Virus record (IMG/VR): IMGVR_UViG_3300031951_000001
Location: 186,001 to 250,000 of that record
DNA length: 64,000 nt
Strand: one strand, 5' to 3'
Shown: one piece after another, positions 1 through 64,000 of the stretch
Layout: each line of letters begins with the position of its first letter
How positions within the stretch are numbered: the first letter of the stretch is position 1
Notes under the pieces: generated by a model
Told to the model about the DNA's origin: nothing
Databases searched by the model: none
Seen by the model: the letters and a program-made list of their open reading frames with translations, nothing else
Made by a program: the position numbers and the translations under genes

Positions 1-1
1 T

Positions 2-964
2 CACGAATGCGGAGACTTGATGCTACTTTCAGAACTTACTTTTAAGTTTGGTCACAAGTTTTTAAATCCATATGAACAATTCAAAGCTTATACCTATAAA
101 GAAGTCGAACAACCTCAAGAAACTTTAACTGAAAATATTACAGTTGTTGTTAATCAAGAAGTTGTTGAAGAGGTAGTACCTGAAAAAATATACGACGGTA
201 ATTACAGGCATAAGTTGAACATGTTAATTACTTGTCACACTAGAGAGGATTATATTCCTCACCTAATTCAAATTATCGAGTCATATAAAAAGATTGATGT
301 AAATTATGCGATTTGTTATAATGGATATGATGATAATTTTAATTGTCATTTTAGAACAGTATACCAACCAAATAATGGAAGAGGTGATGACGGTCATCAA
401 CACGGATGTCCTTATGCCGAAGCTGATTTAGATTTATTATTAGGAGGATATGATTATCTTAAAGACAATGGAGCTCATTTGTGGGTCAAACTGTCGGCCG
501 ATAGCTGGATGCTTGATGAGGATAAAATTATTCAAATTTTGGATGAATTGGAAAAAACTGATTGTGCGTATGCGGGAAACTTTTGGTATGAATACAAAAA
601 TATGTCAACTGACGTTTTCTTCTCAAGTACAAAGGTGAATAATATTTTTGAAGAATTTAAGAAACATAAAACCGAATATTTTGACCAAATATATGAAGTT
701 AAAAGTATGCAAGGGTTAGAAATGTATGTTGGTTTTATAAGTAGAATTTATGATAGACTTATCATTGAAAATCGAGAACCAATGCAAGCGGACTCTACAA
801 GATGGGGGGTACAATCTTTGGGATGGACAATGAGCCATGCGATAGGTAATAATTTGAATTTTGTACAAAATTATGTACCTGATAATGGAAAGGTTACATT
901 TAGAATAGAGAAAGGTCATGGTAATCCTTTCAGCGTAGAAGAAAATAAAATAAACATTTGGTAA
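2..964 (+). CDS. Glycosyltransferase-like protein (5'-truncated by window edge)
   Basis: The frame is open from base 2 (HECGDLMLL...). It has a GT-A-like pattern (MLITCHTREDY...WVKLSADSWMLD) and lies 4 nt upstream of a glycosyltransferase fusion gene. Confidence 0.5.
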   Translation, partial: HECGDLMLLSELTFKFGHKFLNPYEQFKAYTYKEVEQPQETLTENITVVVNQEVVEEVVPEKIYDGNYRHKLNMLITCHTREDYIPHLIQIIESYKKIDVNYAICYNGYDDNFNCHFRTVYQPNNGRGDDGHQHGCPYAEADLDLLLGGYDYLKDNGAHLWVKLSADSWMLDEDKIIQILDELEKTDCAYAGNFWYEYKNMSTDVFFSSTKVNNIFEEFKKHKTEYFDQIYEVKSMQGLEMYVGFISRIYDRLIIENREPMQADSTRWGVQSLGWTMSHAIGNNLNFVQNYVPDNGKVTFRIEKGHGNPFSVEENKINIW

Positions 965-968
965 AAAT

Positions 969-3341
969 ATGTTAGAAACAATATTAAATTTTCACAACAA
1001 TCAAGTTGACCCAATTATTATAAACAGAGAACAAGTTGGGTGTTTAGTCACTAATTTGATAGACATCATTGAGAAAAATGTCGAAGGTGACGTAGTAGAA
1101 TTAGGATGTTATGTAGGAGAGTCATCAAAATATTTGATGAAAACTCTTGTAGAATATAATTCAACAAAAAAATTATTCGTATATGACTCATTTGATGGGT
1201 TACCTGAACTTACAAAATGGGAAGAGTCATCAGGATGGCAACCAGGTACTCTTAAAACTACCGAAGAAGTTTTAATTGGTAACTTTAAAAATAATAATCT
1301 TCCTCTTCCTATAATTCATAAGGATTGGTTCAAGGATATTCCTGATTACAAAATTCCTGAAAAAATATCTTTCGCCTTTTTAGACGGTGATTTTTATAAC
1401 TCAATTTATGATAGTTTGACCAAAATTTACGATAAGGTAAGTGATGGGGGATATATTTTCTTTCATGATTTTATGAGAGCTGATTTACCTGGTGTTGATG
1501 CTGCGGTAAGAGACTTTTTATCTGAAAGAGGTTTGAAATATAACGTTGTTGAAATATGTGAGCAGGTTGGTATGATGATTAAAACAGGAGAGAGAATTGA
1601 AGAAGTTGCCGCCACTCCTGAAGAAGTTGTGATTGAAACTGAACAACCTGTTGAAAATTATACATCAAATAAAATCGTAACTTTGGTTACAGGTCTTTGG
1701 GAGATTGGTAGAGAAAATCTTGAAAATGGATGGTCTAGAAGTTTTGAGCATTATATCGAAAAATTTGTACAGCTTTTAAAGACTGAAGATAACATGATTG
1801 TCTTTGGTGATATTGAATTACAAAAAATAGTTTTCGAACATAGAACACAAAAAAATACACAATTCATAGTTAGGGATTTAAGTTGGTTTAAAAGAAACGA
1901 TTATTTTGAAAAAATTCAAAAGATAAGAACCAACCCAAAATGGTATAATCAGGTAGGGTGGCTTACCGAATCAACTCAAGCTAAATTAGAGATGTATAAT
2001 CCTTTAGTAATGTCTAAAGTCTTCTTACTCAATGATGCAAAAATATTAGATAAATTTAATTCAGATTATCTATTTTGGATTGATGCGGGTTTAACTAATA
2101 CTGTACACGCCGGTTATTTTACACACGATAAAGTAATAAAAAAACTTCCTGATTTAATTAAAGATTTTCATTTTGTTTGTTTTCCATATGAAGCAAATTC
2201 AGAAATTCATGGTTTCGATTATGAAGAAATGAAAAAATATTGTGATGGAGCTAAAGTTAATAAAGTTGCAAGAGCTGGTTTCTTTGGTGGTAAAAAAGAT
2301 ACAATCGGTCAAATAAACGCAATCTATTATAGTTTATTGAATGAGACTTTAGATAGAGGTTTCATGGGTACTGAGGAGAGTTTATTTACAATTTTAGTTT
2401 ACAAATATCCCGAATTGGTTGGTTTTTCCGAAATCGACGAAAGTGGATTGATGGGTAAATTTTTTGAGGAATTAAAAAATTCTGAAATAAAAGTAAAATC
2501 TGAAAAAGTTAATCAGTTGAGTGATTTGGACGTAAGTAAAACCGCTCTATATGTTTTAACTTTTAATAGTCCGAAACAATTTGAAACTTTGATTGACTCG
2601 ATGTTATTGTATGACGCGGACTTCATACATAAACCAATGAAATTCTTGATTGACAACTCTACAGATAGTTCTACGTTCGAAAGATATACTGAACTTTGTG
2701 AGAGATATAATTTTGAGCATATCAAGAAAGAAAACTTAGGAATTTGTGGAGGTCGTCAGTTTATCGCCGAACACTTTGAAGCAACTGGATATGATTACTA
2801 TCTATTCTTCGAGGATGATATGTTTTTCTACACAGGAAACGAAAGTACATGTAGGAATGGTTTCCCTAGACAATTGAAGAGTTTATACGAGAAAACATTG
2901 AGAATTATAAATAAGGAAAATTTTGACTTCTTGAAATTTAATTTTTCGGAATTTTACGGAGATAATTCAACTCAATGGTCTTGGTATAATGTACCTCAAA
3001 ATGTAAGAGAGCAATATTGGCCTCATTATTCAAAATTACCTCAAATGGGTACCGACCCAAATGCTCCAAGAGCGCAATACGATAATGTAAAATCATATGA
3101 CGGTGTACCATATGTAACAGGTGAAGTATATTATTGTAATTGGCCTCAAATAGTATCAAGAGACGGTAATAAGAAAATGTTCCTCACCGATAAGTGGGCT
3201 CATCCGTATGAACAAACATGGATGAGTTATATGTACCAAGAATTGAAAAAGGGTAAACTCAGGCCGGCTTTATTATTGGCTAGCCCAACAGAACATAACA
3301 GGTTTGAGCATTACGACGGGTCGTTAAGAAAAGAAAGTTAA
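969..3341 (+). CDS. Three-domain glycan-modifying enzyme: TylF/MycF-type O-methyltransferase + HtrL/YibB-like domain + GT-A glycosyltransferase-like domain
   Basis: TylF motifs: GDVVELGCYVGES, VYDSFDGLP, AFLDGDFYNS, GGYIFFHDF. HtrL-like motifs: TLVTGLWEIGR, RSFEHY, FWIDAG, GFFGG. C-terminal GT-like motifs: LIDNS, NLGICGGR, YLFFEDD. Confidence 0.75.
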   Translation: MLETILNFHNNQVDPIIINREQVGCLVTNLIDIIEKNVEGDVVELGCYVGESSKYLMKTLVEYNSTKKLFVYDSFDGLPELTKWEESSGWQPGTLKTTEEVLIGNFKNNNLPLPIIHKDWFKDIPDYKIPEKISFAFLDGDFYNSIYDSLTKIYDKVSDGGYIFFHDFMRADLPGVDAAVRDFLSERGLKYNVVEICEQVGMMIKTGERIEEVAATPEEVVIETEQPVENYTSNKIVTLVTGLWEIGRENLENGWSRSFEHYIEKFVQLLKTEDNMIVFGDIELQKIVFEHRTQKNTQFIVRDLSWFKRNDYFEKIQKIRTNPKWYNQVGWLTESTQAKLEMYNPLVMSKVFLLNDAKILDKFNSDYLFWIDAGLTNTVHAGYFTHDKVIKKLPDLIKDFHFVCFPYEANSEIHGFDYEEMKKYCDGAKVNKVARAGFFGGKKDTIGQINAIYYSLLNETLDRGFMGTEESLFTILVYKYPELVGFSEIDESGLMGKFFEELKNSEIKVKSEKVNQLSDLDVSKTALYVLTFNSPKQFETLIDSMLLYDADFIHKPMKFLIDNSTDSSTFERYTELCERYNFEHIKKENLGICGGRQFIAEHFEATGYDYYLFFEDDMFFYTGNESTCRNGFPRQLKSLYEKTLRIINKENFDFLKFNFSEFYGDNSTQWSWYNVPQNVREQYWPHYSKLPQMGTDPNAPRAQYDNVKSYDGVPYVTGEVYYCNWPQIVSRDGNKKMFLTDKWAHPYEQTWMSYMYQELKKGKLRPALLLASPTEHNRFEHYDGSLRKES

Positions 3342-3366
3342 TTTTCTGAATTTTAATAACTCGTAG

Positions 3367-3374
3367 TATTTATA
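3367..3374 (+). promoter_or_regulatory. TATTTATA putative late promoter
   Basis: Exact motif 16 nt before ATG 3391; the same motif recurs before most structural genes. Confidence 0.6.
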
Positions 3375-3390
3375 ATCAAATAAGTTTTTG

Positions 3391-6300
3391 ATGGAGTTTG
3401 TAATCAGGAAAAATGCCACTTTACCACTGCTGAAAATGCAGATAGTTAAAGATGGTAGGGGTACGTATGAGGATTTTATGAATTTTATAGAGACCTCGAC
3501 TATCTATTTTTCGATGCAAAATTCTGAAACTGGTGTTATGAAAATTAACACCAAATTTGCAGGCTATGTTGAGAAGGAATTTATTGAGCCAAACTCTCCT
3601 CCCGAATATTACATTTATTATAAATTTACCAAAAGAGAAACAAACAAAGTTGGTAAATATGAAGGTCAATTCCTTTTAAAGAATGAAATAGGTACTTTAG
3701 TTCTTCCGATACGAGAAAAACTAAACATCACAATTAAAGATTCAAATTTAGAAGATGATTTAGACTATAATGAATGTTTTGTAGGACAATTCCAATGCTG
3801 TGTAATAGGACCTCCAGGTCCAAATACTCCATATGAATTTGAACTTAATGCTAACTATTCACCCGGCTCCGTTATTGCCGATTATACTCTAACCGCGAGT
3901 AAACCTGTCGATGCGACTACTACGGTATTATTTGAAAATATTTTAGTAACTTATACAGGTGAATCAATTACAATATCTACAGGAATTACAATAAATAGAG
4001 GTCAGACCACATCCTCGGTTGAAGTTGTAACTGATGGTGATTTTAGTAATTTAACACTGGCAAATTATTTTGATAATGTTTTAATTACACCTTCTACAAG
4101 TTTAACCCCAGATTCTATAGATATTAAACAATCATTTCCTCCATCAGTTCTTACAGGAGATTGTTATTGTTATAGATTTATTAATACTCAAGGTAAACCT
4201 GCAAAATTAAGATATACCCATTGTAATGGTACACCAGTCGAAACATCAATTTCACCAAATGGTAGTTACCAAGACTGTATTCAAACCAACCAATATAATG
4301 TATCAAGTGGAGTTATTGCCGGTGTGAGTCAGGAATGTTTCGGTCCTAATTATTTATGTTTTACGGCTGGTACTCCTTGTAAATGCTACAGGTACAACTA
4401 TATAGGTAATGGTGCTCAAATAGGTCAGATAAGGTATGTCGATTGTCAAAATAATACAATATCTGATAATTCAACTGATTCTGTTGTTGAGTTGTGTGTT
4501 TCTGAAAGACTTGGTGAAAAATATTATACTCATACTGAATTAGATGCGACTTGTACCACCGAAGCTGATTGTTCTTTTTGTTGTTCGGCGTCTCATAATT
4601 TAGTACTTACAACTGGAATATCCGGTGAAATAGACGAAAATGTTACAAAATTATATCGTTATAACACTCTAACCGGTAATCAAACTCTCATTTTAACAAT
4701 AGACCCTGTTTCATCACCCCCATATCAAGCTTTGGATGTTGCCCATAAATTTAGTCCTATCACTAATAATGGTAAAATTTGGATAAGTTTTAAAGGGTTA
4801 AATTCTGATAATTTACCGGACCAATATATTGAAGAGTATGACATTGATTCATCATATAACGTCCAATATAACCGTAGAATTAATATACCGTGGCTCAATG
4901 GATTACGAGAAATTGGTCACGGGTTGAGTCTTTACAATGAAAATAATTTAATTTTAACATTATGTCTTTTTGGGGTAAACGAAGAATTTGTACTTCTAAA
5001 TATAAATAATACAGGTGATATTCCTGATGCGAACTTGATACCTACCGGTATTTACTCACCATTCGAACCCACACAATTACCAAATACTCTTGATTCTGAA
5101 GGTAGAGTTAACAAAATTGTTGATATATTAATTACTTCTGACTCTAAAATAGTTGCGACTAATTACGGAATTTTGGCGAATGGGGCGGTCAATACAATAC
5201 TTCAAATTGATATAACGACTAACGATTATGAAACATTTTTTTATTGGCCAGATGTAAATAATTATGTTCAAAATTCATACCAAGGAATATTTGAAAGTTG
5301 TGGGACATTTTATTGTTTTACATATTCTGAAAATTTTAATGAGTTATGGAGTGTGGATACCGAAACTTATGAGTTAAATCAAGTTCAACCATATAATTCA
5401 AATTTACGAGTTGTGGTCGGGTGTTCATCATTATTGGTTTGCCAAACTCAAAGTTTTGTTCCTGACACTCCTTGTGCTCCTGATGCCGAGGGATGTAATA
5501 TCGCTATTACGGGTACTGTTCATAATGTATCATTTACTTATGAATACACTGGAGACGTGGTGGTGTATTCACCTCAAGATAATACAGAAGATAGTTTTAT
5601 TTGTTATGAAGATTGTATAAACGTTTATAACATCGAAGCTCTATTTTGTGGACACGGTGATGGCACCCCAACACCTGGAAATCCGTCAACCCACTTTACT
5701 GTAACATTTAATTTTGCTTCAGAAGTTAATGATGTTAGAATTGTAATATGGGGTTCAGGATGGGGAGGAAATGAAAATTTTCATATAATGACTGACCAAG
5801 GAGTCCCAACAATAACTTCATATTATAGTTGTTATAGTGAGATTATTGGTAACACAATTTATTCGGGGGCCGAACCATATCCACCTTATAAAGGTGGGGG
5901 TATTTTTAATGTAAATTCTAATAATGATTTTACATCGATTGTAATCAGTGGTGATGGCGGATGGGCTGGGTCATTTATTTATTTGTGTACAGATAGCTCT
6001 TTATGTTTTGATAATTGTACACCAATTCTATTGAGTCCTTTAGCACAAATAACTTTATATAATGGAACAAATCAATATTCAATAACTTTACCATACATAA
6101 ATGGAGGCCCATTTCCTAATCCAGGGACGAGTTATAATTACAACGCAATTGCTCATACCCCTAACAAATTGTGGATATCTAATTTCCTTTTCACAAGTGA
6201 CCCAACCAACTGGTATTTGTTAGAGTGGGATTTATCTCTGTGTCCATTTTCTGTAACGTACAATACAAGATATGTCCAAAGTGTTGATAGTGGAGTAACA

Positions 6301-9300
6301 TCCATAAGATTTGGAGAGAGTAGTAGTCCTGGACTTTTTGCCTTGAACGATACAACTTTATTGACCTCAATCAGAATTAACCAAAACAGTCCTCAGGAAA
6401 AAATAGTAATAGTTTCATTATCATCACCATTAATGACTGTTGTTGATTTATATTCATTACCAGGACAACAAGCGGTTTCGGGGGATATAATAGCAACTAA
6501 CAATTTTAATTTATTAGTTTCTACGGTAGATAATACGAACACATATAGATTATTACAATTAGATTTTATAACCGGTAATTTAGAAATAGAAGTACTATAT
6601 AATATAGGAGGAGCAAATATACGAGGTTTGTTCGAATACCAAGGTAACTTGTTCGCAACAACATCCAATGGATTATATCAGATAAACCCTAATTACCCCT
6701 ACCAATTTACCCAAGTTAACGCTACTACAACAAACCAAGATTCATCATCATCTATTTTATTTTGTAACCCAACTTATTTGTTACCACCACCAACACAAAC
6801 ACCGACTCCGACTCAAACACAAACGAATACCCCATCTAGATTACCTTTGGGTGAATTATGTAGATGTCATTATATAACTAACTATGAGAACAAACCTATC
6901 ACATTTACAGCAACAACTTGTGATTCTTCAATACCCCAAACTTATACGCTACCCGCTAATACAAGTTATCCTCCATCATGCTTCAAATTAGGTTCAGTAT
7001 ATAGTTTTAATGCTCAAGTAACAATCACATATTCTATAACACCTTGTGTATTTTGTAATGGTAAATATGTTTGTAACTCCGTATTGTGTCCTACACCTAC
7101 ACCAACTCCTACTAAAACTAGTACACCTACACCAACGTCACCATGTCAACCTCCCCAAGTTGGGGTTCAAACTTTTACCCAAGCTTGGTCAGTAAATAAC
7201 ACCTGTGTTGCCGCAGAGTTAGGTTATTATTTATTTACAACCGGTACAACTGAAGAGGCATGTCAGTCATTTGTTGGGTTCGCTGAAACTCCAGAAGGAA
7301 GTCAATATTGCCCTTCTTTAGGTACTAACACAATAACTCCATCAACCCAACAAAAAACTTTTGGTGTTTATCCTTATCCTGTAGAGATAGGAAGTAGACT
7401 TTATTCTACAGTCCCAACGTCATGTAACTGTCCATCTTTTTGGTTTAATGGGTGGGGCGGTCCTAATAATGACCCTGGCGCTCCTTTTTTGTTTCTTTCT
7501 AATGGCCCATATAAAGCTTGGTATAATGACGGGGTCATTGTAAACGGTGATAATACGTCTGTAAAAATAGCCACGATATCAGGATGTACCGTGATTGATA
7601 TAGAAATTTGTGAAGTGGTGGGATTCAATGTAAATATAATTGCGTCACCAGGTTCTGTCGATATGATATATAACTTTACGTCAACTCAACCTGTTAAATC
7701 CGCAGTTACTATTAATTTTACAAACATACTTCAAACATATACCGGAGACTCAATCTTTATCACCACAGGACTTACTTTAAATAGTGGTGAAACATCAACA
7801 TTTGTAACAGTTTCAAGAGATGTCGATTTTGATAATCTTACCTTAGGTTATTCTACTATAGATTTTTCAGTGACCTCTAATTTATACATTAATCCTGAAT
7901 TAATATATTTTAATTTCTCAATACCAACAATACCAACACCATCAAACAAATGTTACTGCTATGAATTAACAAACACGAGAACAGATGTAACCGCAATAGT
8001 CAAATATAGAACTTGCGAGAATGAAATAATTACAGATTATTTGAGCCCCCTTGAAACAATAAATGATTGTATAAGATTTAATTCAATTTCAGCTAGCTCA
8101 ATAGTCGATATTACTCAAATATCAGTTTGCGGTCCTCCTGATTATAGTTGCGTAACACCAAATGTACCATGTTATTGTTATAAATTAACTTATGATAATT
8201 CAGGTTATTTAGGTGCGATTCATTATATTGATTGTGCGGGTGAAAATCAAAGTATAACAAATACAACTCAATCATTATATGAAATTTGTGCCAGAGAAAT
8301 AACCGGAACTTTTAAATACAAGGCAGACCAATTAGGGGAATGTACCTCAACCACTCAATGTTCTCAATGTTGTACAACCAGTAAAGTTTTAGTTTTAACA
8401 AATGATTTCCCGAATGGTTCTCCTGGACCTACAGGGGTGGCCATCTATAACCCATCGAATGGTACATCAACTTTGATGAGTTTAACTTTAACAGGGTTAC
8501 CATATTCTCTTACTCACATTTACGATAACACCACAAACACAGGAAGAATGTGGATTGCTTTTGATGCCCCTGTACGTATAGAAGAATACACGCTTGACGC
8601 AAACTACAATCCTTCTTTTGATAGATATATTTTCATATCAGGAAATGAGTTTGAGATTGGAGAGTCGATAACTTATCTAAATTCAAATACTTTATTAAGT
8701 ACTAGACGGGGAACAAACCCAAGAAGAGTTGTTACAATAGATATATCTACACCAAATATTGACATCACCGTACCTCTAGTTAATACAATTTACACTATAC
8801 CATTAATTACTACTAATGCCGACGACATTACAAGTTTATTAGTGACCACTAATAATAGACTTATTGGTACTAGATATAGTGGAACATATACACAGAACGG
8901 TAGTTCAAATACAATTTTCCAAATTGACATGAACACAAATCAGCTCGAATATTTGGCGACATGGCCTGATGTTCCTTGGGAAGGCTGGTGGGACGGGATA
9001 TTCATAAACTGTAACAAATATTATAGGTTTGTTAATAATCAAGTTTCATTAAATCAATTATGGACATCCTCAACAAATTCTAATGGTATACCTACATATA
9101 GTTTAGTATTTAATAACAATAATTCATTATCAAACATATGGGACACATCTTCAAACCCTATTTGTAACACTTTTAATTTTAACCCTAACCAAATTTTATT
9201 AACACCCACACCTACTTTAACCCCAACAATAACTAAAACACCTACTAAAACACCTACCCCTACCGTAACCAAAACAAAAACTCCAACAGTTACTCCAACA

Positions 9301-12300
9301 TCAACTGATTATAAATCCGATTGTGCTTGTTATACTATAACTAACACTAGTCCATATAATTCTATTCCGATATTTTATTTTTATCGTAGATGTAAAACAA
9401 ACACACTAACGGTGGGTGTTGTTTATGGTAACACAACGTTTAGTGATTGTTATGTTCCTGGTTCGGTAACCGCATTCAACAACAATCCTAATTTAATTAT
9501 TACTTTGGGCGCGGAATGCAGTGATTGCAGCCAAGGATTTACATGTAATCCATGCCCATCTAAGACCCCAACTAAAACGCCTACCAACACTAAAACCCCA
9601 AGTAACACACCGACCAAGTCATTAACCCCAACCAAAACACCCACACCAACAATAACACCAACCGATTATCCTTATTCGGCGGACTGTAAGGTTTATTCTT
9701 TCAGTTTAATAACAGGTACTTTATATGGGTATGGGGTTGAGTCGGGGGACATAATCTATGAAATGGTATTACCAGTTCTAGGTGTTCCGACAAATATTGC
9801 AATATCTAATGTAAGTAATTTATTGTTTATATATTTTTCTCAAACTAATTTATTAATAACTTTTCAGTTTGATTATATTACAAATCAAATTATAGATGGG
9901 TCATTAACAACGTATGATATACCCGAACCAATTTTTAATCCAATAGAACAAAATCCTTATCAGAGTATAACTTCTATGGATAATGGACAAGGAGTATTTT
10001 TTACTTCACAAGGTTATAATCAAGAAAATTTAGAAACTTATTCTTTATTAACTTATGAATTAACCGGTACAATTACTTATTTATCCGATTTCCCCAATGG
10101 GTTATCTTCAAAAACAATAATTAGGGGTTCAAATAATTTAATTTTTGCATTGGTTGTAGAACAAAATTCATCCGATTGTGCAATACAACAATGGTATTGT
10201 GACGGGACCTTTGCTAACACGACTCTTCTTTATTCCTTTACATTACCATTATCGTATACGAATGGTACCTCTATATTCATTTATGATGGTGAATTTTATA
10301 TAGTTTCACAACAGTCATCACCTAATGGACCTCATATAGTATATACCGTTGACCCATACCAACCACACACATTGACTGAGGTTTCACAATTCACAATAGA
10401 ATTTGGGTATATAAATGATAGTGAATCTTTCGCTAATTGCAACCAGTTTGAATTTTACCAGTATCCTGACACTCCAACGTTAACTCCTACCCCAACATTA
10501 ACTAAAACTCCCACCCCAACAAGAACACAGACATCTACACAATTAACACCAACACCAACATCAACCAATTTGACTCAAACACCAACGGCAACAAATTTAA
10601 CCCCAACACCAACCCCTAATTGTTTTTGTACGAGCTTTAGAAATACTGTTAATTACGATGTAATTATTACTTTCAATACTTGTGATAAAAAAACAAAATC
10701 AAAATTATTAACACCTGATGGTACTCAAGGAAGTACATTTACAACTTGTGTCACGGATTACGTTGAGGATATTAGAATCAATGTAGTGTCGAATGGCCCA
10801 TGTGTTAGTGAGAGTTGCGGTAGCCCAACACCTACCCCCACAGTTACAAATACACAGACTCCGACAGTTACTTCATCTACAGGATTTATAAATGAGACTC
10901 CGACAGTAACCCCAACTAATACCGAAACCCCAACAATTACACCAACTAATACCGAAACCCCAACAATTACACCAACTAATAGTTCCACTCCTACAATGAC
11001 CTCAACTAATATTACCCCAACCCCAACTATAAGTTCAACACCATCACCAATAATCGAGACTTCAATTCTAATATCCGCAGAATATAAACCAGTCCCTAAT
11101 GGTGTTAATTATAATTTAGTTTTCAAATATAATTTTGTATCCAACACATTACAACCACTAATATCCCAGTCAGGTGAATCAATTCAAGGAATGTTATCAA
11201 CCGGTTTGGCTCACTCATATGATTTGAATACTAATACAGGATACGTTTGGACGAAGTCACCTAATTCATCACAAATAAATGAATATTCAATAATAAATTC
11301 AGATTATAATACATTATTTATAAGAACAATTACCTTGACTGGCTCATCATATGGTAAAGGTTTAACTTATATAAATGACACTACATTAATTAGTACGAGA
11401 AAAATAGGCGCTGAACAATGGGTTATTGAAATAAATATTGACCCGTCATTATCGAGCCCTATTGAGACTTTGAAATTTCAAGTACCGTTCAATCAGTCGG
11501 ATGATTATAGTGACTTAATGTTTACAAGTACAGGTAAATTTATATGGACAAACAATGGTCCATTAGGGTTCAATGTTGAGCAGTACATTTACGATACGGG
11601 GGAACTTAATTTTAGAGCACCTGCTTGTTGTACCCCAACCGCACTATGGCAATATAATGGGAATATTTATTCTTCTCAGTCGGGGGCAAATATGAGAATA
11701 AGATATGACTTAACAACCGCCGAAAAGACATTCATTTGTCCCCCAATCGGATGTGGAGAAACATCATGTGAAGACCCACTTAGTTGTATTTGTTCGGGAC
11801 CCTGTACGGTTGATTTTATATCTTTCGGAGGTTCTTCATTAGTGGAAGATAACAATGCCGAATTTGTGCCAAATATTGACCCAATTATTATTAATTTAAC
11901 AACCACTTTTGAGGAGGGTTCTATACAAATAACTTATAACATGGTTTCTAATAATCCTGTTATAGAAGCGATTAGAGTTAATTTTACAAATGTAATCGGT
12001 ACCCAGCTTGATTCTTGGTGGGCGGGAGAGCCAATAACTATTGATACTGGGGTTACAATATATTCAGGACAAACTTCAGGTTCTACTTTAGTCACACTTG
12101 AAGATAGTATTTATGATTTAGATAAAACAAGTTATTTTACTAATATCTCGATATACCCTCCTTATTTGAGTGGTATAACTACAATTGTGGAGACCAATGT
12201 TTTCCCAACCCCAACATCTACCGTAACATCAACAATAACCCCAACACCATCTATCACACCTAGTATAACCCCAACTAATACCCCCATATTCCCTCAAAAT

Positions 12301-14505
12301 ATTGAATTAATCTTGAGCACAAGTCTTGTTTATTATGTTGATTCATTCGAAATTATTTACAATTTGGTATCGAATTTACCACTAACTTATTATTTTGATT
12401 TGTTCTTTACAAATACCTTGGGTACAACAATTTATGGACCATTCCCAATTGAAACTGGAGTGTCAATAAACGTTGGTGAAGTTAGTGGAACAACATCAAT
12501 AATATTTGAAATACCCCCAAGTGTTTTAGATAGAACAAGTACCTTTAGTGGATTTACTTACGACCCATATTTTTATAGCGGAACGACCCAATTAAATGTT
12601 AATACGATGTTCCCAACCCCAACCCCAACAGTAACTATAACTCAAACCCCTCAATTTGACATAACTTCAACACCAACAAGAAGCGTAACCCCAACAAGAA
12701 CTCAAACTCCAACTCAATTGGCTTGTTCGGCAACCACTTCAATTATTAATACAAACACAGCAATAGTATTATCAAGAAAGAGTGATTTGGTATATAGTCA
12801 GCAAGGAACATTGTTCTATCCTATAACATTCACTTTAAGTGGTACTAGTCCAGTATACGATGCGACATCGACAACTGTACCGGTATGGGATACATCAAAT
12901 GTTAATAACGGTCCATTAAATAGAACTGGAGTTTGGACAAACTCAGGGCAACCTGTTGATATATGGATTGGAGATACATTCTGTTTTACAAGTGCAACAG
13001 ATAACAAGAGATATTACATAGGTATTGGGGCGGATAATGACTTTAGAATCCGACTCGACGGAGTACAGATTGTAAATTCTAGTATTGGTCCGTATAATAA
13101 TACAAATATACCATTCTTGTGGTGGCACGTTTATCCTATAACTGTTAATTCAGGAGCGCATACAGTTGAGGTCTATGGTTTAAATGACAACTCAATAGGT
13201 TCATTTGGATGTGAGATTTATGATAACACTCTATCCCAATTAACCGCAGCAACTTCAGTAAGTGACCTTAATATAATTTACAGTACAAGTGCATTAACAG
13301 CGGCTACTATAGTTCAGAGTATGGCGGGAGTTTATTTATCAAGCGGGTATACTTGTCCTTCAGGTTATGAATTAGACGTGTGTAAAAACTATTGTATTAG
13401 TTATGCTAATTGTCCATCACCAACTCCTACAAATACGCCATCTAATACACCAACAAAGAGTATAACACCAACTATAAGTTTAACACCGTCAATTACCCCT
13501 ACAATAAGTTTAACACCGTCAATTACCCCTACAATAAGTTTGACGCCATCACCAACCGCGTCACCATCACCACTCATTTGTCCATATCAAGTTGGAACTA
13601 AAGGATTTGGTTCTCCTATCTATAGGATAGGTTACAATGATTATACTAATTACATTTACGTGGTTACCACTGGTGGCACGGTTGTATTAGATAGTTCGTA
13701 CTTAACTATTGATACTTATCCAAATTCATTAAGTGGTGGAAGTGTAACTTATGCTAGTATGACATTTGCGCAAAGTACTTATAAGTATGTTTATGTTGGA
13801 CATGATGGGGATTTAAAGTATGTTGATTACTATGATATAACTAACCTTACTTCAGGTATAATATCCACCACTATAGAACCAACTGAGATAGATGTAGACA
13901 GAACCAATTCTTTTATAGGAATGATAGGGGTTAATGATGAATATAAACAAATAAACATTTCAACTCAATTAGTTAACTATACTGTTAATGTTAGTGCAAC
14001 CACTAATGGTGATATCGCTTGGTCCAGACTTAATGACACGTTTTGGATTGTTTCTACTGGAGACACGATTGTGTATATTGACCCAACGGCCAAAGATATA
14101 GTTGGTACAGATACTATTCCATCAGGAGGTTATAGTGGATATGGTAAACGATTACTTTATGACAATACTAATTCTTATACGTATTTACTTGTTGATAGTC
14201 AAAGATTATTTATATATGACGCCGTAGGTTCGGCAACATCTTATGTAGATTTAACTCCATACAGTGGAACTAATACAAGTATGACAATCGATATAAATAA
14301 TAACAAACTTTATATTCTAAATGTTGATGACAATGTGTTTGGATTAATTAAGATTGACATAACAACACTAACTGATGAAGGATTATCAGTACTTGGGACT
14401 TATAGTGGTAAGTCTAACGGAAGTATACTATATGAGCCAAATAATTCTGAAATTATATTGAGTCTTGAGCCATTTACTAATACGTTCTATATATTCTGTA
14501 CTTAA
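3391..14505 (+). CDS. Giant modular virion fibre/adhesin-like protein (~3700 aa)
   Basis: The N-terminal domain is paralogous to that of the next gene and resembles BppU N-terminal attachment domains. It contains repeated Ig-like, Cys-rich and beta-propeller modules, a PA14-like domain (~12760-13350), Pro/Thr linkers and no signal peptide. ATG at 3391 is preferred over TTG at 3388. Confidence 0.65.
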   Translation: MEFVIRKNATLPLLKMQIVKDGRGTYEDFMNFIETSTIYFSMQNSETGVMKINTKFAGYVEKEFIEPNSPPEYYIYYKFTKRETNKVGKYEGQFLLKNEIGTLVLPIREKLNITIKDSNLEDDLDYNECFVGQFQCCVIGPPGPNTPYEFELNANYSPGSVIADYTLTASKPVDATTTVLFENILVTYTGESITISTGITINRGQTTSSVEVVTDGDFSNLTLANYFDNVLITPSTSLTPDSIDIKQSFPPSVLTGDCYCYRFINTQGKPAKLRYTHCNGTPVETSISPNGSYQDCIQTNQYNVSSGVIAGVSQECFGPNYLCFTAGTPCKCYRYNYIGNGAQIGQIRYVDCQNNTISDNSTDSVVELCVSERLGEKYYTHTELDATCTTEADCSFCCSASHNLVLTTGISGEIDENVTKLYRYNTLTGNQTLILTIDPVSSPPYQALDVAHKFSPITNNGKIWISFKGLNSDNLPDQYIEEYDIDSSYNVQYNRRINIPWLNGLREIGHGLSLYNENNLILTLCLFGVNEEFVLLNINNTGDIPDANLIPTGIYSPFEPTQLPNTLDSEGRVNKIVDILITSDSKIVATNYGILANGAVNTILQIDITTNDYETFFYWPDVNNYVQNSYQGIFESCGTFYCFTYSENFNELWSVDTETYELNQVQPYNSNLRVVVGCSSLLVCQTQSFVPDTPCAPDAEGCNIAITGTVHNVSFTYEYTGDVVVYSPQDNTEDSFICYEDCINVYNIEALFCGHGDGTPTPGNPSTHFTVTFNFASEVNDVRIVIWGSGWGGNENFHIMTDQGVPTITSYYSCYSEIIGNTIYSGAEPYPPYKGGGIFNVNSNNDFTSIVISGDGGWAGSFIYLCTDSSLCFDNCTPILLSPLAQITLYNGTNQYSITLPYINGGPFPNPGTSYNYNAIAHTPNKLWISNFLFTSDPTNWYLLEWDLSLCPFSVTYNTRYVQSVDSGVTSIRFGESSSPGLFALNDTTLLTSIRINQNSPQEKIVIVSLSSPLMTVVDLYSLPGQQAVSGDIIATNNFNLLVSTVDNTNTYRLLQLDFITGNLEIEVLYNIGGANIRGLFEYQGNLFATTSNGLYQINPNYPYQFTQVNATTTNQDSSSSILFCNPTYLLPPPTQTPTPTQTQTNTPSRLPLGELCRCHYITNYENKPITFTATTCDSSIPQTYTLPANTSYPPSCFKLGSVYSFNAQVTITYSITPCVFCNGKYVCNSVLCPTPTPTPTKTSTPTPTSPCQPPQVGVQTFTQAWSVNNTCVAAELGYYLFTTGTTEEACQSFVGFAETPEGSQYCPSLGTNTITPSTQQKTFGVYPYPVEIGSRLYSTVPTSCNCPSFWFNGWGGPNNDPGAPFLFLSNGPYKAWYNDGVIVNGDNTSVKIATISGCTVIDIEICEVVGFNVNIIASPGSVDMIYNFTSTQPVKSAVTINFTNILQTYTGDSIFITTGLTLNSGETSTFVTVSRDVDFDNLTLGYSTIDFSVTSNLYINPELIYFNFSIPTIPTPSNKCYCYELTNTRTDVTAIVKYRTCENEIITDYLSPLETINDCIRFNSISASSIVDITQISVCGPPDYSCVTPNVPCYCYKLTYDNSGYLGAIHYIDCAGENQSITNTTQSLYEICAREITGTFKYKADQLGECTSTTQCSQCCTTSKVLVLTNDFPNGSPGPTGVAIYNPSNGTSTLMSLTLTGLPYSLTHIYDNTTNTGRMWIAFDAPVRIEEYTLDANYNPSFDRYIFISGNEFEIGESITYLNSNTLLSTRRGTNPRRVVTIDISTPNIDITVPLVNTIYTIPLITTNADDITSLLVTTNNRLIGTRYSGTYTQNGSSNTIFQIDMNTNQLEYLATWPDVPWEGWWDGIFINCNKYYRFVNNQVSLNQLWTSSTNSNGIPTYSLVFNNNNSLSNIWDTSSNPICNTFNFNPNQILLTPTPTLTPTITKTPTKTPTPTVTKTKTPTVTPTSTDYKSDCACYTITNTSPYNSIPIFYFYRRCKTNTLTVGVVYGNTTFSDCYVPGSVTAFNNNPNLIITLGAECSDCSQGFTCNPCPSKTPTKTPTNTKTPSNTPTKSLTPTKTPTPTITPTDYPYSADCKVYSFSLITGTLYGYGVESGDIIYEMVLPVLGVPTNIAISNVSNLLFIYFSQTNLLITFQFDYITNQIIDGSLTTYDIPEPIFNPIEQNPYQSITSMDNGQGVFFTSQGYNQENLETYSLLTYELTGTITYLSDFPNGLSSKTIIRGSNNLIFALVVEQNSSDCAIQQWYCDGTFANTTLLYSFTLPLSYTNGTSIFIYDGEFYIVSQQSSPNGPHIVYTVDPYQPHTLTEVSQFTIEFGYINDSESFANCNQFEFYQYPDTPTLTPTPTLTKTPTPTRTQTSTQLTPTPTSTNLTQTPTATNLTPTPTPNCFCTSFRNTVNYDVIITFNTCDKKTKSKLLTPDGTQGSTFTTCVTDYVEDIRINVVSNGPCVSESCGSPTPTPTVTNTQTPTVTSSTGFINETPTVTPTNTETPTITPTNTETPTITPTNSSTPTMTSTNITPTPTISSTPSPIIETSILISAEYKPVPNGVNYNLVFKYNFVSNTLQPLISQSGESIQGMLSTGLAHSYDLNTNTGYVWTKSPNSSQINEYSIINSDYNTLFIRTITLTGSSYGKGLTYINDTTLISTRKIGAEQWVIEINIDPSLSSPIETLKFQVPFNQSDDYSDLMFTSTGKFIWTNNGPLGFNVEQYIYDTGELNFRAPACCTPTALWQYNGNIYSSQSGANMRIRYDLTTAEKTFICPPIGCGETSCEDPLSCICSGPCTVDFISFGGSSLVEDNNAEFVPNIDPIIINLTTTFEEGSIQITYNMVSNNPVIEAIRVNFTNVIGTQLDSWWAGEPITIDTGVTIYSGQTSGSTLVTLEDSIYDLDKTSYFTNISIYPPYLSGITTIVETNVFPTPTSTVTSTITPTPSITPSITPTNTPIFPQNIELILSTSLVYYVDSFEIIYNLVSNLPLTYYFDLFFTNTLGTTIYGPFPIETGVSINVGEVSGTTSIIFEIPPSVLDRTSTFSGFTYDPYFYSGTTQLNVNTMFPTPTPTVTITQTPQFDITSTPTRSVTPTRTQTPTQLACSATTSIINTNTAIVLSRKSDLVYSQQGTLFYPITFTLSGTSPVYDATSTTVPVWDTSNVNNGPLNRTGVWTNSGQPVDIWIGDTFCFTSATDNKRYYIGIGADNDFRIRLDGVQIVNSSIGPYNNTNIPFLWWHVYPITVNSGAHTVEVYGLNDNSIGSFGCEIYDNTLSQLTAATSVSDLNIIYSTSALTAATIVQSMAGVYLSSGYTCPSGYELDVCKNYCISYANCPSPTPTNTPSNTPTKSITPTISLTPSITPTISLTPSITPTISLTPSPTASPSPLICPYQVGTKGFGSPIYRIGYNDYTNYIYVVTTGGTVVLDSSYLTIDTYPNSLSGGSVTYASMTFAQSTYKYVYVGHDGDLKYVDYYDITNLTSGIISTTIEPTEIDVDRTNSFIGMIGVNDEYKQINISTQLVNYTVNVSATTNGDIAWSRLNDTFWIVSTGDTIVYIDPTAKDIVGTDTIPSGGYSGYGKRLLYDNTNSYTYLLVDSQRLFIYDAVGSATSYVDLTPYSGTNTSMTIDINNNKLYILNVDDNVFGLIKIDITTLTDEGLSVLGTYSGKSNGSILYEPNNSEIILSLEPFTNTFYIFCT
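10912..10980 (+). repeat. Perfect 30-bp tandem repeat (2.3 copies) in a PT linker
   Basis: ccaactaataccgaaaccccaacaattaca repeated exactly. Confidence 0.9.
13474..13541 (+). repeat. Perfect 30-bp tandem repeat (about 2.3 copies) in a PT linker
   Basis: ataagtttaacaccgtcaattacccctaca repeated exactly. Confidence 0.9.
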
Positions 14506-14555
14506 TTATATAATTACAATGTCTAAATCTTTACTTATTAAAACGTTTACCAAAG

Positions 14556-14563
14556 TATTTATA
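14556..14563 (+). promoter_or_regulatory. TATTTATA putative late promoter
   Basis: Exact motif 15 nt before ATG 14579. Confidence 0.6.
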
Positions 14564-14578
14564 GAATAAAATCTTTGG

Positions 14579-17500
14579 ATGGAATTTTTCATTAAAAAAG
14601 GCGCGACCCTTCCTTTATTAAAACTTAACATTGTTGACAATGGAAGAAGCGATTATAACAACTTTCTAAATACGTTAGAGTTGTCATCTTTATTCTTTTC
14701 AATGACTAATGTTGAAAACGGTACCCCAAAGATAACAAACAAACCTGCAGGTGTTGGCGGCGAATACCCAAACTATTTTATATACTATCAGTTTCAAAAT
14801 ACCGACACAACAAAAGAGGGTAGATTTGAGGGTGAGTTTGTTATAAAAAATGAGTACGGTAATAATGTTTTAACATTAGGTGAAAAACTTTATGTTAACA
14901 TAACCGAGTCATTTATATTAGATGATTTAGATTACGTTTCATGTTACATAGTTGATTATGCTTGTTGCAGTAATCCTATACCAGTGCCATTACCTCAACC
15001 TTCAAGTACTCCTACTCCTACACCTACTGTAACTGACTCTCAATTATCTCTAACTCTACAAGGATTTATAAATCCAGGGTCAGTTGTTATAGATTATGTT
15101 CTAACATCAAATAGATTATTTTCACAGGAACTTACAATGTCGTTCTCAAATTTACTTGGGGTGATTGTTGGAAGTCCTGTATTAATAACAACCGGTGTAA
15201 CTTTGAGTGTTGGTGAATTTACGGGAACTACCCAAGTAATTCTTCCTGATGATTTTCAAAATTTAAATCGTGAAAGTTTATTTTTTGGTAATACCATAAA
15301 TCTTACAGGTTTAACGTATACGACTTACTATCAAAATTCAGTATTCTTTGCAACACCAACACCCACCCCAACTCCAACACCAACTGAAACAATTGTTTGT
15401 GAATGTTTTGAAATTGTTGCTCCATTAGCGAATGGTTCATATTCTTATATCGATTGTAGTGGAATTGAACAACCAGTTGTTGAATTAGGTATAGGTGAAT
15501 CTTCTAGAGTTTGTGTAGGTAATTCTAAAATAAACGCGTTTGACGGAGCCGAATTCTATGTTGTTGGATTATGTTCAGACTGTCTATTACCGACCCCTAC
15601 CCCCACCCCAACTCAAACTGAGGGTGAGATTTTTATGGGTAATATAATAGAAAATATTAACCTTAATGAAACTTTTACAACGAATGAAGAAGAATTAAAT
15701 AGGATTTTACGCGAAAGACCTAAAAAATTAAATATTGATTTACCATTTAAAGATGGGGTCATAAATGTTAATCTAACTAGACGAAATATTTACGAAAATG
15801 ATTTTAGAATATCAAATGAATTCGGAGAGACACTTTATTCAAAATTAGGAGAACATTATGAAGGTATTATTGTTGGTAGTCAAAATTCTACAGTTTCTTT
15901 AAGCATTACAAGCGAAGGGTTCAGTGGGTCCTTACAAGATGAAGGATTAGTTGTTGATATTAATAACATCAGTGGATTTACTCATCACTGCCAAGAAGTA
16001 TTTGAGGAAACTAAACATGATTGTAATACATACAATATTGATTTTCCCGAATTAGATAACTACATCTCCCCAAACCAAGAAATGTTTAATAACTTTGAGG
16101 GTGAGATTATGGCTAACATTAATTTTGAGAATTTGAATTCTTACGTTACCATGGTTGCCAACAAAAACGTGAGGTATCTCTTGGAGGTTGATTACGATAT
16201 ATATCAATATTTTGGTAATGATTTACAGGCAACTACTAATTACATCACCGCGTTATTTAATTCTATATCCGCTATCCATGCCGCTGAAGGGGTGTCGATA
16301 ACAATGAGTGAGATTAAATTTTGGACTTCGGGCGAGTCTCCATATAGGACTTACGGTCATACAATACCATGCACCGCGAACACAAGTAATCTAGACTGCG
16401 CATTAAAAAATTATAGGCAATATTATAAAAATAATAATTTAACTTTCAATGGAGATGTTAGAATGTTGTTAACAGTCGGATGGCCCAATCCTGTTGGTGG
16501 TAGTGCTAGATATAGCTCGGCGTATACTCCGGGTGTGTGCTCCCCCGATTTTTATAATTGTCTTTTCCATCAGTTAAGACCAACAACTGTCAGTCCTGGT
16601 AGCCCACCTCCTGAAGGATATGTCGATGGAGGTAGTAATTTAAGTGTTTACTACGGAAATGCCAATGGGTGGAATGTAATTGCGGGTGCTCACGAAATTG
16701 GTCATACTCATGGATGTTCTCATACATTCAGTTCGGTTTGGAATTGTAACTACACAATAGGTAGCACAAATGTTGCGGGTACATGTTGTTTAGATTGTTG
16801 TTCAGGTCTTGCAAATTGCGCTTGCGTTGGCGGTACAACTATACAAAACCCAACTAACGGTACATGTATAGCGTCAGGTGCGACAATTATGTCTTATAAT
16901 ACAAGACAACCTATATTCGGACCTCAACCACAACAGAAAATGGTCAATACGATAAATGCGGCACTTTGTTTACAAAATTTTACTACACCAACCCCTACAC
17001 CAACCCCTACAAGAACAAGTACAACACCAACTCCAACTCCTACAAGAAACACACCAACTCCAACTAAAACAAGTAATTGGGATTGTGCTGCGTCTTTCAA
17101 TATAAATATTCCAAATACAACCTCAGTAACTATAAGTGGAGTAACATTCGTAAAGTCGGTATCTCAAGTGATGTCAACTCAAAGTTTTGCGATTATACCT
17201 TCGTCATGCATAGGTTCAAGTAATATTAGTGGAGTTAACATATTAACTTCTCTAACTGATACTTCGGGTAACTACACCATGAGTTCCTCGACTTTATTGA
17301 CAAGTATCGCATTATCGTTTGGGGCTTTACAAGCAACTGATGTGATTACGTTTAGTGCAAATAATGGTACTACGTTTGTCGGAATTTGCCAAGGGTGTTG
17401 TGGTCAAAATGGCGCCGCCAATCAAATTGTTGGTACAACTTTATGTAGCCAGCTCGGAAACGTAGATGGAGGTGCATTCCGAGTCATTGTTAATTCAACA

Positions 17501-18820
17501 GAACCGTTCAATCAACTAAATGTAAAAATAAGCAGTCCTTTAAATAACGGGTGGGGTAAGTTTTTAAAAATTAATAATTTTAGAACTTTAGGAACCTCAA
17601 TCACCCCAACTAAAACACCAACAAGAACTGCAACACCAACAGTTACAAAAACCGCCAATTTTGTTGACGTAACTCCAACATCGACACCTACTGTAACGTT
17701 GACTAAAACCCTTACATCCACCCCAACAAGAACATTAACACCTACAAGGACATCCACTCAAACCCCAACAGTAAGTAAAACAAGTAATTTAATTGTTGAA
17801 AGTCCGACCTCTACCCCAACAAGAACATTAACACCTACTCCGACAAGAACCCTCACACCAACTAAATCAACTAATATTACATTAACCCTCACACCAACGA
17901 GAACAAAAACCCCTACTCCGACTAAATCGTCTAATACATCATTAACACCTACTCCGACAAGAACAAAAACCCCAACACCGACAAGAACAAAAACCCCAAC
18001 ACCGACTAAATCGTCTAATACATCATTAACCCCAACACCGACAAGAACAAAAACCCCAACACCGAGTACTTCAATATCGATTTCATTGTGTGATATTTTA
18101 AGTGTTGCAAATACAACGGGTATTATATACAAATATGATTACGTATCGAATACTGTTACCGAATTGCCGGTCAGCGGTAGACAAGTATTACCGAGTGATA
18201 TTGCCGTTTCAGAAAATTATTTATTTACGATATCTTCTAACACTATTAGAAGGTTCCAAATAACTAGAAACCCATGGACCGCAACTAACCCAACCGATTT
18301 CATATATCCGTCAGGTACATTCGCAACAAGTAACAACGGTTTATTTGCATTGAGCGACTCAACACTTATATCATTTAACACTTTAAATCAAATTATATCT
18401 GTTAATTTAACCAATTTGACAACAACAGTTTTATTTAGTTTACCTGCGGGTAGGTCAATTGCGGGAGATATAATATACACAACAAACAATAGATATATAA
18501 TTGTCAACCGAAGTATATCCACATCTACCACATTTGTTTCTCAATTTGATTCATCGGGTAACCCAATGGGTGAAATGAGTATGGCAAGTATTACATTAGT
18601 TAACGGAAGTTTATTTATTTATAATAGTGAATTATATATTCAAAGGCAGTCCACCCCTCCACATAATTATAAATTAACATTCCCATCAACAATAAGTCCT
18701 GTGTTAAGTACCGCCACAGTAACATCACTAGGATTTGCTCAACCACAAAACTGTATAAGTTTTGATTTTCCTGTTTCACCAACACCTACTAAAACAGTCA
18801 CCCCGACAAAAATACTATAG
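14579..18820 (+). CDS. Modular virion fibre-like protein with an M12/reprolysin-like zinc metalloprotease domain
   Basis: HEIGHTHGCSH (HExxHxxGxxH, 16691-16723), Met-turn IMSY (16886-16897) and reprolysin-like EVDYDIY segment. It shares the N-terminal domain with 3391..14505 and has PT linkers and a C-terminal propeller. Confidence 0.75.
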   Translation: MEFFIKKGATLPLLKLNIVDNGRSDYNNFLNTLELSSLFFSMTNVENGTPKITNKPAGVGGEYPNYFIYYQFQNTDTTKEGRFEGEFVIKNEYGNNVLTLGEKLYVNITESFILDDLDYVSCYIVDYACCSNPIPVPLPQPSSTPTPTPTVTDSQLSLTLQGFINPGSVVIDYVLTSNRLFSQELTMSFSNLLGVIVGSPVLITTGVTLSVGEFTGTTQVILPDDFQNLNRESLFFGNTINLTGLTYTTYYQNSVFFATPTPTPTPTPTETIVCECFEIVAPLANGSYSYIDCSGIEQPVVELGIGESSRVCVGNSKINAFDGAEFYVVGLCSDCLLPTPTPTPTQTEGEIFMGNIIENINLNETFTTNEEELNRILRERPKKLNIDLPFKDGVINVNLTRRNIYENDFRISNEFGETLYSKLGEHYEGIIVGSQNSTVSLSITSEGFSGSLQDEGLVVDINNISGFTHHCQEVFEETKHDCNTYNIDFPELDNYISPNQEMFNNFEGEIMANINFENLNSYVTMVANKNVRYLLEVDYDIYQYFGNDLQATTNYITALFNSISAIHAAEGVSITMSEIKFWTSGESPYRTYGHTIPCTANTSNLDCALKNYRQYYKNNNLTFNGDVRMLLTVGWPNPVGGSARYSSAYTPGVCSPDFYNCLFHQLRPTTVSPGSPPPEGYVDGGSNLSVYYGNANGWNVIAGAHEIGHTHGCSHTFSSVWNCNYTIGSTNVAGTCCLDCCSGLANCACVGGTTIQNPTNGTCIASGATIMSYNTRQPIFGPQPQQKMVNTINAALCLQNFTTPTPTPTPTRTSTTPTPTPTRNTPTPTKTSNWDCAASFNINIPNTTSVTISGVTFVKSVSQVMSTQSFAIIPSSCIGSSNISGVNILTSLTDTSGNYTMSSSTLLTSIALSFGALQATDVITFSANNGTTFVGICQGCCGQNGAANQIVGTTLCSQLGNVDGGAFRVIVNSTEPFNQLNVKISSPLNNGWGKFLKINNFRTLGTSITPTKTPTRTATPTVTKTANFVDVTPTSTPTVTLTKTLTSTPTRTLTPTRTSTQTPTVSKTSNLIVESPTSTPTRTLTPTPTRTLTPTKSTNITLTLTPTRTKTPTPTKSSNTSLTPTPTRTKTPTPTRTKTPTPTKSSNTSLTPTPTRTKTPTPSTSISISLCDILSVANTTGIIYKYDYVSNTVTELPVSGRQVLPSDIAVSENYLFTISSNTIRRFQITRNPWTATNPTDFIYPSGTFATSNNGLFALSDSTLISFNTLNQIISVNLTNLTTTVLFSLPAGRSIAGDIIYTTNNRYIIVNRSISTSTTFVSQFDSSGNPMGEMSMASITLVNGSLFIYNSELYIQRQSTPPHNYKLTFPSTISPVLSTATVTSLGFAQPQNCISFDFPVSPTPTKTVTPTKIL
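17810..18065 (+). repeat. Imperfect nested tandem repeats (TPTPTRTK / TPTKSSNTSL units)
   Basis: Repeated ccgacaagaacaaaaaccccaaca and actaaatcgtctaatacatcattaac units. Confidence 0.8.
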
Positions 18821-18852
18821 AATTAAATTAAAAAGATAATTATATTAAAAAC

Positions 18853-21729
18853 ATGTTGCAAATTATAACCATAGAAAGTGTCCATTTTGATGGTGAAATT
18901 GCGCAAATTTTATTCCAACCGTTTAATTCCGAACAAATAATTAATTTAGGTTCGGTAACATTACCTTATACATATGAACCCCCTATCGGTGTCGAAATAT
19001 ATGGTACTTACACGATATTGACACAGGAAGACCCGAGCTGCCCTTATTACATTACCGCACCTTATCCCACACCTACTAACACCCCAACTATATCTTTAAC
19101 AAAATCACAGACACCGACACCATCAATTACAAGCTCACCAACTTTAAGTTTAGACCCATGTAAAATACCATTAACACCCTCATCAACAGTTGAGCCAACT
19201 CCGACAAATTCAATAAAACCAACAAGAACTCCAACACCTACTAATAGTAAAATACCTTGTAGTCCTGACCCAACTCCGTCAAATACTCCAACTCCTAGTA
19301 TAACAAGAACTAACAAGCCAACTAGAACTCCGACCAAGACTCCAACTAAAACACCTACCAGTACTCCTTCTAATACCCCAACTATTAGTGTCACATCATC
19401 CAACACTCCTTCTAATACACCCACAAAAACAATTACAAAAACTCCAAGTTCAACAGTAACAAAAACACCAACCAATACCCCAACAAAAACAACCCAACCA
19501 ATTGCCCCAACAAAAACCCCAACTAAATCTGTTACACCTACAATCACAAACACAAAAACCAATACCCCGTCAATAACTCCTACTAAAACACCAGCATCAA
19601 CGACAACTCCTACAAAAACTATAGAACCAACCGCAACTCCACAGTCAATTGCGTCTTGTAATGATACGGTAAATATTAGAAATGGTAGTAGTGGTACTTA
19701 CACGTATGAAGTAGAATTTGGAAATGATACAGGACCGATTAAATTAAATTATAACGCGGTATCGGTACCTGATAGATTTACTGTAGTATGGGATGGAATT
19801 GAAGTGATAAATACAGGATTTGTTGGTTCTCCGACTTACGATTCACAATTAAATGCTCTTGGTTACCCTGGTGTTAGTGGTCCGGGTCGAGGTGTCGCCG
19901 CGTTCACCAAATCGTCCTCAACCCCAACTAGTGCATTTATAACAATATTAGCACCACTCCCCGGTACTGCATGGGATTTTAGTTTCTCATGTCCCGTACC
20001 TCCACCAACTCAAGCCCCTACCAAAACACCTACTTCAACTCGAGGAGCAACACCGACACCAACAAAAACATCCACTCCTACCAATACTTCTCAAGCGGCC
20101 CCACCACCTACTAAAACTCCAACTAAAACTTCAACACCAACAATGACAAGAACTCCGACAAATACACCAATAGGTCAGACACCAACAATGACAAGAACTC
20201 CGACAATGACTAAAACCCCAACGGTTACGCCTACATATACTTCGAGCGTAAATTGTTTCTGCTATAGAGTATTAACTAACCCAGGTATTGCTGTTGGTAG
20301 TTTATTTTACTACGACTGTTACACATCTCAATATGAGGAATCTCAAGTCTTATCGTCTAATACCACCACAACAATATGTGTACAATCTGGTTTCCAAATC
20401 TTTGAGAGTGGAGCGTATCCTGTATTAGTCGGTAATTGTTATGGTGGGCAGTGCATTCCTCTTACATCCACACCTACAACCACTAAAACTCCAACTAAAA
20501 CAATTGCACCATCTAGAACTCCGTCACACACTCCAACTAAAACCCCAACTCAAACTAGTTCTGATATTAATTTATCTTTGGGAGCAATATTCGGACCTGG
20601 CTCAACTATTATTGATTATGTATTGAGTGCTAGTAGAGTTTTATCTGAAACAATAACACTTTCATTCACAAATACTATTGGTGTAATAGTTGGTTCACCA
20701 ATTCAAGTTATCACGGGTGTAACAATAACTTCAGGTATGACTAGTGGGGTTACTCGAGTTACATTGGTTAACGATTTTTATAATCTATCCAAAATAAATT
20801 CATATTCAGGAATAACTTTAAACGGAAGCGGAGGAACATTTAATTACAACATAACTGAAACATCCATTTTCCCAACTAATACTCCAACACTAACTAAAAC
20901 ACCAACTAATACGCCAACCGTTACTACAACAAGAACTCCCGCCGCAACCCCAACAAAAACAATTCCACCTACTCAAACTCAATTCCCTGGACCAACGTCT
21001 ACTCCAACACAAACCCCAACTTTAACAGTTACAAAAACTATACCTCCAACTAAAACCCCAACTAGAACAGTAACTCCTACTTTAAGTATTAGTCCAACTA
21101 TAACTAAAACACCAACAGTAACAAGAACAAATACACCAACACCAACTAATACCGTAAGTATAACCCCTACAATAAGTAATACACCGTCTATTACACCTAC
21201 AATAACCGACACCCCAACAAATACACCTTCTATAACCCCTACTAAAACATCAACACCTTCAAATACACCAACAAAAACTAGTACCCCAACAAATACGCCA
21301 ACAAAAACTAGTACCCCAACAAATACGCCAACATTAAGTATAACACCAACAATAAGTAATACACCGACAATTACACCAACACCGGATTTATATCCTCCAA
21401 TAATTAATGGTGTTGATGTAACAATTACAATTACAGGTACTTCGGTTCAAATAGTTAATACGAATTTCATATATAATCGTATTTGGGTTTGGGATGGTCC
21501 GACTAATAACGCCGGTGATTTCCTTAATGAGATTGCACCTGGAGGAGGAATAGGAGATTGGCTTCCATTATCATTATTCACAACAGGTAAGATTGGTTTG
21601 TCTTATGTTGCACCTCCTACATACCAAACTTGTTATAGTATATACACGTTAGATATGGTAGATTGTTTGGCTCCATTACCAACTAGAACCCCAACAACCA
21701 CACCAACACCAACACCAAGTCCAATTTAA
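18853..21729 (+). CDS. Pro/Thr-rich (mucin-like) modular virion protein
   Basis: Much of the protein is TPT-type repeats. It has one Ig-like and one Cys-rich module shared with the two upstream genes and is preceded by the variant motif TAATTATA (18837-18844). Confidence 0.6.
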   Translation: MLQIITIESVHFDGEIAQILFQPFNSEQIINLGSVTLPYTYEPPIGVEIYGTYTILTQEDPSCPYYITAPYPTPTNTPTISLTKSQTPTPSITSSPTLSLDPCKIPLTPSSTVEPTPTNSIKPTRTPTPTNSKIPCSPDPTPSNTPTPSITRTNKPTRTPTKTPTKTPTSTPSNTPTISVTSSNTPSNTPTKTITKTPSSTVTKTPTNTPTKTTQPIAPTKTPTKSVTPTITNTKTNTPSITPTKTPASTTTPTKTIEPTATPQSIASCNDTVNIRNGSSGTYTYEVEFGNDTGPIKLNYNAVSVPDRFTVVWDGIEVINTGFVGSPTYDSQLNALGYPGVSGPGRGVAAFTKSSSTPTSAFITILAPLPGTAWDFSFSCPVPPPTQAPTKTPTSTRGATPTPTKTSTPTNTSQAAPPPTKTPTKTSTPTMTRTPTNTPIGQTPTMTRTPTMTKTPTVTPTYTSSVNCFCYRVLTNPGIAVGSLFYYDCYTSQYEESQVLSSNTTTTICVQSGFQIFESGAYPVLVGNCYGGQCIPLTSTPTTTKTPTKTIAPSRTPSHTPTKTPTQTSSDINLSLGAIFGPGSTIIDYVLSASRVLSETITLSFTNTIGVIVGSPIQVITGVTITSGMTSGVTRVTLVNDFYNLSKINSYSGITLNGSGGTFNYNITETSIFPTNTPTLTKTPTNTPTVTTTRTPAATPTKTIPPTQTQFPGPTSTPTQTPTLTVTKTIPPTKTPTRTVTPTLSISPTITKTPTVTRTNTPTPTNTVSITPTISNTPSITPTITDTPTNTPSITPTKTSTPSNTPTKTSTPTNTPTKTSTPTNTPTLSITPTISNTPTITPTPDLYPPIINGVDVTITITGTSVQIVNTNFIYNRIWVWDGPTNNAGDFLNEIAPGGGIGDWLPLSLFTTGKIGLSYVAPPTYQTCYSIYTLDMVDCLAPLPTRTPTTTPTPTPSPI
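21268..21333 (+). repeat. Perfect 30-bp tandem repeat (2.2 copies) in a PT linker
   Basis: acaaaaactagtaccccaacaaatacgcca repeated exactly. Confidence 0.9.
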
Positions 21730-21732
21730 CAT

Positions 21733-21761
21733 TTGACAACCTAACCTTCAATATTTATAAT
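21733..21761 (+). promoter_or_regulatory. Consensus sigma70-type promoter TTGACA-N17-TATAAT, overlapped by a TATTTATA motif
   Basis: TTGACA 21733-38, 17-nt spacer, TATAAT 21756-61; TATTTATA at 21752-59; directly upstream of the polymerase gene. Confidence 0.8.
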
Positions 21762-21813
21762 TGATATAAAGGTAAATGTCGTAATTTCGCGGCAGCCAAT
21801 AAACCAATCAATT

Positions 21814-24642
21814 ATGATAAGTCAAGAAGAAATTAAATCGTTTCTAGAAGGAAACGACCCCGAAGAACATATCGTTGCCATAGAATTCGACTATGTTTCC
21901 GATTCTATATTCAAAATCAAAGAAATCCCTGGCAAAGGAAAAGAAATTAAAAAAGATACATTCGTAGCTTTCGCGTGGGTAGGTGACCTACGTGGTCTTA
22001 ACTTTTATCAATCATCAAAGGCCTTACAGAAAGAAGCCATGTCCAAGTACGGGATTATGATTGATAAACTCGAAACGGGGGATAATGACCGTATGGAGGA
22101 AGGTCTGAAGTTTATGGTTAAGTCCTTAAAGGGTTATCGCTCTCTCATTCAGTTTTTCAGAGATGGTGGTGTTGACCCGTGGGGAGAAAGAACCAAAGAC
22201 CTAATAATGATACTACCCCCCACCGAACAGTATCTCATCTCACGAGAAAAAAGATTATTCAAAGGATACGACGAATACAATGACATCACGAGGTTTGTAT
22301 TCGACTTAGAGACAACCGCACTCGAACCCAAAGACGGTCGTATATTCATGATTGGTATCAAGACAAACAAAGGATACCAAAAAGTAATTGAGTGTTCTAA
22401 TGAGGACGAGGAACGTCGTGGTCTTGTAGAATTCTTTAATATCATTGATGAATTAAAACCAAGTATTATAGGAGGTTACAATTCGGCGAACTTCGACTGG
22501 TATTGGATATTCGAGCGTTGTAAAGCTCTGAACCTCGAAATTAAAAGGATTTGTAAAACACTTAACCCAAAATATACAATTAAGGAAAGTGAGAACATGC
22601 TCAAACTTGCCAACGAAGTTGAAAGATACAACCAAGTTGGAATGTGGGGTTATAATGTAATTGACATTATACATTCTGTACGGAGAGCTCAAGCAATCAA
22701 TTCAAGTATCAAGTCTGCGGGTTTGAAATACATTACCCAATATATTGATGCCGAGTCCGAAGACCGAGTTTATATTGACCACACCGAGATTGGTCCGATG
22801 TATTCCAAAAAAGAAGAATATTGGTTAAACATTAAGAACGGAAAATACAAGAAGGCAAATAATCCTGAGTTTGATAACTTGGACGCAAGATTTCCTGGTA
22901 CATACATTAAGACAACAGGTGATGACATTGTGGAGAGATATCTTGACGATGACTTGGAGGAAACATTATTGGTTGACGAAGAATTCAATCAGGGTACATT
23001 CCTTCTCGCTTCACTTGTACCAACAACTTATGAGAGAGTATCCACTATGGGTACAGCTACTTTGTGGAAGATGTTGATGCTTGCGTGGAGTTATAAACAC
23101 AAACTCGCAATACCAAAGAAACAATCAAAGACAGATTTTGTGGGAGGATTGTCACGACTACTGAAAGTAGGATACTCAACCAAAGTATTAAAGCTCGACT
23201 ACTCGTCACTTTATCCTTCAATCCAACTTGTACATGATGTGTTTCCTGATTGTGATATTACAGGAGCGATGAAAGGTATGTTGTCATACTTCCGTAACTC
23301 TCGTATCATGTATAAAAACTTGGCGGCCGAGTGGTATGATAAAGATAAAAAGACATCACTCAAATACGATAGAAAACAGTTACCGATTAAGATTTTCATC
23401 AACTCAATGTTCGGAGCCTTGTCGGCACCACAGGTATTTGCGTGGGGTGATATGTATATGGGAGAACAGATTACATGTACAGGAAGACAATACCTTCGTA
23501 TGATGATTAAGTTCTTTATGAATAAGGGTTATACCCCCCTTGTAATGGATACCGATGGTGTTAACTTCTCAAAACCTGAAGGTGTGGAGGATAGAATTTA
23601 TATTGGTAAGGGTCTAAACTGGAAAGTTAAGGAGGGTAAAGAATATCGTGGTGATGATGCTGACGTTGCCGAGTTTAACGATACATTCATGAGAGGTGAA
23701 ATGGCGTTAGATACTGACGGTACTTGGCCATCTTGTATTAATCTCGCTCGTAAGAACTATGCGGTTATGGATGCGAAGGGTAAAATTAAACTCACGGGTA
23801 ATACAATTAAGTCAAAGAAACTCCCACTTTATATTGAAACGTTTTTGGACAAAGGAGTTAAACAATTACTCGAAGGTAAGGGTCAGGAGTTTATCGAGTG
23901 GTATTATGAATACGTTCAGAAAATTTATGATAAACAAATCCCACTCATGAAAATCGCCCAACGAGCCAAGGTTAAGTTAAGTATTGAGGATTATAGAAAA
24001 CGTTCGAAGGAAAAAACAAAAGCGGGTAATGAGATGTCAAGGATGGCCCACATGGAACTCGCAATTCGTGATAATATTGCGGTGAATCTTGGTGATGTTA
24101 TATATTATGTTAATAACGGTGTGAAAGCGTCTCACGGTGATGTTCAGAAAGTTAATGATAAGATGTCAAAGAAAGAAAAGGATGAGTACAGAGCAAAACA
24201 CGGTAAAGAACCGGTATTAGGTTCTCACATTCAACTTAATTGTTATCGTCTCGACCCAAGTGAGTTAGAAAACAATCCTGATATGACAGGTGATTACAAT
24301 GTGCCGAGAGCGATAGCAACATTTAACAAACGTATCGAACCGTTGTTGGTTGTCTTTAAAGAAGAAGTACGTGACGGTTTGATTGTTGATAATCCCGAGG
24401 ATAGAATGTTCTTTACCAAAGACCAATCAGAATTGATTAATGGATTACCATTTGAGAAGGGAGACCAAGATACGTTGGAAGAAGTTTTGACAATATCTGA
24501 ACCTGAAATGAGGTATTGGGAAAAACGAGGATTACATCCTGATTACATGTACGAACTTGCTTCTGAAGGGTGGAAAGAAAAATTAATCCATTTTGAGACC
24601 ATCGGAGGACAGAACGTACCAATGGTTACCAATGTTAATTAA
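21814..24642 (+). CDS. polB: Family B DNA polymerase with 3'-5' exonuclease domain
   Basis: ExoI FDLETT, ExoII YNSANFD, ExoIII YLDDD, motif A DYSSLYPS, motif B KIFINSMFG, motif C DTDG. Confidence 0.95.
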   Translation: MISQEEIKSFLEGNDPEEHIVAIEFDYVSDSIFKIKEIPGKGKEIKKDTFVAFAWVGDLRGLNFYQSSKALQKEAMSKYGIMIDKLETGDNDRMEEGLKFMVKSLKGYRSLIQFFRDGGVDPWGERTKDLIMILPPTEQYLISREKRLFKGYDEYNDITRFVFDLETTALEPKDGRIFMIGIKTNKGYQKVIECSNEDEERRGLVEFFNIIDELKPSIIGGYNSANFDWYWIFERCKALNLEIKRICKTLNPKYTIKESENMLKLANEVERYNQVGMWGYNVIDIIHSVRRAQAINSSIKSAGLKYITQYIDAESEDRVYIDHTEIGPMYSKKEEYWLNIKNGKYKKANNPEFDNLDARFPGTYIKTTGDDIVERYLDDDLEETLLVDEEFNQGTFLLASLVPTTYERVSTMGTATLWKMLMLAWSYKHKLAIPKKQSKTDFVGGLSRLLKVGYSTKVLKLDYSSLYPSIQLVHDVFPDCDITGAMKGMLSYFRNSRIMYKNLAAEWYDKDKKTSLKYDRKQLPIKIFINSMFGALSAPQVFAWGDMYMGEQITCTGRQYLRMMIKFFMNKGYTPLVMDTDGVNFSKPEGVEDRIYIGKGLNWKVKEGKEYRGDDADVAEFNDTFMRGEMALDTDGTWPSCINLARKNYAVMDAKGKIKLTGNTIKSKKLPLYIETFLDKGVKQLLEGKGQEFIEWYYEYVQKIYDKQIPLMKIAQRAKVKLSIEDYRKRSKEKTKAGNEMSRMAHMELAIRDNIAVNLGDVIYYVNNGVKASHGDVQKVNDKMSKKEKDEYRAKHGKEPVLGSHIQLNCYRLDPSELENNPDMTGDYNVPRAIATFNKRIEPLLVVFKEEVRDGLIVDNPEDRMFFTKDQSELINGLPFEKGDQDTLEEVLTISEPEMRYWEKRGLHPDYMYELASEGWKEKLIHFETIGGQNVPMVTNVN

Positions 24643-24930
24643 TTCTACACAGGCACCTTTTTTCATTTCGATTTCCTCGTAGTATTCATCAATGAGACCC
24701 GAGTTTGTCTTCAATAAAGTATTAGTAAGTGATTTAATAATAAGATGAGTAGTTGTAGTCCTGTCTAAAGTTAGTTGGCAGGATTCAACTTCTCTAACTA
24801 AAATTATATTTTCACCATTTGTGGTATATTCTGACTCGGAGATTGTTTTAATATTTAACTCACTATCAGTCGCAACAGTATATGTTGTTTTATCACCAAC
24901 TATTTTTCTAACGATATTAGATTTCTGCAT
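24583..24930 (-). CDS. Hypothetical protein (probably structural; follows neck gene)
   Basis: 115 aa; starts 2 nt after the neck gene stop; overlaps the polB 3' end by 60 nt. Confidence 0.65.
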   Translation of the reverse strand: MQKSNIVRKIVGDKTTYTVATDSELNIKTISESEYTTNGENIILVREVESCQLTLDRTTTTHLIIKSLTNTLLKTNSGLIDEYYEEIEMKKGACVELINIGNHWYVLSSDGLKMD

Positions 24931-24932
24931 AA

Positions 24933-26054
24933 TTAGATAACGTAAATTTGTCTTGGCATTGCTGTGAGTTTCTTAATCTTGTTAAGATTTTCAGCAATCA
25001 ACGCCTCTCTCTCCATTACTTTTTCAGGTTTAAGCCTTGTAAGACGACCTTCGGCACCTGTTAATTCTTCAATTAATTTTGTTTTTTCATCTTTGGCTTC
25101 GGTTGCTAAAGATTGATAATCCATTGTTAATTCAGAATCAGGTGTTTTGATGTTACCACTAAACTTACCACGAATTCTAGATAAAGTTTCTTTGGCGTAA
25201 GCAAAGAACCAACGACGAACCCAAATTTGAGCCGGATTATTTAAATCAACCCAATCAATTTTATTAAATGGTACATCAGAAGGTAATTTAATAATATCAG
25301 GATTATCCTTTAAACATTTATCTCTATCAGGACCACCAGCATCATAATACCAATACCATACCTTACCTCTCATCAATGTGGAGTTACCAAAGTCAAATTT
25401 ACCACCAGGTGTATTCATTAAGTGAATTGCCTTTTTACCTTCAGGTAAAGCGGTAACTCTATAAGTTAATTCACCGGCTATAATCCTTCTCTGAATATTA
25501 ATTTCCTGCATTCTTAATAACATATCGAATGCGGGCATCATAAAATATGAACCTGACATACCCATTTGTGCGAATCCACCAGGACCCCCAAAACCACCAC
25601 CACCTAAACCTCCAAAAGTCCAAGGGTCAAATAATAAGTTATTTAATTCTGATGGTGTAAACCACAACAATTCGTTTAGTTCACGACCTGCGGGTATTTC
25701 ATATATTTGTTGGTTTGGTACAAGTTGTATATAATCTTTTTGTAAAACCCAATCACCACCGGCCTGAAGACCAACTATTTTAGAATATGCGTAAGTGTAT
25801 CTTTCCTCAAAACCTTGGCTTTTAGTGATGAAAGCTTTAGCCAAAGATTGGGTATCTAAATTTAGATTATACAATGAAGTCCATTGACTCTCAATCAACC
25901 AATCTTGGATGTATTGTGAATAATCGTCAATAGATAGTTGTAAAAGTGAGTCGAGTTGCTCGTCCTCTAATTCAACACTACGTAACGGAGCTCCTAACAA
26001 GTGTTTTAATCTTGTATATAACTCACTTCTTTCTGGTTCTGCGATTACGGCCAT
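24933..26054 (-). CDS. Neck/head-completion protein (T4 gp13-like)
   Basis: N-terminal LLGAPLRSVELEDEQLD resembles gp13 LGAPxxxVE; C-terminal YAKETLSRIRGKF; TATTTATA on the minus strand at 26069-26076. Confidence 0.7.
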   Translation of the reverse strand: MAVIAEPERSELYTRLKHLLGAPLRSVELEDEQLDSLLQLSIDDYSQYIQDWLIESQWTSLYNLNLDTQSLAKAFITKSQGFEERYTYAYSKIVGLQAGGDWVLQKDYIQLVPNQQIYEIPAGRELNELLWFTPSELNNLLFDPWTFGGLGGGGFGGPGGFAQMGMSGSYFMMPAFDMLLRMQEINIQRRIIAGELTYRVTALPEGKKAIHLMNTPGGKFDFGNSTLMRGKVWYWYYDAGGPDRDKCLKDNPDIIKLPSDVPFNKIDWVDLNNPAQIWVRRWFFAYAKETLSRIRGKFSGNIKTPDSELTMDYQSLATEAKDEKTKLIEELTGAEGRLTRLKPEKVMEREALIAENLNKIKKLTAMPRQIYVI

Positions 26055-26076
26055 ATTGGTGTTTTATATATAAATA

Positions 26077-27618
26077 TCAACCCAATGTATAAATTAAATT
26101 GTTCTTATCGAATGTGTAATTACCGTCAACAATTTTTGTATCCGAGTTATCAAATACTAAAATACCATCAGGACCACCCTCAAAAATAATCCAATCAGTC
26201 GAATAAACTTTTACTTGTCCTGTATCTAACATTGAAACCAAATTTTCATCGACAACTTTAACCGTTTTATATGGTTTTATTTGAGCGGTATATTCTTCAC
26301 CATCAATAATGATGATACAATCAACACCCATTATCATGTCAGATTTGGCACCTAACTCGCCAATCTTTTTAACATTTTTGTCTCCGAATTTTTCCTTGAG
26401 TTTCTTAACTACTAAATCTTCTCTGGCGTCACCGGCTTTGTTGGTCGAACCTAATATTGCCATGACATTTTGAAATGTGCCTGACTTTGATGAAAAAATT
26501 CTGTCTTTATATTCATCGAGTATTCTAACAAATTTTTTGGTCTCACTAACTTGTTGAGCCGGTGGTAATCCGATTAATTGTAATTCGGGTCTTCTTTCAT
26601 ATCTTAATACTGAATTCAAGTCGTGATATAAAACACAGAACGCATTGTAGTTGGTATTCAGTTTGTTAATTACCGAACGTCCTCTGTTTTCTAAATCAAA
26701 AATACCCGACATAGAACCTTCGGCGTATTCCCCATTCTCATACCAATTATCAGGAAACACTGACTTTAAAATTGACTCGATACCATAACGAAATGTGTTC
26801 TTAACTGCGGGATTGATATTAAAAATCATTCTTATCTCCTCAACTTTTTCTCTCGAACATCTTTCTGACTTACCTTCAGTGATAAGTTTTTTCATAACGG
26901 TGCTCTCGTTGATTTTTGTCTTGAGTTTCATTTCGTATAGTTTATTAACAAATTCCCAATTCACAACTTTCCAAAAGTTTGAAATGTATTCGTCTCGTTT
27001 GTTTCTGTATTTCAAATAATATGCGTGCTCCCAAAGGTCTAATCCAAGTATCGGATATCCACCACCCTTAACAACATTCATTAAGGGGTTGTCTTGGTTT
27101 GGGGTTGTTAAAATCTTTAACGTGTTTCTTTTTGTAAGAACCAACCAAACCCAACCTGAACCAAAACGTTCTTTTGCTTTTTCCTCAAATTGTTTTTTGA
27201 ATTCAACATAACTACCAAAATCACTTTTTATTTTATCTAAAATCTTACCATTAGCTTTTTGTGTTTTTGGCGATAACATCTTCCAAAACAATGCGTGGTT
27301 AAATGCCCCACCGGCATTGTCTCTGACTGTTTTATTGAATCGACTAATTGATTTAACAATTTGTTCTAATTCTAAATCTCCGTAATCTTTTTTTGATAAA
27401 GCTTTGTTTAACTTTTCAACATAACCTTTGTAGTGTTTGTTGTAATGTACATCCATCGTTTCAGAATCGATGAATGATTTTAAGGATGAATAGGCGTAAG
27501 GTAATTTTTCAATACCTATGTTTTTCATTTCGGTGAGTAAAGTTTGACTCGACTCGACCTTTTCTTCTTTCAAAATTGATTTGGTTAAGGTGTCTATTTT
27601 TTTTTCTATGTTCTTCAT
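26077..27618 (-). CDS. sod: Fe/Mn superoxide dismutase fused to a C-terminal PD-(D/E)xK-like domain
   Basis: LPYAYSSL, TMDVHYNKH, NAGGAFNHALFW, FGSGWVWL, NQDNP, DLWEHAYY (all four metal ligands present). About 270 extra C-terminal aa contain GVD...TAQIK. TATTTATA on the minus strand at 27635-27642. Confidence 0.9.
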   Translation of the reverse strand: MKNIEKKIDTLTKSILKEEKVESSQTLLTEMKNIGIEKLPYAYSSLKSFIDSETMDVHYNKHYKGYVEKLNKALSKKDYGDLELEQIVKSISRFNKTVRDNAGGAFNHALFWKMLSPKTQKANGKILDKIKSDFGSYVEFKKQFEEKAKERFGSGWVWLVLTKRNTLKILTTPNQDNPLMNVVKGGGYPILGLDLWEHAYYLKYRNKRDEYISNFWKVVNWEFVNKLYEMKLKTKINESTVMKKLITEGKSERCSREKVEEIRMIFNINPAVKNTFRYGIESILKSVFPDNWYENGEYAEGSMSGIFDLENRGRSVINKLNTNYNAFCVLYHDLNSVLRYERRPELQLIGLPPAQQVSETKKFVRILDEYKDRIFSSKSGTFQNVMAILGSTNKAGDAREDLVVKKLKEKFGDKNVKKIGELGAKSDMIMGVDCIIIIDGEEYTAQIKPYKTVKVVDENLVSMLDTGQVKVYSTDWIIFEGGPDGILVFDNSDTKIVDGNYTFDKNNLIYTLG

Positions 27619-27651
27619 TTGAAGCTTATTTTTCTATAAATAAGCCGAAGG

Positions 27652-29421
27652 TTAGAATTGTCTTACAGAATTTATCTTATTCATTATTTCCTCAACTATG
27701 TCACCGGAATTTATATTATCACCCATCACGGTTTCAATATTTTTCTTCTTGTTATTAACCATATCGTAGATTATTCCTTCGATTGTATTTTCAAATATCG
27801 GATAATAAACGGAAACTGAATTTTTTTGACCGTATCTATAAGCTCTATCTTCAGCTTGTGATAAATCACCTGGCACGAATGCCAAGTCGTTTATGATTAC
27901 CGCTTCTGCGGCGGTTAGGGTAATACCAACACCTGCGGCTTTTAAGTTACCAACGAATACTTTTATCTTTTCGTTGTCTTGAAATTGGTCTACCGCATAT
28001 TGTCTTTGAGCATTACTACAACTACCATCTAAAAATACAGCTTGTTTTCCGAAGTGACTGTAAATTTTATGTAATGTATCTGTAAAGTTTGTGAATATAA
28101 TGACTTTCTTTCCTTGTTCTAAAATATTTTCAGCAATCTCGATTGTGTTATTAACCTTTTCATCGGCAATGACCTGTCTAACTTTCATTAACTTACTAAA
28201 TTGTACGGTCAATGACCCTGATTCTTCTTTTTTGTTGTCATACCAATCATAATAATCACCCATCAATGCTTCGTATTGTTTTGACCTAACACGAAGATAA
28301 ACTGGTGTAATAATCTTGTCAGGTAAATCCAACACTTCTGTCTTCAATCTACGTAAAACTTGTCTTGCTGTTCTATCTCTCAACTCCTCCAAGTTTGATG
28401 CTCCTGTCACATTCCAAACCTTCCTATTACCCGCTCTGAATTGATACCCCTGACAATATCTAATGGCAAATGCCATCCAATTTTGAGCTACAGGACTATC
28501 AATAAGATGTAATAGATTAAAATAATTCATTGGTCGTGATGTCATCGGAGTACCAGTTAATAACCACAACTTATCAACATTCTTACAGATGTGATTAACA
28601 ATCTTTGTTCTTTGAGCTTGAGCATTCTGAACATAGTGGGCTTCATCCAAAATTATCAAATCAAAGTTTGATTGTTTGATTAATGAAGTTTCTTTGTCCT
28701 TTGGGTCATGAAAGTTTTTCAATATGTCATAATTCACAATAACAAAATCATGCTCGGTCGAATATGATTTACCTTCAGAAATAAACACACTTCGGTCTGT
28801 ATAATTCTGAATCTCACGAAGCCAATTGACCTTTAACGTTGCCGGACAGACAATTAAAATCTTTTTGGCTCCCGTTTCTAAAGCCGCAATAATTGTTGAT
28901 GTTGTTTTACCCAAACCCATGTCATCGGCAAGAATAAATCTTTTACTACCTGCCAATTTTTCTATTGCTTCTTTTTGATGTTCGAGTGGAGGACGATGAG
29001 AATACTTTGAATAGTTGATATCGACTTTCTCCATTCTGTGTGACTTAATCAACGCCCCTTTCGGTAACCAAAAATCGTGAATTGTCTCACCTGAAAAAAA
29101 CTTACCCCAAACGTGATAAGCTTTCTCCTTCTCAACCAACAATTTTTCTATCCAACATTCTGTGGGTATCTCCGTATATAATTTTTCATCGGCAATTTTC
29201 TTTGCGAAGTATGGGTCCAAATCAACCCATTTTTTGGCGACCTTTGGTGATGTTTCATGAAAGGTTGTGATATATTCTGATTGAGCTCGGGTGGGGTAAA
29301 ACTTTTTATTATGTTCTTTATTGTATTTTAATTTCAGGATATAGTTGTTTGCCCCCGAATAATTTTCGAGAATGCCCAAAGCTCGTTGCTCAATCAAATT
29401 TGTCGAGGTTGAATTCAACAC
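27652..29421 (-). CDS. SNF2-family (HARP/SMARCAL1-like) helicase/ATPase
   Basis: LADDMGLGKT, DEAH, LTGTP, AAGVGITL, QAEDRAYRYGQ. The true start is likely GTG 29421 or TTG 29418 because the 29466 start overlaps the divergent gene. Confidence 0.9.
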   Translation of the reverse strand: MLNSTSTNLIEQRALGILENYSGANNYILKLKYNKEHNKKFYPTRAQSEYITTFHETSPKVAKKWVDLDPYFAKKIADEKLYTEIPTECWIEKLLVEKEKAYHVWGKFFSGETIHDFWLPKGALIKSHRMEKVDINYSKYSHRPPLEHQKEAIEKLAGSKRFILADDMGLGKTTSTIIAALETGAKKILIVCPATLKVNWLREIQNYTDRSVFISEGKSYSTEHDFVIVNYDILKNFHDPKDKETSLIKQSNFDLIILDEAHYVQNAQAQRTKIVNHICKNVDKLWLLTGTPMTSRPMNYFNLLHLIDSPVAQNWMAFAIRYCQGYQFRAGNRKVWNVTGASNLEELRDRTARQVLRRLKTEVLDLPDKIITPVYLRVRSKQYEALMGDYYDWYDNKKEESGSLTVQFSKLMKVRQVIADEKVNNTIEIAENILEQGKKVIIFTNFTDTLHKIYSHFGKQAVFLDGSCSNAQRQYAVDQFQDNEKIKVFVGNLKAAGVGITLTAAEAVIINDLAFVPGDLSQAEDRAYRYGQKNSVSVYYPIFENTIEGIIYDMVNNKKKNIETVMGDNINSGDIVEEIMNKINSVRQF

Positions 29422-29427
29422 ATTATA

Positions 29428-29456
29428 AAAATAATAAACAATTCGATATTTATCAA
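29428..29456. promoter_or_regulatory. Overlapping divergent promoters: TTGATA-N17-TATTTT (minus, helicase) and TATTTATC (plus, 29447-54, neck gene)
   Basis: Both motifs are read directly in a ~36-nt intergenic gap. Confidence 0.5.
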
Positions 29457-29457
29457 T

Positions 29458-29973
29458 ATGGGACAACCGAGAGTACCAATATCAAGGATAGGAAAATTTT
29501 TTGGAGTTGAGGATTTCGACTTGGATATCTCTATGGGTGAGGAATGGTTACACGGTGATATGAATTTCACACTTGTTCTATACCGTGTGGATAGACAAAA
29601 AACCAAAACCGATGATGTATATGGAGAGGCTTTAATGGATGGAATAAAGTTTTTACCACCCGTAGAATTCAAAGCATTTGTACAAATCATGGCCCCTGAA
29701 AACAAATATTTAGGTAACTCAAAGATTGACCAAGTTGAGCCAGGTAACATTAGAATATCGGTGTATCAAAAACAGTTAGATGAACTTGAGATTGATATTA
29801 ATTACGGTGATTACATTGGTTATTATGAAACTGAAAATCGTGTTAGATATTATGTGGTCAACAATGATGGTCGTGTAATTTCTGATAATAAACATACATA
29901 CGCTGGGTACAAGCCATTCTATAGAACAATTATGGCGTCTGCCGTTGTAGATAACGAATTTAGAGGATTATGA
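29458..29973 (+). CDS. Head closure/neck protein (T4 gp14-like)
   Basis: DDVYGE motif and GDYI segment; positioned before the tail terminator and sheath genes. Confidence 0.55.
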   Translation: MGQPRVPISRIGKFFGVEDFDLDISMGEEWLHGDMNFTLVLYRVDRQKTKTDDVYGEALMDGIKFLPPVEFKAFVQIMAPENKYLGNSKIDQVEPGNIRISVYQKQLDELEIDINYGDYIGYYETENRVRYYVVNNDGRVISDNKHTYAGYKPFYRTIMASAVVDNEFRGL

Positions 29974-30128
29974 AAATAAAATTAACCGAAGACCAAATTA
30001 GAAGAATTTTAGAAATTGTTGATTCTGAAAAAGTTAAGTGTGATAAATGTGATTGGGAATGGAACTTATCAGATGGTGGGGATGGCCCATTTATTTGTCA
30101 TAAGTGTTGGCACGACAACGGAAAATAA
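29970..30128 (+). CDS. Small Zn-ribbon protein (52 aa), absent from ORF track
   Basis: MKIKLTEDQIRRILEIVDSEKVKCDKCDWEWNLSDGGDGPFICHKCWHDNGK; two CxxC motifs; ATGA overlap upstream and TAATG overlap downstream. Confidence 0.8.
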   Translation: MKIKLTEDQIRRILEIVDSEKVKCDKCDWEWNLSDGGDGPFICHKCWHDNGK

Positions 30129-31162
30129 TGGGATTACCAAAAAAAATAAAAAAATTCTTACCTCTAACAGAGTCGAAAACTTTGTTACCAAGAAGGAGGG
30201 AACTTGTTGATAAAATCAATAAGGATGGAACCTATTTGCCAAAATCTTTATTACATGCCGATTTAGATAAAGGATTTTTAGATTTTGTGAAAACAGATTT
30301 GGAAACGGTAGTGGAAGGTAAGAAAGTGCCTATGGTCGACATTCTAATAACGACCCAAAATTGGGCTCAATTTACAGAAACATGGAATTTTCAAAACCTT
30401 GACAAGAACGCTGAACCACCATTCATCACAGTTGTTAGAGTACCTGAAGTAAAATTTGGTACCAATCCCGCATTGTTGTACAACATACCAAATAGAAAAC
30501 TTTATTTCTATGCTCAAGTACCGACTTGGGATGGACAAAGACACGGATATGACATTTATAGAATACCACAACCAGTACCCGTAGATATATCTTATACCGT
30601 TAAGATTATCTGTAACCGAATGAGAGAACTAAATAAATTCAATAAGATTGTTATTGAAAAGTTTGCCTCAAGACAAGCCTATACTAATATCAAAGGACAC
30701 TATATCCCTATTGTGATGGGTGATATATCTGATGAATCAGTTCTTGATGTTGAAAAAAGAAAGTATTATATCCAAAGTTATTCATTTACCATGCTTGGTT
30801 TCTTAATAGATGAGGATGAGTTTGAGGTTTCTCCGGCAATCAATAGATTATTACAAATTGTGGAAGTCGACGAGAAAGTAGTTAGACGACAAGTTAAAAA
30901 TGAATTAAGTAAAGAACCAAAAATTAACGCTTTGTTTGTTGAGGGTAATGATGAGTTAAACGAGAGATTTGATTACACAACGGATTTGATTTTAGAGAAA
31001 ACAAAAAACGTAGAAACTTTTGAGGTCTATATTAACGGAACATTCTTCGGTGAAAGCCCAAACAAGATTCAAATTAACACGGGGGACGCTTTAAGACTTG
31101 TGGTAAAAAAATTAAATGACGAACAAGAATCGAAAGTAACATTCATGTCGATTGTTATTTAA
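30128..31162 (+). CDS. Tail terminator/completion protein (gp15-like)
   Basis: PQPVPVDISYTVKI and PFITVVR segments; precedes the sheath gene. ATG 30128 is coupled to the upstream stop. Confidence 0.6.
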   Translation: MGLPKKIKKFLPLTESKTLLPRRRELVDKINKDGTYLPKSLLHADLDKGFLDFVKTDLETVVEGKKVPMVDILITTQNWAQFTETWNFQNLDKNAEPPFITVVRVPEVKFGTNPALLYNIPNRKLYFYAQVPTWDGQRHGYDIYRIPQPVPVDISYTVKIICNRMRELNKFNKIVIEKFASRQAYTNIKGHYIPIVMGDISDESVLDVEKRKYYIQSYSFTMLGFLIDEDEFEVSPAINRLLQIVEVDEKVVRRQVKNELSKEPKINALFVEGNDELNERFDYTTDLILEKTKNVETFEVYINGTFFGESPNKIQINTGDALRLVVKKLNDEQESKVTFMSIVI

Positions 31163-31323
31163 TCCTCCCCGTATATATCTTTTTTTTCCTTACACTTTTC
31201 AATTATTAGTTTCTCCAAGAACCTATACATCTTAATACCGTTCTTATCACAATACTTTTTTAAGATGTCATGGACTTCTTGTGAAATCTTTAAATTTTTA
31301 ATCTGGCGACCATTCTGTGACAT
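31159..31323 (-). CDS. Small ribbon-helix-helix-like DNA-binding protein (54 aa), absent from ORF track
   Basis: MSQNGRQIKNLKISQEVHDILKKYCDKNGIKMYRFLEKLIIEKCKEKKDIYGED has the KNLKI strand, helix, G turn and helix pattern of RHH proteins. Confidence 0.7.
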   Translation of the reverse strand: MSQNGRQIKNLKISQEVHDILKKYCDKNGIKMYRFLEKLIIEKCKEKKDIYGED

Positions 31324-31328
31324 AAGAT

Positions 31329-31352
31329 AAAAAAGGCAGAAAATAGTCTGCC
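31329..31352 (-). terminator. Hairpin GGCAGA-N6-TCTGCC followed by T6 in the leader of the RHH gene
   Basis: The minus strand reads ggcagactattttctgcctttttt; it could be a terminator/attenuator or an operator. Confidence 0.45.
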
Positions 31353-31402
31353 CAATTTATAAATAGTTATCGGTAAGTCAAGAATTTTGGTTTTTTCTTG
31401 AA

Positions 31403-31410
31403 TATTTATC
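31403..31410 (+). promoter_or_regulatory. TATTTATC putative late promoter (sheath)
   Basis: Motif variant 31 nt upstream of the sheath ATG. Confidence 0.55.
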
Positions 31411-31441
31411 AATAAAATAAAAATAAAGAAACTCAAAACTA

Positions 31442-34400
31442 ATGGCAAGCAACAGTAAAGTATTTGTATCACCTGGAGTTTATACTTCAGAGGTTGATTT
31501 AAGTTTTGTGGCACAAAGTGTGGGGGTAACCACACTTGGTATAGTGGGAGAGACTCTACGAGGTCCTGCTTTTGAACCAATATTCATCAGAAATTTTGAT
31601 GAATTCACAGCTTATTTTGGTGGAACCTCACCAGAAAAATTCATTAATACTCAAATTCCAAAGTATGAGGCGGCATATATTGCCAAAGCTTATTTACAAC
31701 AATCTAATCAATTGTTTGTAACAAGAGTACTTGGGTTATCGGGGTATGATGCGGGACCCTCATGGTCAATAACTACAAAGGCAAATGTTGATGGTAGTAC
31801 AGTGGATTTTTATTGTAACTCATCTTCATTAGTTGATTGTGTAACTGAATGTACTGATTATGAAGTAATTGACTTTAGTGTTGATTTCAATGGATGTTCT
31901 AATAACATATCGTCAATCAGTTTCAATACCGCACAAATTCCGTCAGTTATTTTAAACAAACTAAGTAATTCTTTAGAACTATTCAATGGAAGTACTACTT
32001 CATTGTTGGCTCAAATGAACAATCAAGTTTATAACGCAATCTTATCTTCGGGTAACACCACCGGTTCCTCAATTTATTACTATGGTGTAATTTCTGGAGG
32101 TAGTTATAGCGCGTTATCAACTACTTATAGTGCAGAAACAAACGTGTTTGGTGTAGACACCGTAGATTCAACAAATTACAATTACGCTGACCCAAATAAT
32201 GACCCTTGGTATTATGCGTTGTTTGATAATAACTCTCATCAGGTTGGGGGATATTCGGGGTATTCATTTTATACAACTATAAGTAGCTTTATTCCGACGA
32301 CAACATCTAGTAATTGTGCAACTTTCTATTCATTCCAATTAGATGGTACACCTGGTGTTATAAATTACAACACCAATACAATAACAGTTTGTGTAGGAGC
32401 TTTGAGTGCTGCTTTCACACCAACATATACGACTTGTGTTGATGAAGATAATATTACAGGTCCTGGAGGAGCTATTTTATGGAATGGTGCTTCATTCTTG
32501 GATTTAAGTTCAGGTTCGGCAATAGTTCAGATGGTATCTGAAGATGGTACAGTTACAGTAAATTGGAATATCGTTGCAGTTGTAAGCGACCCCTGTAATC
32601 CTTGTACCGCAACAGGTGCTGGCGAAGGTAATGTTGGTTCAATCAATAGATGTTATAGCGGTACTTTGACCGGTAAAATTTATGTATATAGTGGAACACC
32701 GTATTTAGATTACGATAATTTAGTTATTGCTACTCTCCGTTCAAGAGGTCTTGCAACATATGGTAACGATACAGGTGCGGTTTACGAAGTTACAGGATTG
32801 ACTGACGTGAGTATGGTTACAACAGGTCAGTATTCAGGAGTAACCAAAAATCCATTCTCAACTTTTGGATTAAACGTTACAAATAACGATGGAACGACCC
32901 TGTTCTTTCAAACCTCATTTACTAATGCGGACACTCAATATATTTCAAAAGTATTCGGTTCAACAAACTTTGCAAAACCAAGACAAACCGTTCCTTTATT
33001 TGTTGAGGAAAGATATCAAAACTTATTGAGTTACGCTTATAGAAAAGGTTACATTAAAGGTTTAAATACCTCGTTAACCGCACTAAACAGTGCCAGAAGT
33101 GAAGAGATAACAAGTATCGGTTTTTATTTAGAACAATACCAATCATCGTCTTCACCATGGATAGTATCTGAATTAAGAGGTTCTAAAGTATATAATTTAT
33201 TCAGATTCCATACAATTGCTGATGGTGAAGACGCTAACTTACAAGTTAAGATTTCATTGGCTAATATGTCTTTTGCTAATCAGACATTTGATGTGTTAGT
33301 TAGAGATTATTTTGACTCTGATAATTCTCCAGTGGTTATAGAAAAATTCACCAACTGCAGTATGGACCCCAATGAAAATAACTTCATTGCGACTAAGATT
33401 GGTACTTCTGATGGTGAGTATCAGTTAAATTCTAAATACATAATGGTTGAGATGAATGAGGATGCTCCTACAGACGCACTTCCTTGTGGATTCTTAGGAT
33501 TTAATATGAGAGAATATTCAGGAGTTGTACCTCCATTTCCTATTTATAAAACAAAATATGATTTCCCTGGTGAAACAGTATTCAATCCGCCATTTGGCAA
33601 TTCTTCGGGTGCCGATGACGCGGTAACTAGTGCGGGTGACAACGTAAGACGTACATATTTAGGTATCTCGGATACTGTTGGATATGACGTTGATTTCTTC
33701 CTTTACAAAGGTAAAAGAATACCTGGAGCATTTTGTACTGACCCAACAGGAGAGGAATGGGGATATAGAACAAGAGGTTTCCACATGGATATAAACGCAT
33801 CAGGAGTTACAATTGCAAATGGCTTTGCAACTAGTGGCACCCCAACGTTCTTCTGTGGTTCCGCTCCGTTCATTAACGACCCTGAAGACCCAACAAATCC
33901 ATATTATAGATTGTTTGGTCGTAAATTTACTGTGGCGGTACAAGGAGGTTTTGATGGATGGGATATCTATACAGAACGTCGTACAAATTCAGATAGATTC
34001 GTACTTGGTAAGTCAGGTTATTTAAAAGGTGCATGTGAATCAATTCTTTATCCTAATGCTACTGGATGGGGAGCATTTAAGAAAATTACAGTCAATAAAA
34101 ATTCAGTAGACTTTGCAAACACAGATTATTACGCTTATTTATTGGGTCAACAGACCTTCTCAAATCCTGAGGCGGTTAATATTAATGTATTTGTTACTCC
34201 TGGTATTGATTATGTAAATAACTCAAACTTGGTTGAAGCGGCGATAGAGATGATTGAGTTTGATAGGGCTGACTCCTTATACATTTGTACAACACCTGAC
34301 TACAACATGTTTACACCTTCAGCTGGTAATTCAGAAGAAATAATTTACCCACAAGAAGCGGTTGATAATCTTGAAACTACGGGTATTGACTCAAACTATA

Positions 34401-35011
34401 CTTGTACTTACTACCCATGGGTTTTAACAAGAGATAGTGTTAACAATACACAAATTTATTTACCACCAACTGCTGAAGTTACAAGAAACTTAGCATTGAC
34501 CGACAACATTGCATTCCCATGGTTCGCGGCGGCAGGTTACACTCGTGGTATAGTAAACGCTGTAAAAGCTCGTAAGAAACTGACTCAAGAGGATAGAGAT
34601 GTTCTTTACAAAGGTAGAATTAACCCAATCGCAACCTTCTCTGATGTAGGTACAGTAATTTGGGGTAATAAAACCCTTCAAGTTAGAGAATCTGCACTTG
34701 ACAGAATTAACGTTAGAAGATTGTTGTTACAAGCTCGTAAGTTAATTTCAGCAGTTTCAGTTAGATTGTTGTTCGAACAAAATGACCAAAAGGTTAGACA
34801 GGACTTCTTGGATGCGGTTAATCCAATCCTTGACGCAATCAGAAGAGACAGAGGTTTATACGATTTCCGTGTAACAGTTTCTTCAGACACTGCTGACTTG
34901 GATAGAAACCAAATGACAGGTAAGATTTATATCAAACCAACAAGGTCACTTGAATTCATCGATATTACATTCTACATAACCCCAACAGGTGCGTCGTTTG
35001 AAAATATCTAA
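31442..35011 (+). CDS. Contractile tail sheath protein with large insertion
   Basis: VFVSPGVYTSEVD N-terminus; PWFAAAGYTRG, RINPIATF, IWGNKTL, RINVRRLL and IYIKPTRSLEFIDITF in the C-terminal domain. Confidence 0.95.
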   Translation: MASNSKVFVSPGVYTSEVDLSFVAQSVGVTTLGIVGETLRGPAFEPIFIRNFDEFTAYFGGTSPEKFINTQIPKYEAAYIAKAYLQQSNQLFVTRVLGLSGYDAGPSWSITTKANVDGSTVDFYCNSSSLVDCVTECTDYEVIDFSVDFNGCSNNISSISFNTAQIPSVILNKLSNSLELFNGSTTSLLAQMNNQVYNAILSSGNTTGSSIYYYGVISGGSYSALSTTYSAETNVFGVDTVDSTNYNYADPNNDPWYYALFDNNSHQVGGYSGYSFYTTISSFIPTTTSSNCATFYSFQLDGTPGVINYNTNTITVCVGALSAAFTPTYTTCVDEDNITGPGGAILWNGASFLDLSSGSAIVQMVSEDGTVTVNWNIVAVVSDPCNPCTATGAGEGNVGSINRCYSGTLTGKIYVYSGTPYLDYDNLVIATLRSRGLATYGNDTGAVYEVTGLTDVSMVTTGQYSGVTKNPFSTFGLNVTNNDGTTLFFQTSFTNADTQYISKVFGSTNFAKPRQTVPLFVEERYQNLLSYAYRKGYIKGLNTSLTALNSARSEEITSIGFYLEQYQSSSSPWIVSELRGSKVYNLFRFHTIADGEDANLQVKISLANMSFANQTFDVLVRDYFDSDNSPVVIEKFTNCSMDPNENNFIATKIGTSDGEYQLNSKYIMVEMNEDAPTDALPCGFLGFNMREYSGVVPPFPIYKTKYDFPGETVFNPPFGNSSGADDAVTSAGDNVRRTYLGISDTVGYDVDFFLYKGKRIPGAFCTDPTGEEWGYRTRGFHMDINASGVTIANGFATSGTPTFFCGSAPFINDPEDPTNPYYRLFGRKFTVAVQGGFDGWDIYTERRTNSDRFVLGKSGYLKGACESILYPNATGWGAFKKITVNKNSVDFANTDYYAYLLGQQTFSNPEAVNINVFVTPGIDYVNNSNLVEAAIEMIEFDRADSLYICTTPDYNMFTPSAGNSEEIIYPQEAVDNLETTGIDSNYTCTYYPWVLTRDSVNNTQIYLPPTAEVTRNLALTDNIAFPWFAAAGYTRGIVNAVKARKKLTQEDRDVLYKGRINPIATFSDVGTVIWGNKTLQVRESALDRINVRRLLLQARKLISAVSVRLLFEQNDQKVRQDFLDAVNPILDAIRRDRGLYDFRVTVSSDTADLDRNQMTGKIYIKPTRSLEFIDITFYITPTGASFENI

Positions 35012-35022
35012 TAAATTTTAAT

Positions 35023-35060
35023 AGGACAGGCCGATATAAAAGTCGGTCTGTCCTTATTTA
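35023..35060 (+). terminator. 13-bp stem-loop after the sheath gene
   Basis: aggacaggccgat-ataaaa-gtcggtctgtcct followed by tattta. Confidence 0.65.
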
Positions 35061-35065
35061 TTAAT

Positions 35066-35884
35066 ATGAGAAAAAAATACATATTAGAAGGTATTACAGA
35101 AGAAGGTACTCCTGACATGAAATATTATGCGTTTGATTGGGATGATAATATCTTAACAATGCCGACCAAAATAGTACTCAAGGATGTTGATGGTGATGAA
35201 GTAGGTATGTCAACTGAAGATTTCGCTCATCATCGTGAAAAAATAGGAAAAGAAAATTTTGAATACGATGGACATGAAATTGTAGGTTTCGCTCAAAATC
35301 CATTTAGATACTTTAGTATAGAAGGTGATAAAAGATTTATTATTGACTCTATGTTAGCAAAACCAGGACCAGCTTGGACTGATTTTGTCGAAGCAATTAA
35401 TAACGGGTCTGTGTTTTCGATAGTCACCGCTAGAGGTCATACTCCAAGTGTTATTAAAGAGTCAGTATATAATATGATTATTTCAAATCATATGGGTATT
35501 AATTCAAATGAGTTAATAAAAAATTTAGAAAAATTCCGTGATTTAGAAGGTGTGGGAAAATCCACCAAAAGAGATATGATATTAGAATATCTTGATATGT
35601 GTCGTTTTTACCCTGTAACTTACGGAGAAGGTAGTGCGACTAATCCTGAAGAAGGAAAAATTAAAGCCCTAAAAGATTTTGTGGATTATGTTAAAAGAAT
35701 TTCTAAAATGATTAATAAGAAAGCATATCTGAAAAATAAGATTTCTAACAGATTTACACCAATGATTGGATTTTCAGATGACGACTTAAGAAATTTAGAA
35801 AAAGTTAAACAACATTTTGAAAAAGACCCAGAAAACATAATTAAAACTATATCAACTGCAGGAGGAATTAAAAAACCTTATTAA
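35066..35884 (+). CDS. HAD-superfamily phosphatase-like protein
   Basis: Motif I FDWDDN, motif II IVTARG, Lys in GKIK, motif IV FSDDD. Confidence 0.7.
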   Translation: MRKKYILEGITEEGTPDMKYYAFDWDDNILTMPTKIVLKDVDGDEVGMSTEDFAHHREKIGKENFEYDGHEIVGFAQNPFRYFSIEGDKRFIIDSMLAKPGPAWTDFVEAINNGSVFSIVTARGHTPSVIKESVYNMIISNHMGINSNELIKNLEKFRDLEGVGKSTKRDMILEYLDMCRFYPVTYGEGSATNPEEGKIKALKDFVDYVKRISKMINKKAYLKNKISNRFTPMIGFSDDDLRNLEKVKQHFEKDPENIIKTISTAGGIKKPY

Positions 35885-35951
35885 CTGGATACTTATAACT
35901 GGAATCTATTTGAAAAAAAACCAAAGTAAATAGAAAAAAAATAACTTGGTA

Positions 35952-35959
35952 TATTTATA
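35952..35959 (+). promoter_or_regulatory. TATTTATA putative late promoter (tail tube)
   Basis: Exact motif upstream of ATG 36003. Confidence 0.6.
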
Positions 35960-36002
35960 TAATATAAAACAAAAAAATAAAAAATTAAAAAACTGATATA
36001 CG

Positions 36003-36491
36003 ATGGCTGATTTACTGATGAAAATGCCGATACCTTACGAACCCAAAAGGCAAAACCGATTCATTCTACGTTTTGACACTACGTTAGGTATCAACGAATG
36101 GTTTGTTGAGAGTACGGCTCGTCCTCACATTACTATTAATCCTGTGGAAATTCCATTTTTGAATACTTCCACATATGTGGCCGGTAGATTTACATGGGGT
36201 ACAATTAACGTTAAATTCCGTGACCCAATCGGACCATCGGCATCACAAGCTCTTATGGAGTGGGTTCGTCTATGTGCTGAATCAGTTACAGGTCGTATGG
36301 GTTATGCTGTTGGTTATAAGAAAAACGTTGATTTGGAAATGTTAGACCCAACTGGTGTTGTTGTTGAAAAATGGATTTTAGAAGGAACATTCTTATCTGA
36401 TGTTAATTTTGATAGTTTGGCATACAATACAGATGCGTTGGCAACAATCTCAGCAACTCTTCGTATGGACCGTTGTATATTAGTTTATTAA
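36003..36491 (+). CDS. Tail tube protein (gp19-like)
   Basis: YEPKRQNRF, YVAGRFTW, YKKNVDLEMLDPTG, WILEG; 162 aa, downstream of the sheath. Confidence 0.9.
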   Translation: MADLLMKMPIPYEPKRQNRFILRFDTTLGINEWFVESTARPHITINPVEIPFLNTSTYVAGRFTWGTINVKFRDPIGPSASQALMEWVRLCAESVTGRMGYAVGYKKNVDLEMLDPTGVVVEKWILEGTFLSDVNFDSLAYNTDALATISATLRMDRCILVY

Positions 36492-36514
36492 AATTCAATT
36501 TACATATTTTATAT

Positions 36515-36548
36515 AATCCCGTATATATTGTTATACGGGATTTTTTTT
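36515..36548 (+). terminator. Intrinsic terminator after the tail tube gene
   Basis: aatcccgtata-tattgt-tatacgggatt followed by a T run. Confidence 0.85.
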
Positions 36549-36677
36549 ATGGAAGAAATTAGTGGATATACATGTAATCGGTGTGGTAAAGTTTTCGATA
36601 CCGAAGAAGAATTTCTTAATCGTCACAATAAGAAAAAAAAGTTAGAGTCTGGTGATAATCAAACAAGTGTTGATTAA
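36549..36677 (+). CDS. Small C2H2-like zinc-finger peptide (42 aa), absent from ORF track
   Basis: MEEISGYTCNRCGKVFDTEEEFLNRHNKKKKLESGDNQTSVD contains YxCxxCGKxF...H. Confidence 0.55.
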   Translation: MEEISGYTCNRCGKVFDTEEEFLNRHNKKKKLESGDNQTSVD

Positions 36678-36711
36678 TTTACTATAATAGTTATTTTATA
36701 AATAAAAAACA

Positions 36712-37470
36712 ATGGATGCTAGTTTATTAAACGCTGCGACGGAAAATTTTAATCTTCCCCACGACGTTGTTACATTACCTTCAGGTGGTGTATTCTATAA
36801 GTCAAAAAAGAAATCAATCAAAGTAGGTTATCTAACCGCGAGTGATGAGAACGTTATTATAAATGCCGCTTTATATAATAAAGATTATTTTGTTCTTAAT
36901 TTATTACGTAACAAAGTTTATGAACATGATTTGAGACCTGAAGAGTTATTGGAGGGAGATGTTGAAGCGGTTTTAATTTTCCTTAGAAACACATCTTTCG
37001 GACCTGAATATTCAATTAACGTAGAAGACCCAGGAACAGGTAAAAATTTCCAAACTACCATTGTGTTAGATGAATTGTATATCAAACAAACTGAACATAA
37101 ACCAAATGAAGAAGGTTTGTTCATTACAAAATTACCTAAAACTGAGTCCGAAGTTAAATTAAGATTACTTACATATAGTGAAGTTATAGAGTTGAATAAA
37201 ATGGCTGATGAATATCCGGCCGGTAGAGTCGCTCCAAGAGTACAATGGAGATTACAAAAACAAATTGTTGAGGTAAATGGTGAAAGAGACAAGGGTGTCA
37301 TTGCTAGATTTATCGAGAACCTTCCTATTATGGACTCTAAATATATTAGAAACTTCCTTATTGACAACCAACCGTCATTAGACCTAAAAAGACAAGTAAA
37401 AGCCCCATCAGGAGAAATTGCAACAGTTACGATTGCGTTTGGGGTTGAGTTTTTTCGGCCTTTCTTCTAA
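36712..37470 (+). CDS. Tail/baseplate assembly chaperone (gp26-like)
   Basis: LPSGGVFY, YLTASDE, LLEGDVEAVLIFLR and a C-terminal EFFRP; located between the tube and tape measure genes. Confidence 0.75.
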   Translation: MDASLLNAATENFNLPHDVVTLPSGGVFYKSKKKSIKVGYLTASDENVIINAALYNKDYFVLNLLRNKVYEHDLRPEELLEGDVEAVLIFLRNTSFGPEYSINVEDPGTGKNFQTTIVLDELYIKQTEHKPNEEGLFITKLPKTESEVKLRLLTYSEVIELNKMADEYPAGRVAPRVQWRLQKQIVEVNGERDKGVIARFIENLPIMDSKYIRNFLIDNQPSLDLKRQVKAPSGEIATVTIAFGVEFFRPFF

Positions 37471-37612
37471 TTACCGGCAGTATCTTACAGATGAATTTTT
37501 ATTGATGGGTAGATTTTTGAGAACACAATATAGTGAATTCTTGAGTATGCCCACTTATGTGAGAAAATACTTGGTTGATAAAATCATAGAATATAATACT
37601 CCGAAAAGTTAA
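37457..37612 (+). CDS. gp51/GT-like chaperone extension, probably reached by +1 frameshift
   Basis: Open +1 frame overlapping the chaperone end; contains EFLSMPTYVRKYLVDKIIE; TTT TTT CGG at the junction. Confidence 0.6.
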   Translation, partial: GLSSNYRQYLTDEFLLMGRFLRTQYSEFLSMPTYVRKYLVDKIIEYNTPKS

Positions 37613-37628
37613 AAACTTTAATTTGTTC

Positions 37629-37636
37629 TATTTATA
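37629..37636 (+). promoter_or_regulatory. TATTTATA putative late promoter (tape measure)
   Basis: Exact motif 15 nt before ATG 37652. Confidence 0.6.
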
Positions 37637-37651
37637 TAAAAATAGAACCTG

Positions 37652-39526
37652 ATGTTAGAAGGAGAAGGTGACAAGAAGGACACCACAAAAAAATCCGCGT
37701 TAGAAGAGATTAAAGGTGTTATTAGTGATTTCGCTACCGAGATAGGAGACGCTCTTGCGACTAACATAAATCCTGATAGGATGTTAGAAAAACTATTTGA
37801 GGTTGATGATGCCGCCAAAGCAATTGCTAAATCTTTCGGTACCGGTACGGATAATATAGTTAATCTAAAGATGTCCATGACCAATGCGGTCACGGAGGTA
37901 ACCAAGTTGGGAGGTAATTTTGAAAAGATTGCTCAAATTCAACAAACAGTCGGTGAGTCAGTAGGTAGAAATGTGGTTATTGCTTCTGAGGCGTATGCAA
38001 AGTTATATGCTGCTGGTGAGGTATCTGGAAAGCAGGCCGCGGAATTTGTTCCAAAATTCAAAGATGTTGGTATCTCAATATATCAAGCGGGAACACAAAT
38101 GGAAAAAATTGTTAATACTGCAAGAGAAATAGGGGTTAATGTGGGGACGGTAACTGGAGAGGTTATGAAACACATGGATAAGTTGAACCTTATTACTTTC
38201 CAAGGAGGAGTTGAAGGTTTAGCTAAAATGGCGGCTCATGCCACTTCTATTAATATGGATATGGGTAAAACTTTGGAATTTGCCGAAAAAGTGTATAATC
38301 CTGAAGGTGCAATTGAAACGGCTGCGGCTTTACAGAGATTAGGTGTAACACAATCACAACTTCTTGACCCTTTGAGATTAATGGATTTGTCACAGAATGA
38401 CCCTGAAGAATTACAAAGACAGATTGCTGATTTAGGTAAAGACTTTGTAAAGTTAAATGAAAAAGGTCAATTTGAAATTATTAAAGGAGAACAAAGAAGA
38501 CTTAAAGAGGTTGCTAAAGAATTGGGTATGATGCCGGCCGAATTTGCAAAAATGGCGATTGGTGCAAAGGAACTCGAAGACAAACTACAGAAGATTAAAT
38601 TCCCTGATACGATAACTGAAGAACAAAAACAATTCATTGCCAACATGGCAGAAATGAATGAAAAGGGTGAGTATGTTATTTCGTATGAGGGTAAGGATAG
38701 GGAAGTTAATGATTTAATGAAAGAGTTTGGTGGAGACCAAGCAAAGTTGGCAAAATTCATGGAAGATAGTAAACCAAAAACCATGGAGGACCTCGCCACC
38801 CAACAATTAACAACTCTACAAGGAATAAAGGCAAGTATTGATTCACTGCAAGATAGAGGAGGATATGCTTTTGGAGGAAGTGAAGTAGGTCAAGACGCTA
38901 TCGAGGCTGTGGTTGCGGGTTATAAAAAAACTGCAGACGCTTTTGATGAAATCGACATCAAAGGTATGAGAAAAATTTATGACGAAGGGGCAACTGATTT
39001 TGTTGATACATTGAATAGAGTTATTAGAGGTGAAGATAGTGTTGAAGCGGTATTCAAATCTATGACAGGAATAGCAAAACAAACATCAGAGTTTTTAGAA
39101 AAAGGATTTAACTCGGCAATAGAAAGTGCGAAAAACAGTACATTAGAGTTATCAACTAGTCAAAATAAATTTGCTCAGTTATTGACAACTGTCACGGGTC
39201 AATTTGCTAAAAACGAAGGAATGACGGGGGATAACCAAACAGCAAACGCTGGTACGACAACCACAACAGCAACAAATCCTAATCTTACACAAATGGCGAC
39301 AAACAATGCCACGATGGGAACAACTGCAAATCAAACAATGACAACCAATTCAAACTCAAATATATCGTTAAATATTAAAATTGATTCCCCTCCAGGAGTA
39401 GATGCTTCAACACTCGAAAAAATATTCCAAGACCCCGTATTCAAACAGACGTTATTACAAGCGGTTGAGACCGCCGCTAAACAAAATGGTTTAACTCCAT
39501 CAGCTACGGGTATTGTGAAAAAATAA
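37652..39526 (+). CDS. Tape measure protein
   Basis: Ala/Gln/Lys/Glu-rich helical sequence in the canonical position after tube and chaperone. Confidence 0.7.
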   Translation: MLEGEGDKKDTTKKSALEEIKGVISDFATEIGDALATNINPDRMLEKLFEVDDAAKAIAKSFGTGTDNIVNLKMSMTNAVTEVTKLGGNFEKIAQIQQTVGESVGRNVVIASEAYAKLYAAGEVSGKQAAEFVPKFKDVGISIYQAGTQMEKIVNTAREIGVNVGTVTGEVMKHMDKLNLITFQGGVEGLAKMAAHATSINMDMGKTLEFAEKVYNPEGAIETAAALQRLGVTQSQLLDPLRLMDLSQNDPEELQRQIADLGKDFVKLNEKGQFEIIKGEQRRLKEVAKELGMMPAEFAKMAIGAKELEDKLQKIKFPDTITEEQKQFIANMAEMNEKGEYVISYEGKDREVNDLMKEFGGDQAKLAKFMEDSKPKTMEDLATQQLTTLQGIKASIDSLQDRGGYAFGGSEVGQDAIEAVVAGYKKTADAFDEIDIKGMRKIYDEGATDFVDTLNRVIRGEDSVEAVFKSMTGIAKQTSEFLEKGFNSAIESAKNSTLELSTSQNKFAQLLTTVTGQFAKNEGMTGDNQTANAGTTTTTATNPNLTQMATNNATMGTTANQTMTTNSNSNISLNIKIDSPPGVDASTLEKIFQDPVFKQTLLQAVETAAKQNGLTPSATGIVKK

Positions 39527-39557
39527 CAAGTCATCTATTTATAATAAAGTTTAATTG

Positions 39558-42500
39558 ATGTCCGAAAGTAGTTTATCATTTTCGTCAACACAGTCCTTTA
39601 GAGACAAATTGATTGCGAGAAACTTGGCACCTTATAATGTGCCGGGTGTTTATTCTCCACCGGCAAATCAATTAATGTATGAATATATCCAATCAAATCT
39701 TTCGGTAATTAATTCACCTGATGAATTAATTGCTGAAAACCCATTTGCTAATAAATTATACCCATTAAACGAATTCGGACCTGAAGGTGGATATAATTTA
39801 GACATAACATATAATGGACCTTTATTACCTGTTGACCCAAACCAAGGACCATATTACCCTTTTTCAGTAAGTCCATTAGTTTTGTCATCAGATTATTATT
39901 TGAGTGGGTCGGCATTTGCTCCGAATAATCAGAATAGATTTTTACCTGATGGAGGATATAACTATTTATATAGTACTGAAGATATCCCGTTAAGTTTTAA
40001 ATATTTTGTTCAATACTGGGAACCACCAAGTTTTGTACCTTCAACTTATTCGCCATATCAAATATTATTATCAAATAATCCGACGGGTGACAATGGACCG
40101 TTATCACAGGACTCATATATTGCTAAACTTGGGGCCGAACAATTAAAAAAATTGTTTGAGGTTAGGATTAATGCTGAAATATATCAAAATAGTTTAGGTT
40201 TAGTAAATTTACAGGCATTACAGGACCCGTTTGAGGCTAGTTTAGTTGCATCGGGTAAAGAACCTTTAATATATCGAAATTATAGAATTACTGTTCCTGA
40301 AAACCCTATATCAAGAACAGTAGATTTGGCAACAAGACTTGCTAGTGCTTATTGGCCGGTATCACCAATACCAGGTGATTATTTTGACGAAAATACACCT
40401 AATGGTCAATCACCACAGATATCTAACGCTCTTAATGTTACAAATCAACTAACAGGTGGATTTTTAGGTCCGATATTAAATATTACAAGAAATCCGTCTG
40501 AAATATTTTTGGCGAATACGGGTAATGCTCAAAGGTCGGCACTTTTCAATAACCTTGATTATAATAGGTATCAACCATCATATCAGGAACAATTTGGTGG
40601 TTTATTGGGAATAGCTTCGGGTATAATAAACGCCGCGGTTGATTTATTGGGGGGTAGTAGTGCAGGCCCTGGTTATTATGTAGGAAGTAAGAATGCCGAA
40701 CCAAGTACAATTACTTCTCCACCAAACCAAGTACCGGTTAATCCTTATGGACAACAAGTAAACGCCCCTGTATATGGGCCATCTGAATTAGGTATTTTAT
40801 ATGAAGGGAATGAAACCCAAATTAATTTTGGTTTAAAGGCAAAAAATTATTCTGATACTGGTGATATAACAGGTGCTTTTGTTTGGACATCACCTAAATA
40901 TAAAGGTGCTGCGGGTTATAAACCAACAGTCGGAGGAGGAAAGGGTAGTAGAGACGAAGAGTTTAATATAGTTAGCGGAAATTACACTAAAGGGGAGTCC
41001 ACAAACATTGATTTTAAGAAAAATTCAATATTAGATAACACCCAAAGGATTATTCAATCTGCGGATAACGTACAAGGAATTCAAAAATTAAAACACGTAG
41101 GTAATGCGATTAATCAAGTAAGTAAGGTGTTCAATGACGGGTATAAAGAAATGACAAAAGGTTCTCAAGTTGTTTCTTATACTGATAATACAACTGGTGG
41201 TGAAGTTGGTAGAGAATACTGTAGGGTATTTGCTAAAGATATTCCTTATTTAACATATGCTGATTTACAAAAAAGAGATGGTATAACAAAGTCGGGTAGA
41301 AGATTTACCAATTCTGTAATGGATAGTACCTACAATTTAAATATTGCTCCTTTAAGAGGTTCAGGTGATGATAGAATTGGTTCTACTAATCTATTGAAAG
41401 GAGCGGATGGTAAGATTGTTGCTAAAAAATATATGTTCTCTATTGAGAACTTGGCTTGGAGAACTTCGTCAAGACCTGGTTTTACATATGATGAATTACC
41501 TGATTGTGAAAAAGGACCAAATGGAGGCCGAGTTATGTGGTTTCCTCCATACGATATTAAATTCAATGAGTCAAGTACTGCGAATTGGAACCCAACTTCA
41601 TTTATCGGAAGACCTGAACCAATTTATACCTATAAAGACACAAGTAGAACGGGTAGTTTAAGTTGGAAAATAATTGTAGATAGTCCTTCTGTAATAAATG
41701 CCATAATTGAAAAACAATTAAAGGGACAAAGTAAGGAAAGAGTTAATTCAATAATTGATTCATTCTTTGCGGGATGTGTAAAATACGACATATATGAATT
41801 GGCAAAAAAATTCAACACGATTCCCTCAAAAGATTTATTTACATATCAAGAAATAATCAATAATCCAAGATTAACACCTGAAGAATTGGCCGGTGTTAAA
41901 AGAGAGATTCCTGTCAATTATCAAGTGGATGTTATCACTCCTGGTGTCGCTGAAGAAGTACCACAAGTTACAGAAGACACCACTCTTGCGTCCTTCAACT
42001 CAAATTATTTAGGGTTTGCATTTTATTTTGATAACGATGTGCCTGGCCCTCAAGACAAAACTGTTACAACCACAAGTGAAGATTTTGAAAGTGCTTATAA
42101 TATCTACATAGGACAGAAATCTAATTATAGTTCGACCGCTTCTGTAACTTTTCCTTCAGGAAGTGCTGAGGCGAATACTGATGAGTTCTTTACGGAAATA
42201 ATTGAAAATAATTTTAATATTATAAATAATAAATTTATTCCGGACGCAATAGATATTTTATCAAACAAAAAAGGAACAATCAGTATTACAATGGTTGGTT
42301 CTGCGTCAGCTAAAGCAAGTACTCAATATAATGATGCTTTATCAAAAAGACGTATAGACTCGGTTAAAAATTATTTTCGTAGTAAGGGATTAGGTCAATA
42401 TATTGATACGGATAAAACATTTACAATCACATCAGAACAAGGTTCAGGAGAATCAATCACAATACCCCAATATTCATTAGAAGTGACTACGGGAGCGACT

Positions 42501-44585
42501 ACAGCCTCAACAATTGATTCAGGAACTCAAGGGTCGGTTGATTGTACCGCTGACATTAAAGATAAAAATAATAAAGTAACAACTAACTCACAAACTTATT
42601 CTGTCAGTGCTATGGCATGTAGACGAGTTAGAATATCTAATATAAATGTAACCCCATTACCAACCCCTACACCCCCTAAAAAACCTGACCCTACACCTAT
42701 TAAAACGACAGAAACAAGAACATCCGCATCAACTATAACCGAATACCCACCACAGCCACAACCAACAGTTGACATTGTTAAGAAATTAAAAGATGGTATA
42801 GGTAAGAAAATATTAAGACAATTATTTTCCGAGTGCGATTATTTTGAGGTTATTAAAGAAACTAATCCTTTTGTATACGACTCAATTCAAGAAAAAATAA
42901 AATATTTTAATCCTGCGTTTCACTCTATGACCCCTGAAGGATTAAATGCTAGGTTAACTTTCTTGAATCAATGTGTTAGACCTGGTGAAACAATACCTGT
43001 GATAGGGCCTGATGGAACACCAAAATACAATGATGCCGTGAATACCTCATTCGGGGCACCACCTGTTTTGATTTTAAGAATTGGAGATTTTTTCCACACC
43101 AAGATAATACCAACTAGCTTACAAATAGGATATGAGCCTTTGATTTTTGACCTAAATCCTGAAGGTATTGGGGTACAACCAATGATTGCCAACATATCCT
43201 TATCGTTTAATGTTATCGGTGGTCAGGGTATTGCTAAACCTGTCGAACAATTACAGAACGCATTGTCGTTTAATTACTATGGTAACACTGAAGTTTATGA
43301 CGATAGAGCAGTATTCACGGAAGATACTTCAGCGTTAGATAAAACTTTGGTACAGGGTATTATTGATGGAGAACAGCCTGCAACACCAAATCAAGTTGAT
43401 AATCAACAACCTAATGATGGTGGGACAACTATTGGTACAATAATAACTAATATACCAGCGGCTAGCGGACAAACAGGTGAGATTGGATATAAGGATATTA
43501 TGGACAAACTTTATGATAATACTAAAGATTATTTTTCAACTATCGTTAATCAACTTGAAAAAGTTGTCTTGGTTAATAACTATGGTGTGCTCATGATGTT
43601 AAATGATAGAAGAGAAAGTAATCCTGAAAGTACTGAATTACCGACAAAAAATGGGGATGAAGATGAAAAAGTTATAATATATGGTAATCCTGGAAACTAC
43701 GAAGAACCTGTCCAATCGTTGTTTGACAGAAACATTGAAAATGTAATTAACGATGATAACCCAATTATTTCCGATTTCATAGACAAACATGGAACGGCTT
43801 ACAATGAAACAACTAAAATAGATAACTTGAAAAATAATTTGAATAATTATCTCAAAGCGTTTCAGGCTGAGTTTTCTAATTCGATATCAACTATAGTACA
43901 AGAAATCACTATTTTTGAGCAAGACTTTTATCAGACAGTTAGAAAAGTTAGTTTAGTTTCAGAAAAGTTAGACGGAAAACTTTTATCAGGAAATGTTCCA
44001 AGAGTTTATAATACTGTCGGAACATCTGAAGTATCAACATCTAGTGAAAATTCACCTGCCGATACTTTGGTGGAATTAAGGTCCGACTTCCAATCCTTTA
44101 TTGATGTATTACCAGAATTTAATGAATTAATATCTGTAACATACGCAATCGCCAATAACGCTTATTATGACGGTGACTATGATACTCCAGAATCGAGTAA
44201 TGAATTTGACCCGTCGAATACAGAAAATGATAAACTATTTTATATTATTATAAGTAGAGTTCTTACCGACGATGCTAAATTACAAACATTTCAGAAAGAT
44301 TTGGTTAAAGGGATTGATGAGGATAATCAATTTGTCCGAAGGGTTAATAGAGTGGTGGACGACGTTGCTGACAGGTACAAAAAACAATTGAAGGATGATG
44401 AGAAGTACATGAAAAACTTCAAAAAATCCAAAGATTACAAAGATTTTGAAGATGGGTTAGATAATAAATTATATGTTAAAGGAAAATTAAGAAAGTTCAC
44501 ATATGATACAACACCTGATGCGAATGTTCAGACAAATGGAGAGAAAATTAAAGACTTGTATCTAAACCCATTTAAATTTAAGTAA
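39558..44585 (+). CDS. Baseplate/tube-initiator protein with inserted OmpA-like peptidoglycan-binding domain
   Basis: Tube-initiator motifs FIGRPEPIYTY...RTGSLSW and PPVLILRIG...PMIANISLSF flank an OmpA-like segment (FYFDND, GSASA, YNDALSKRRIDSV, CRRVRI). TATTTATA at 39536-43. Confidence 0.7.
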   Translation: MSESSLSFSSTQSFRDKLIARNLAPYNVPGVYSPPANQLMYEYIQSNLSVINSPDELIAENPFANKLYPLNEFGPEGGYNLDITYNGPLLPVDPNQGPYYPFSVSPLVLSSDYYLSGSAFAPNNQNRFLPDGGYNYLYSTEDIPLSFKYFVQYWEPPSFVPSTYSPYQILLSNNPTGDNGPLSQDSYIAKLGAEQLKKLFEVRINAEIYQNSLGLVNLQALQDPFEASLVASGKEPLIYRNYRITVPENPISRTVDLATRLASAYWPVSPIPGDYFDENTPNGQSPQISNALNVTNQLTGGFLGPILNITRNPSEIFLANTGNAQRSALFNNLDYNRYQPSYQEQFGGLLGIASGIINAAVDLLGGSSAGPGYYVGSKNAEPSTITSPPNQVPVNPYGQQVNAPVYGPSELGILYEGNETQINFGLKAKNYSDTGDITGAFVWTSPKYKGAAGYKPTVGGGKGSRDEEFNIVSGNYTKGESTNIDFKKNSILDNTQRIIQSADNVQGIQKLKHVGNAINQVSKVFNDGYKEMTKGSQVVSYTDNTTGGEVGREYCRVFAKDIPYLTYADLQKRDGITKSGRRFTNSVMDSTYNLNIAPLRGSGDDRIGSTNLLKGADGKIVAKKYMFSIENLAWRTSSRPGFTYDELPDCEKGPNGGRVMWFPPYDIKFNESSTANWNPTSFIGRPEPIYTYKDTSRTGSLSWKIIVDSPSVINAIIEKQLKGQSKERVNSIIDSFFAGCVKYDIYELAKKFNTIPSKDLFTYQEIINNPRLTPEELAGVKREIPVNYQVDVITPGVAEEVPQVTEDTTLASFNSNYLGFAFYFDNDVPGPQDKTVTTTSEDFESAYNIYIGQKSNYSSTASVTFPSGSAEANTDEFFTEIIENNFNIINNKFIPDAIDILSNKKGTISITMVGSASAKASTQYNDALSKRRIDSVKNYFRSKGLGQYIDTDKTFTITSEQGSGESITIPQYSLEVTTGATTASTIDSGTQGSVDCTADIKDKNNKVTTNSQTYSVSAMACRRVRISNINVTPLPTPTPPKKPDPTPIKTTETRTSASTITEYPPQPQPTVDIVKKLKDGIGKKILRQLFSECDYFEVIKETNPFVYDSIQEKIKYFNPAFHSMTPEGLNARLTFLNQCVRPGETIPVIGPDGTPKYNDAVNTSFGAPPVLILRIGDFFHTKIIPTSLQIGYEPLIFDLNPEGIGVQPMIANISLSFNVIGGQGIAKPVEQLQNALSFNYYGNTEVYDDRAVFTEDTSALDKTLVQGIIDGEQPATPNQVDNQQPNDGGTTIGTIITNIPAASGQTGEIGYKDIMDKLYDNTKDYFSTIVNQLEKVVLVNNYGVLMMLNDRRESNPESTELPTKNGDEDEKVIIYGNPGNYEEPVQSLFDRNIENVINDDNPIISDFIDKHGTAYNETTKIDNLKNNLNNYLKAFQAEFSNSISTIVQEITIFEQDFYQTVRKVSLVSEKLDGKLLSGNVPRVYNTVGTSEVSTSSENSPADTLVELRSDFQSFIDVLPEFNELISVTYAIANNAYYDGDYDTPESSNEFDPSNTENDKLFYIIISRVLTDDAKLQTFQKDLVKGIDEDNQFVRRVNRVVDDVADRYKKQLKDDEKYMKNFKKSKDYKDFEDGLDNKLYVKGKLRKFTYDTTPDANVQTNGEKIKDLYLNPFKFK

Positions 44586-44586
44586 C

Positions 44587-44913
44587 ATGGCCGGCAGACA
44601 ATATTTTAATAGGTATAGTAATTTTGTAATTAACGGACAACAAACTGTTGTTCCTTATGTAAATCTGCCGAGTAAATCAACAGATAAAAGATTTATATAT
44701 AAGATAGGTCAATCAAGATTAGATAAGATGTCACAACAATATTATGGTACTCCATATTTCGGATGGTTGATATTAGCAGCAAACCCAATTTATGGAGGTC
44801 AAGAATGGAATATTGCTGACGGGTCTATATTGACTATTCCGTTTCCTTTAGTAGCTTCGTTACAAGACTATAAAAACGCTTTAGACAATCACTTCTTCTA
44901 CTATGGTAGGTAA
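44587..44913 (+). CDS. LysM-like baseplate wedge protein (gp53-like)
   Basis: RLDKMSQQYYGTPYFGWLILAANP...LTIP. Confidence 0.8.
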   Translation: MAGRQYFNRYSNFVINGQQTVVPYVNLPSKSTDKRFIYKIGQSRLDKMSQQYYGTPYFGWLILAANPIYGGQEWNIADGSILTIPFPLVASLQDYKNALDNHFFYYGR

Positions 44914-47900
44914 TAACGAAAATATATTAACGGAATTTGATTATAACAACATTACCATAGTTGACCCAAATAAAGTAGTTGACGCTCAAGGTAAAGTTAA
45001 AGAAAGATTTGTGAACCAAGAAGACTTGGTTTATTATGTTAATTTGGAATGTAAAATGCTCCCAAGAACAAAACTAGCTTTGGGAGTTGCTAACAATGAT
45101 TCACTACAAACTATATCGGTCGCTTCGATAAATTTTTTGAAACCTGGTGGTAAAACATTTTTAGATAATTCTTATACCGACGAGATAACAGGAGAAAATT
45201 CAGTAAAAGGCGAAGGTGTTAACCAACCAAAAAAGACGGCAATTTCAAACCCAAATAAGAGTGACGATTTTTATATTAGACAAACAATAACATCAGGTGG
45301 AAAACAAGGGTCTACTGATAATGGGTTATTGGGGGTAAGAAATATAACTGTAAAGTTAGATACTTCATTCTTACCAATTATTACAGTAGAGCTTATTGAT
45401 GTTAAAGGCAGAGCATTATTTGAAGGTGGAAACAATTCTCCATACGCCGCGTTTTTTAATCTACCATACCCCAAATTCTTTTTAACCCTCAAAGGTTATT
45501 ACGGTAAGGCAATTCAATTAGAATTAATGTTACAAAGCTTCAATTCTCGTTTTGATGCTGGAACAAGTAATTTTGAAATATCATTAGTTTTTTACACTTA
45601 CAAATATACAATGTTGTCCGAAATATCGATGGGTATGTTGTTAGCGACCCCTCATATGTATAAATCTAGTGTTCAGGTTGCGGCATTGACAAGTGGTGGA
45701 GGAGCGACAACTCCTGTCAATCAAAGTTTTGCGGAAATTGGGTATGAAAAAATTAAAGAAATGTATTCAGAATATAAATCTAAAGGATTAATTCCTGATG
45801 ATTTTCCTGAATTAACTTTAATACAATTACAATATAGACTTGAGAACTTTATAAAAAACATTTTAGATAACTTTACTAAAGTTAATATGAAGCCTTTGGA
45901 TGACCTAGAGTTATATCAAAAGACTATCAATGAATATATAAGGGATGTTTATACGGCTCAAGGAGAAAAAGCGGGGTCTTGGTTTAACAAGTATATGGAT
46001 ACCAAAGCGCCATTCGTATTGGCAAATCAATTCAAGACCAAAATATATACGTTTAAAGGTAATTTAGATGCTGAAAAAAAACAAGCGGCGATTACAGAGT
46101 TAAAGTCTTTGATATCTAGTTATAATGAGAAACTAAAGACTAATAACACACTTGGGGATAAAGGGTCTTATACTATAGATAATAAGACCATACCGGCATC
46201 AATACCCGTTAAAATAACTTATGATAAAACATTTTTAAGAACATTCACGTCTGAAAATGAAATAAATTTTGAAGAAACGTTTAAGTTAATAAACGGTGTT
46301 CCTGCGACAGGAGATACACAAATTAACGAATTAAAGGCTGACTTTCAGAAAAGAAATTTATTTAATGCTTCTGATACAACAGTTAAAGACGGACAACCTG
46401 AAATAACCTATCAATATTTTGCATTTGATAACAACACCAATGAAATTATTAATAATGTTTCAAATTTTTTAGACCCGACTTTTTTTGGTGAGATAGACCA
46501 AATACAAAAAAAATTAAAAGCTTTTAGAATTCAAATAGAAGAAGACCTAACTAAAGCTCTATCTAATTTATTACAAAATTCAAATAACGGTATTGGGTTT
46601 GTCCCAAATATAAGGAATGTTTTGGCGGTTGTTTTTGCAAGTGGAGAAGCTTTCATAAGATTGATGGATGATGTTCACAGAGAGGCGTGGAATCAAAGGG
46701 ATGCTCCCGCAAGAAAAAATGCAATTTTTAATAAACAAATTGAAAGTGCGTCACAGGACGCTTTGGACCCGGGGTTAAATAATGAAAATCCTGTTTATCC
46801 ATGGCCTCAGTTTTTAGTAGAAACCGCAGGGGAAAACGGACAAGAAAAATATGAAATAAAATACCCTGGAGACAGCGATGTTATACAACAAACTCAAGGA
46901 TTTCAATATGATGTTTGGCCTGAAATAGAATTTGAAGAAGAATTTATAAAAGGATACATAGAAAGAACTTTACCACCACAAAACCCGAGCACAAATTTTA
47001 ATGAACTAACCGAACCAAAGAGAATTTCGTTCAATGCTATGGAATTCCCAATAAACAACATTGTTTTTTCGAATAAAGAAGAGATTAAGTTTTTCTTTGA
47101 AATTTATGAAAGAATAAATTTTGTAACATATTATTCAAAACTTTCGAGATGTTCTAACTCTATTGCGGAATCAGATAAAATAATCGATTTGTTGGCAGAT
47201 GCTGAGGCAACAAATATGGTTACAAGTTTGGGGGATACAAATCCGTTCCTACTTGACAAGTTAAAAAATTATGCGTTCAACTCTCAAAATTATTTATCCA
47301 CACTCAGGGGATTTTCGAATGATGGAACGGGACAAAGTTGGCAGAATTATTTGAGAGGAATTTACAATACAAATTATATAAGAAATTTAATATCAAATTC
47401 TGAGTTTGAATTTATGGATTTGAATACATTACTTGCACCAGTATCAGAACCGCTTGTAAGTTTAGAAAAAGAACAAGATATTATTGATTATTTGGCTCAA
47501 GCATCGCTCTCAAATGTTTTTGATGTTACTGATATATATCCTTTCATAAGTAACGCTTGGTCTAAAAGTGGGTTGGCGAATGGTAAAAATGTGGCCGACG
47601 CTAAACAAGCGTTTACCACCGACAAAATACTGACATTCAATAAAACTAAAAAAGTCATAACGAATTTTTTGGATGCGACAAGTCCCGAAGAAAAAAGAAT
47701 AGTAACTAACTTTATATATAAGACCAATAACGTACCCAACATTACTAACGAAAATATAAAAAGTTTTTACGAAGGAAGAACACCCAAGAAACAACTTGTT
47801 ACTGAAGGTAATATTACTTATTCAGGTTATAATGGGCTGTTAACAAGTAGTCAAACTACCTCAATGTTTAACACTCCATTCTTTATAAATTCAATTTCGG

Positions 47901-50900
47901 AAGGAGTTGAAAAGTTTAGAAATTTTGATAAACATCCATATAAAGTCCCCGCGTATCTTTTTCTAAATTCATTGCCCTTACCTACATTAAGGGAGAAATA
48001 TCAAACATTTGAGTCATCGACTGACGGAGGTGTTTTTAGTAAACCCCTTGACTATATATTTGCTACATTAAAAAAGTTTGGTGCAATCCACAGAGTACCA
48101 TATCCTTGGATTTTAAAGTTAGGTTCTATATGGCATAGATATAAAGAATACACCGATAAAGGTATAGACATACTTGACGGTTCTTGGAAAAACTTTGATT
48201 CAACCCGCAGTTTTGACCCATTTGGTTCTAACCCCTCAAGGAATTACGGATTAATTTTGAATGGTTCTCCATTCGACATTGTACTACAAAAAGATACGGT
48301 ATTTGGTACCGAAACATCTTCATTAATTAACACTGGATTTTATCCTAAACTTATTAATGATTTTAACGTATTCTATCAAGGATATAATATTATAGACACA
48401 AGTACTGAAATTAAAGGTACTTGCACATCCGCTGGAAACATATTAACCGTACTAACTGTAAATCATAATTCATTAACTACTGGATTTATTTTACAAGGAA
48501 ACGGATTAAACTCGGCTCAAATATTGTCACAAACAGATGGAATACCTGGCGGACCAGGCACTTATCAAATAAGCACTTCACAAAATGTGACCAATATAAG
48601 TTTTACAGTAGTAAATGCGTTTAACACACCATACAGTGACCAATCGATACAGGACTCATTTTTAAAAGGATTAAGTATAAACTATTCACAAGACTCTGTC
48701 ATAGATTTGGCGGAAGGTTTTGATGACGAGAACCCACAGAGAGACTTAAGAATTATAACTTGGAGTGTTTTAGTTGACGATAAAAATAGAACAAACCAAT
48801 TTATTATACCATCACAAGGGTCAACCTTCAATCAAACCAAAGTGGAATGTTTTGAAAACGGTAAAATTAAAAAAGAAGTTAATAATAATAAATCTATGTT
48901 TAATGGGTCCGTTAGAATGTTTTGGGCGGCACCTCATTATGGATATTTTGATTTAGACAATTTATTAAAACCATCACCTGAAGAATATCTAAAAACAATT
49001 TTTATAAATCAGGAAGAACAAAATCATTTTACATTAAATTCAAAACCAATTTATACCAAAATAAGTGAAATTTTTTCAGTATTTGAAAAAGAAATTTTAG
49101 ATAAATTTGAAGAAGAGTTCTTGAATTTTTCAGTATGTAAGTATGATTTTGTAGATAGTGGTTTGATAAAACCGATGGCGATGACTAATAGTTACGCCCA
49201 AGCAAGTAATCCGGGAACTACTGGAACGACTGGGGACACCGCGGCAACACAACAAACAGATTTAGAATCGAGTTTAACATCGACACTCAAAAACTTTCAG
49301 ACACTTTTCACAAACATGATGACTGTCGTTAAATTGACCGGAACAACGGGGGACCAATTGATAACAGATGTTCAAAATAAACAGACATCAGTTATTGCAA
49401 ATACACTTACAAAGTTCTTGACATATGATGCTGCGTTCAAATTCGGTAACCCATCTAACTATAATAAAAAATTATTTTATTCTTTTACACCTTCAATAAT
49501 AGAAGACCCTTTTACTTGGGAAAGTTATAAAGAAAAAACACCAAACGCATTACCTGTTGACGGAGGAACTACTACCCTCAGTGATTCTAAATTAAATTAC
49601 CCTGACGCTTGGAAAGCATTAGAAACTTATGTTGGTAAGTCAGATATTTCTAGTCTAACATATTCGGATAATGGGTCATATATTACGGATTTCTTTATTG
49701 ATTTAAATGTTGCTTTTACTGACAATAATGTTAAAAATTTATACCCAATTATAAAAATTTACGCTTCACAAAAACTAGCTCAATTTCAAGTAAATTCAAC
49801 ACCACCAACTTTACCATCAACTCAACCATACGAAGGGGCGTTAATTGAAACCTATGAATTATCTGGAGGGTCAAAAGTTTTAATTTTTAAACAAGGACCA
49901 AGAAAATTCGCGGTACTTGTTAATCAGAATGAAGAGACACTATATATAGGAGAAAAAATATCCATATCAGCAAATCCTGACAGCCAAGGAATTGTCAATG
50001 AAGCGTTACAGGCGTACTATGGTAATCTCGCAGAGTCACCGGAAGTTATTAATATAATTAAAAGTCCGGCACCACAATTTCCCGCAGTACCAGACCCTGT
50101 TGGTAAATGGAGTAAAACAACATTGTCAAACTCATTGGGAGAATTTGTTAGAAATACCGATGACTTCCAAAACAAAATAATAGATAGTTTCTTTACTAAA
50201 ATTAGAAAAAAACTACCCGATATCAGTTTAAAGTCAGAGGTTATTAATCAATCGGCTCTTGAGGGACCACAGAGTAAAGTTGATTTATGGGAAACATTCA
50301 AAGCGATTAATGATAAATGGATTGCCGGTAATGACTTTAAACAAAAAACATTATTTGAAGACATTCTATTATTAGATAGAGCTAGTAGAAATATAGGTGA
50401 TGTTGTTCTTTGTGACATTTATAAATTAAGAAATCAACTTATGACCATTGACCCAACAAACAATATGTTGGGTTTTATAACCACTATTCTTGTTGAGAAT
50501 AATTTTGTGGTAATGAACATACCATCATATGTTAATTTTTATAATGTTCAAGAAGCTCAGAAAAACGCAAAACCAAGATTGGATAGTACTTCAGATTTTG
50601 CTAATAATTTGTTTGGTACATTTTTGAATGTTGACTACCGAGACTCTAGTGCTAAAATGGTGTGTTTTTATGGTGGCAAACCAAGTGAGATTGTTGATAT
50701 AAAAGATAATGTGGATTTTAGATTTAGAGATGATGCGTTTGAAATCACTAAAGCGTCAAGTAATCCATTAGCAGAAAATCAAATTGGTAAAACCGATTGG
50801 GATAAATCAAATAAGGTGGTTGGCTTTAGTGTAGATATCGGACCTCAAAATCAATCAATATTTTATGGATTTAATATTAATCAAGGTAATAGCCAGAGTA

Positions 50901-51901
50901 CCGCAGAAGCTCTCCAAGTCCTAAATCAGATGGCAAACCAAGGAGGGAATAGGGCAGTGGCAACTCAAAACCTATCCCTATATAATTTGTATAAAAACAG
51001 AAGTTATACGTGTACCGTAAGTTTATTAGGCAATGCCATGATACAACCAACAATGTATTTCAATCTTAGGCACGTACCAATGTTTAGTGGTCCATATATG
51101 ATTACAAAGGTTACTCATACTGTAAATCCCGGTAGTTTCGAGACCATATTGGAGGCGGTAAGACAACCGACCGCGTCTTTACCTAAAATAGATAACTTCT
51201 TACAGATATTAAAAACAAATCTTTTAAATTCTGTTATTGCTGAAAGTAATAGACAAAAGGAGGCGATAAACAATGAGGCTAAAAAGGCCGAAAATGTTAA
51301 AGCTCAACAGAAACAATTAAATGATTTTGTTAATACAAATCCTTCTAATACTGCATCGGCTAACCAAACCTGCTCAGCTTCAACTAATTTTGTAGAATTT
51401 ACTTATAAAGCTGCGGTTAAACAGACACTTACAACAAATCAAATGGTTGGGAAAGTAAAATCTTTGGTTGGGGCAACTACGATTTCAGAAAAAGATAAAT
51501 TAAATATGTGTGTGTTTGCAGCGGCTTATATTGCATCAGGAACACAAACAGGATTTCAGGCAAATAATAATAACTTTATCGGATTGGATTTACAACAGAA
51601 TTGGAATAAAAATTATATGGAGACTAGATTTTTCTGTTCTTCGAGTAACGTGCCATTTGCATCATTTGCGAATGCGGATGACTCCATCAAATACTTGGTT
51701 CAAAGATGGAAAGATAGAATGTATCAAGTTCAACAAATTGATGCAAAATTAATTACTAAATTTTACATTTTAAATTTTGCGGCTACCAATACTGGAACTG
51801 GAAGAGAGGATATATATAATTCTTACGACCCAGCACTATTAAGTAATATTGAAACAGAGGTGCAAAACGCAATTAACTTGTTTAATTCCTCAAATGGATA
51901 A
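44903..51901 (+). CDS. Large baseplate hub protein (gp27/VgrG-like halves with long insertions, C-terminal glucosaminidase-like domain)
   Basis: N-terminal ITVELIDVKG...FFLTLKGYYG; C-terminal YTCTVSLLGNAMIQPTMYFNL...GPYMITKVTH; follows the gp53-like gene. Confidence 0.65.
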   Translation: MVGNNENILTEFDYNNITIVDPNKVVDAQGKVKERFVNQEDLVYYVNLECKMLPRTKLALGVANNDSLQTISVASINFLKPGGKTFLDNSYTDEITGENSVKGEGVNQPKKTAISNPNKSDDFYIRQTITSGGKQGSTDNGLLGVRNITVKLDTSFLPIITVELIDVKGRALFEGGNNSPYAAFFNLPYPKFFLTLKGYYGKAIQLELMLQSFNSRFDAGTSNFEISLVFYTYKYTMLSEISMGMLLATPHMYKSSVQVAALTSGGGATTPVNQSFAEIGYEKIKEMYSEYKSKGLIPDDFPELTLIQLQYRLENFIKNILDNFTKVNMKPLDDLELYQKTINEYIRDVYTAQGEKAGSWFNKYMDTKAPFVLANQFKTKIYTFKGNLDAEKKQAAITELKSLISSYNEKLKTNNTLGDKGSYTIDNKTIPASIPVKITYDKTFLRTFTSENEINFEETFKLINGVPATGDTQINELKADFQKRNLFNASDTTVKDGQPEITYQYFAFDNNTNEIINNVSNFLDPTFFGEIDQIQKKLKAFRIQIEEDLTKALSNLLQNSNNGIGFVPNIRNVLAVVFASGEAFIRLMDDVHREAWNQRDAPARKNAIFNKQIESASQDALDPGLNNENPVYPWPQFLVETAGENGQEKYEIKYPGDSDVIQQTQGFQYDVWPEIEFEEEFIKGYIERTLPPQNPSTNFNELTEPKRISFNAMEFPINNIVFSNKEEIKFFFEIYERINFVTYYSKLSRCSNSIAESDKIIDLLADAEATNMVTSLGDTNPFLLDKLKNYAFNSQNYLSTLRGFSNDGTGQSWQNYLRGIYNTNYIRNLISNSEFEFMDLNTLLAPVSEPLVSLEKEQDIIDYLAQASLSNVFDVTDIYPFISNAWSKSGLANGKNVADAKQAFTTDKILTFNKTKKVITNFLDATSPEEKRIVTNFIYKTNNVPNITNENIKSFYEGRTPKKQLVTEGNITYSGYNGLLTSSQTTSMFNTPFFINSISEGVEKFRNFDKHPYKVPAYLFLNSLPLPTLREKYQTFESSTDGGVFSKPLDYIFATLKKFGAIHRVPYPWILKLGSIWHRYKEYTDKGIDILDGSWKNFDSTRSFDPFGSNPSRNYGLILNGSPFDIVLQKDTVFGTETSSLINTGFYPKLINDFNVFYQGYNIIDTSTEIKGTCTSAGNILTVLTVNHNSLTTGFILQGNGLNSAQILSQTDGIPGGPGTYQISTSQNVTNISFTVVNAFNTPYSDQSIQDSFLKGLSINYSQDSVIDLAEGFDDENPQRDLRIITWSVLVDDKNRTNQFIIPSQGSTFNQTKVECFENGKIKKEVNNNKSMFNGSVRMFWAAPHYGYFDLDNLLKPSPEEYLKTIFINQEEQNHFTLNSKPIYTKISEIFSVFEKEILDKFEEEFLNFSVCKYDFVDSGLIKPMAMTNSYAQASNPGTTGTTGDTAATQQTDLESSLTSTLKNFQTLFTNMMTVVKLTGTTGDQLITDVQNKQTSVIANTLTKFLTYDAAFKFGNPSNYNKKLFYSFTPSIIEDPFTWESYKEKTPNALPVDGGTTTLSDSKLNYPDAWKALETYVGKSDISSLTYSDNGSYITDFFIDLNVAFTDNNVKNLYPIIKIYASQKLAQFQVNSTPPTLPSTQPYEGALIETYELSGGSKVLIFKQGPRKFAVLVNQNEETLYIGEKISISANPDSQGIVNEALQAYYGNLAESPEVINIIKSPAPQFPAVPDPVGKWSKTTLSNSLGEFVRNTDDFQNKIIDSFFTKIRKKLPDISLKSEVINQSALEGPQSKVDLWETFKAINDKWIAGNDFKQKTLFEDILLLDRASRNIGDVVLCDIYKLRNQLMTIDPTNNMLGFITTILVENNFVVMNIPSYVNFYNVQEAQKNAKPRLDSTSDFANNLFGTFLNVDYRDSSAKMVCFYGGKPSEIVDIKDNVDFRFRDDAFEITKASSNPLAENQIGKTDWDKSNKVVGFSVDIGPQNQSIFYGFNINQGNSQSTAEALQVLNQMANQGGNRAVATQNLSLYNLYKNRSYTCTVSLLGNAMIQPTMYFNLRHVPMFSGPYMITKVTHTVNPGSFETILEAVRQPTASLPKIDNFLQILKTNLLNSVIAESNRQKEAINNEAKKAENVKAQQKQLNDFVNTNPSNTASANQTCSASTNFVEFTYKAAVKQTLTTNQMVGKVKSLVGATTISEKDKLNMCVFAAAYIASGTQTGFQANNNNFIGLDLQQNWNKNYMETRFFCSSSNVPFASFANADDSIKYLVQRWKDRMYQVQQIDAKLITKFYILNFAATNTGTGREDIYNSYDPALLSNIETEVQNAINLFNSSNG

Positions 51902-51939
51902 TTTTTCTATATTGAATAATATTTATAAATAAAAATACT

Positions 51940-52164
51940 ATGAACACAAAAGAAGTTTTGGATAGATACTTGGGTAAGAATACCCGTATCACCGAAAAAG
52001 AAACAGGTAATGGTTACAAAGAAGTTTGTGATTTGGATACAGGAGAATGTTATACTTTGAGAATGAAAGATGGGTTGATTGAAAGAGTAGATAACACGAT
52101 GAAACAAAATAAAAAAATCCAAGTCGAAACAATGACTGGTGTTAAACAACTATTAAACGGTTAA
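51940..52164 (+). CDS. Hypothetical protein (74 aa)
   Basis: ORF with VCDLDTGECY; preceded by TATTTATA at 51920-27. Confidence 0.65.
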   Translation: MNTKEVLDRYLGKNTRITEKETGNGYKEVCDLDTGECYTLRMKDGLIERVDNTMKQNKKIQVETMTGVKQLLNG

Positions 52165-52168
52165 AAAA

Positions 52169-52861
52169 ATGTCCATAGATAACAAAATTTTAGAAGAAAT
52201 TCAGAGATATAAGAATATTAATCAATATATCACTGAACAAGAAGTGCCACCGGTTCCCGAAGACCCGGCAGCAGCGTTACCACCCCCACCTGATGCGGGT
52301 GCCGCATTACCTCCTCCACCAGGAGCTCCTGCCCCTGACGCAGGAGCTGCACCACCTCCATCACCACCAGCTGCGGGAGCTGAACCACAACCTGTAGATG
52401 TTGCAACTGACCCTGATGTTGAAAAGGTTGGTGATGAAAAGGAGAAAAGAGAAGAATTAGAAATAACTGACTTGGTACAATCACAACAAAATGTTGAGAA
52501 AAAACAAGAAGAGTATTTCGAAAATTTATTTAAACACCTCGAAGATTTAGAATCAAAACTTGGTAATATGGATTCAATTGTTAGTAAGTTGAATGACCTT
52601 GAAGCCAAAGTTGAAAAATACAGACCAAAAACTCCTGAAGAAAAATTGGAGTTAAGAAGTTTAGATTCAGGACCATTCAATCAAAAATTATCTGAATTTT
52701 TTGAGGACAAACAAGGAGACCTTGAAAAAGCGGGTAAGAATGAGTATGTTTTAACTTCGGATGAGGTTGAAGGATTTTCACCAAACGAAATCAAAAAAAG
52801 TTTTAGAAACTTTGATGATGAAAATGAGGATGATATACAAGACTTCAAAGAAATTAGATAA
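52169..52861 (+). CDS. Pro/Ala-rich acidic coiled-coil protein (possible scaffold/internal head protein)
   Basis: N-terminal ILEE/ITEQ, a disordered PPPP/A region, then a coiled coil. Confidence 0.6.
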   Translation: MSIDNKILEEIQRYKNINQYITEQEVPPVPEDPAAALPPPPDAGAALPPPPGAPAPDAGAAPPPSPPAAGAEPQPVDVATDPDVEKVGDEKEKREELEITDLVQSQQNVEKKQEEYFENLFKHLEDLESKLGNMDSIVSKLNDLEAKVEKYRPKTPEEKLELRSLDSGPFNQKLSEFFEDKQGDLEKAGKNEYVLTSDEVEGFSPNEIKKSFRNFDDENEDDIQDFKEIR

Positions 52862-52863
52862 TA

Positions 52864-52885
52864 AAAAGGGACTTCGGTCCCTTTT
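52864..52885. terminator. Bidirectional intrinsic terminator with cUUCGg tetraloop
   Basis: aaaagggac-ttcg-gtccctttt. Confidence 0.85.
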
Positions 52886-52889
52886 ACAT

Positions 52890-52918
52890 TTGACTACACT
52901 ACGGCTGACACTTATATT
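52890..52918 (+). promoter_or_regulatory. Sigma70-type promoter TTGACT-N17-TATATT for the replication operon
   Basis: -35 at 52890-95, 17-nt spacer, -10 at 52913-18; immediately after the terminator. Confidence 0.75.
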
Positions 52919-52944
52919 TAGTAAACAATTTAAATTTATATATT

Positions 52945-53793
52945 ATGGCGACAAACAATTCTTTAGATGCTGTACTTGCACAGTATGAAAAAGCAAGTCA
53001 AGGAGGTTCATCTAACTCCTCAAAAATGTCTCAAGATGAAAGAATGAAAAAGTATTTCGCAGCAATTCTTAAAGACAGCGAAAAACAAGGTCAGAAAAGA
53101 CTTCGTATTCTACCTACAAAAGACGGAAGCTCACCATTCAAAGAAGTATGGTATCATGAGGTACAAGTTGATGGCAAGTGGAATAAAATCTATGACCCAG
53201 GAAAAAATGATAATGAACGTTCACCACTTACCGAAGTTTATGAAGAACTCATGTCAACAGGTAAAGAGGCGGACAAAGAACTTGCTAAACAATATAAGCC
53301 ACGTAAGTTTTATATTGTAAAAGTTATTGACCGTGATAACGAACAAGACGGTGTGAAATTCTGGCGTTTCAAGCACAACTACAAGAACGAAGGTATTCTT
53401 GATAAGATTATCCCGATTTGGAGAGCTAAAGGTGACATTACTGACCCTGATAAAGGTCGTGACATCATTCTTGAAATGACCAAAGCTAAAACACCAAAAG
53501 GCGCGACTTATACGGTAATTCAAACAATCATGTATGATGACCCAAGTCCTGTTCATGAAGACAAGGCGATTGGTGACTCATGGGTTAAAGATGAGTTGAG
53601 TTGGGCTGACGTTTATTCTAAAAAGCCAGTTGATTACTTGGAGGCTATCGCTCGTGGCGAAACTCCACGTTGGGACTCGGATGCTGGTAAATATGTTTAT
53701 GGCAATTCAGTTGAAGAAACAACATCTATGGGTGGGGCAAAATACACTGACCCACAGTCAGAAGATGAACCTGATGGTGATTTGCCATTCTAA
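52945..53793 (+). CDS. Single-stranded DNA-binding protein (gp32-like)
   Basis: RLRILP, YIVKVIDR, GVKFWRF, DITDPDKGRDI; acidic C-terminus ending DGDLPF. Confidence 0.8.
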   Translation: MATNNSLDAVLAQYEKASQGGSSNSSKMSQDERMKKYFAAILKDSEKQGQKRLRILPTKDGSSPFKEVWYHEVQVDGKWNKIYDPGKNDNERSPLTEVYEELMSTGKEADKELAKQYKPRKFYIVKVIDRDNEQDGVKFWRFKHNYKNEGILDKIIPIWRAKGDITDPDKGRDIILEMTKAKTPKGATYTVIQTIMYDDPSPVHEDKAIGDSWVKDELSWADVYSKKPVDYLEAIARGETPRWDSDAGKYVYGNSVEETTSMGGAKYTDPQSEDEPDGDLPF

Positions 53794-53803
53794 TAAAATA
53801 ATC

Positions 53804-53834
53804 GGCGTGGGTATTTCGGTACCCACGCTTTTTT
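53804..53834 (+). terminator. Intrinsic terminator (UUCG loop) after the SSB gene
   Basis: gcgtgggtat-ttcg-gtacccacgc followed by T6. Confidence 0.85.
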
Positions 53835-53855
53835 CTAATTTATTAAATTTTTTTT

Positions 53856-54080
53856 ATGAAAATTGCGGAAAGTATGTACAAGGCGCTCATGAAAAGATAT
53901 GAGGCCGAAATTGCGGAGGCGGAAGCCACACTCTTGATTTATTTTAATAATCCTGTTGGAATTGGGGAACACCCACAACACTTGGAGGAAATGGACAAAA
54001 TGTTGGAAAAATATGCCAACGCGAAAGACAAATTGGAAATAATTCAAGCTTTAATCAAAATCGAACCAAATGGCAATTAA
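53856..54080 (+). CDS. Hypothetical protein (74 aa, VGIGEHPQ)
   Basis: Helical-hairpin-like ORF overlapping the recA start. Confidence 0.7.
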   Translation: MKIAESMYKALMKRYEAEIAEAEATLLIYFNNPVGIGEHPQHLEEMDKMLEKYANAKDKLEIIQALIKIEPNGN

Positions 54081-55080
54081 GAAAAAAGAAATGGGTTTGG
54101 ACTCAATCAAGTCTAAATTCTCGACTTCGGCCAAATATAAACCACAACGGTATTTTGACTTGGGTCCTGAATTTTTGGATGCGGTTGGAATTCCTGGCCC
54201 TGCTATGGGACATATCAATATGTTCCTTGGACACTCTGATACGGGTAAGACAACTGCTCTTGTAAAGGCGGCAGTTGATGCTCAAAAGAAAGGAATTCTT
54301 CCTGTGTTTATTATTACAGAACAGAAGTGGTCATTCGAACACGCTCGAATCATGGGATTTCAGTGTGAAGAAGTTGTTGATGAATCTACAGGTGAAATCG
54401 ATTGGGACGGATTCTATTTGTTCAATAATAACTTTGACTATATTGAACAGATTACCGAATACATCAATTCACTTTTGGACGCACAAGAAAAAGGTGAACT
54501 TGATTACAGTCTTCTTTTCCTTTGGGATTCTGTAGGTTCTGTACCTTGTAAGATGACCTTTGAAGGTAAAGGTGGAAAGCAACATAACGCCTCTGTCTTG
54601 GCCGATAAGATTGGTATGGGTATCAATCAACGTATTTCAGGTAGTCGTAAAGCTGACTCAAAGTTTGAAAATACTTTGGTTATTGTTAATCAACCTTGGG
54701 TTGAATTACCCGACAATCCATTTGGTCAACCAAAAATTAAGGCAAAAGGTGGTGAAGCGATTTGGTTAAACTCATCTTTGGTATTCTTGTTTGGAAATCA
54801 AAAAGGTGCTGGTACAACAAAGATTACCGCCACAAAAGATAAAAGAACTGTTAAATTTGCCGTTCGTACCAAGATATCCGTACTCAAGAATCACATCAAT
54901 GGTTTGGGGTATGAGGATGGTAAAATTATAGTAACACCTCATGGTTTTATGGCGGGTAAAGAACCGGCGGAAGAAAAAGCGTCGATTGAAAGTTACAAAA
55001 AAGACCATGCGGAATATTGGAAAGATATTTTGGGTGTGGCGGATTTGGATTTTGATTTGAAAGAAGAAGTAGAACCTTAA
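54070..55080 (+). CDS. recA: RecA/UvsX-like recombinase
   Basis: Walker A GHSDTGKT, Walker B FLWDSVG, IVNQ, KGGEA, KNH. Confidence 0.9.
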   Translation: MAIKKKEMGLDSIKSKFSTSAKYKPQRYFDLGPEFLDAVGIPGPAMGHINMFLGHSDTGKTTALVKAAVDAQKKGILPVFIITEQKWSFEHARIMGFQCEEVVDESTGEIDWDGFYLFNNNFDYIEQITEYINSLLDAQEKGELDYSLLFLWDSVGSVPCKMTFEGKGGKQHNASVLADKIGMGINQRISGSRKADSKFENTLVIVNQPWVELPDNPFGQPKIKAKGGEAIWLNSSLVFLFGNQKGAGTTKITATKDKRTVKFAVRTKISVLKNHINGLGYEDGKIIVTPHGFMAGKEPAEEKASIESYKKDHAEYWKDILGVADLDFDLKEEVEP

Positions 55081-55091
55081 TAAACTACAAG

Positions 55092-56096
55092 TTGACCAAA
55101 ACATTATTAATTGACGGAAACAATCTATTAAAGATAGGATTTCATGGTGTGAAAGATTTCTTTCACGAAAACAGACACGTCGGGGGTATTTGGCATTTTC
55201 TGAATACCACCCGACGTTTTATTGAGGAAGAAAACTTCGATAAGGTTGTTGTGTTTTGGGATGGGGAAGGGAGCTCATTGGCTCGTAAAATCATTTACCC
55301 CCAATACAAGGAGAACAGAAAACCTGGTCAGGACTTTAAAGAAGATTCATTTTACGAACAAAAACATAGGGTAAAACAATATCTCGAGGAGATGTTTGTT
55401 CGTCAGGTTGATATTAATAACAATGAGGCGGATGACCTTATCGCCTATTACTGTCAAATCGCAAACGATGAAGTTATAACCATTTTCTCGGGTGACAGGG
55501 ACCTCACACAGTTAATATCTGATAACGTTTCCCTATACTCACCTAATAAGAGATTGACATATAAAAAGGGTGACTATATTAAGTTACAAGATGCGGAAAT
55601 TCCGCACTATAATGTAAAAACATATAAAATAATATCTGGTGACAAATCAGATAATATTGATGGTATCTATTATTTGGGGGAGAAAACTTTATTGAAATTA
55701 TTTCCTGAAATTCTTGACCGTGAGGTTACTTATAACGATATTTTAACAAGGGCCGAGGTTTTATTGACCGAGGACAAAGACAACAAAGCGTTACAAAACT
55801 TACTTTCAGGTAAAACAAAAACAGGTATCTATGGAAATGAATTTTTTGAGATTAACAACAAAATCGTTGATTTATCTAATCCGTTAATCACAGAAGAAGG
55901 TAAGGAATTAGTCGAACTTTATTATCGTGAAACTTTAGACCCCGAAGGAAGGGGACACAGAAACCTCATTAGAATGATGATGGAAGATGGGTTCTTTAAA
56001 TTCCTCCCAAAACATGACGAAGCATGGGTTAATTTCGTTAAACCGTTTATGAAACTAACAAGAAAAGAAAAAAAGCAATTTAAAACAAAAAAGTAA
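55092..56096 (+). CDS. 5'-3' exonuclease / flap endonuclease (T4 RNase H-like)
   Basis: LLIDGNN, VFWDG, YKENR, EADDLIA, SGDRDLTQL, GDKSDNIDGI, GEKT. Confidence 0.92.
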   Translation: MTKTLLIDGNNLLKIGFHGVKDFFHENRHVGGIWHFLNTTRRFIEEENFDKVVVFWDGEGSSLARKIIYPQYKENRKPGQDFKEDSFYEQKHRVKQYLEEMFVRQVDINNNEADDLIAYYCQIANDEVITIFSGDRDLTQLISDNVSLYSPNKRLTYKKGDYIKLQDAEIPHYNVKTYKIISGDKSDNIDGIYYLGEKTLLKLFPEILDREVTYNDILTRAEVLLTEDKDNKALQNLLSGKTKTGIYGNEFFEINNKIVDLSNPLITEEGKELVELYYRETLDPEGRGHRNLIRMMMEDGFFKFLPKHDEAWVNFVKPFMKLTRKEKKQFKTKK

Positions 56097-56100
56097 TTTT

Positions 56101-56553
56101 ATGAAAGAACAAGATTCAACCAAATTGGAATTCTTGATGATGGTAAATGATAACATCATCGTTCAAAGATTTTTTAACGTAAGAGATTACAATCCCACGG
56201 CTAAATTTTCAGCCGAGTTAATTGAGTATCTCGCCGAATTCAAAGGAATGTTTATGCATCAATTGAAGATGAAAACAATTGATTATATGCTTGAACACTC
56301 TTATGAAATTCAGAGTAATCCGGCAGTGTTGGACACATCATATACTGATGGTCCCGAACACTTTAACATCTTTATTAAACAAGGTGACATGACAATTTGT
56401 CAGCATCAGATTGATGCCAAAGTTTTCCCACCTAAAATAAGATATACCGTGGATATCCGCCCACACATAAAAACTCTACTTTCAACTTTAACTGACATCT
56501 TTTCGTCAAAAAAATTATCTTACGAGTACGCCGGAATTACTTTGAAACACTAA
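56101..56553 (+). CDS. Hypothetical protein in replication operon
   Basis: 150-aa ORF tightly packed between the exonuclease and helicase genes. Confidence 0.7.
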   Translation: MKEQDSTKLEFLMMVNDNIIVQRFFNVRDYNPTAKFSAELIEYLAEFKGMFMHQLKMKTIDYMLEHSYEIQSNPAVLDTSYTDGPEHFNIFIKQGDMTICQHQIDAKVFPPKIRYTVDIRPHIKTLLSTLTDIFSSKKLSYEYAGITLKH

Positions 56554-56582
56554 TATTTATCTAACACAACAATATATTTCTC

Positions 56583-57965
56583 ATGGCGTCAAACAAAAAT
56601 TTCGATTATTTAGGGTCTTCTTTTCAGGTTCAATTATTAAATCAAATTATCGTAGATAAGGATTTTGGAAGGTCCATCATTGACGTTATAGAACAACAGT
56701 ATTTCGAAAACAAGTACTTCAAAATCATAATTCAAATGATTAGGGAGTATCACTCAAAGTACGAACACGTACCTACTTTCGATACGTTAGAACAAATAAC
56801 AAAGGCGGAGTTACAACAAGAGTTGGCATCTAAAATTGTTTTGGATACCATAACCAAGATTAAGGAAGTGCAAATCGAAGGTTCACAGTTTGTTCAAGAA
56901 AAGGCTCTCAAATTCTGTAAACAACAAGAATTACAAAAGGCGATTACGAAAGCTCAAAAAGTAATTGATGGTGGTGAATTTGAGAGTTATGACAAACTTG
57001 AAGAGTTGGTCAGAGAAGCGTTACAAGTTGGTGAAAGAGAAGATGGTATGGCTGATGTGTTCTCTAATCTCGATGATGTGTTAAATGAGGATTATCGTCA
57101 CCCTATCCCTATGGGAATACCGGGTATCGACAGATTGTTGAAAGGAGGTTTGGCCAAAGGAGAATTGGGAGTTATATTAGCACCCACGGGAGTTGGTAAA
57201 TCAACTTTCTTAACCAAAATAGCAAACCATTCATTTAACTTGGGATATAACGTACTTCAAATATTTTTCGAGGATAACCCAAAAATTATCCAACGTAAGC
57301 ATATTACTTTATGGACAAAGGTCCATCCTGATGAGTTGTCAAATAAGAAAGACGAGGTGATGGATAAGGTTCGTGAAGTACAAAGTAAAATGGAAAATAA
57401 ACTTATACTTAAAAAGTTACCTTCAGATACTTTGACAATGCTTCAAATCAAAAATCAACTTCGTAAGATGATTGCAGATGGTTTAAAGTTGGATATGGTA
57501 GTTTTGGATTATATCGATTGTATTGTACCAGATAAGAATTTGGGTGATGAATGGAAGAGTGAAGGTTCAGTTATGAGAGGATTTGAGGCGATGTGTCACG
57601 AATTAAATCTTGTGGGATGGACCGCTACTCAAGGTAATAGAAGTTCTATCTCCTCTGAAGTTGTAACCACGGACCAAATGGGAGGTTCTATCAAGAAGGC
57701 ACAGGTTGGTCACGTTATTATATCGGTGGCGAAAACCTTACAACAAAAGGAGATGAAACTTGCAACTATTGCCATTACTAAATCAAGAATTGGTGACGAT
57801 GGTATTGTGTTCGAAAACTGTAAGTTCGATAATGGTATGTTAGAGATTGACACTGAAAGTTCAGTAACATTCTTGGGACTTGAAGAACAGAAAGAAGAAA
57901 ACAACAGGCAGCGAATTAAAGATTTGCTTGAAAAAAGAAAACAAAGAGAACAACAAAATAATTAA
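56583..57965 (+). CDS. dnaB: Replicative DnaB-like helicase (gp41-like)
   Basis: [12 protein letters not shown], Walker [27 protein letters not shown]. Confidence 0.92.
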
Positions 57966-57970
57966 TTAAT

Positions 57971-58918
57971 ATGGAGAAGATTTTAGTAGAAAACCCAAAT
58001 AGGTTTGTAATATTTCCTATCGAGCATAACGATATTTGGGAGTTTTATAAAATGCACCAAGCCGCATTTTGGACGGCTGAAGAGGTAGATTTGTCAGGTG
58101 ACATCAGAGACTGGCAAAATCTATCCGAAAATGAACAATACTTCGTTAAGAATGTTTTATCATTCTTTGCGGCATCTGACGGTATTGTTAATGAAAACTT
58201 AGCGGAGAACTTCTATCGTGAAGTTCAGTATCCCGAAGCAAAATTTTTCTACGGGATTCAATTAGCTATGGAAAATATCCACAGTTTGATGTATTCACTT
58301 TTGATTGACACCTATGTTTCAAATCCAAAAGAGAAAGACGAGTGTTTTCATGCTATTGACAGATTACCTGCGGTACAAAAGAAAGCAAAATGGGCTTTGG
58401 AATGGATTACAAATGCATCCTTTCAGGAAAGGTTAGTTGCCTTTGCGGCGGTTGAAGGTATATTCTTTTCGGGGTCGTTTTGCTCAATATTTTGGTTGAA
58501 ATCAAGAGGACTGATGCAGGGTTTGTGTAACGCAAACTCACTTATCTTTAAAGATGAAAATCTACATTGTGACTTCGCAATTCATTTGTTAAACAATCAC
58601 GTAGAAAACAAACCAAGTGAAAAAAGAATTAAAGAAATTCTATTGTCAGCTTTGGAGATTGAAAAAGAATTTATTACAGAATCATTACCAGTTTCACTTA
58701 TTGGTATGAATTCAAATCTAATGAAGCAATACCTTGAATTTGTAGTTGATGGACTACTCGTTAAGTTTGGTTGTAAGAAACATTTTAATGTTGAACAACC
58801 ATTTAAATTTATGGAGCAGATTGCAGTAGAAACAAAGGGTAATTTCTTTGAATCTAGAACTGTTGAATATCAAAAAGCAAAGTTGAATGAAACTTTGTCC
58901 TTTACCGACGACTTTTAA
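57971..58918 (+). CDS. nrdB: Class Ia ribonucleotide reductase beta subunit
   Basis: [28 protein letters not shown] (radical Tyr), [15 protein letters not shown]. Confidence 0.96.
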
Positions 58919-58937
58919 TTTGTTATTTTTATAAACT

Positions 58938-61370
58938 ATGATGTCACTAAAAATTAAGAAACGTAGTGGAGACGATGCGTCGTTTAACCCACAGAAAATT
59001 TACAATAGAATTAAGCGAGCTGCTAAAGGTTTGAATGTTAATTCTGATGAGATTTTTATTAAGGTAATCACTTCAGTACCAACTGAAGGCGAGATTACCA
59101 CAAAAGAATTGGACAAATTGGTCTATGAAATAGCAGCTGCTTATACTGGTAGTCACCATGATTATTCTCGTCTTGCTTCATCGGTGGCAATTTCTGCTTA
59201 TCATAAAGAAACTAGCCCAAGTTTCTCAAATACAATGCATACATTACACGTTGATGGTATTATTAATGATAAGTTGATGGAAACCATTGAATTATACGGA
59301 CCAAGTAACATTGATGAGGTTATCAATCACGATAATGATTATAACTTTGACTACTTCGCTTGGAGGTCACTACAAGAAATGTATCTGTTAAAGTTACCAA
59401 GTGGTGAAACTGTTGAAAGACCACAACATATGTATATGCGTGTGGCTCTTTGGGTGACAAAGTCATTTGAACAGGCGGTGGAATATTACAAGTCCTTGTC
59501 AAGCCAACTTATATCACCGGCAACTCCTATTATGATTAACGCCGGTACAAAAGTACCACAACTTGCCTCTTGTGTTCTTCATTATAACGATTCTGACTCA
59601 AGAGAAGGTCTTTTGAATACAATGAGAGATATCTCAACTTATTCATCTGACGCCGCTGGTATCGGACTTTCAATGTCAAACATTCGTAGTAAGGAAAGTC
59701 GTATTTCATCATCAGGTGGATACGCAGGAGGACTTCTGAAGTATCTAAAGATTGTTAATGAATCACTTCGCTTCTTCAATCAACAAGGTCGTCGTCCTGG
59801 CTCCGCGGCAATTTATCTTGAGCCTTGGCATAAAGACATTTTTGACCTTTTAGATATTAAAAAGAATACCGGTGCTGAAGAATTGAGGGCTCGAGATTTA
59901 TTCACGGCTCTTTGGTTACCTGATAACTTCATGAAAGCTGTTAAAGAGAATGATGATTGGTATTTGTTCTGTCCTAATGACATCACAAAGTCAGGATTAA
60001 AGCCACTACAAGAATGTTTTGGAACAGAATATGATGAAAATTATAATAAGGCGGTTAATATGGGCCTTGGTAAAAAAGTTAAAGCCCAAGAAGTTTGGTC
60101 AAAAATTATTGAATCTCAAATTGAAACTGGAGTACCATATCTGTGTTCTAAAGATAACGCCAACAAAAAGACCAATCACCAAAACATTGGTGTTATTAAA
60201 CAATCAAACCTTTGTAATGAGATTTACCAATATACTGATGAAAATACAACAGCAATTTGTACATTGTCTTCAATGGTATTGAAGAACTTTGTTAAAGATG
60301 GAGAATTCAATCACCAACTTTTATATGAAGAAACTCGCAAAGTAGTAAGAGCTCTAAACAAAGTTGTTGATATTAATAGCTACTCAACAGAAAAAGGACG
60401 TAAGGGCGGTTTAGAACAGAGAGCAATTGCTATAGGTACTCAAGGACTTGCCGACGTATTCTATTTGATGGATTATATTTTTACGTCAGAAGAAGCTCGT
60501 AAGCTTAATAAAGAAATTTTTGAAACAATTTATTTTGCGTCGGTAACTGAAAGTTGCTCTCTCTGTAAGTCAGGAGAATACAAACCCTACAATTATTTCA
60601 ACGACTCACCAATGTCAAAAGGAGTATTTCAATTCGATATGTGGGGATTAACTGAGTCTGAACTTTCAGGAAGGTGGAACTGGAATTCATTAAAAGAAGA
60701 AGTTAAAGATTATGGAGTTTGTAACTCTCTATTCACGGCTCAAATGCCTGTGGCGTCATCGGCAAAAATTACAGGGTCGTATGAAATGACAGAACCGGCT
60801 CACTCGGCTATTTTTAACAGACGAGTTGTTGGGGGAGAAATCATGATTGTTAATAAGTATTTGATTAACGACTTTGAAAAGTTGGGTATTTGGTGTGAAG
60901 ACCTAAAGAATGAGATAATTTTAAACGAAGGGTCCATTCAAGGTATTAACTTCAATAATTACCTTGACCCCGAAGACAGACAATACAACAAAAAAGTTAA
61001 AAGAATTGAACACTTAATCCCAAAGTATAAAACAATTTGGGAAATATCTCAAAAAGAATTGATTGAGATGGCATCAGACAGAGGACCATTTATTGACCAA
61101 TCACAGTCAATGAATATCTACATGGGAAATCCATCTTTGTCAAAGATTTCATCATCACATTTTTATAGTTGGGAAAGGGGATTGAAAACACTTTGTTACT
61201 ATGTTAGAACAAAGGCGATTTCAACAGGGGCTAAACACTTGGCAGTTGATATATCAAAAACAACAAAACCAAATGTAACACCTGAACCACCAAAGGTTGA
61301 TTATAGTAGTATGAATTTACCACCAAAACCAGCGAACTCCGATTTCGAATGTTTCGGATGTTCATCATAG
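58938..61370 (+). CDS. nrdA: Class Ia ribonucleotide reductase alpha subunit with ATP cone
   Basis: N-terminal KIKKRSG ATP cone, ERPQH, ATP..NAG, SNLCNEI, YY pair, C-terminal CFGC. Confidence 0.96.
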   Translation: MMSLKIKKRSGDDASFNPQKIYNRIKRAAKGLNVNSDEIFIKVITSVPTEGEITTKELDKLVYEIAAAYTGSHHDYSRLASSVAISAYHKETSPSFSNTMHTLHVDGIINDKLMETIELYGPSNIDEVINHDNDYNFDYFAWRSLQEMYLLKLPSGETVERPQHMYMRVALWVTKSFEQAVEYYKSLSSQLISPATPIMINAGTKVPQLASCVLHYNDSDSREGLLNTMRDISTYSSDAAGIGLSMSNIRSKESRISSSGGYAGGLLKYLKIVNESLRFFNQQGRRPGSAAIYLEPWHKDIFDLLDIKKNTGAEELRARDLFTALWLPDNFMKAVKENDDWYLFCPNDITKSGLKPLQECFGTEYDENYNKAVNMGLGKKVKAQEVWSKIIESQIETGVPYLCSKDNANKKTNHQNIGVIKQSNLCNEIYQYTDENTTAICTLSSMVLKNFVKDGEFNHQLLYEETRKVVRALNKVVDINSYSTEKGRKGGLEQRAIAIGTQGLADVFYLMDYIFTSEEARKLNKEIFETIYFASVTESCSLCKSGEYKPYNYFNDSPMSKGVFQFDMWGLTESELSGRWNWNSLKEEVKDYGVCNSLFTAQMPVASSAKITGSYEMTEPAHSAIFNRRVVGGEIMIVNKYLINDFEKLGIWCEDLKNEIILNEGSIQGINFNNYLDPEDRQYNKKVKRIEHLIPKYKTIWEISQKELIEMASDRGPFIDQSQSMNIYMGNPSLSKISSSHFYSWERGLKTLCYYVRTKAISTGAKHLAVDISKTTKPNVTPEPPKVDYSSMNLPPKPANSDFECFGCSS

Positions 61371-61373
61371 TAC

Positions 61374-61399
61374 AAAATCCCGAGAAATCGGGATTTTTT
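61374..61399 (+). terminator. Intrinsic terminator (GAAA tetraloop) after nrdA
   Basis: aaaatcccga-gaaa-tcgggatttttt. Confidence 0.85.
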
Positions 61400-61418
61400 A
61401 TTTTAGATATTTATAGTT

Positions 61419-62042
61419 ATGGCAGTTTATAATGAGAACATAGAGTTGTTTAAATGTTTAGTGAGGGTTTCTCACTTTACTAAAAATCCTGAAGATGATA
61501 ATAAGTTTCATAAAGCCTATGCTTTCGCGATACAATCAATTGCCGGTAAAATTTTAACATTTCACGTAATGACCGATTATGGTATGATGAGGTCACGAGT
61601 ACCAATCTCTGAAATATTCTTAAAAGAACCCACCAATGACATACCTTTTCATTTTAAACAATTATGGGATTGTTTTTCAGAGAATGTAACGGTAACCACG
61701 TATGAATATTTATATGAAAAACGCTGTGAAGTTGTTTTAAGGGATGGGTCAAAAATTTGGGCAACTTATTTAATGACGGTTGATTGGTATAGAAATCCAT
61801 ATTCGGACGAACCTTCGGATTATAAGTGTGGGCACATACTTATTGCCGATGACGGTTACTTATTATGCCAACCAAATAATAGAATTTATTGGAGAGACTC
61901 AAATTGGGTAACAAATAAGTTTCCGATAGAACCAAAAAAAATAAAAGTTGATACCGAATTACCTTCTGTTGAAACTTTATCAGATAGGTGGGTTGCGGAA
62001 GATGGTGATAGTTACTACTATAATATAAAACAAACGGACTAG
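61419..62042 (+). CDS. Conserved phage hypothetical protein (LWDCFS / QPNNRI motifs)
   Basis: 207-aa ORF with TATTTATA 3 nt upstream (61408-15). Confidence 0.7.
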   Translation: MAVYNENIELFKCLVRVSHFTKNPEDDNKFHKAYAFAIQSIAGKILTFHVMTDYGMMRSRVPISEIFLKEPTNDIPFHFKQLWDCFSENVTVTTYEYLYEKRCEVVLRDGSKIWATYLMTVDWYRNPYSDEPSDYKCGHILIADDGYLLCQPNNRIYWRDSNWVTNKFPIEPKKIKVDTELPSVETLSDRWVAEDGDSYYYNIKQTD

Positions 62043-62054
62043 TATTTATATTAA

Positions 62055-62513
62055 ATGGCTTTAGGTAATACATACGGTATAAATTTTCCTTTTGCGGATT
62101 CGCAGACTGGTAAGTATCTGTTTTTAACTCAAACCGCAGATGAGGAAATTAGAACTGATTTAATTCACCTTCTTTTAACAAGAAAAGGTACTAGATATTT
62201 TTTACCTGATTTTGGAACAAGATTATATGAATTTATTTTTGAGCCATTAGATGGACCAACTTTTTCTGAAATAGAGGCGGAAATCCGTGAGTCGGTACAA
62301 GAATATTTACCTAATCTAACAATCACTCAAATTTCTGTTAAAGCGGCGTCTGAAGGTGAAGAAGGAAAGGGTGAATACGTAAATGATGATGGGCAGAAAG
62401 TTTATAGAGTACCGGGTATTGGTCAAATGGAGCATACCGCGGTTGTAAGAATTGACTACACAATTACAGATAGTGTTTTTAATAGTAGTGATTTTGTTAT
62501 AATTAATATTTAA
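62055..62513 (+). CDS. Baseplate wedge protein gp25-like
   Basis: LLLTRKGTRYFLPDFGTRLYEFIFEP; TATTTATA at 62043-50. Confidence 0.92.
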   Translation: MALGNTYGINFPFADSQTGKYLFLTQTADEEIRTDLIHLLLTRKGTRYFLPDFGTRLYEFIFEPLDGPTFSEIEAEIRESVQEYLPNLTITQISVKAASEGEEGKGEYVNDDGQKVYRVPGIGQMEHTAVVRIDYTITDSVFNSSDFVIINI

Positions 62514-62519
62514 TAGTAC

Positions 62520-64000
62520 ATGGCAAATAAGAAAATATCATATACCACCAGGGATTTTGAAGCAATAAGGACCGAACTTATTAATTTTACAAGAACGTAT
62601 TACCCCGACCTCATTGACAATGTTAATGACGCTGCCGTGTTTTCGGTATTGTTGGATTTGAACGCTGCGGTAACCGACAACCTCCACTTCAACATAGATA
62701 GAAGTATTCAAGAAACAGTATTACAATACGCTCAACAGAGGTCATCAATATATAATATTGCCAGAACTTACGGTTTAAAGGTACCAGGACAAAGACCATC
62801 AGTTGCGTTAGTTGATTTATCAATTACGGTACCGGCATTCGGAGATAAAGAAGATTTGAGATATTGCGGTATATTAAGAAGAGGGTCACAAGTTAATGGC
62901 GCCGGACAAGTTTTTGAAACTGTATATGACATTGATTTTTCTTCAGCGGTTAATGCTGAAGGTGCATCAAACAGGTTGGTAATACCAAATTTTGATTCAA
63001 ATAATATCCTTATTAATTATACAATCACTAAAAGAGAGACAGTTGTTAACGGTATTACAAAAGTATTTAAGAAGGTTATTACACCAAATGATGTGAAACC
63101 TTTTTATGAAGTTTTTTTACCTGAAAAAAATGTGTTAGGAGTTACAAGTGTTTTATTAAAAGATGGAACACAGTATGCAAGTGTACCATCTACCCAAGAA
63201 TTTTTAGGTTTAGATAATAGATGGTATGAAGTACAAGCACTTGCTCAAGATAGAGTTTTTGTTGAAGACCCAACTAAAACCGCCGACTCACCTGGTATTA
63301 AAGTAGGAAAATATATCACAACTTCTAATAAGTTTATTACCGAATTTACACCTGAAGGTTATATGAAAATGACCTTTGGAGGAGGAAGTCAATCTGCTGA
63401 TGAACAATTAAGAGAATTTGCGAGAAACGGGATGAAGTTGGATTTGTATAAATATTCAAACAACTTTGCTTTGGGTAGTACGTTAAAGTCAAATACAACA
63501 TTGTTCGTTCAGTATAGAATTGGAGGGGGATTAAGTAGTAATGTCGGTGTTAATGTAATAACACAAATAGGAACGGTTTCTTTTTACGTAAATGGTCCAT
63601 CTTCTTCAGTTAATACGAGTGTTGTTAATTCATTAAAATGTAACAATGTGACGGCGGCCATAGGTGGTGCGAATATACCAACGGTTGAAGAGGTTAGAAA
63701 TTTAGTAGGATTTAATTTTGCTGCTCAAAACAGAGCAGTGACTGTAAATGACTATGATTCAATCATAAGAACAATGCCGTCACAATTCGGGGCACCGGCT
63801 AAAGTGGCGATTACCGAAGAAAATAATAAAATTAAAATTCAAATGTTGGCTTACGATGAGACAGGTAATCTAACCGAGGTCATCTCAAATACTTTGAAAA
63901 ATAATGTTGCTAATTATTTGTCTAATTACAGAATGTTGAATGATTACATATCAGTTATGTCGGCAAATGTGGTTGACCTTTCAATAATAATTGAAGTTGT
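62520..64000 (+). CDS. Baseplate wedge protein gp6/J-like (3'-truncated), absent from ORF track
   Basis: MANKKISYTTRDFEAIRTELINF...AQQRSSIYNIARTYG...AQNRAVTVNDY; open to the window end. Confidence 0.9.
   Translation, partial: MANKKISYTTRDFEAIRTELINFTRTYYPDLIDNVNDAAVFSVLLDLNAAVTDNLHFNIDRSIQETVLQYAQQRSSIYNIARTYGLKVPGQRPSVALVDLSITVPAFGDKEDLRYCGILRRGSQVNGAGQVFETVYDIDFSSAVNAEGASNRLVIPNFDSNNILINYTITKRETVVNGITKVFKKVITPNDVKPFYEVFLPEKNVLGVTSVLLKDGTQYASVPSTQEFLGLDNRWYEVQALAQDRVFVEDPTKTADSPGIKVGKYITTSNKFITEFTPEGYMKMTFGGGSQSADEQLREFARNGMKLDLYKYSNNFALGSTLKSNTTLFVQYRIGGGLSSNVGVNVITQIGTVSFYVNGPSSSVNTSVVNSLKCNNVTAAIGGANIPTVEEVRNLVGFNFAAQNRAVTVNDYDSIIRTMPSQFGAPAKVAITEENNKIKIQMLAYDETGNLTEVISNTLKNNVANYLSNYRMLNDYISVMSANVVDLSIIIEV

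Follow-up and report, generated by a model that had tools for sequence, protein, structure and literature searches.

A predicted O-glycosylation gene module set among Pro/Thr-rich fibre-like proteins in a jumbo phage from lakes

Several viruses glycosylate their own proteins. Mycobacteriophage Che8 and related cluster F1 phages reportedly encode glycosyltransferases (GTs) that act in the bacterial cytoplasm on the phage's own structural proteins, namely the C-terminal regions of the major capsid and tail tube subunits, and give a glycan coat (Freeman et al. 2023, as cited in PMC11256854 and PMC12619734). Among giant viruses, GT clusters include sugar methyltransferases: in Mimivirus the fibril protein gene lies in the same cluster as the GTs, polysaccharides are attached to the fibrils and the product is called a glycocalyx, while chlorovirus PBCV-1 makes N-linked glycans on its capsid protein, using A064R, a three-domain GT-GT-methyltransferase, and A061L, which adds a second methyl (PMC9614988). 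In eukaryotes, mucin-type O-glycosylation is initiated by GT27 polypeptide GalNAc-transferases, and the polypeptide alpha-GlcNAc-transferases (GT60) of Trypanosoma cruzi and Dictyostelium add alpha-GlcNAc to Thr of Thr/Pro-rich mucin peptides such as KPPTTTTTTTTKPP (PMC3769586). PF11397 corresponds to this GT60 family, whose enzymes transfer GlcNAc from UDP-GlcNAc to Thr or hydroxyproline of a polypeptide. Most of these eukaryotic enzymes are Golgi type II membrane proteins, and GT27 has a ricin-type lectin domain. Among the systems closest to the locus described here is that of the Xanthomonas jumbo phage XacN1, whose purified virions contain at least two Schiff-stained glycoprotein bands, attributed by the authors to phage GTs, with neither the bands, the acceptors nor the glycan identified (PMC5852040).

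We analysed a 64,000-nucleotide stretch (the window) of IMG/VR record IMGVR_UViG_3300031951_000001, positions 186,001 to 250,000. A preliminary description of its first 21,729 positions, made from the sequence alone, had noted glycosyltransferase and O-methyltransferase genes directly upstream of three giant proteins with long TPTxT tracts and no signal peptides, and had proposed that the phage decorates its own fibres with methylated O-glycans, giving extended, protease-resistant stalks that display adhesin and enzyme domains. We confirm what was observed there. Five co-oriented ORFs on the + strand are packed with gaps of 4-84 bp: A (2-964), B (969-3341), C (3391-14505), D (14579-18820) and E (18853-21729). 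Unitigs from four independent lake or freshwater runs tile 9000-14900 with no differences. TPT occurs 59, 46 and 60 times in C, D and E, against 5.0, 2.1 and 9.2 in shuffled sequences (shuffle maxima 11, 8 and 20), that is, 7-20 times above chance, and TPTxT occurs 129 times. No other window ORF of 150 aa or more has more than one short tract. There is no hydrophobic N-terminus in C, D or E and no TM-like segment in the enzymes; no signal peptide or TM segment is present in any enzyme or in C, D or E, which supports a cytoplasmic setting.

The phrase '18 kb of mucin-like virion proteins', however, overstates the case, and the virion location is an inference. The Pro/Thr (PT) tracts are 12-183 aa long, with 37% Thr, 22% Pro and 9% Ser, and total 1,223 of 6,075 residues, or about 20%: 11% of C, 20% of D and 54% of E. 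So only E is mucin-like as a whole, whereas C and D are multidomain proteins with PT linkers. Parts of the tracts are degenerate, short in-frame tandem DNA repeats with a period of 12-84 bp. The Pro/Thr linkers of bacterial and fungal cellulases, to which the tracts had been compared, have the same composition and the same role as spacers between globular modules, but those proteins are secreted and modified by the host's own extracytoplasmic machinery, whereas here there is no secretion signal and the enzymes are phage-encoded neighbours.

The enzymes, in turn, are more numerous than was first described, because the window cuts the cluster: it comprises four genes with at least seven predicted transferase domains, rather than two genes. 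ORF B (790 aa) carries a TylF/NovP-type sugar O-methyltransferase domain at 1044-1556 (residues 26-196; PF05711, E 1.9e-23, 83.5 bits against a cut-off of 23), similar to the solved enzymes NovP (2wk1, 7e-14) and MycF (1e-8), followed at 1677-2426 (residues 237-486) by an HtrL_YibB domain (PF09612, E 1.5e-16, 61.3 bits against a cut-off of 24.1), a glycosyltransferase-like family that itself has no defined activity. TylF/NovP/MycF enzymes methylate a hydroxyl of a sugar already attached to its aglycone, an activity inferred for B from the family only. The C-terminal domain, at about 2511-3338, is GT-A-like, has an FFEDDMFF (DxD-type) stretch and groups with GT2/HtrL-type phage proteins in a protein atlas. 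ORF B is predicted to have the same three activities as A064R, in the order MT-GT-GT, with a second MT in the neighbouring gene, although the hosts of those viruses are eukaryotic and no sequence relationship to them was shown beyond one atlas neighbour cluster dominated by Nucleocytoviricota. At least 595 stretches in IMG/VR encode relatives of B, most of which lack the methyltransferase domain. ORF A is cut by the window edge; its full 458-aa gene starts 413 bp before the window, at 8620-9996 of L001 (the locus as taken from the 322-kb source contig). It gave no Pfam, PHROG or PDB match, and is called a probable GT-A/GT2-like glycosyltransferase only on an atlas lead: a feature score of 0.95-0.96 to phage clusters named 'putative glycosyltransferase' or modelled as GT2-like, the structural neighbours of the top hit being GT2. 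Homologues of A occur in only a minority of related loci. Farther upstream, a 1,067-aa protein (L001:5420-8623) matches the solved sugar O-methyltransferases MycE (3ssm, 1e-11) and TylE (8ia9, 3e-8) and has a weak GT25 hit; its stand-alone equivalent in relatives matches GT25 at 1.3e-12.

The remaining gene, L001:4167-5414, matches PF11397 (GT60-type) at E 1e-70 (239.4 bits against a cut-off of 21), and all listed homologues carry PF11397. In its AF2 model (pLDDT 85) the protein adopts a predicted GT-A fold, and its top 26 PDB fold hits are all polypeptide GalNAc-transferases (human T1, T2, T4, T7, T10 and T12, fly PGANT9 and Toxoplasma T3; E 5e-11 to 1e-8), with generic GT-A enzymes coming only after these. 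The TM scores of the fold matches are, however, only 0.44-0.50. D92-S93-H94 is invariant in 16 homologues, and DxH is the Mn-binding motif of GT27. In contrast to the eukaryotic enzymes, the phage protein is predicted to be soluble, has a different, beta-rich C-terminal domain and would work in bacterial cytoplasm; no prokaryotic or viral PF11397 member is known to have a defined acceptor.

Glycosyltransferases of phages are textbook modifiers of DNA, and the cassette lies beside a family B DNA polymerase (PolB) and a helicase, which raises the alternative that it hypermodifies phage DNA (glycosylated hydroxymethyl-pyrimidines) to evade restriction and has nothing to do with the neighbouring proteins. 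Indeed, the C-terminal domain of B gave faint hits to TET-associated glycosyltransferase (TAGT, PF20691; 17.8 bits against a cut-off of 27.5, E 0.0033) and to phrog_842, a T-even DNA glucosyltransferase (E 7e-4), but both are below threshold. Five or more GT domains plus two sugar O-methyltransferases are far more than known DNA sugar modifications use, the PF11397 fold is closest to peptide-acting enzymes, and no hydroxymethylase, TET/JBP or similar gene was found among the window ORFs scanned. This reading also does not explain the association with PT tracts described below, and we consider it very unlikely.

We next examined the fibre-like proteins. ORF C (3,704 aa) consists of an N-terminal domain (3391-3765) and about 11 globular segments joined by 12 PT tracts (418 aa); the segments include Cys-rich modules, a repeated module of roughly 90 aa and propeller-like regions, and C has an internal duplication of about 550 aa but matches no Pfam family. 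ORF D (1,413 aa) starts with a paralogous N-domain (14579-14950), as shown by alignment, and has 9 PT tracts (285 aa) and a reprolysin-like metalloprotease domain at 16160-16906 (residues 528-776; Reprolysin_5, PF13688, E 1e-12, 49.2 bits against a cut-off of 27), in which HEIGHTHGCSH (16691-16723, residues 705-715) fits the zinc motif HExxHxxGxxH. The earlier suggestion of an enzyme domain on a stalk was right in this respect. ORF E (958 aa; 25% Thr, 14% Pro) lacks the N-domain and has eight PT tracts totalling 520 aa, the longest, of 183 aa, at 20854-21402, with small globular domains between them. The domain of E at 19645-19986 matches phrog_13374 and has relatives in 43 cultured phage records (Flavobacterium 31, Cellulophaga 8, Xylella 3, Xanthomonas 1).

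The N-domain of C is modelled by AF2 (pLDDT 88) as an Ig-like beta-sandwich, and in most relatives it is a free-standing 125-aa protein between the cassette and PolB. Its best PDB match, a weak one, is the phage NF5 baseplate chain (E 1.4e-3, TM 0.56), followed by antibody V domains; BFVD gave 83 hits at E of 1e-3 or better, including minor tail proteins, a BppU-domain protein, a neck passage structure protein and a baseplate component, whereas Pfam BppU_N (PF10651) gave no hit at E up to 10. Three tail-fibre-like Gly_rich_2 genes lie just upstream of the cassette, and the globular modules are mosaic and hypervariable, as in receptor-binding proteins. Alternatively, C, D and E may be glycosylated but not be virion parts, being released at lysis as free adhesins and a protease that act on host surfaces, biofilm or competing phages' receptors. 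E lacks the N-terminal anchor domain, D carries an apparently active metalloprotease, judging from its intact motif, and the genes lie outside the tail module at 31-52 kb and next to replication genes. However, the fold relatives of the N-domain of C and D and the tail-fibre-like genes flanking the cassette argue against this, and XacN1 packages a chitinase, a lipase and an M23 peptidase in its virions, so an enzyme domain does not argue against virion location. We regard release at lysis as improbable.

The preliminary description had set co-occurrence of the GT and PT-rich genes in related genomes as a test, and this was passed. Among 56 non-redundant related loci (PF11397 identity 61-100%), 50 have an ORF with at least 40 aa of PT tract within 6 kb upstream of the cassette or between it and PolB, and in 37 the ORF is within 300 bp on the same strand. 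PT-tract density is 61 aa/kb upstream and 26 aa/kb downstream of the cassette, 0 inside it and 0.1 aa/kb over 479 kb from PolB onward, i.e. about 600-fold and 260-fold higher upstream and downstream, respectively, than beyond PolB in the same loci. Neighbourhood within one clade is, however, partly inherited synteny rather than independent events. Six of the 56 cassettes, mostly one sublineage (loci L020-L025), have no PT-rich gene within 6 kb and no substantial PT tract anywhere in the flanks of up to 10 kb; so the cassette can persist away from such genes, or it has another acceptor. The TylF domain is present in only 17 of the 56 cassettes. Outside the clade, 8 of 119 viral loci picked only for a (TP)5T-coding pattern hold a PF11397-type gene, against 0 of 118 loci picked for (GS)5 (Fisher p 0.007); some of these genes are only 26-41% identical and sit next to the PT-rich ORF. 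The other 93% of the (TP)5T loci have no such gene in the stretch fetched, so PT tracts do not require it nearby.

These data also bear on a further alternative, in which the cassette makes or modifies a host-envelope glycan (LPS core, O-antigen or capsule), or glycosylates another phage protein such as the capsid, while the PT tracts are plain unglycosylated spacers, the two gene sets sitting together only because both belong to a fast-changing host-interaction island next to the replication genes. HtrL_YibB and GT25 are named for LPS biosynthesis, the automatic JGI name is 'glycosyltransferase involved in cell wall biosynthesis', and surveys of huge phages file their GTs under envelope functions by default. 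The six cassettes without adjacent PT genes, and the location of the cassette in XacN1-type phages by proteins with few PT tracts, are consistent with this view. Against it, the PF11397 enzyme is closest in fold to polypeptide, not lipid or polysaccharide, transferases, PT tracts are concentrated around the cassette, and the link between PT tracts and PF11397 recurs with distant homologues and fails for Gly-Ser linkers. No flippase, polymerase or undecaprenyl-phosphate priming transferase was seen in the stretches read. We consider this explanation unlikely, although it is the strongest of the alternatives.

XacN1 and its kin (Xoo-sp13 and Stenotrophomonas phages CM1 and RAS14) carry homologues of both ends of the cassette a few kb apart, near PolB and near baseplate and giant-protein genes; the PF11397 enzyme is 45-49% identical and the HtrL+GT-A protein 39-42% identical (in XacN1, ORF334 at 48% and ORF330 at 41%). 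In these phages, which have gammaproteobacterial hosts and roughly 50% GC genomes, a carbamoyltransferase sits in the cassette instead of methyltransferase domains, and PT-rich genes are few and not directly adjacent. In XacN1 only ORF334 and ORF328 had been recognised as GTs. XacN1 ORF350, beside head-completion and structural genes, has 248 aa of PT tract, but the baseplate-side giant protein has only about 55 aa.

Taken together, we favour the explanation (probability about 0.6) that this is a phage-encoded, cytoplasmic protein O-glycosylation module for virion appendages. In this view, during late infection the PF11397/GT60-type enzyme would put a first HexNAc on threonines of the PT tracts of the fibre-like proteins encoded on either side of the cassette, and the GT25-like domain of the 1,067-aa protein, ORF A and the HtrL and C-terminal domains of ORF B would extend the glycan. 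Two sugar O-methyltransferase domains, MycE/TylE-like in the 1,067-aa protein and TylF/MycF/NovP-like in ORF B, would cap sugar hydroxyls, and C and D would dock on the tail or baseplate through their N-terminal Ig-like domain, holding out variable binding modules and a metalloprotease on glycosylated PT spacers. Our analysis establishes the domain identities, the fold similarities, the conserved gene neighbourhood and the statistical link between PT tracts and PF11397-type genes, to which published work adds glycoprotein staining in a cultured relative. The catalytic activities of the PF11397 and TylF-type enzymes, the acceptor, the sugar, dense O-glycosylation of the tracts, methylation of this glycan, the virion location of C, D and E, and any stiffening or protease resistance of the stalks are inferred; no glycan, glycopeptide or transcript has been seen for this phage, and no public RNA run holds it. 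The preliminary interpretation is thus partly supported, its core idea, that the phage glycosylates its own PT-rich appendage proteins, having come out stronger than could be judged from the window alone. Self-glycosylation by viruses is already known; in the mycobacteriophages the acceptors are capsid and tail tube subunits, and the candidates at this locus are long internal PT tracts of fibre-like multidomain proteins.

The downstream edge of the module is probably marked by a sigma-70-type promoter match (TTGACA, 17 nt, TATAAT) at 21733-21761 (+), in the gap between E and PolB. It rests on consensus alone, but is the only 12/12 match in 2500-22400 and is the likely start of a separate transcription unit. 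No terminator-like site lies in any of the B-C, C-D, D-E or E-PolB gaps scanned. The PolB gene itself (21814-24642, +), identified by Pfam, is not part of the module, but follows the cassette and the N-domain gene in most relatives and served as the landmark for the comparisons above.

The region lies in the 322,372-bp viral contig IMGVR_UViG_3300031951_000001, in which window position 1 corresponds to about position 186,001. It comes from a contractile-tailed phage, since it encodes a tail sheath, gp19-like tube and T4 baseplate proteins, PolB, helicases, RecA/UvsX-like and SSB proteins and ribonucleotide reductase. No cultured phage is close, the best PolB match being 25% identical, although the same sequence occurs in many lake and freshwater metagenome runs from 2017 to 2024. 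Positions 2-21729 hold five co-oriented ORFs (A to E) separated by 4-84 bp. ORF B is a three-domain protein with a TylF/NovP/MycF-type sugar O-methyltransferase, an HtrL_YibB domain and a GT-A-like C-terminal domain. ORF A is cut by the window edge and has no family match; a language-model and structure atlas places it near phage GT2-like clusters, which is only a lead.

The preliminary description had claimed that glycan-enzyme genes precede 18 kb of mucin-like proteins rich in TPTxT tracts and devoid of signal peptides. Indeed, C (3,704 aa), D (1,413 aa) and E (958 aa) carry TPT 59, 46 and 60 times, against about 5, 2 and 9 in shuffled sequences, and no other sizeable ORF in the 64 kb has comparable tracts. 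The Pro/Thr (PT) tracts, which are partly short in-frame tandem repeats, cover 11%, 20% and 54% of C, D and E, and none of the proteins has a signal peptide or membrane segment. The observation was thus confirmed, except that most of the 18 kb encodes globular modules rather than mucin-like sequence. GC skew turns strongly negative, down to -0.32, over the genes for C, D and E (6000-22000); the likely cause is the C-rich ACN and CCN codons of the PT tracts, all on the + strand, rather than a replication signal.

Contigs from four independent runs (X1, X4, X10 and X12) tile positions 9000-14900 without a difference. One otherwise identical IMG/VR contig (L002) lacks 188 bp (window 11887-12074; at about 17010 of L002), which breaks the frame of ORF C. 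However, contigs of X1, X4 and X12 span this point intact and X10 shows no such joint, so we treat the deletion as an assembly or rare variant and not as evidence against the long ORF. Unitigs break at the PT-coding repeats, so the long-range order across the repeats rests on the IMG/VR assemblies.

The enzyme cluster proved to be larger than the preliminary description allowed. The 9 kb of the contig upstream of the window (L001) hold, in the same orientation, three paralogous Gly_rich_2 proteins, a 415-aa PF11397 protein (E 1e-70), a 1,067-aa protein with a MycE/TylE-like sugar O-methyltransferase domain (PDB 3ssm, 1e-11) and a GT25-like domain, and the start of ORF A. The three Gly_rich_2 proteins (L001:1479-4106), tandem and of about 290 aa, match PHROG tail-fibre, fibre-assembly and minor-tail families and occupy the place that PT-rich genes hold in most relatives. 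The enzyme block therefore spans four genes, with at least five predicted glycosyltransferase (GT) domains and two predicted sugar O-methyltransferase domains. The two methyltransferases are of the kinds (MycE/MycF and TylE/TylF) that act one after the other on one sugar in macrolide pathways.

To assess which enzyme might initiate glycosylation, we modelled the PF11397 protein with AlphaFold using 16 homologues (pLDDT 85). Its 26 best PDB fold matches are all polypeptide GalNAc-transferases, the enzymes that start mucin-type O-glycosylation, with E-values from 5e-11 to 1e-8, although TM scores were only 0.44 to 0.50; generic GT-A enzymes come only after these. Sequence searches of the PDB with the PF11397 protein and with ORF A found nothing; only the fold search was informative. 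A large homologue search for the PF11397 protein returned only close environmental relatives and no characterised enzyme. A D-S-H triplet is invariant and corresponds to the D-x-H metal site of that superfamily. PF11397 corresponds to CAZy GT60, whose characterised members add alpha-GlcNAc to Thr of Thr/Pro-rich mucins in Trypanosoma cruzi and Dictyostelium, or to hydroxyproline of Skp1 in the cytoplasm. The T. cruzi enzymology is described in PMC3769586.

We next examined whether the GT genes and PT-rich genes co-occur in related genomes, a test that had been proposed beforehand. ORF B has at least 595 relatives in IMG/VR, and the PF11397 protein has more than 7,000 homologues in the protein database. 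In most related loci the order downstream is cassette, a free-standing 125-aa protein, then PolB. This 125-aa protein is the N-terminal domain of C and D, so that C and D are that small protein with giant C-terminal additions. Considered alone, the downstream side suggested that the GTs vary independently of PT genes; this reading was rejected, because scanning both sides showed that in those relatives PT-rich multidomain genes lie immediately upstream of the PF11397 gene. A 1,522-aa PT-rich protein upstream of the cassette in one relative (L015:1063-5631) carries an RCC1-repeat beta-propeller (E 3e-55), another example of varied display modules on PT spacers.

Of 56 non-redundant loci with enough flank, 50 have an ORF with at least 40 aa of PT tract beside the cassette, and in 37 it is within 300 bp on the same strand. 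Tract density is 61 aa/kb upstream and 26 aa/kb downstream, but 0 in 399 kb of cassette and 0.1 aa/kb in 479 kb from PolB onward. Six loci lack adjacent PT genes, five of which belong to one sublineage with a rearranged context. In this sublineage (loci L020-L025 and L027) neither the N-domain gene nor PolB lies downstream and no PT-rich gene is adjacent; in L025 (3067-12346) eight extra ORFs lie between the PF11397 gene and the ORF B homologue. Since synteny within a clade is not independent evidence, we performed a converse test with 119 viral loci chosen only because they encode (TP)5T. Eight hold a PF11397-type gene, several only 26-41% identical and directly next to the PT-rich ORF, whereas none of 118 loci chosen for (GS)5 does (Fisher p 0.007). 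Most PT-tract loci (93%) have no such gene in the stretch examined, so the link is an enrichment, not a rule. An alternative, in which the cassette serves host-envelope glycan synthesis or another acceptor and the PT tracts are plain linkers, is possible but unlikely.

Cultured relatives gave further support. Xanthomonas phages XacN1 and Xoo-sp13 and Stenotrophomonas phages CM1 and RAS14 carry homologues of both cassette ends a few kb apart; in XacN1 these are ORF334 (PF11397) and ORF330. In the two Xanthomonas phages, the only ones whose regions we read, a carbamoyltransferase lies between them (XacN1 219791-222088; Xoo-sp13 223218-225515), where the present phage has methyltransferase domains, suggesting that the sugar-capping chemistry has been swapped between lineages. 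There the cassette sits near PolB and beside baseplate wedge genes and a protein of about 3,300 aa. At least two Schiff-stained glycoprotein bands, of unidentified proteins, were reported in purified XacN1 virions, and the authors suggested that the phage GTs make them (PMC5852040). XacN1 ORF350, next to head-completion and structural genes, has 248 aa of PT tract around a lectin-like domain.

That C, D and E are appendages is inferred. The N-domain shared by C and D (3391-3765 and 14579-14950) is predicted to fold as an Ig-like sandwich (pLDDT 88). Its best PDB match, a weak one, is a chain of the phage NF5 baseplate (E 1.4e-3), and its viral matches include minor tail proteins, a BppU-domain protein, a neck passage structure protein and a baseplate component, although Pfam BppU_N does not match. 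The free-standing 125-aa form, between the cassette and PolB in related loci (L005-L080), almost always ends in a conserved ...SFISETACC or ...PCC C-terminal Cys-Cys, and C and D keep a CC pair some 15-25 residues further on, which might act through a disulfide, metal or acylation. Apart from the N-domain (138 loci) and a roughly 90-aa module (11 loci), the globular modules are hardly shared between relatives, which is the pattern of receptor-binding proteins. Pfam searches with ten PT-free segments of C, D and E gave nothing usable, and PHROG searches gave only families of unknown function. D, however, carries a reprolysin-like protease domain with an intact zinc motif. The domain of E at residues 265-378 occurs in proteins of Flavobacterium, Cellulophaga, Xylella and Xanthomonas phages; the homologue in Flavobacterium phage FpV9 has no PT tract and lies among genes that are all annotated hypothetical, and so gave no functional context. 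The proteins are Cys-rich and lack export signals, which fits proteins assembled in the cytoplasm and used outside the cell. That they are glycosylated but released at lysis, rather than being virion parts, appears doubtful.

The idea of the preliminary description, that the phage decorates its own fibres with methylated O-glycans, is partly supported. In the best-supported reading (probability about 0.6), the PF11397 enzyme would start HexNAc on Thr of the PT tracts, the other GT-A domains would extend the glycan, and the two methyltransferases would cap sugars in this phage; the glycosylated spacers would hold out binding and enzyme modules from the tail. Only 17 of 56 cassettes have the TylF domain, and XacN1-type phages have a carbamoyltransferase instead. 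The domain and fold matches, the gene neighbourhood and the PT-tract enrichment come from our analysis, whereas the enzymatic activities, the acceptor, the glycan and its methylation, and the virion location are inferred, without any biochemical evidence for this phage. DNA hypermodification is a remote alternative, supported only by the position next to PolB and two sub-threshold hits.

Self-glycosylation of virus particles is known for mycobacteriophages, reportedly on capsid and tail-tube C-termini (Freeman et al. 2023, as described in papers citing it), for Mimivirus fibrils and for the chlorovirus capsid, including the three-domain GT-GT-methyltransferase A064R. What is new here is the pairing of a peptide-type, GT27/GT60-like predicted initiating enzyme with long PT tracts in fibre-like proteins of bacterial viruses, and its breadth in nature. 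Searches of the literature library for GT60 with phage, and for mucin-like O-glycosylation with phage fibres, found no description of it, and recent surveys of huge phages list their GTs as envelope-related or DNA-modifying by default. A bolder view, which we consider about as likely as not, is that an abundant clade of freshwater jumbo phages, and more distant viral lineages, run a cytoplasmic mucin-type O-glycosylation system. Here a soluble GT60/GT27-like polypeptide HexNAc-transferase would start glycans on PT tracts of hypervariable appendage proteins, and interchangeable tailoring enzymes (methyl- or carbamoyl-transferases) would diversify the coat. This would be the first mucin-type system in bacterial viruses, and a prokaryotic-virus branch of the enzyme lineage that starts mucin glycosylation in eukaryotes.

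Glycosylation of phage particles was long thought rare, being documented for a few mycobacteriophages and, for XacN1, only by a stain. If our reading is right, a recognisable module, a peptide-type initiating transferase plus PT-rich fibre genes, marks virion glycosylation in a very large environmental family, and the question becomes testable in phages already in culture (XacN1, Xoo-sp13, CM1 and RAS14). It would bear on how phage fibres resist proteases and recognise hosts, on the default annotation of huge-phage GTs as host-envelope or DNA-modifying genes, and on where the GT27/GT60 enzymes of eukaryotic mucin glycosylation come from. It also offers soluble, cytoplasmic O-glycosylation enzymes with simple peptide acceptors as possible tools.

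Sequence signals at the downstream edge fit one transcription unit for the module, separate from PolB. A 12/12 match to the sigma-70 consensus lies in the E-PolB gap (21733-21761), about 50 bp before the PolB start codon, and no terminator-like site was found in the gaps between B, C, D and E. These are consensus matches only, and no RNA run holds the phage. Such a promoter would be unexpected if the host were a member of the Bacteroidota, as predicted for the possibly related moraphages (freshwater, about 200-307 kb, four core GT families); indications of the host from the relatives of the E domain and from this promoter point in different directions.

Two further proteins of the window were noted. 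The tail sheath protein (31442-35011) is 1,189 aa long, yet only its last 300 aa or so match sheath families, and its first 890 residues have no sheath-family match. On the - strand, 26077-27618 encodes a 513-aa protein with a complete Fe/Mn superoxide dismutase (Sod_Fe_N and Sod_Fe_C, residues 37-226, E 1.9e-40) followed by about 290 aa with no family match, and a dismutase fused to such a domain is unusual in a phage.

What the first reader, a model, noticed from the sequence alone, without database searches (positions are those of the whole stretch)
3367..62050. Genome-wide TATTTAT(A/C/T) motif: the reverse complement of the T4 late promoter, used in sense orientation
On the sense strand it occurs before genes at 3367, 14556, 21752, 29447, 31403, 35055, 35952, 37629, 39536, 51920, 56554, 61408 and 62043, and on the minus strand at 26069, 27635 and 31358. 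T4 gp55 recognises TATAAATA, whereas here the strand-specific motif is TATTTATA. In four cases it ends only 3-4 nt before the ATG (29458, 35066, 61419, 62055), implying leaderless transcripts or a role in translation initiation.
Basis: partly seen in the sequence, partly recalled or inferred. Interest (0 to 1): 0.6.

Follow-up and report, generated by a model that had tools for sequence, protein, structure and literature searches.

The report
Phage-specific promoter motif in jumbo phage
TATTTAT(A/T/C) is the main promoter signal of a 322-kb freshwater jumbo phage of Bacteroidota; one of the phage's two own sigma factors probably reads it, and it often sits so close to the ATG that the mRNA would have no leader.

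Summary
All 16 coordinates hold the motif, and 15 lie 3-54 nt upstream of a gene and point at it. About 1 such site is expected in the window's 1,348 intergenic bases.

In the whole 322-kb phage genome, 95-96 copies lie in sense upstream DNA against about 11 expected. TATTTAT is the commonest 7-mer there. Orthologous upstream regions of two relatives (70-75% nucleotide identity) keep it in 26-31 of 32-37 cases while the flanks diverge. It is also the top non-homopolymer word in 68 loci from distant members of the same jumbo-phage family.

It behaves as a stand-alone -10-like promoter element with no -33/-35 partner. A second, rarer motif, TAnnTTTG with an upstream TTTG, is the host-type Bacteroidota sigma-A promoter. 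That motif precedes the phage's RpoD-like sigma gene. The phage also encodes a divergent gp55-like sigma and shows no RNA polymerase.

Most likely reading: host promoters drive early genes, and a phage sigma then redirects host polymerase to TATTTAT promoters. I favour the gp55-like sigma for this role.

Spacing to the ATG is bimodal at 3-5 nt and 12-17 nt, which fits leaderless or roughly 10-nt-leader mRNAs. No transcription start data exist. In the same orientation, TATTTATA differs from T4's TATAAATA only at its two central bases.

The parts
3367..3374 (+). P-type promoter core TATTTATA, 13 nt before TTG 3388 (16 nt before ATG 3391) of the 3,705-aa ORF
   Evidence: The motif is kept upstream of the best-matching genes in G002 and G004 while the flanks diverge, but those pairings are ambiguous between the two paralogous giant ORFs.
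14556..14563 (+). P-type core TATTTATA, 15 nt before ATG 14579 (1,413-aa ORF)
21752..21759 (+). P-type core TATTTATA, 54 nt before ATG 21814 (family-B DNA polymerase)
   Evidence: Kept in G002; in G004 the 70 nt examined hold no TATTTAT.
26069..26076 (-). P-type core TATTTATA, 14 nt before the ATG of the minus-strand gene 24933-26054
   Evidence: Kept in G002 and G004.
27635..27642 (-). P-type core TATTTATA, 16 nt before the ATG of the minus-strand gene 26077-27618 (513 aa, Fe/Mn superoxide dismutase domains)
   Evidence: Kept in G002.
29447..29454 (+). P-type core TATTTATC, 3 nt before ATG 29458 (leaderless class)
   Evidence: G004 keeps the motif but 16 nt from its ATG; G002 lacks it.
31403..31410 (+). 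P-type core TATTTATC, 31 nt before ATG 31442 (tail sheath)
   Evidence: Kept in G004.
35055..35062 (+). P-type core TATTTATT, 3 nt before ATG 35066, directly behind a hairpin (leaderless class)
35952..35959 (+). P-type core TATTTATA, 43 nt before ATG 36003 (tail tube)
   Evidence: Kept in G002 and G004.
37629..37636 (+). P-type core TATTTATA, 15 nt before ATG 37652 (624-aa ORF)
39536..39543 (+). P-type core TATTTATA, 11 nt before TTG 39555 (14 nt before ATG 39558) of the 1,676-aa ORF
   Evidence: Kept in G004.
51920..51927 (+). P-type core TATTTATA, 12 nt before ATG 51940. The palindrome TATTTATAAATA also yields the antisense copy at 51924.
   Evidence: Kept in G002 and G004.
56554..56561 (+). 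P-type core TATTTATC, 21 nt before ATG 56583 (DnaB-like helicase)
   Evidence: Kept with the same eighth base in G002 and G004.
61374..61405 (+). Terminator-like hairpin (9-bp stem AAAATCCCG/CGGGATTTT) plus T-rich tail, ending 2 nt before the next P core
   Evidence: A transcript of gene 61419 that does not read through this hairpin must start within about 13 nt of the ATG.
61408..61415 (+). P-type core TATTTATA, 3 nt before ATG 61419 (leaderless class)
62043..62050 (+). P-type core TATTTATA, 4 nt before ATG 62055 (baseplate wedge protein; leaderless class)
   Evidence: G004 has TATTTATT 4 nt before its ATG.
31358..31365 (-).
52885..52892 (+). Host-type (Bacteroidota sigma-A) -7 box TACATTTG, directly behind a terminator-like hairpin and 52 nt before ATG 52945 (SSB). 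It is the only such box in the window's intergenic DNA that points at a gene (the other, 31434-31441 minus, does not).
   Evidence: class defined.

Best explanation
TATTTAT(A/T/C), preferably preceded by A, is the core of the phage's own promoter class. The phage is a roughly 322-kb contractile-tailed jumbo phage of freshwater Bacteroidota.

Shown: the motif is a strand-specific, gene-proximal element that is conserved across the phage family. It has no -33/-35 partner and is followed 3-5 nt later by A-rich positions.

Inferred: the phage has no RNA polymerase of its own. Host RNA polymerase with host sigma-A first uses a small set of host-type promoters (TTTG, about 19 nt, TAnnTTTG). One of these drives the phage's RpoD-like sigma gene. 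A phage sigma factor then redirects the host core enzyme to about 100 TATTTAT promoters that drive replication, structural and many small genes.

I favour the second, highly divergent gp55-like sigma (G000:136629-137381, minus strand, outside the window) as the reader of the motif. My odds are about 0.5 for this sigma, about 0.3 for the RpoD-like sigma, and the rest for host sigma-A alone or other options. Transcription would start 4-6 nt after the 8-mer. About a quarter of these promoters (ATG 3-5 nt after the 8-mer) would then give leaderless mRNAs, and most others would give leaders of about 10 nt.
For: Enrichment and orientation: 95-96 sense copies in upstream intergenic DNA against about 11 expected, and the commonest 7-mer there.

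Conservation: the same holds in two relatives at 70-75% nucleotide identity. The motif is kept in 31/37 and 26/32 orthologous upstream regions, against 5/73 and 4/69 for genes that lack it. It is the top non-homopolymer 7-mer (253 sense, 86 antisense) in 68 loci of distant family members. It lies before the conserved 124-aa gene next to the gp55-like sigma in 37 of 40 clades.

Architecture: an A before the core, no G at the eighth base, A-rich positions 4-6 nt after the 8-mer, and no -33 element. The 90 host-type sites do show TT(G/T)(G/T) at -35 to -32.

Spacing to the start codon: never 0-2 nt, peaks at 3-5 nt (all but one of 70 starts ATG) and at 12-17 nt, in all three genomes. The host-type box peaks at exactly 4 nt. 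That places +1 on the A of ATG if the box spans -12 to -5 as in Flavobacterium psychrophilum (PMC9723704).

Terminators: 13 of 96 sites sit about 15 nt behind a hairpin with a T run, against 10 of 230 control gene starts.

No other promoter word: after masking both motifs, only terminator words stay enriched.

Transcription machinery: no RNA polymerase beta, beta-prime or T7-type domain, and no DxDGD motif in any ORF of 900 aa or more. There is an RpoD-like sigma. A TAnnTTTG box lies in the stretch upstream of its operon in 52 of 53 distinct relatives' loci.

Second sigma: the model of residues 30-131 matches sigma region 2 (Z 8.9, rmsd 2.8 A over 91 residues), and 49 of the 50 best rows are sigma factors. 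Of 56 family members, 15 hit the T4 gp55 family phrog_234. Orthologues pass Pfam's Sigma70_r2 cut-off. A profile comparison with T4 gp55 gives E 1.9e-4, with gp55 Y97 aligned to a near-invariant Y.

Likeness to T4: late promoters are also a lone 8-mer. TATTTATA keeps the adenines gp55 flips at -12 and -8 (PMC7892883).
Against: No transcription start site has been mapped. The only metatranscriptome with exact matches (run X18) gives contigs inside the sheath and tube genes and no 5' ends, and it could contain DNA.

Which sigma reads the motif is not settled. Both sigmas occur together in the more complete genomes of the family, so co-occurrence cannot separate them. The gp55-like assignment rests on weak sequence scores (E 0.005-0.05 for this protein itself, hhalign probability 48%) and on a model with a mean pLDDT of 69. 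No gp33-like coactivator was found; the neighbouring 124-aa protein folds as a generic helical hairpin. No promoter was found directly upstream of the gp55-like sigma gene: it abuts the gene before it with no intergenic gap in nearly all relatives, and none of the 76 distinct loci shows a promoter box before its start. Its timing is therefore unknown.

The motif drives replication genes too, unlike T4 late promoters. The commonest spacing of 3 nt is 1 nt shorter than for the host-type box and 2 nt shorter than T4 geometry.
Confidence: 0.7

Rival explanations
1. The motif is a promoter, but it is read by the phage's RpoD-like sigma (G000:301298-302098). The gp55-like protein would do something else or read an undetected late class.
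For: The RpoD-like sigma is a complete sigma with regions 1.2, 2 and 4. It sits behind a conserved host-type promoter and so would be made early. It carries Bacteroidota sigma-A signatures (NLRFVITVAKQYQNQGL, FISYAVWW), differs from sigma-A at several region 2.4 positions, and lacks about 20 residues of region 3. The motif shares T-12, A-11, T-8 and T-6 with the Bacteroidota -7 box, and its spacing to the ATG is almost the same. The motif precedes replication genes, which would suit a middle-gene sigma.
Against: Its region 4.2 recognition helix is the same as in Bacteroidota sigma-A, so a -33 TTTG would be expected, and the motif has none. After masking both motifs no third promoter word is left for the gp55-like sigma to read.
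Confidence: 0.3
2. The motif is a variant -7 box read by host sigma-A without any phage factor, so all promoters in this phage are host promoters.
For: It matches four of the six specified positions of TAnnTTTG and has the same position relative to start codons.
Against: The two classes are sharply separate: A against T at the sixth position, never G at the eighth position in the one class and always G in the other, and a -33 element in only one class. TATTTATG is rare, 3 sense copies. The phage family conserves two sigma genes. According to PMC9723704, sigma-A motifs in Flavobacterium vary around TAnnTTTG.
Confidence: 0.08
3. The motif is not a promoter. It would be an RNA-level or translation signal in the 5' leader, or the binding site of a phage regulator.
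For: It lies close to start codons in an organism group that lacks Shine-Dalgarno sequences (PMC6847099 abstract). A-rich sequence follows it.
Against: The distance to the ATG ranges from 3 to more than 50 nt and falls into two classes. At 3-5 nt there is no room for a leader element. Some sites follow terminator hairpins directly, including 61374-61405 and then 61408. No other promoter word exists for about 100 transcription units.
Confidence: 0.05

Closest known systems
[quoted passage not shown]
   Same: Both are a lone 8-bp -10-like element with no -35 element, read through host core RNA polymerase. Six of eight bases are identical in the same orientation, including the adenines that gp55 flips into its deep pockets at -12 and -8 (PMC7892883). 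The phage encodes a divergent sigma with a region-2 fold and weak similarity to the gp55 family.
   Different: The central bases are TT rather than AA. The motif is not restricted to late genes. The candidate sigma is 249 aa with an extra C-terminal helical domain, against 185 aa for gp55. No gp33 homologue was found. Clamp dependence is unknown. The host phylum is Bacteroidota.
Bacteroidota sigma-A promoters (-7 box TAnnTTTG, -33 TTTG)
   Same: Both start with TA and have T at the fifth and seventh positions. Their placement relative to start codons is nearly identical. The phage itself also uses true host-type promoters, for example before its RpoD-like sigma gene.
   Different: The sixth base is A rather than T, the eighth is A/T/C and never G, positions 3-4 are fixed as TT, and there is no -33 element.
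Phage sigma cascades such as Bacillus phage SPO1 gp28 and gp33/34 (from general knowledge)
   Same: Host-type early promoters drive a phage sigma gene, and phage sigmas then redirect the host core enzyme to phage-specific promoters.
   Different: Only one phage-specific promoter class is detectable here although there are two phage sigmas. The promoter sequences are unrelated.
Moraphages and other metagenomic jumbo phages of Bacteroidota (PMC12619734)
   Same: Freshwater origin, genome sizes of 200-307 kb, predicted Flavobacteriia hosts, and a sigma factor among the core genes.
   Different: Whether this 322-kb phage belongs to that lineage was not tested. From term searches of the text (not a full read), that paper appears to report no promoter analysis.
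Leaderless mRNAs
   Same: The promoter box lies 3-5 nt before an ATG, so the transcript would begin at or next to the A of AUG.
   Different: About 25% of this phage's promoters have this layout. By comparison, 5.5% of mRNAs are leaderless in F. psychrophilum (PMC9723704) and 3.7% have leaders under 10 nt in B. thetaiotaomicron (PMC7366714). No 5' ends have been measured here.

Membership tests
T4-type late promoter system (gp55/gp33/gp45) | 8-bp element TATAAATA in sense orientation at the -10 position | tested here: not met
   TATAAATA occurs 17 times in sense and 50-51 times in antisense in upstream DNA. The sense element is TATTTAT[ATC]. Six of eight bases are shared.
T4-type late promoter system (gp55/gp33/gp45) | No conserved -35 element | tested here: met
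   The 263 sites from three genomes show no -33/-35 signal, only a weak AT-only tract 14-17 nt upstream of the core.
T4-type late promoter system (gp55/gp33/gp45) | A gp55-family sigma encoded by the phage | tested here: inconclusive
   phrog_234 gives E 0.005-0.05 for this protein, and 15 of 56 family members hit it with a best E of 7.5e-6. hhalign against gp55 gives probability 48% and E 1.9e-4. The fold matches sigma region 2 with Z 8.9. A direct search with T4 gp55 found nothing.
T4-type late promoter system (gp55/gp33/gp45) | A gp33-type coactivator and dependence on a sliding clamp | tested here: inconclusive
   The neighbouring 124-aa acidic protein models as a generic helical hairpin with no gp33 match. 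Clamp dependence cannot be tested by computation.
T4-type late promoter system (gp55/gp33/gp45) | Use restricted to late (virion and lysis) genes | tested here: not met
   The motif precedes the DNA polymerase (21752) and DnaB (56554) genes as well as the sheath, tube and baseplate genes.
Bacteroidota sigma-A promoter | -7 box TAnnTTTG | tested here: not met
   The sixth base is A and the eighth is never G. A separate class of true TAnnTTTG sites does exist in the phage: TATATTTG occurs 13 times against 1.6 expected.
Bacteroidota sigma-A promoter | -33 TTTG element | tested here: not met
   Absent from TATTTAT sites and present at TAnnTTTG sites, where G rises to 0.31-0.32 at -33/-32.
Sigma-70 family (the candidate second sigma, P0121) | Region 2 domain | tested here: met
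   Model residues 30-131 match sigma-E region 2 with Z 8.9 and rmsd 2.8 A over 91 of 91 residues. Four orthologues score 25.5-29.6 bits against Pfam Sigma70_r2, whose cut-off is 24. This protein itself has no Pfam hit.
Leaderless mRNA | Transcript 5' end at the A of the start codon | not testable with these tools
   Only the geometry is available: spacing of 3-5 nt in 27/99, 22/91 and 21/89 promoters, never 0-2 nt. The laid runs were contigs without 5' ends.

The most novel reading that the evidence does not exclude
A very large, uncultured family of roughly 300-kb jumbo phages of Bacteroidota may run almost its whole non-early programme from one promoter class, TATTTAT(A/T). That class would be read by a new branch of gp55-like sigma factors carrying an extra C-terminal domain. 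This would be a T4-late-like mechanism that shifted at the two central promoter bases and spread to replication genes. It would be combined with a second, sigma-A-derived phage sigma and with leaderless mRNAs at about a quarter of promoters, a share far above that of the hosts.
Probability: 0.4. Interest if true: 0.65.

Novelty: new variant of a known kind. Interest (0 to 1): 0.55.

Why it matters
The motif provides a simple, testable promoter rule for a very abundant but uncultured group of freshwater and marine jumbo phages. The two sigma families have thousands of relatives in metagenomes. The rule allows operon maps to be drawn from sequence alone. It also offers a natural pair of orthogonal promoter and sigma parts for Bacteroidota, where genetic tools are scarce. 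The work links T4-type late transcription to a distant phage lineage. It also points to unusually heavy use of leaderless mRNAs in a phylum that lacks Shine-Dalgarno sequences, and this can be checked directly by 5'-end sequencing.

Tried and rejected
- **Nucleotide and protein matches to known phages.** Megablast of 10 kb against known phages found nothing. A translated search (tblastn) with the DNA polymerase found only distant Salinibacter and cyanophage relatives at about 25% identity.
- **Phage RNA polymerase.** There were no Pfam hits to the beta, beta-prime or T7-type domains. The T7-type search rang in no control genome, so that blank is weak. No ORF of 900 aa or more has a DxDGD motif. 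The giant ORFs of 3,705, 2,332 and 1,676 aa have no Pfam family.
- **A weak region-4 hit at G000:90538.** This turned out to be an HNH-like protein, not a sigma.
- **A third promoter word.** None was found after masking both motifs; only terminator words remained. The shared word AGTTTGATAAATT occurs just twice.
- **Subclasses of the motif.** Splitting by spacing, gene size or genome half gave no clear classes. The only differences were a higher share of A before the core in the small-gene half (46/62 against 15/34) and a mild preference for A as the eighth base in the other half.
- **Transcript evidence.** Three runs were laid on 6,000 bases. Only contigs were available and they showed no 5' ends.
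- **Co-occurrence test to separate the two sigmas.** This failed because both occur in the more complete genomes and most contigs are 16-53% fragments.
- **The promoter of the gp55-like sigma gene.** None lies directly upstream of the gene.
- **The neighbouring 124-aa protein as a gp33 analogue.** Its model is a generic helical hairpin with no meaningful match.
- **Profile searches against solved structures.** A profile of close homologues of the second sigma matched nothing. A diverse profile matched sigma factors only weakly.
- **Literature.** Searches for the motif as a phage promoter found nothing relevant.
- **Genetic code.** Only table 11 was used.
Full report
**What the window is.** The window is G000:C1:186001-250000 of a single 322,372-bp contig with 34% G+C. 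IMG/VR and CheckV rate the contig as a complete virus record. It encodes a tail sheath, tail tube, baseplate hub and wedge proteins, a family-B DNA polymerase, helicases, SSB, a UvsX-like recombinase and ribonucleotide reductase. It also holds several giant ORFs with no family match. It is therefore a contractile-tailed jumbo phage. Near-identical DNA occurs in many lake and freshwater metagenomes. No phage in the reference collection is close at the nucleotide level.

**The observation.**
- The window as a whole is not enriched: 42 copies against 32 +/- 5.6 in shuffles.
- Placement is what stands out. Only 1,348 nt of the window are intergenic.
- Even so, 15 copies point at a gene that starts 3-54 nt downstream. 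About 0.95 are expected from a Markov model of the phage's own AT-rich intergenic DNA (p about 1e-13).
- The site at 31358(-) precedes no gene. The antisense copies at 36697 and 51924 do not either.
- Genome-wide, 114 of 216 copies lie in the 7.4% of DNA that is non-coding.
- Sense copies in upstream intergenic DNA number 95-96 against about 11 +/- 3.5 expected. TATTTAT is the commonest 7-mer there, ahead of the A and T runs.

**Anatomy of the motif.**
- Alignment of 98 sites in this genome and 263 sites in three genomes gives this pattern: A (about 65%), then TATTTAT, then A/T/C and never G. Two to three positions that avoid C follow, and then A-rich positions 4-6 nt after the 8-mer.
- There is also a weak AT-only tract 14-17 nt upstream of the core. 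Nothing appears at -33/-35.
- The distance from the 8-mer to the start codon falls into two classes in all three genomes. It is never 0-2 nt. It is 3-5 nt in 27/99, 22/91 and 21/89 cases, and all but one of these 70 start at ATG. It is rarely 6-11 nt. A second peak lies at 12-17 nt.
- Thirteen of 96 sites lie about 15 nt behind a hairpin with a T run, against 10 of 230 control gene starts.
- In the window, the hairpin at 61374-61405 is followed by the motif at 61408 and the ATG at 61419.

**Conservation.**
- The phage belongs to a very large uncultured family. A search with its RpoD-like sigma returned 357 relatives in IMG/VR.
- Two complete relatives at 70-75% nucleotide identity show the same enrichment.
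- Orthologous upstream regions keep the motif in 31/37 and 26/32 cases while the flanks diverge. Genes that lack it have it in their orthologues in only 5/73 and 4/69 cases.
- I also looked at 68 loci from distant members, with second-sigma identity of 31-40% and G+C of 24-35%. Of the 30 largest contigs tested, 29 are rated as 16-75% fragments, consistent with genomes of about 300 kb. There TATTTAT is again the top non-homopolymer word in sense upstream DNA, 253 against 86.
- The motif lies before the conserved 124-aa gene next to the second sigma in 37 of 40 clades.
- One clade (locus L137) appears to use cTATTTA[AC] instead.

**A second promoter class and the host.**
- Upstream regions that lack the motif often carry TAnnTTTG. 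TATATTTG occurs 13 times against 1.6 expected.
- These sites have TT(G/T)(G/T) at -35 to -32.
- This is the published promoter of the Bacteroidota primary sigma factor: a -7 box at -12 to -5 and a -33 TTTG (PMC7366714, PMC9723704).
- No Shine-Dalgarno-like sequence stood out on inspection of the upstream regions (not quantified), and the phage sigma carries Bacteroidota signatures. Together with the promoter type, these points indicate a Bacteroidota host.
- One short contig with a 74%-identical sigma was binned with a Flavobacterium genome, which is a weak hint.
- The host-type box also often lies exactly 4 nt before an ATG. With the box at -12 to -5, +1 then falls on the A of the ATG.
- In the window this class is represented by TACATTTG at 52885, behind a terminator and before the SSB gene.

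**Who reads the motif.**
- No RNA polymerase domain was found, and no giant ORF has the catalytic DxDGD motif. The phage most likely uses the host core enzyme.
- It encodes two sigma-like proteins, both outside the window.

*Sigma 1 (G000:301298-302098, 266 aa).*
- It is RpoD-like, with regions 1.2, 2 and 4.
- It is 41% identical to a Prolixibacteraceae sigma-A and shares the Bacteroidota signatures NLRFVITVAKQYQNQGL and FISYAVWW.
- It has the same region 4.2 recognition helix as sigma-A and lacks about 20 residues of region 3.
- Its two-gene operon is preceded by TTTG-N19-TATCTTTG. A TAnnTTTG box lies in that position in 52 of 53 distinct relatives' loci. It is therefore very probably an early, host-transcribed gene.

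*Sigma 2 (G000:136629-137381, minus strand, 249 aa).*
- It has no Pfam hit itself.
- Its model matches sigma region 2 (sigma-E, Z 8.9, rmsd 2.8 A over 91 residues). Forty-nine of the 50 best rows are sigma factors.
- Fifteen of 56 diverse family members hit the T4 gp55 family.
- Four orthologues pass Pfam's Sigma70_r2 cut-off.
- A profile comparison with T4 gp55 gives E 1.9e-4 at 48% probability. In it, gp55 Y97, which stacks on the flipped A at -12, aligns with a near-invariant tyrosine. H95, part of the -9 pocket, aligns with a tyrosine (PMC7892883).
- The family has 1,155 clusters at 50% identity.

**Choice between the two sigmas.**
- The motif is a lone 8-9-mer without a -33 element, like T4 late promoters (PMC7892883).
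- In the same orientation it differs from TATAAATA only at the two central bases. If aligned as in T4 (-13 to -6), it keeps the two adenines that gp55 buries in deep pockets at -12 and -8.
- Sigma 1 has an intact sigma-A-type region 4, so it should prefer promoters with a -33 element.
- Several points weigh against the favoured choice. The motif also drives replication genes. No gp33-like partner was found. Sigma 2's own promoter and timing are unknown, because the gene abuts the gene before it with no intergenic gap in nearly all relatives. The two sigmas occur together, so co-occurrence cannot separate them.

**Leaderless mRNAs.**
- The sharp 3-5 nt class, the absence of 0-2 nt spacings, the almost exclusive use of ATG and the parallel 4-nt peak of the host-type box all fit transcripts that begin at or next to the A of the AUG.
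- About a quarter of this phage's promoters have this layout.
- By comparison, 5.5% of mRNAs are leaderless in F. psychrophilum (PMC9723704) and 3.7% have leaders under 10 nt in B. thetaiotaomicron (PMC7366714).
- This is inference from geometry. No 5' ends were available. The metatranscriptome run X18 has exact contigs inside the sheath and tube genes only.

**Comparison with known systems, and novelty.**
- The system works like a phage sigma switch, and the T4 late promoter is its nearest relative in sequence and architecture.
- It fails the membership tests for the T4 late system: the consensus differs, it is not restricted to late genes, and no gp33 was found.
- It also fails the tests for the Bacteroidota sigma-A promoter: the sixth and eighth bases differ and there is no -33 element.
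- A recent paper describes related freshwater jumbo phages of Bacteroidota with a core sigma factor. From term searches of its text, it appears to contain no promoter analysis (PMC12619734). Literature searches for this motif as a phage promoter found nothing.
- I rate the finding as a new variant of a known kind.

Noticed in passing
window 26077-27618 (-): This 513-aa ORF has both Fe/Mn superoxide dismutase domains in its N-terminal half (Pfam E 1.9e-40 and 8.7e-22) and about 290 further residues with no match. It appears to be a phage-encoded SOD fusion with its own TATTTATA promoter.
   Followed up: partly
window 3388-14505, 14579-18820, 18853-21729, 39555-44585, 44903-51901: These giant ORFs (3,705, 1,413, 958, 1,676 and 2,332 aa) have no Pfam family. 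The second and third share the unknown-function family phrog_15511. The N-terminal regions of the first two look paralogous, because both picked the same best match in relatives.
   Followed up: partly
G000:C1:300781-302098 (outside the window): A host-type promoter, TTTG-N19-TATCTTTG, lies before a two-gene operon made of a DUF6576-containing 165-171-aa protein and the RpoD-like sigma. A TAnnTTTG box lies in that upstream stretch in 52 of 53 distinct relatives' loci.
   Followed up: yes
G000:C1:136246-137381 (-) (outside the window): The divergent gp55-like sigma (249 aa) is followed by a conserved acidic 124-aa protein. That protein has its own TATTTAT promoter in 37 of 40 clades. It models as a helical hairpin with a disordered acidic tail, and its role is unknown.
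   Followed up: partly
G000:C1:145147-145160 and 151564-151575 (-): Two intergenic sites share AGTTTGATAAATT about 26-28 nt before ATGs inside the long minus-strand gene block. The first fits TAnnTTTG (TAAGTTTG). They may be weak host-like promoters for the block that holds the gp55-like sigma.
   Followed up: partly
locus L137 (IMGVR_UViG_3300033571_019687): A distant clade, whose second sigma is 33% identical, seems to use cTATTTA[AC] rather than aTATTTAT[AT] upstream of its genes. This is a possible handle for covariation between sigma and promoter.
   Followed up: partly
G000 genome halves (below 130 kb against 130 kb and above): An A just before the core is more frequent in the small-gene half (46/62) than in the half with large structural and replication genes (15/34). 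An A as the eighth base shows the opposite trend (28/62 against 22/34). This may hint at two sub-classes.
   Followed up: no
G000:C1 about 32,000-39,200 (outside the window): This region holds arrays of small paralogous genes whose sequences begin ATGAAATA(C/T)CT(T/A)ATCAC(C/A)GAATC. Each sits behind a terminator and its own TATTTAT(C/T) box 3-5 nt before the ATG, a repeated leaderless cassette.
   Followed up: no
window 32233-32448, 33142-33355, 34093-34243, 36275-36467: A freshwater metatranscriptome run (X18) holds contigs identical to parts of the sheath and tube genes. This is compatible with expression in nature, but DNA carry-over cannot be excluded.
   Followed up: partly
window 969-3341 (+): This 790-aa ORF combines weak methyltransferase matches at its N-terminus with a weak glucosyltransferase-like match. 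It may be a DNA-modification enzyme.
   Followed up: no
G000:C1 about 18,600, 90,400 and 99,100: tRNA-like strings (GGTTCGAATCC) appear in upstream regions, so the phage probably carries tRNA genes. No tRNA scan was run.
   Followed up: no

What the first reader, a model, noticed from the sequence alone, without database searches (positions are those of the whole stretch)
3391..21729. Shared module library reused across three adjacent genes
The same modules recur in different orders. An Ig-like unit (GSvxxdYxLtsxxp...fxNxl...GxxixxxTGxTixxGxtsg) occurs about 6 times (~3840, 7620, 11890, 12300, 15040, 20560). A ~50-aa Cys-rich unit (CxCY...Y.xC...C...C) occurs about 9 times (~4160, 4380, 6860, 7950, 8170, 9320, 10620, 15400, 20250). 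A propeller-like unit occurs about 6 times (~4600, 6030, 8390, 9680, 11060, 18090), and a jelly-roll-like unit twice (~5500, 17080). Many module boundaries are PT linkers of near-identical A/C-rich DNA. Inference: linkers act as recombination joints for domain shuffling, possibly via the phage RecA, diversifying receptor binding without a DGR.
Basis: partly seen in the sequence, partly recalled or inferred. Interest (0 to 1): 0.7.

Follow-up and report, generated by a model that had tools for sequence, protein, structure and literature searches.

The report
Modular PT-linked fibre genes of a jumbo phage
Three adjacent giant genes of a 322-kb freshwater phage encode bead-on-a-string proteins built from a shared set of small domains joined by proline-threonine linkers, and related phages show whole domains inserted, lost or swapped at those linkers, an unusually clear case of ordinary mosaic evolution of phage fibres and not an active diversity generator.

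Summary
18 of the 29 module boundaries are PT linkers. Two details fail. The two 'jelly-roll' units show no detectable similarity. The linker DNA is not near-identical: 60-75% identity, a longest exact match of 26 nt, and shared k-mers equal to what PT coding with normal codon usage gives.

Among 562 relatives, the island between an HtrL-like gene and PolB is hypervariable. A conserved N-terminal anchor with a BppU_N-like fold is followed by anything from nothing to 21 modules. In the one colinear relative (~80% nt), both module-level differences are clean cassette events with all four junctions inside PT linkers. Family-wide, PT joints have varied partners and direct joints do not.

Linker-linker k-mers are always in the same codon phase, so crossovers there stay in frame. 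However, paralogous modules are only 20-47% identical, and the locus is letter-identical in contigs from many lake samples. Shuffling is therefore evolutionary, not programmed. Whether linkers promote recombination or merely tolerate it remains open.

The parts
3388..14505 (+). Gene A, 3705 aa (TTG 3388; ATG at 3391), 21 modules
   Evidence: ORF; module map
14579..18820 (+). Gene B, 1413 aa, 6 modules including a metzincin-type protease
18853..21729 (+). Gene C, 958 aa, 5 modules, 39% Pro+Thr
3388..3807 (+). Nt anchor domain of A (beta-sandwich with a BppU_N-like fold)
   Evidence: A vs B phmmer E 2e-38. Conserved at E~1e-60 in about 55 relatives. AF2 pLDDT >90. VIA Z 7.8-8.5 to baseplate proteins 3uh8, 4v96, 6v8i, 9m8o.
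14579..14998 (+). Nt anchor domain of B
3835..4107 (+). Ig-like module A02
   Evidence: AF2 pLDDT 83-95 beta-sandwich
7615..7923 (+). Ig-like module A10
11869..12207 (+). Ig-like module A18
12283..12612 (+). Ig-like module A19
15032..15358 (+). Ig-like module B02
20548..20880 (+). Ig-like module C04
4123..4377 (+). Six-Cys module A03
   Evidence: AF2 pLDDT 85.6
4369..4587 (+). Six-Cys module A04
6826..7089 (+). Six-Cys module A08
7942..8169 (+). Six-Cys module A11
8161..8373 (+). Six-Cys module A12
9301..9558 (+). Six-Cys module A14
10609..10827 (+). Six-Cys module A16
15386..15592 (+). Six-Cys module B03
20230..20466 (+). Six-Cys module C03
4579..5463 (+). Beta-propeller module A05
   Evidence: VIA Z up to 10.2 to beta-propellers over residues 401-685
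5995..6777 (+). Beta-propeller module A07
8365..9201 (+). Beta-propeller module A13
   Evidence: Atlas leads DUF4394/DUF6923/NHL
9661..10473 (+). Beta-propeller module A15
11035..11883 (+). Beta-propeller module A17
18068..18778 (+). Beta-propeller module B06
5455..6003 (+).
   Evidence: No similarity to B05. A relative occurs in L079 after a PT linker.
17066..17608 (+).
7147..7623 (+). Module A09, single copy, unknown
12709..13419 (+). Module A20, PT-flanked; replaced by a Cys module in relative G003
   Evidence: Also found in 8 of the 150 best Cys-module representative proteins from public metagenome collections.
13561..14502 (+). C-terminal module A21 (beta-rich, a family distinct from the propellers)
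   Evidence: Diverged copies occur in G003 and L004.
15620..16984 (+). Reprolysin-like (M12B/metzincin) protease module of B, with HExxHxxGxxH at about B aa 705-715
   Evidence: Pfam PF13688 E 1e-12, 49 bits against a cut-off of 27. Motif read. Nearest relatives carry the T9SS sorting domain PF18962.
18853..19062 (+). Second type of N-terminal domain (C01), also seen in relatives' genes; giant protein D elsewhere in the genome has a similar-looking N-terminus (by eye; the HMM did not hit it)
19636..19998 (+). Module C02, unknown
   Evidence: phrog_13374 E 3e-16
21388..21678 (+). C-terminal module C05, unknown
6769..6825 (+). PT linker
7081..7155 (+). PT linker
9193..9306 (+). PT linker
9550..9672 (+). 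PT linker with a 30-nt tandem repeat
10462..10626 (+). PT linker with a 27-nt tandem repeat
10816..11043 (+). Compound PT linker (10816-10854 plus 10891-11043). Relative G003 has an extra Cys module inserted here. Contains an exact 30-nt repeat.
12193..12294 (+). PT linker
12601..12714 (+). PT linker; left junction of the A20/Cys cassette swap with G003 (nt homology ends at about 12679)
13408..13566 (+). PT linker with an exact 30-nt repeat; right junction of the cassette swap
14993..15040 (+). PT linker
15344..15397 (+). PT linker
15581..15625 (+). PT linker
16973..17077 (+). PT linker
17597..18076 (+). Long PT linker region of B, with 24-, 60- and 84-nt tandem repeats
18767..18808 (+). C-terminal PT tail of B
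19051..19641 (+). Long PT linker region of C (19051-19134 plus 19183-19641)
19987..20241 (+). PT linker
20455..20556 (+). PT linker
20866..21399 (+). Long PT linker of C (178 aa), with 18-, 30- and 72-nt tandem repeats
21670..21726 (+). C-terminal PT tail of C

Best explanation
A, B and C are bead-on-a-string virion fibre or adhesin proteins of a 322-kb freshwater jumbo myovirus.

Architecture. Each protein starts with a conserved N-terminal anchor. In A and B this is a 140-aa beta-sandwich whose fold resembles the BppU N-terminal baseplate-attachment domain. In C it is a different 70-aa domain. The anchor is followed by an array of small, independently folding, mostly beta modules: an Ig-like sandwich, a roughly 70-aa domain with six conserved cysteines, a beta-propeller, a metzincin protease and several single-copy domains. 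These are strung together by extended Pro-Thr linkers.

Evolution. Over evolutionary time the arrays are rebuilt by insertion, loss, duplication and replacement of whole modules. This happens within a gene, between neighbouring genes, between related phages and even with unrelated phage lineages.

Role of the linkers. The junctions of these events lie in the PT linkers because three properties coincide there:
- The linkers are the only places where a new junction leaves both neighbouring domains foldable.
- Their ACN-CCN coding makes every linker weakly similar to every other and strictly phase-locked, so any microhomology-guided crossover or slippage between two linkers is in frame.
- They contain in-frame tandem repeats that expand and contract.

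Shown: the module families, the linkers, the variability among relatives, the junction positions and the phase-locking. Inferred: virion location and a host-adhesion or surface-degrading function, and that linker microhomology actually raises the recombination rate. The process is slow mosaic evolution, not a programmed diversifier.
For: - Module families and counts.
- Anchor fold: AF2 pLDDT >90 for residues 1-128. Best structural matches to this part are four phage baseplate proteins: 80alpha 6v8i_BJ Z 8.5, TP901-1 BppU 4v96_AA Z 8.1 and 3uh8_A Z 7.8 (rmsd 2.6 A), and NF5 9m8o_P Z 8.1. The Atlas gives BppU_N leads.
- Propeller fold: Z up to 10.2.
- Protease: Pfam score above the cut-off, plus the zinc-binding motif.
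- Hypervariable island: the Nt anchor is conserved in about 55 loci, but the proteins range from 126 to 3705 aa with unrelated content after the anchor.
- Same modules behind different anchors or in different genes: u16 in L030 against L040_4384; u4 and u20 in protein D and in relatives.
- Window against G003 (about 80% nt): an extra Cys module lies inside the compound linker at 10816-11043, and A20 is replaced by a Cys module. All four junctions are in PT linkers, with homologous linker sequence on both outer sides. Apart from the C-terminal tail of B, all indels of 3 aa or more in B and C lie in linkers.
- Modules shared at 50% identity or more with unrelated flanks (u9, u12, u16, u29) have their internal ends at PT linkers in all but a few cases, such as one end of the u12 sub-module match.
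- Junction census: 90 PT-joined junctions give 66 distinct pairs, and 23 direct junctions give 13. Cys-prop and Cys-Cys direct joints behave as fixed blocks.
- Linker k-mers shared between different linkers are 99.9-100% in the same codon phase. All tandem repeats lie in linkers; most have periods that are multiples of 3.
- Cross-lineage spread: the Cys module occurs in 268 representative proteins. Of the 150 best, 107 have PT linkers, and one lies on a contig with a crAss-like capsid gene.
- A recombination toolkit is present: UvsX-like recombinase, exonuclease and SSB.
Against: - Linker DNA similarity equals the synonymous-codon expectation, and linker codon usage equals genome usage, so nothing indicates selection for DNA identity.
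- Exact tracts shared between different linkers are short: at most 26 nt, typically about 10.
- Linkers are also the domain boundaries, so junction enrichment alone cannot separate promotion from tolerance.
- Some rearrangements do not use PT linkers. Nt-u3, Nt-u6 and Nt-Ig are direct fusions. Three of the four ends of the Ig-Cys-Cys-prop block duplication in A are non-PT. The only near-clonal structural variant found is a 190-nt deletion inside an Ig module with 2-nt microhomology.
- Virion location is supported only by a fold match at Z about 8, which the tool rates as borderline. Pfam BppU_N is not matched. The oligomer prediction gave no answer.
- The genes lie next to PolB, not inside an obvious baseplate cluster.
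Confidence: 0.6

Rival explanations
1. Passive-spacer model. PT linkers are only flexible, perhaps glycosylated, spacers. Recombination is illegitimate, or is guided by homology in conserved modules and flanking genes, and is no more frequent in linkers. Junctions are seen there only because fusions elsewhere destroy a domain and are purged by selection.
For: - Linker similarity is exactly what PT coding predicts, and identity tracts are short.
- Against the null 'any domain boundary' (18 of 29 are PT), four of four junctions gives only about 0.15.
- The only near-clonal structural variant is not in a linker.
- At the nucleotide level the window-G003 homology resumes only at the gene A-B boundary, because module A21 downstream of the swap is strongly diverged.
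Against: - PT-joined sides of a module have many more different partners than direct sides of the same module family. For example, prop left neighbours number 6 partners over 9 PT joints against 1 partner over 5 direct joints.
- Indels and tandem repeats concentrate in linkers, so linker DNA is demonstrably unstable.
- Phase-locking makes linker-linker events in frame.
Confidence: 0.3
2. Reader's model in its strong form. Near-identical linker DNA serves as a substrate for RecA/UvsX homologous recombination, which actively and frequently reshuffles modules to diversify receptor binding, as a functional substitute for a DGR.
For: A UvsX-like recombinase is present, and no reverse transcriptase is found. 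Module order varies among relatives, and junctions lie in linkers.
Against: - Linkers are 60-75% identical, not near-identical.
- Paralogous modules are 20-47% identical, so there has been no recent duplication or gene conversion.
- The locus is 100% identical in contig G001. It is also identical in G002 apart from a single 190-nt deletion.
- Contigs from four further runs of different studies cover 11300-12700 with no difference. 15 runs from 2017-2024 hold 98-99% of the k-mers of 10400-13600.
Confidence: 0.07
3. The proteins are not host-recognition fibres. They could be capsid or tail decoration that adheres to particles or polymers in lake water, or a delivered or released enzyme array (protease, propeller enzymes) that acts on host envelope or matrix. 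In that case module turnover tracks substrates and not receptors.
For: - B carries a complete metzincin motif.
- Propeller matches include polysaccharide lyases, glycoside hydrolases and a phage endosialidase.
- Relatives of the protease domain are T9SS-secreted bacterial proteins.
- The genes lie beside PolB and not in a baseplate cluster.
- The disulfide-type Cys modules suggest an extracellular life.
Against: The N-terminal anchor's best structural matches are baseplate attachment domains. A conserved N-terminus with a hypervariable C-terminus is the classic signature of receptor-binding proteins (established knowledge). The two readings also overlap, since tail fibres with enzymatic domains are common.
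Confidence: 0.2

Closest known systems
Mosaic tail-fibre and receptor-binding genes with a conserved N-terminal anchor and exchangeable distal domains. Examples are T-even gp37/gp38, where recombination between short conserved motifs swaps adhesin specificity (Tetart, Desplats and Krisch 1998, from my own knowledge), and branched multi-RBP sets of Klebsiella jumbo phages such as phiKp24 (PMC9700779).
   Same: A conserved anchor, a hypervariable distal part, exchange among relatives, and junctions at short recurring sequence elements between domains.
   Different: Here the recurring element is a low-complexity PT linker whose DNA is not conserved beyond its coding. The proteins are long strings of up to 21 small globular modules, not trimeric fibres or tailspikes. 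The modules are families absent from Pfam.
Streptococcus thermophilus phage antireceptor, with collagen-like repeats separating domains and a host-range variable region, VR2 (Duplessis and Moineau 2001, as cited in PMC5601072).
   Same: Repetitive low-complexity coding repeats sit between the domains of a host-range protein, and they have been proposed as sites of domain exchange.
   Different: Those are Gly-X-Y collagen repeats, which form trimers, in a small siphovirus. Here the repeats are Pro-Thr linkers, many per protein, in a jumbo myovirus.
BppU (TP901-1 ORF48) and related baseplate proteins with a BppU_N domain (PF10651; PDB 3uh8, 4v96).
   Same: The N-terminal roughly 120-aa beta-sandwich has a similar fold (Z 7.8-8.1, rmsd 2.6-3.8 A). 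Like BppU_N, it lies at the very N-terminus of a protein whose remainder varies.
   Different: There is no sequence-level membership: the Pfam HMM gave E 0.042 in 1 of 50 members, and PHROGs gave nothing. The phage is a myovirus, and trimerisation and baseplate location are unknown.
PT-linked multidomain secreted proteins of bacteria: cellulases and other glycoside hydrolases with Pro/Thr linkers, and T9SS cargo of Bacteroidota.
   Same: Pro-Thr linkers join catalytic and binding modules, with combinatorial domain architectures. The closest relatives of the protease domain are T9SS cargo proteins.
   Different: These are encoded by a phage, start with phage anchor domains, carry no secretion signal or T9SS sorting domain in the matched regions, and are used at far greater density (about 15% of the genome).
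Diversity-generating retroelements (DGRs)
   Same: The presumed outcome is the same: variation of a phage host-binding protein.
   Different: There is no reverse transcriptase in the genome and no template or variable repeat pair. Variation is by whole-module exchange on evolutionary time, not by targeted mutagenesis.

Membership tests
BppU_N (PF10651) baseplate anchor domain | Sequence match to the Pfam model above its gathering score | tested here: not met
   0 families for A and B at E<=0.01. One of 50 alignment members hit PF10651, at E 0.042.
BppU_N (PF10651) baseplate anchor domain | N-terminal beta-sandwich fold like TP901-1 ORF48 residues 1-120 | tested here: met
   AF2 pLDDT >90. VIA matches: 3uh8_A Z 7.8 with rmsd 2.6 A over 91 residues, 4v96_AA Z 8.1, 6v8i_BJ Z 8.5, 9m8o_P Z 8.1. 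The tool rates Z about 8 as borderline.
BppU_N (PF10651) baseplate anchor domain | Trimeric assembly attached to the baseplate | tested here: inconclusive
   The complex prediction with three copies gave 'no answer'. Virion location cannot be tested with these tools.
Metzincin / reprolysin-like M12B metallopeptidase | Pfam Reprolysin_5 match above the cut-off | tested here: met
   PF13688 E 1e-12, 49 bits against a cut-off of 27, B residues 528-776.
Metzincin / reprolysin-like M12B metallopeptidase | Zinc-binding motif HExxHxxGxxH | tested here: met
   HEIGHTHGCSH read in the translation of B at about aa 705-715.
Metzincin / reprolysin-like M12B metallopeptidase | Met-turn and catalytic activity | not tested
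   No structure was predicted for this module, and activity needs an assay.
Beta-propeller (NHL / DUF4394 / DUF6923-like) | Propeller fold | tested here: met
   Residues 401-685 of A match Nup133 at Z 10.2, an NHL domain at Z 8.5, and many other propellers. The model is only partly confident, with pLDDT 66-87 in the well-modelled blades.
Beta-propeller (NHL / DUF4394 / DUF6923-like) | Sequence membership in a named Pfam propeller family | tested here: not met
   No Pfam hit at E<=1 apart from one Kelch_6 hit at E 0.26. A PDB profile search gave only SOQ1 NHL at E 0.012. Atlas feature neighbours are leads only.
Ig-like / Calx-beta-type beta-sandwich | Seven-strand beta-sandwich fold | tested here: met
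   AF2 residues 150-240, pLDDT 83-95, six strands of 3 or more residues listed by DSSP. Foldseek hits to Ig domains and to NCX1 CBD12. No Pfam membership.
Mosaic phage receptor-binding or tail-fibre locus | Conserved N-terminal anchor with unrelated C-terminal parts among close relatives | tested here: met
   Nt is 50-90% identical across about 55 loci, while the downstream content differs. The island is bounded by the HtrL-like gene and PolB.
Mosaic phage receptor-binding or tail-fibre locus | The protein is a virion component that binds the host | not testable with these tools
   Needs proteomics, cryo-ET or adsorption assays.
Recombination-motif systems (T-even His boxes, collagen-like repeats) | Conserved DNA motif between the variable domains, more similar than coding requires | tested here: not met
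   Shared k-mers between linkers equal the synonymous-resampling expectation.
Recombination-motif systems (T-even His boxes, collagen-like repeats) | Exchange junctions located at the motif | tested here: met
   Four of four junctions in window against G003. The family-wide shared modules u9, u12, u16 and u29 show the same.
Diversity-generating retroelement | Reverse transcriptase gene near the target | tested here: not met
   PF00078 has no match in the 322-kb genome, while the control genomes were positive.

The most novel reading that the evidence does not exclude
PT linkers may be more than spacers. Their codon-phase-locked ACN-CCN DNA would act as a universal in-frame docking sequence. 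It would let a pool of small adhesin and enzyme modules, including a previously undescribed six-cysteine beta domain, be exchanged as cassettes between genes, between related jumbo phages, and between unrelated phage lineages sharing the same (probably Bacteroidota) hosts. In this reading the neighbouring conserved HtrL/TylF-like enzyme would modify the linkers on the virion. That would be a distinct, repeat-guided mode of receptor-binding diversification alongside DGRs and classical tail-fibre mosaicism.
Probability: 0.2. Interest if true: 0.75.

Novelty: new variant of a known kind. Interest (0 to 1): 0.5.

Why it matters
Host range is set largely by phage fibre proteins, and how such proteins acquire new specificities is a central question in phage ecology and engineering. 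This locus gives an unusually legible natural example.

- It offers dozens of small modules, most of them families unknown to Pfam, PHROGs and the PDB.
- A conserved anchor is followed by 0 to 21 modules among hundreds of sampled relatives.
- The cassette events have clean junctions in one kind of linker.

If linker DNA does raise the rate of in-frame exchange, it would be a simple design rule for natural, and engineered, modular receptor-binding proteins. If it does not, the locus is still a good data set for measuring how far selection alone shapes domain-boundary breakpoints. About 15% of this jumbo genome is spent on such proteins, which bears on what large phage genomes are used for.

Tried and rejected
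- Megablast of the region and of the PolB-sheath block against named phages found nothing. The nearest named phage by sheath protein is Microcystis phage Mel-JY01, at 31%.
- The propeller alignment was too divergent to scan IMG/VR. A protein query from A found only the same three contigs, so only one moderately diverged colinear relative (G003) was available for junction mapping.
- Logan contigs laid on 9000-14900 break at the linkers. They give 'joints' with only 20-27 nt on one side, all in PT DNA. I rejected these as cross-matches from other PT-coding genes, as the tool warns. No raw or long reads were available, so population structural variants could not be called.
- A crude test using all BLASTP HSP ends was noisy: 57 of 149 ends lay within 10 aa of a linker, against 46 +/- 5 expected at random. 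Ends of alignments between distant paralogues fall inside domains, so I relied on high-identity matches and on explicit alignments instead.
- Whole-model Foldseek of the 692-aa, five-module model returned only generic two-sandwich hits such as antibodies. The wide VIA search was the informative one.
- PDB profile searches for the propeller, Ig, Cys and Nt modules gave nothing significant. Pfam and PHROGs gave nothing for any module except the protease.
- The six-Cys module model has no convincing structural relative. The best PDB match is E 0.098. The best AFDB cluster match is E 8.5e-3 with TM 0.60, to an uncharacterised protein.
- Homotrimer prediction of the anchor gave no answer and is not used as evidence.
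- A paper on a lineage of large aquatic phages (PMC12619734) does not mention such proteins. Literature searches for PT linkers in phage fibres found nothing relevant.


Full report
**Setting.** The window is bases 186001-250000 of a 322,372-bp IMG/VR virus record, rated complete by CheckV. It has about 34% G+C. It encodes a family-B DNA polymerase, a tail sheath, ribonucleotide reductase and a DnaB helicase. It also encodes a UvsX-like recombinase, an exonuclease and an SSB. It is therefore a jumbo myovirus. No named phage is close: megablast found nothing, and the best sheath match is Microcystis phage Mel-JY01 at 31%. Sequencing runs that hold the region are lake or freshwater metagenomes, plus some labelled 'fungus metagenome'.

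**The observation.** Three + strand ORFs fill the region: A 3388-14505 (3705 aa), B 14579-18820 (1413 aa) and C 18853-21729 (958 aa). I cut them at Pro/Thr-rich stretches and compared all pieces with each other.
Pairwise E-values reach 2e-25, and HMM hits are 1e-34 to 1e-41.
- The Cys-rich unit occurs 9 times. Pairwise scores are weak but mutually consistent, and HMM hits are 1e-12 to 1e-22. When 20 copies from this genome and a relative are aligned, six cysteines are invariant.
- The propeller-like unit occurs 6 times.
- The N-terminal 140 aa of A and B are homologous (E 2e-38).
That part is unconfirmed.
- Of the 29 module boundaries, 18 carry a PT linker of at least 13 aa and 11 are direct.

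The order in A is largely a repetition of blocks: Ig-Cys-Cys-prop twice and colinear, then Cys-prop units, then Ig-Ig. B begins like A with Nt-Ig-Cys. C has Cys before Ig.

**The linker DNA.** It is A/C-rich as stated: A 40%, C 36%, G 6%. It is not near-identical. Families of linker segments are 60-75% alike. The longest exact match between two different linkers is 26 nt, between two parts of one long linker region in B. The next longest are 20, 20 and 17 nt, and the typical value is about 10.

I kept each linker's amino-acid sequence and redrew codons from the linkers' own usage. The number of k-mers shared between linkers did not change: k=12, 192 observed against 194 +/- 19 expected; k=15, 50 against 47.5 +/- 12. 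Only k=21 shows a slight excess, 6 against 1.5, caused by the internal duplication in B. Codon usage in linkers equals that of other genes. The similarity is thus a by-product of coding for PT.

Two properties are nevertheless relevant to recombination. K-mers shared between different linkers are in the same codon phase in 99.9-100% of cases. All tandem-repeat arrays of the region lie in linkers. Most have periods that are multiples of three, some with exact copies of 30-40 nt.

**What the modules are.** Pfam recognises only a reprolysin-like metallopeptidase in B (PF13688, 49 bits against a cut-off of 27). Its HExxHxxGxxH zinc motif is intact. Its nearest non-self relatives, at 26-27% identity, carry the type-IX secretion sorting domain PF18962, which points to Bacteroidota.

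An AlphaFold model of A residues 1-692 used paralogues and relatives as its alignment. It is confident for the anchor (pLDDT >90) and the Ig-like module (83-95), and partly confident for the propeller. A search that does not depend on Foldseek gave two results:
- Residues 401-685 match beta-propellers, with Z up to 10.2.
- Residues 1-131 match four phage baseplate proteins: 80alpha, TP901-1 BppU twice, and NF5, at Z 7.8-8.5.

The Atlas search had independently suggested BppU_N. There is no sequence-level membership, so I treat the anchor as BppU_N-like in fold only.

The six-Cys module folds confidently (pLDDT 85.6) into a small five-strand beta domain. It has no convincing relative in the PDB or in AlphaFold DB clusters. 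Its profile finds only 268 representative proteins among 1.84 billion, often with several copies per protein. Of the 150 best, 107 also carry PT linkers. One lies on a contig with a crAss-like capsid gene, an unrelated phage lineage.

**The library extends beyond the window.** The same genome has a fourth giant protein, D, of about 3780 aa at genome 282440-293785. It has seven propellers, seven Cys modules and 24 PT stretches, and its N-terminus looks similar to that of C by eye, though the C01 HMM did not hit it. Further PT-linked proteins form three clusters. Eleven of the 17 ORFs with PT linkers are the main multi-module proteins of these clusters and add up to about 16,000 aa, or roughly 15% of the genome.

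**Relatives.** PolB finds 562 related IMG/VR stretches at 77-100% amino-acid identity. In them, the interval between an HtrL/TylF-like gene (window 969-3341) and PolB is a hypervariable island. The Nt anchor is conserved at E about 1e-60 in roughly 55 loci. The anchored proteins range from 126 aa (anchor only) to 3705 aa, and nucleotide similarity to the window stops just after the anchor.

I annotated all island proteins with the module HMMs and clustered the remaining pieces, which gave 75 distinct architectures. Examples are Nt alone, Nt-u3, Nt-PT-u21-PT-Ig-PT-Ig, Nt-PT-Ig-PT-PT-u12-PT-u9, and Nt-Ig-u14-PT-u15-PT-u16-PT-u4. Module u16 sits in an Nt-anchored gene in one phage and in a gene with the other type of N-terminus in another. 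Modules u4 and u20 occur in protein D and in relatives' island genes.

**Junctions.** Only one relative is both diverged and colinear: G003, a 19.8-kb contig with about 80% nt identity and PolB 96% aa identity. It differs from the window at module level in two places. The alignments show both as clean cassette events.
- An extra Cys module, with PT on both sides, sits inside the compound linker at 10816-11043.
- Module A20 (12709-13419) is replaced by a Cys module. Homologous linker sequence continues up to about 10 residues before the module on the left. The same ITPS/TLSLTPS repeat resumes on the right.

All four junctions are in PT linkers. Except for a 13-aa deletion that removes the C-terminal tail of B, every indel of at least 3 aa in B and C is in a linker, and further small indels of A are too. 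Modules shared at 50% identity or more between relatives with unrelated flanks (u9, u12, u16, u29) have their internal ends at PT linkers in nearly all cases.

In a census of 113 junctions, the 90 PT-joined ones form 66 distinct module pairs and the 23 direct ones form 13. For example, a propeller has one kind of left neighbour (Cys) across five direct joints, but six kinds across nine PT joints.

The second criterion, breakpoints enriched in linkers, is therefore met descriptively. The test is weak, however, because linkers are also the domain boundaries. Four of four is about 0.001 against a uniform null (linkers are 18% of the sequence), but only about 0.15 against 'any domain boundary'. 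Exchange without PT also occurs: the direct fusions Nt-u3, Nt-u6 and Nt-Ig, and three of the four ends of the block duplication in A.

**Tempo.** Nothing indicates active shuffling.
- Paralogous modules are 20-47% identical.
- Contig G001, from another metagenome, is 100% identical over 14.6 kb.
- Contig G002 is identical except for one 190-nt deletion (window 11887-12076, 2-nt microhomology). It lies inside an Ig module, shifts the frame and truncates A at residue 2837.
- That deletion is absent from contigs of eight runs. In four of them, from different studies, contigs cover 11300-12700 without a single difference, in three of them as one piece.
- Fifteen runs from 2017-2024 hold 98-99% of the k-mers of 10400-13600.
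- Only assembled contigs were available. They fragment at the linkers, and the apparent 'joints' are cross-matches of 20-27 nt, so population-level structural variation could not be assessed.

**Interpretation.** The best-supported reading is ordinary mosaic evolution of phage fibre or adhesin genes, in an unusually modular form. A conserved anchor is followed by a variable string of autonomous beta modules. PT linkers are the places where cassettes go in and out.

That the linkers tolerate junctions is certain. That their phase-locked microhomology and repeat instability also raise the rate of productive events is plausible but unproven. A UvsX-like recombinase exists and no reverse transcriptase does, but the shared tracts are mostly under 20 nt. 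From my own knowledge, efficient T4-type homologous recombination needs roughly 50 bp (Singer et al. 1982), whereas Rad52-type phage recombinases tolerate shorter and diverged homology.

Virion location and receptor binding are inferred from the anchor's fold and from the pattern of a conserved N-terminus with a variable C-terminus. A homotrimer prediction gave no answer.

**Comparison and novelty.** The closest known systems are:
- T-even distal tail-fibre genes, where recombination between short conserved motifs swaps adhesins (own knowledge).
- S. thermophilus phage antireceptors, whose domains are separated by collagen-like repeats (PMC5601072).
- BppU-anchored baseplate proteins.
- Bacterial PT-linked multidomain enzymes.

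Several things are new here. The linker type is new in a phage fibre context, since searches found no description. So are the scale and the bead-on-a-string architecture. So are several module families absent from Pfam, PHROGs and the PDB, notably the six-Cys domain. I rate it a new variant of a known kind, of moderate interest.

Noticed in passing
window 11887-12076 (contig IMGVR_UViG_3300008114_000012, loci L007/L083/L087): An otherwise identical 200-kb contig from another metagenome lacks 190 nt inside Ig module A18, with 2-nt microhomology. This shifts the frame and would truncate gene A at residue 2837, removing the last four modules. It was not seen in contigs of eight sequencing runs. 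It could be a rare defective variant or an assembly error.
   Followed up: partly
window 969-3341: A 790-aa gene with TylF-type methyltransferase and HtrL/YibB-like domains lies directly upstream of the Nt-anchored gene here, and an HtrL-like gene was found upstream of PolB in 42 ORFs across the ~80 related loci, in most of them immediately before the Nt-anchored gene. It is a candidate modifier of the PT linkers, for example by O-glycosylation. This is untested.
   Followed up: partly
genome G000 282440-293785 (locus L095), outside the window: A fourth giant gene, D (about 3780 aa), has 7 propellers, 7 Cys modules, other repeated modules and 24 PT stretches. A 1483-aa gene with 14 PT stretches lies just upstream. 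PT-linked proteins form three clusters and take about 15% of the genome.
   Followed up: partly
window 15620-16984: The protease module of B has an intact HExxHxxGxxH motif. Its nearest relatives (26-27% identity) are bacterial proteins with the T9SS sorting domain PF18962, which suggests a Bacteroidota host or gene donor.
   Followed up: partly
locus L100 (ENA contig k141_863850, 89.6 kb): A 1219-aa protein from the cluster of a representative that carries A20-like and six-Cys modules lies on a contig that also encodes a crAss-like major capsid protein. The module library is therefore shared with an unrelated phage lineage.
   Followed up: partly
window 52945-56096: A recombination gene set: SSB (52945-53793), UvsX-like recombinase (54070-55080; the RecA Pfam score is 22.7 bits, below the cut-off; phrog_97 E 5e-13) and an exonuclease (55092-56096).
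   Followed up: yes
window 39555-51901: Two further very large ORFs follow the sheath region: one of 1676 aa with one PT stretch and no family match, and one of 2332 aa with a weak 'tail protein' PHROG match. They are probably tail or baseplate components and were not analysed.
   Followed up: no
loci L004, L008, L013, L039: Module u6 is a separate 232-aa gene just upstream of PolB in some relatives, but is fused directly to the Nt anchor in others (L039, L068). This is a gene fusion or fission without a PT linker.
   Followed up: no
window 6001-22000: Strongly negative GC skew (down to -0.32) across genes A-C on the coding strand, explained by the C-rich, G-poor PT linker codons and not by replication.
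   Followed up: partly
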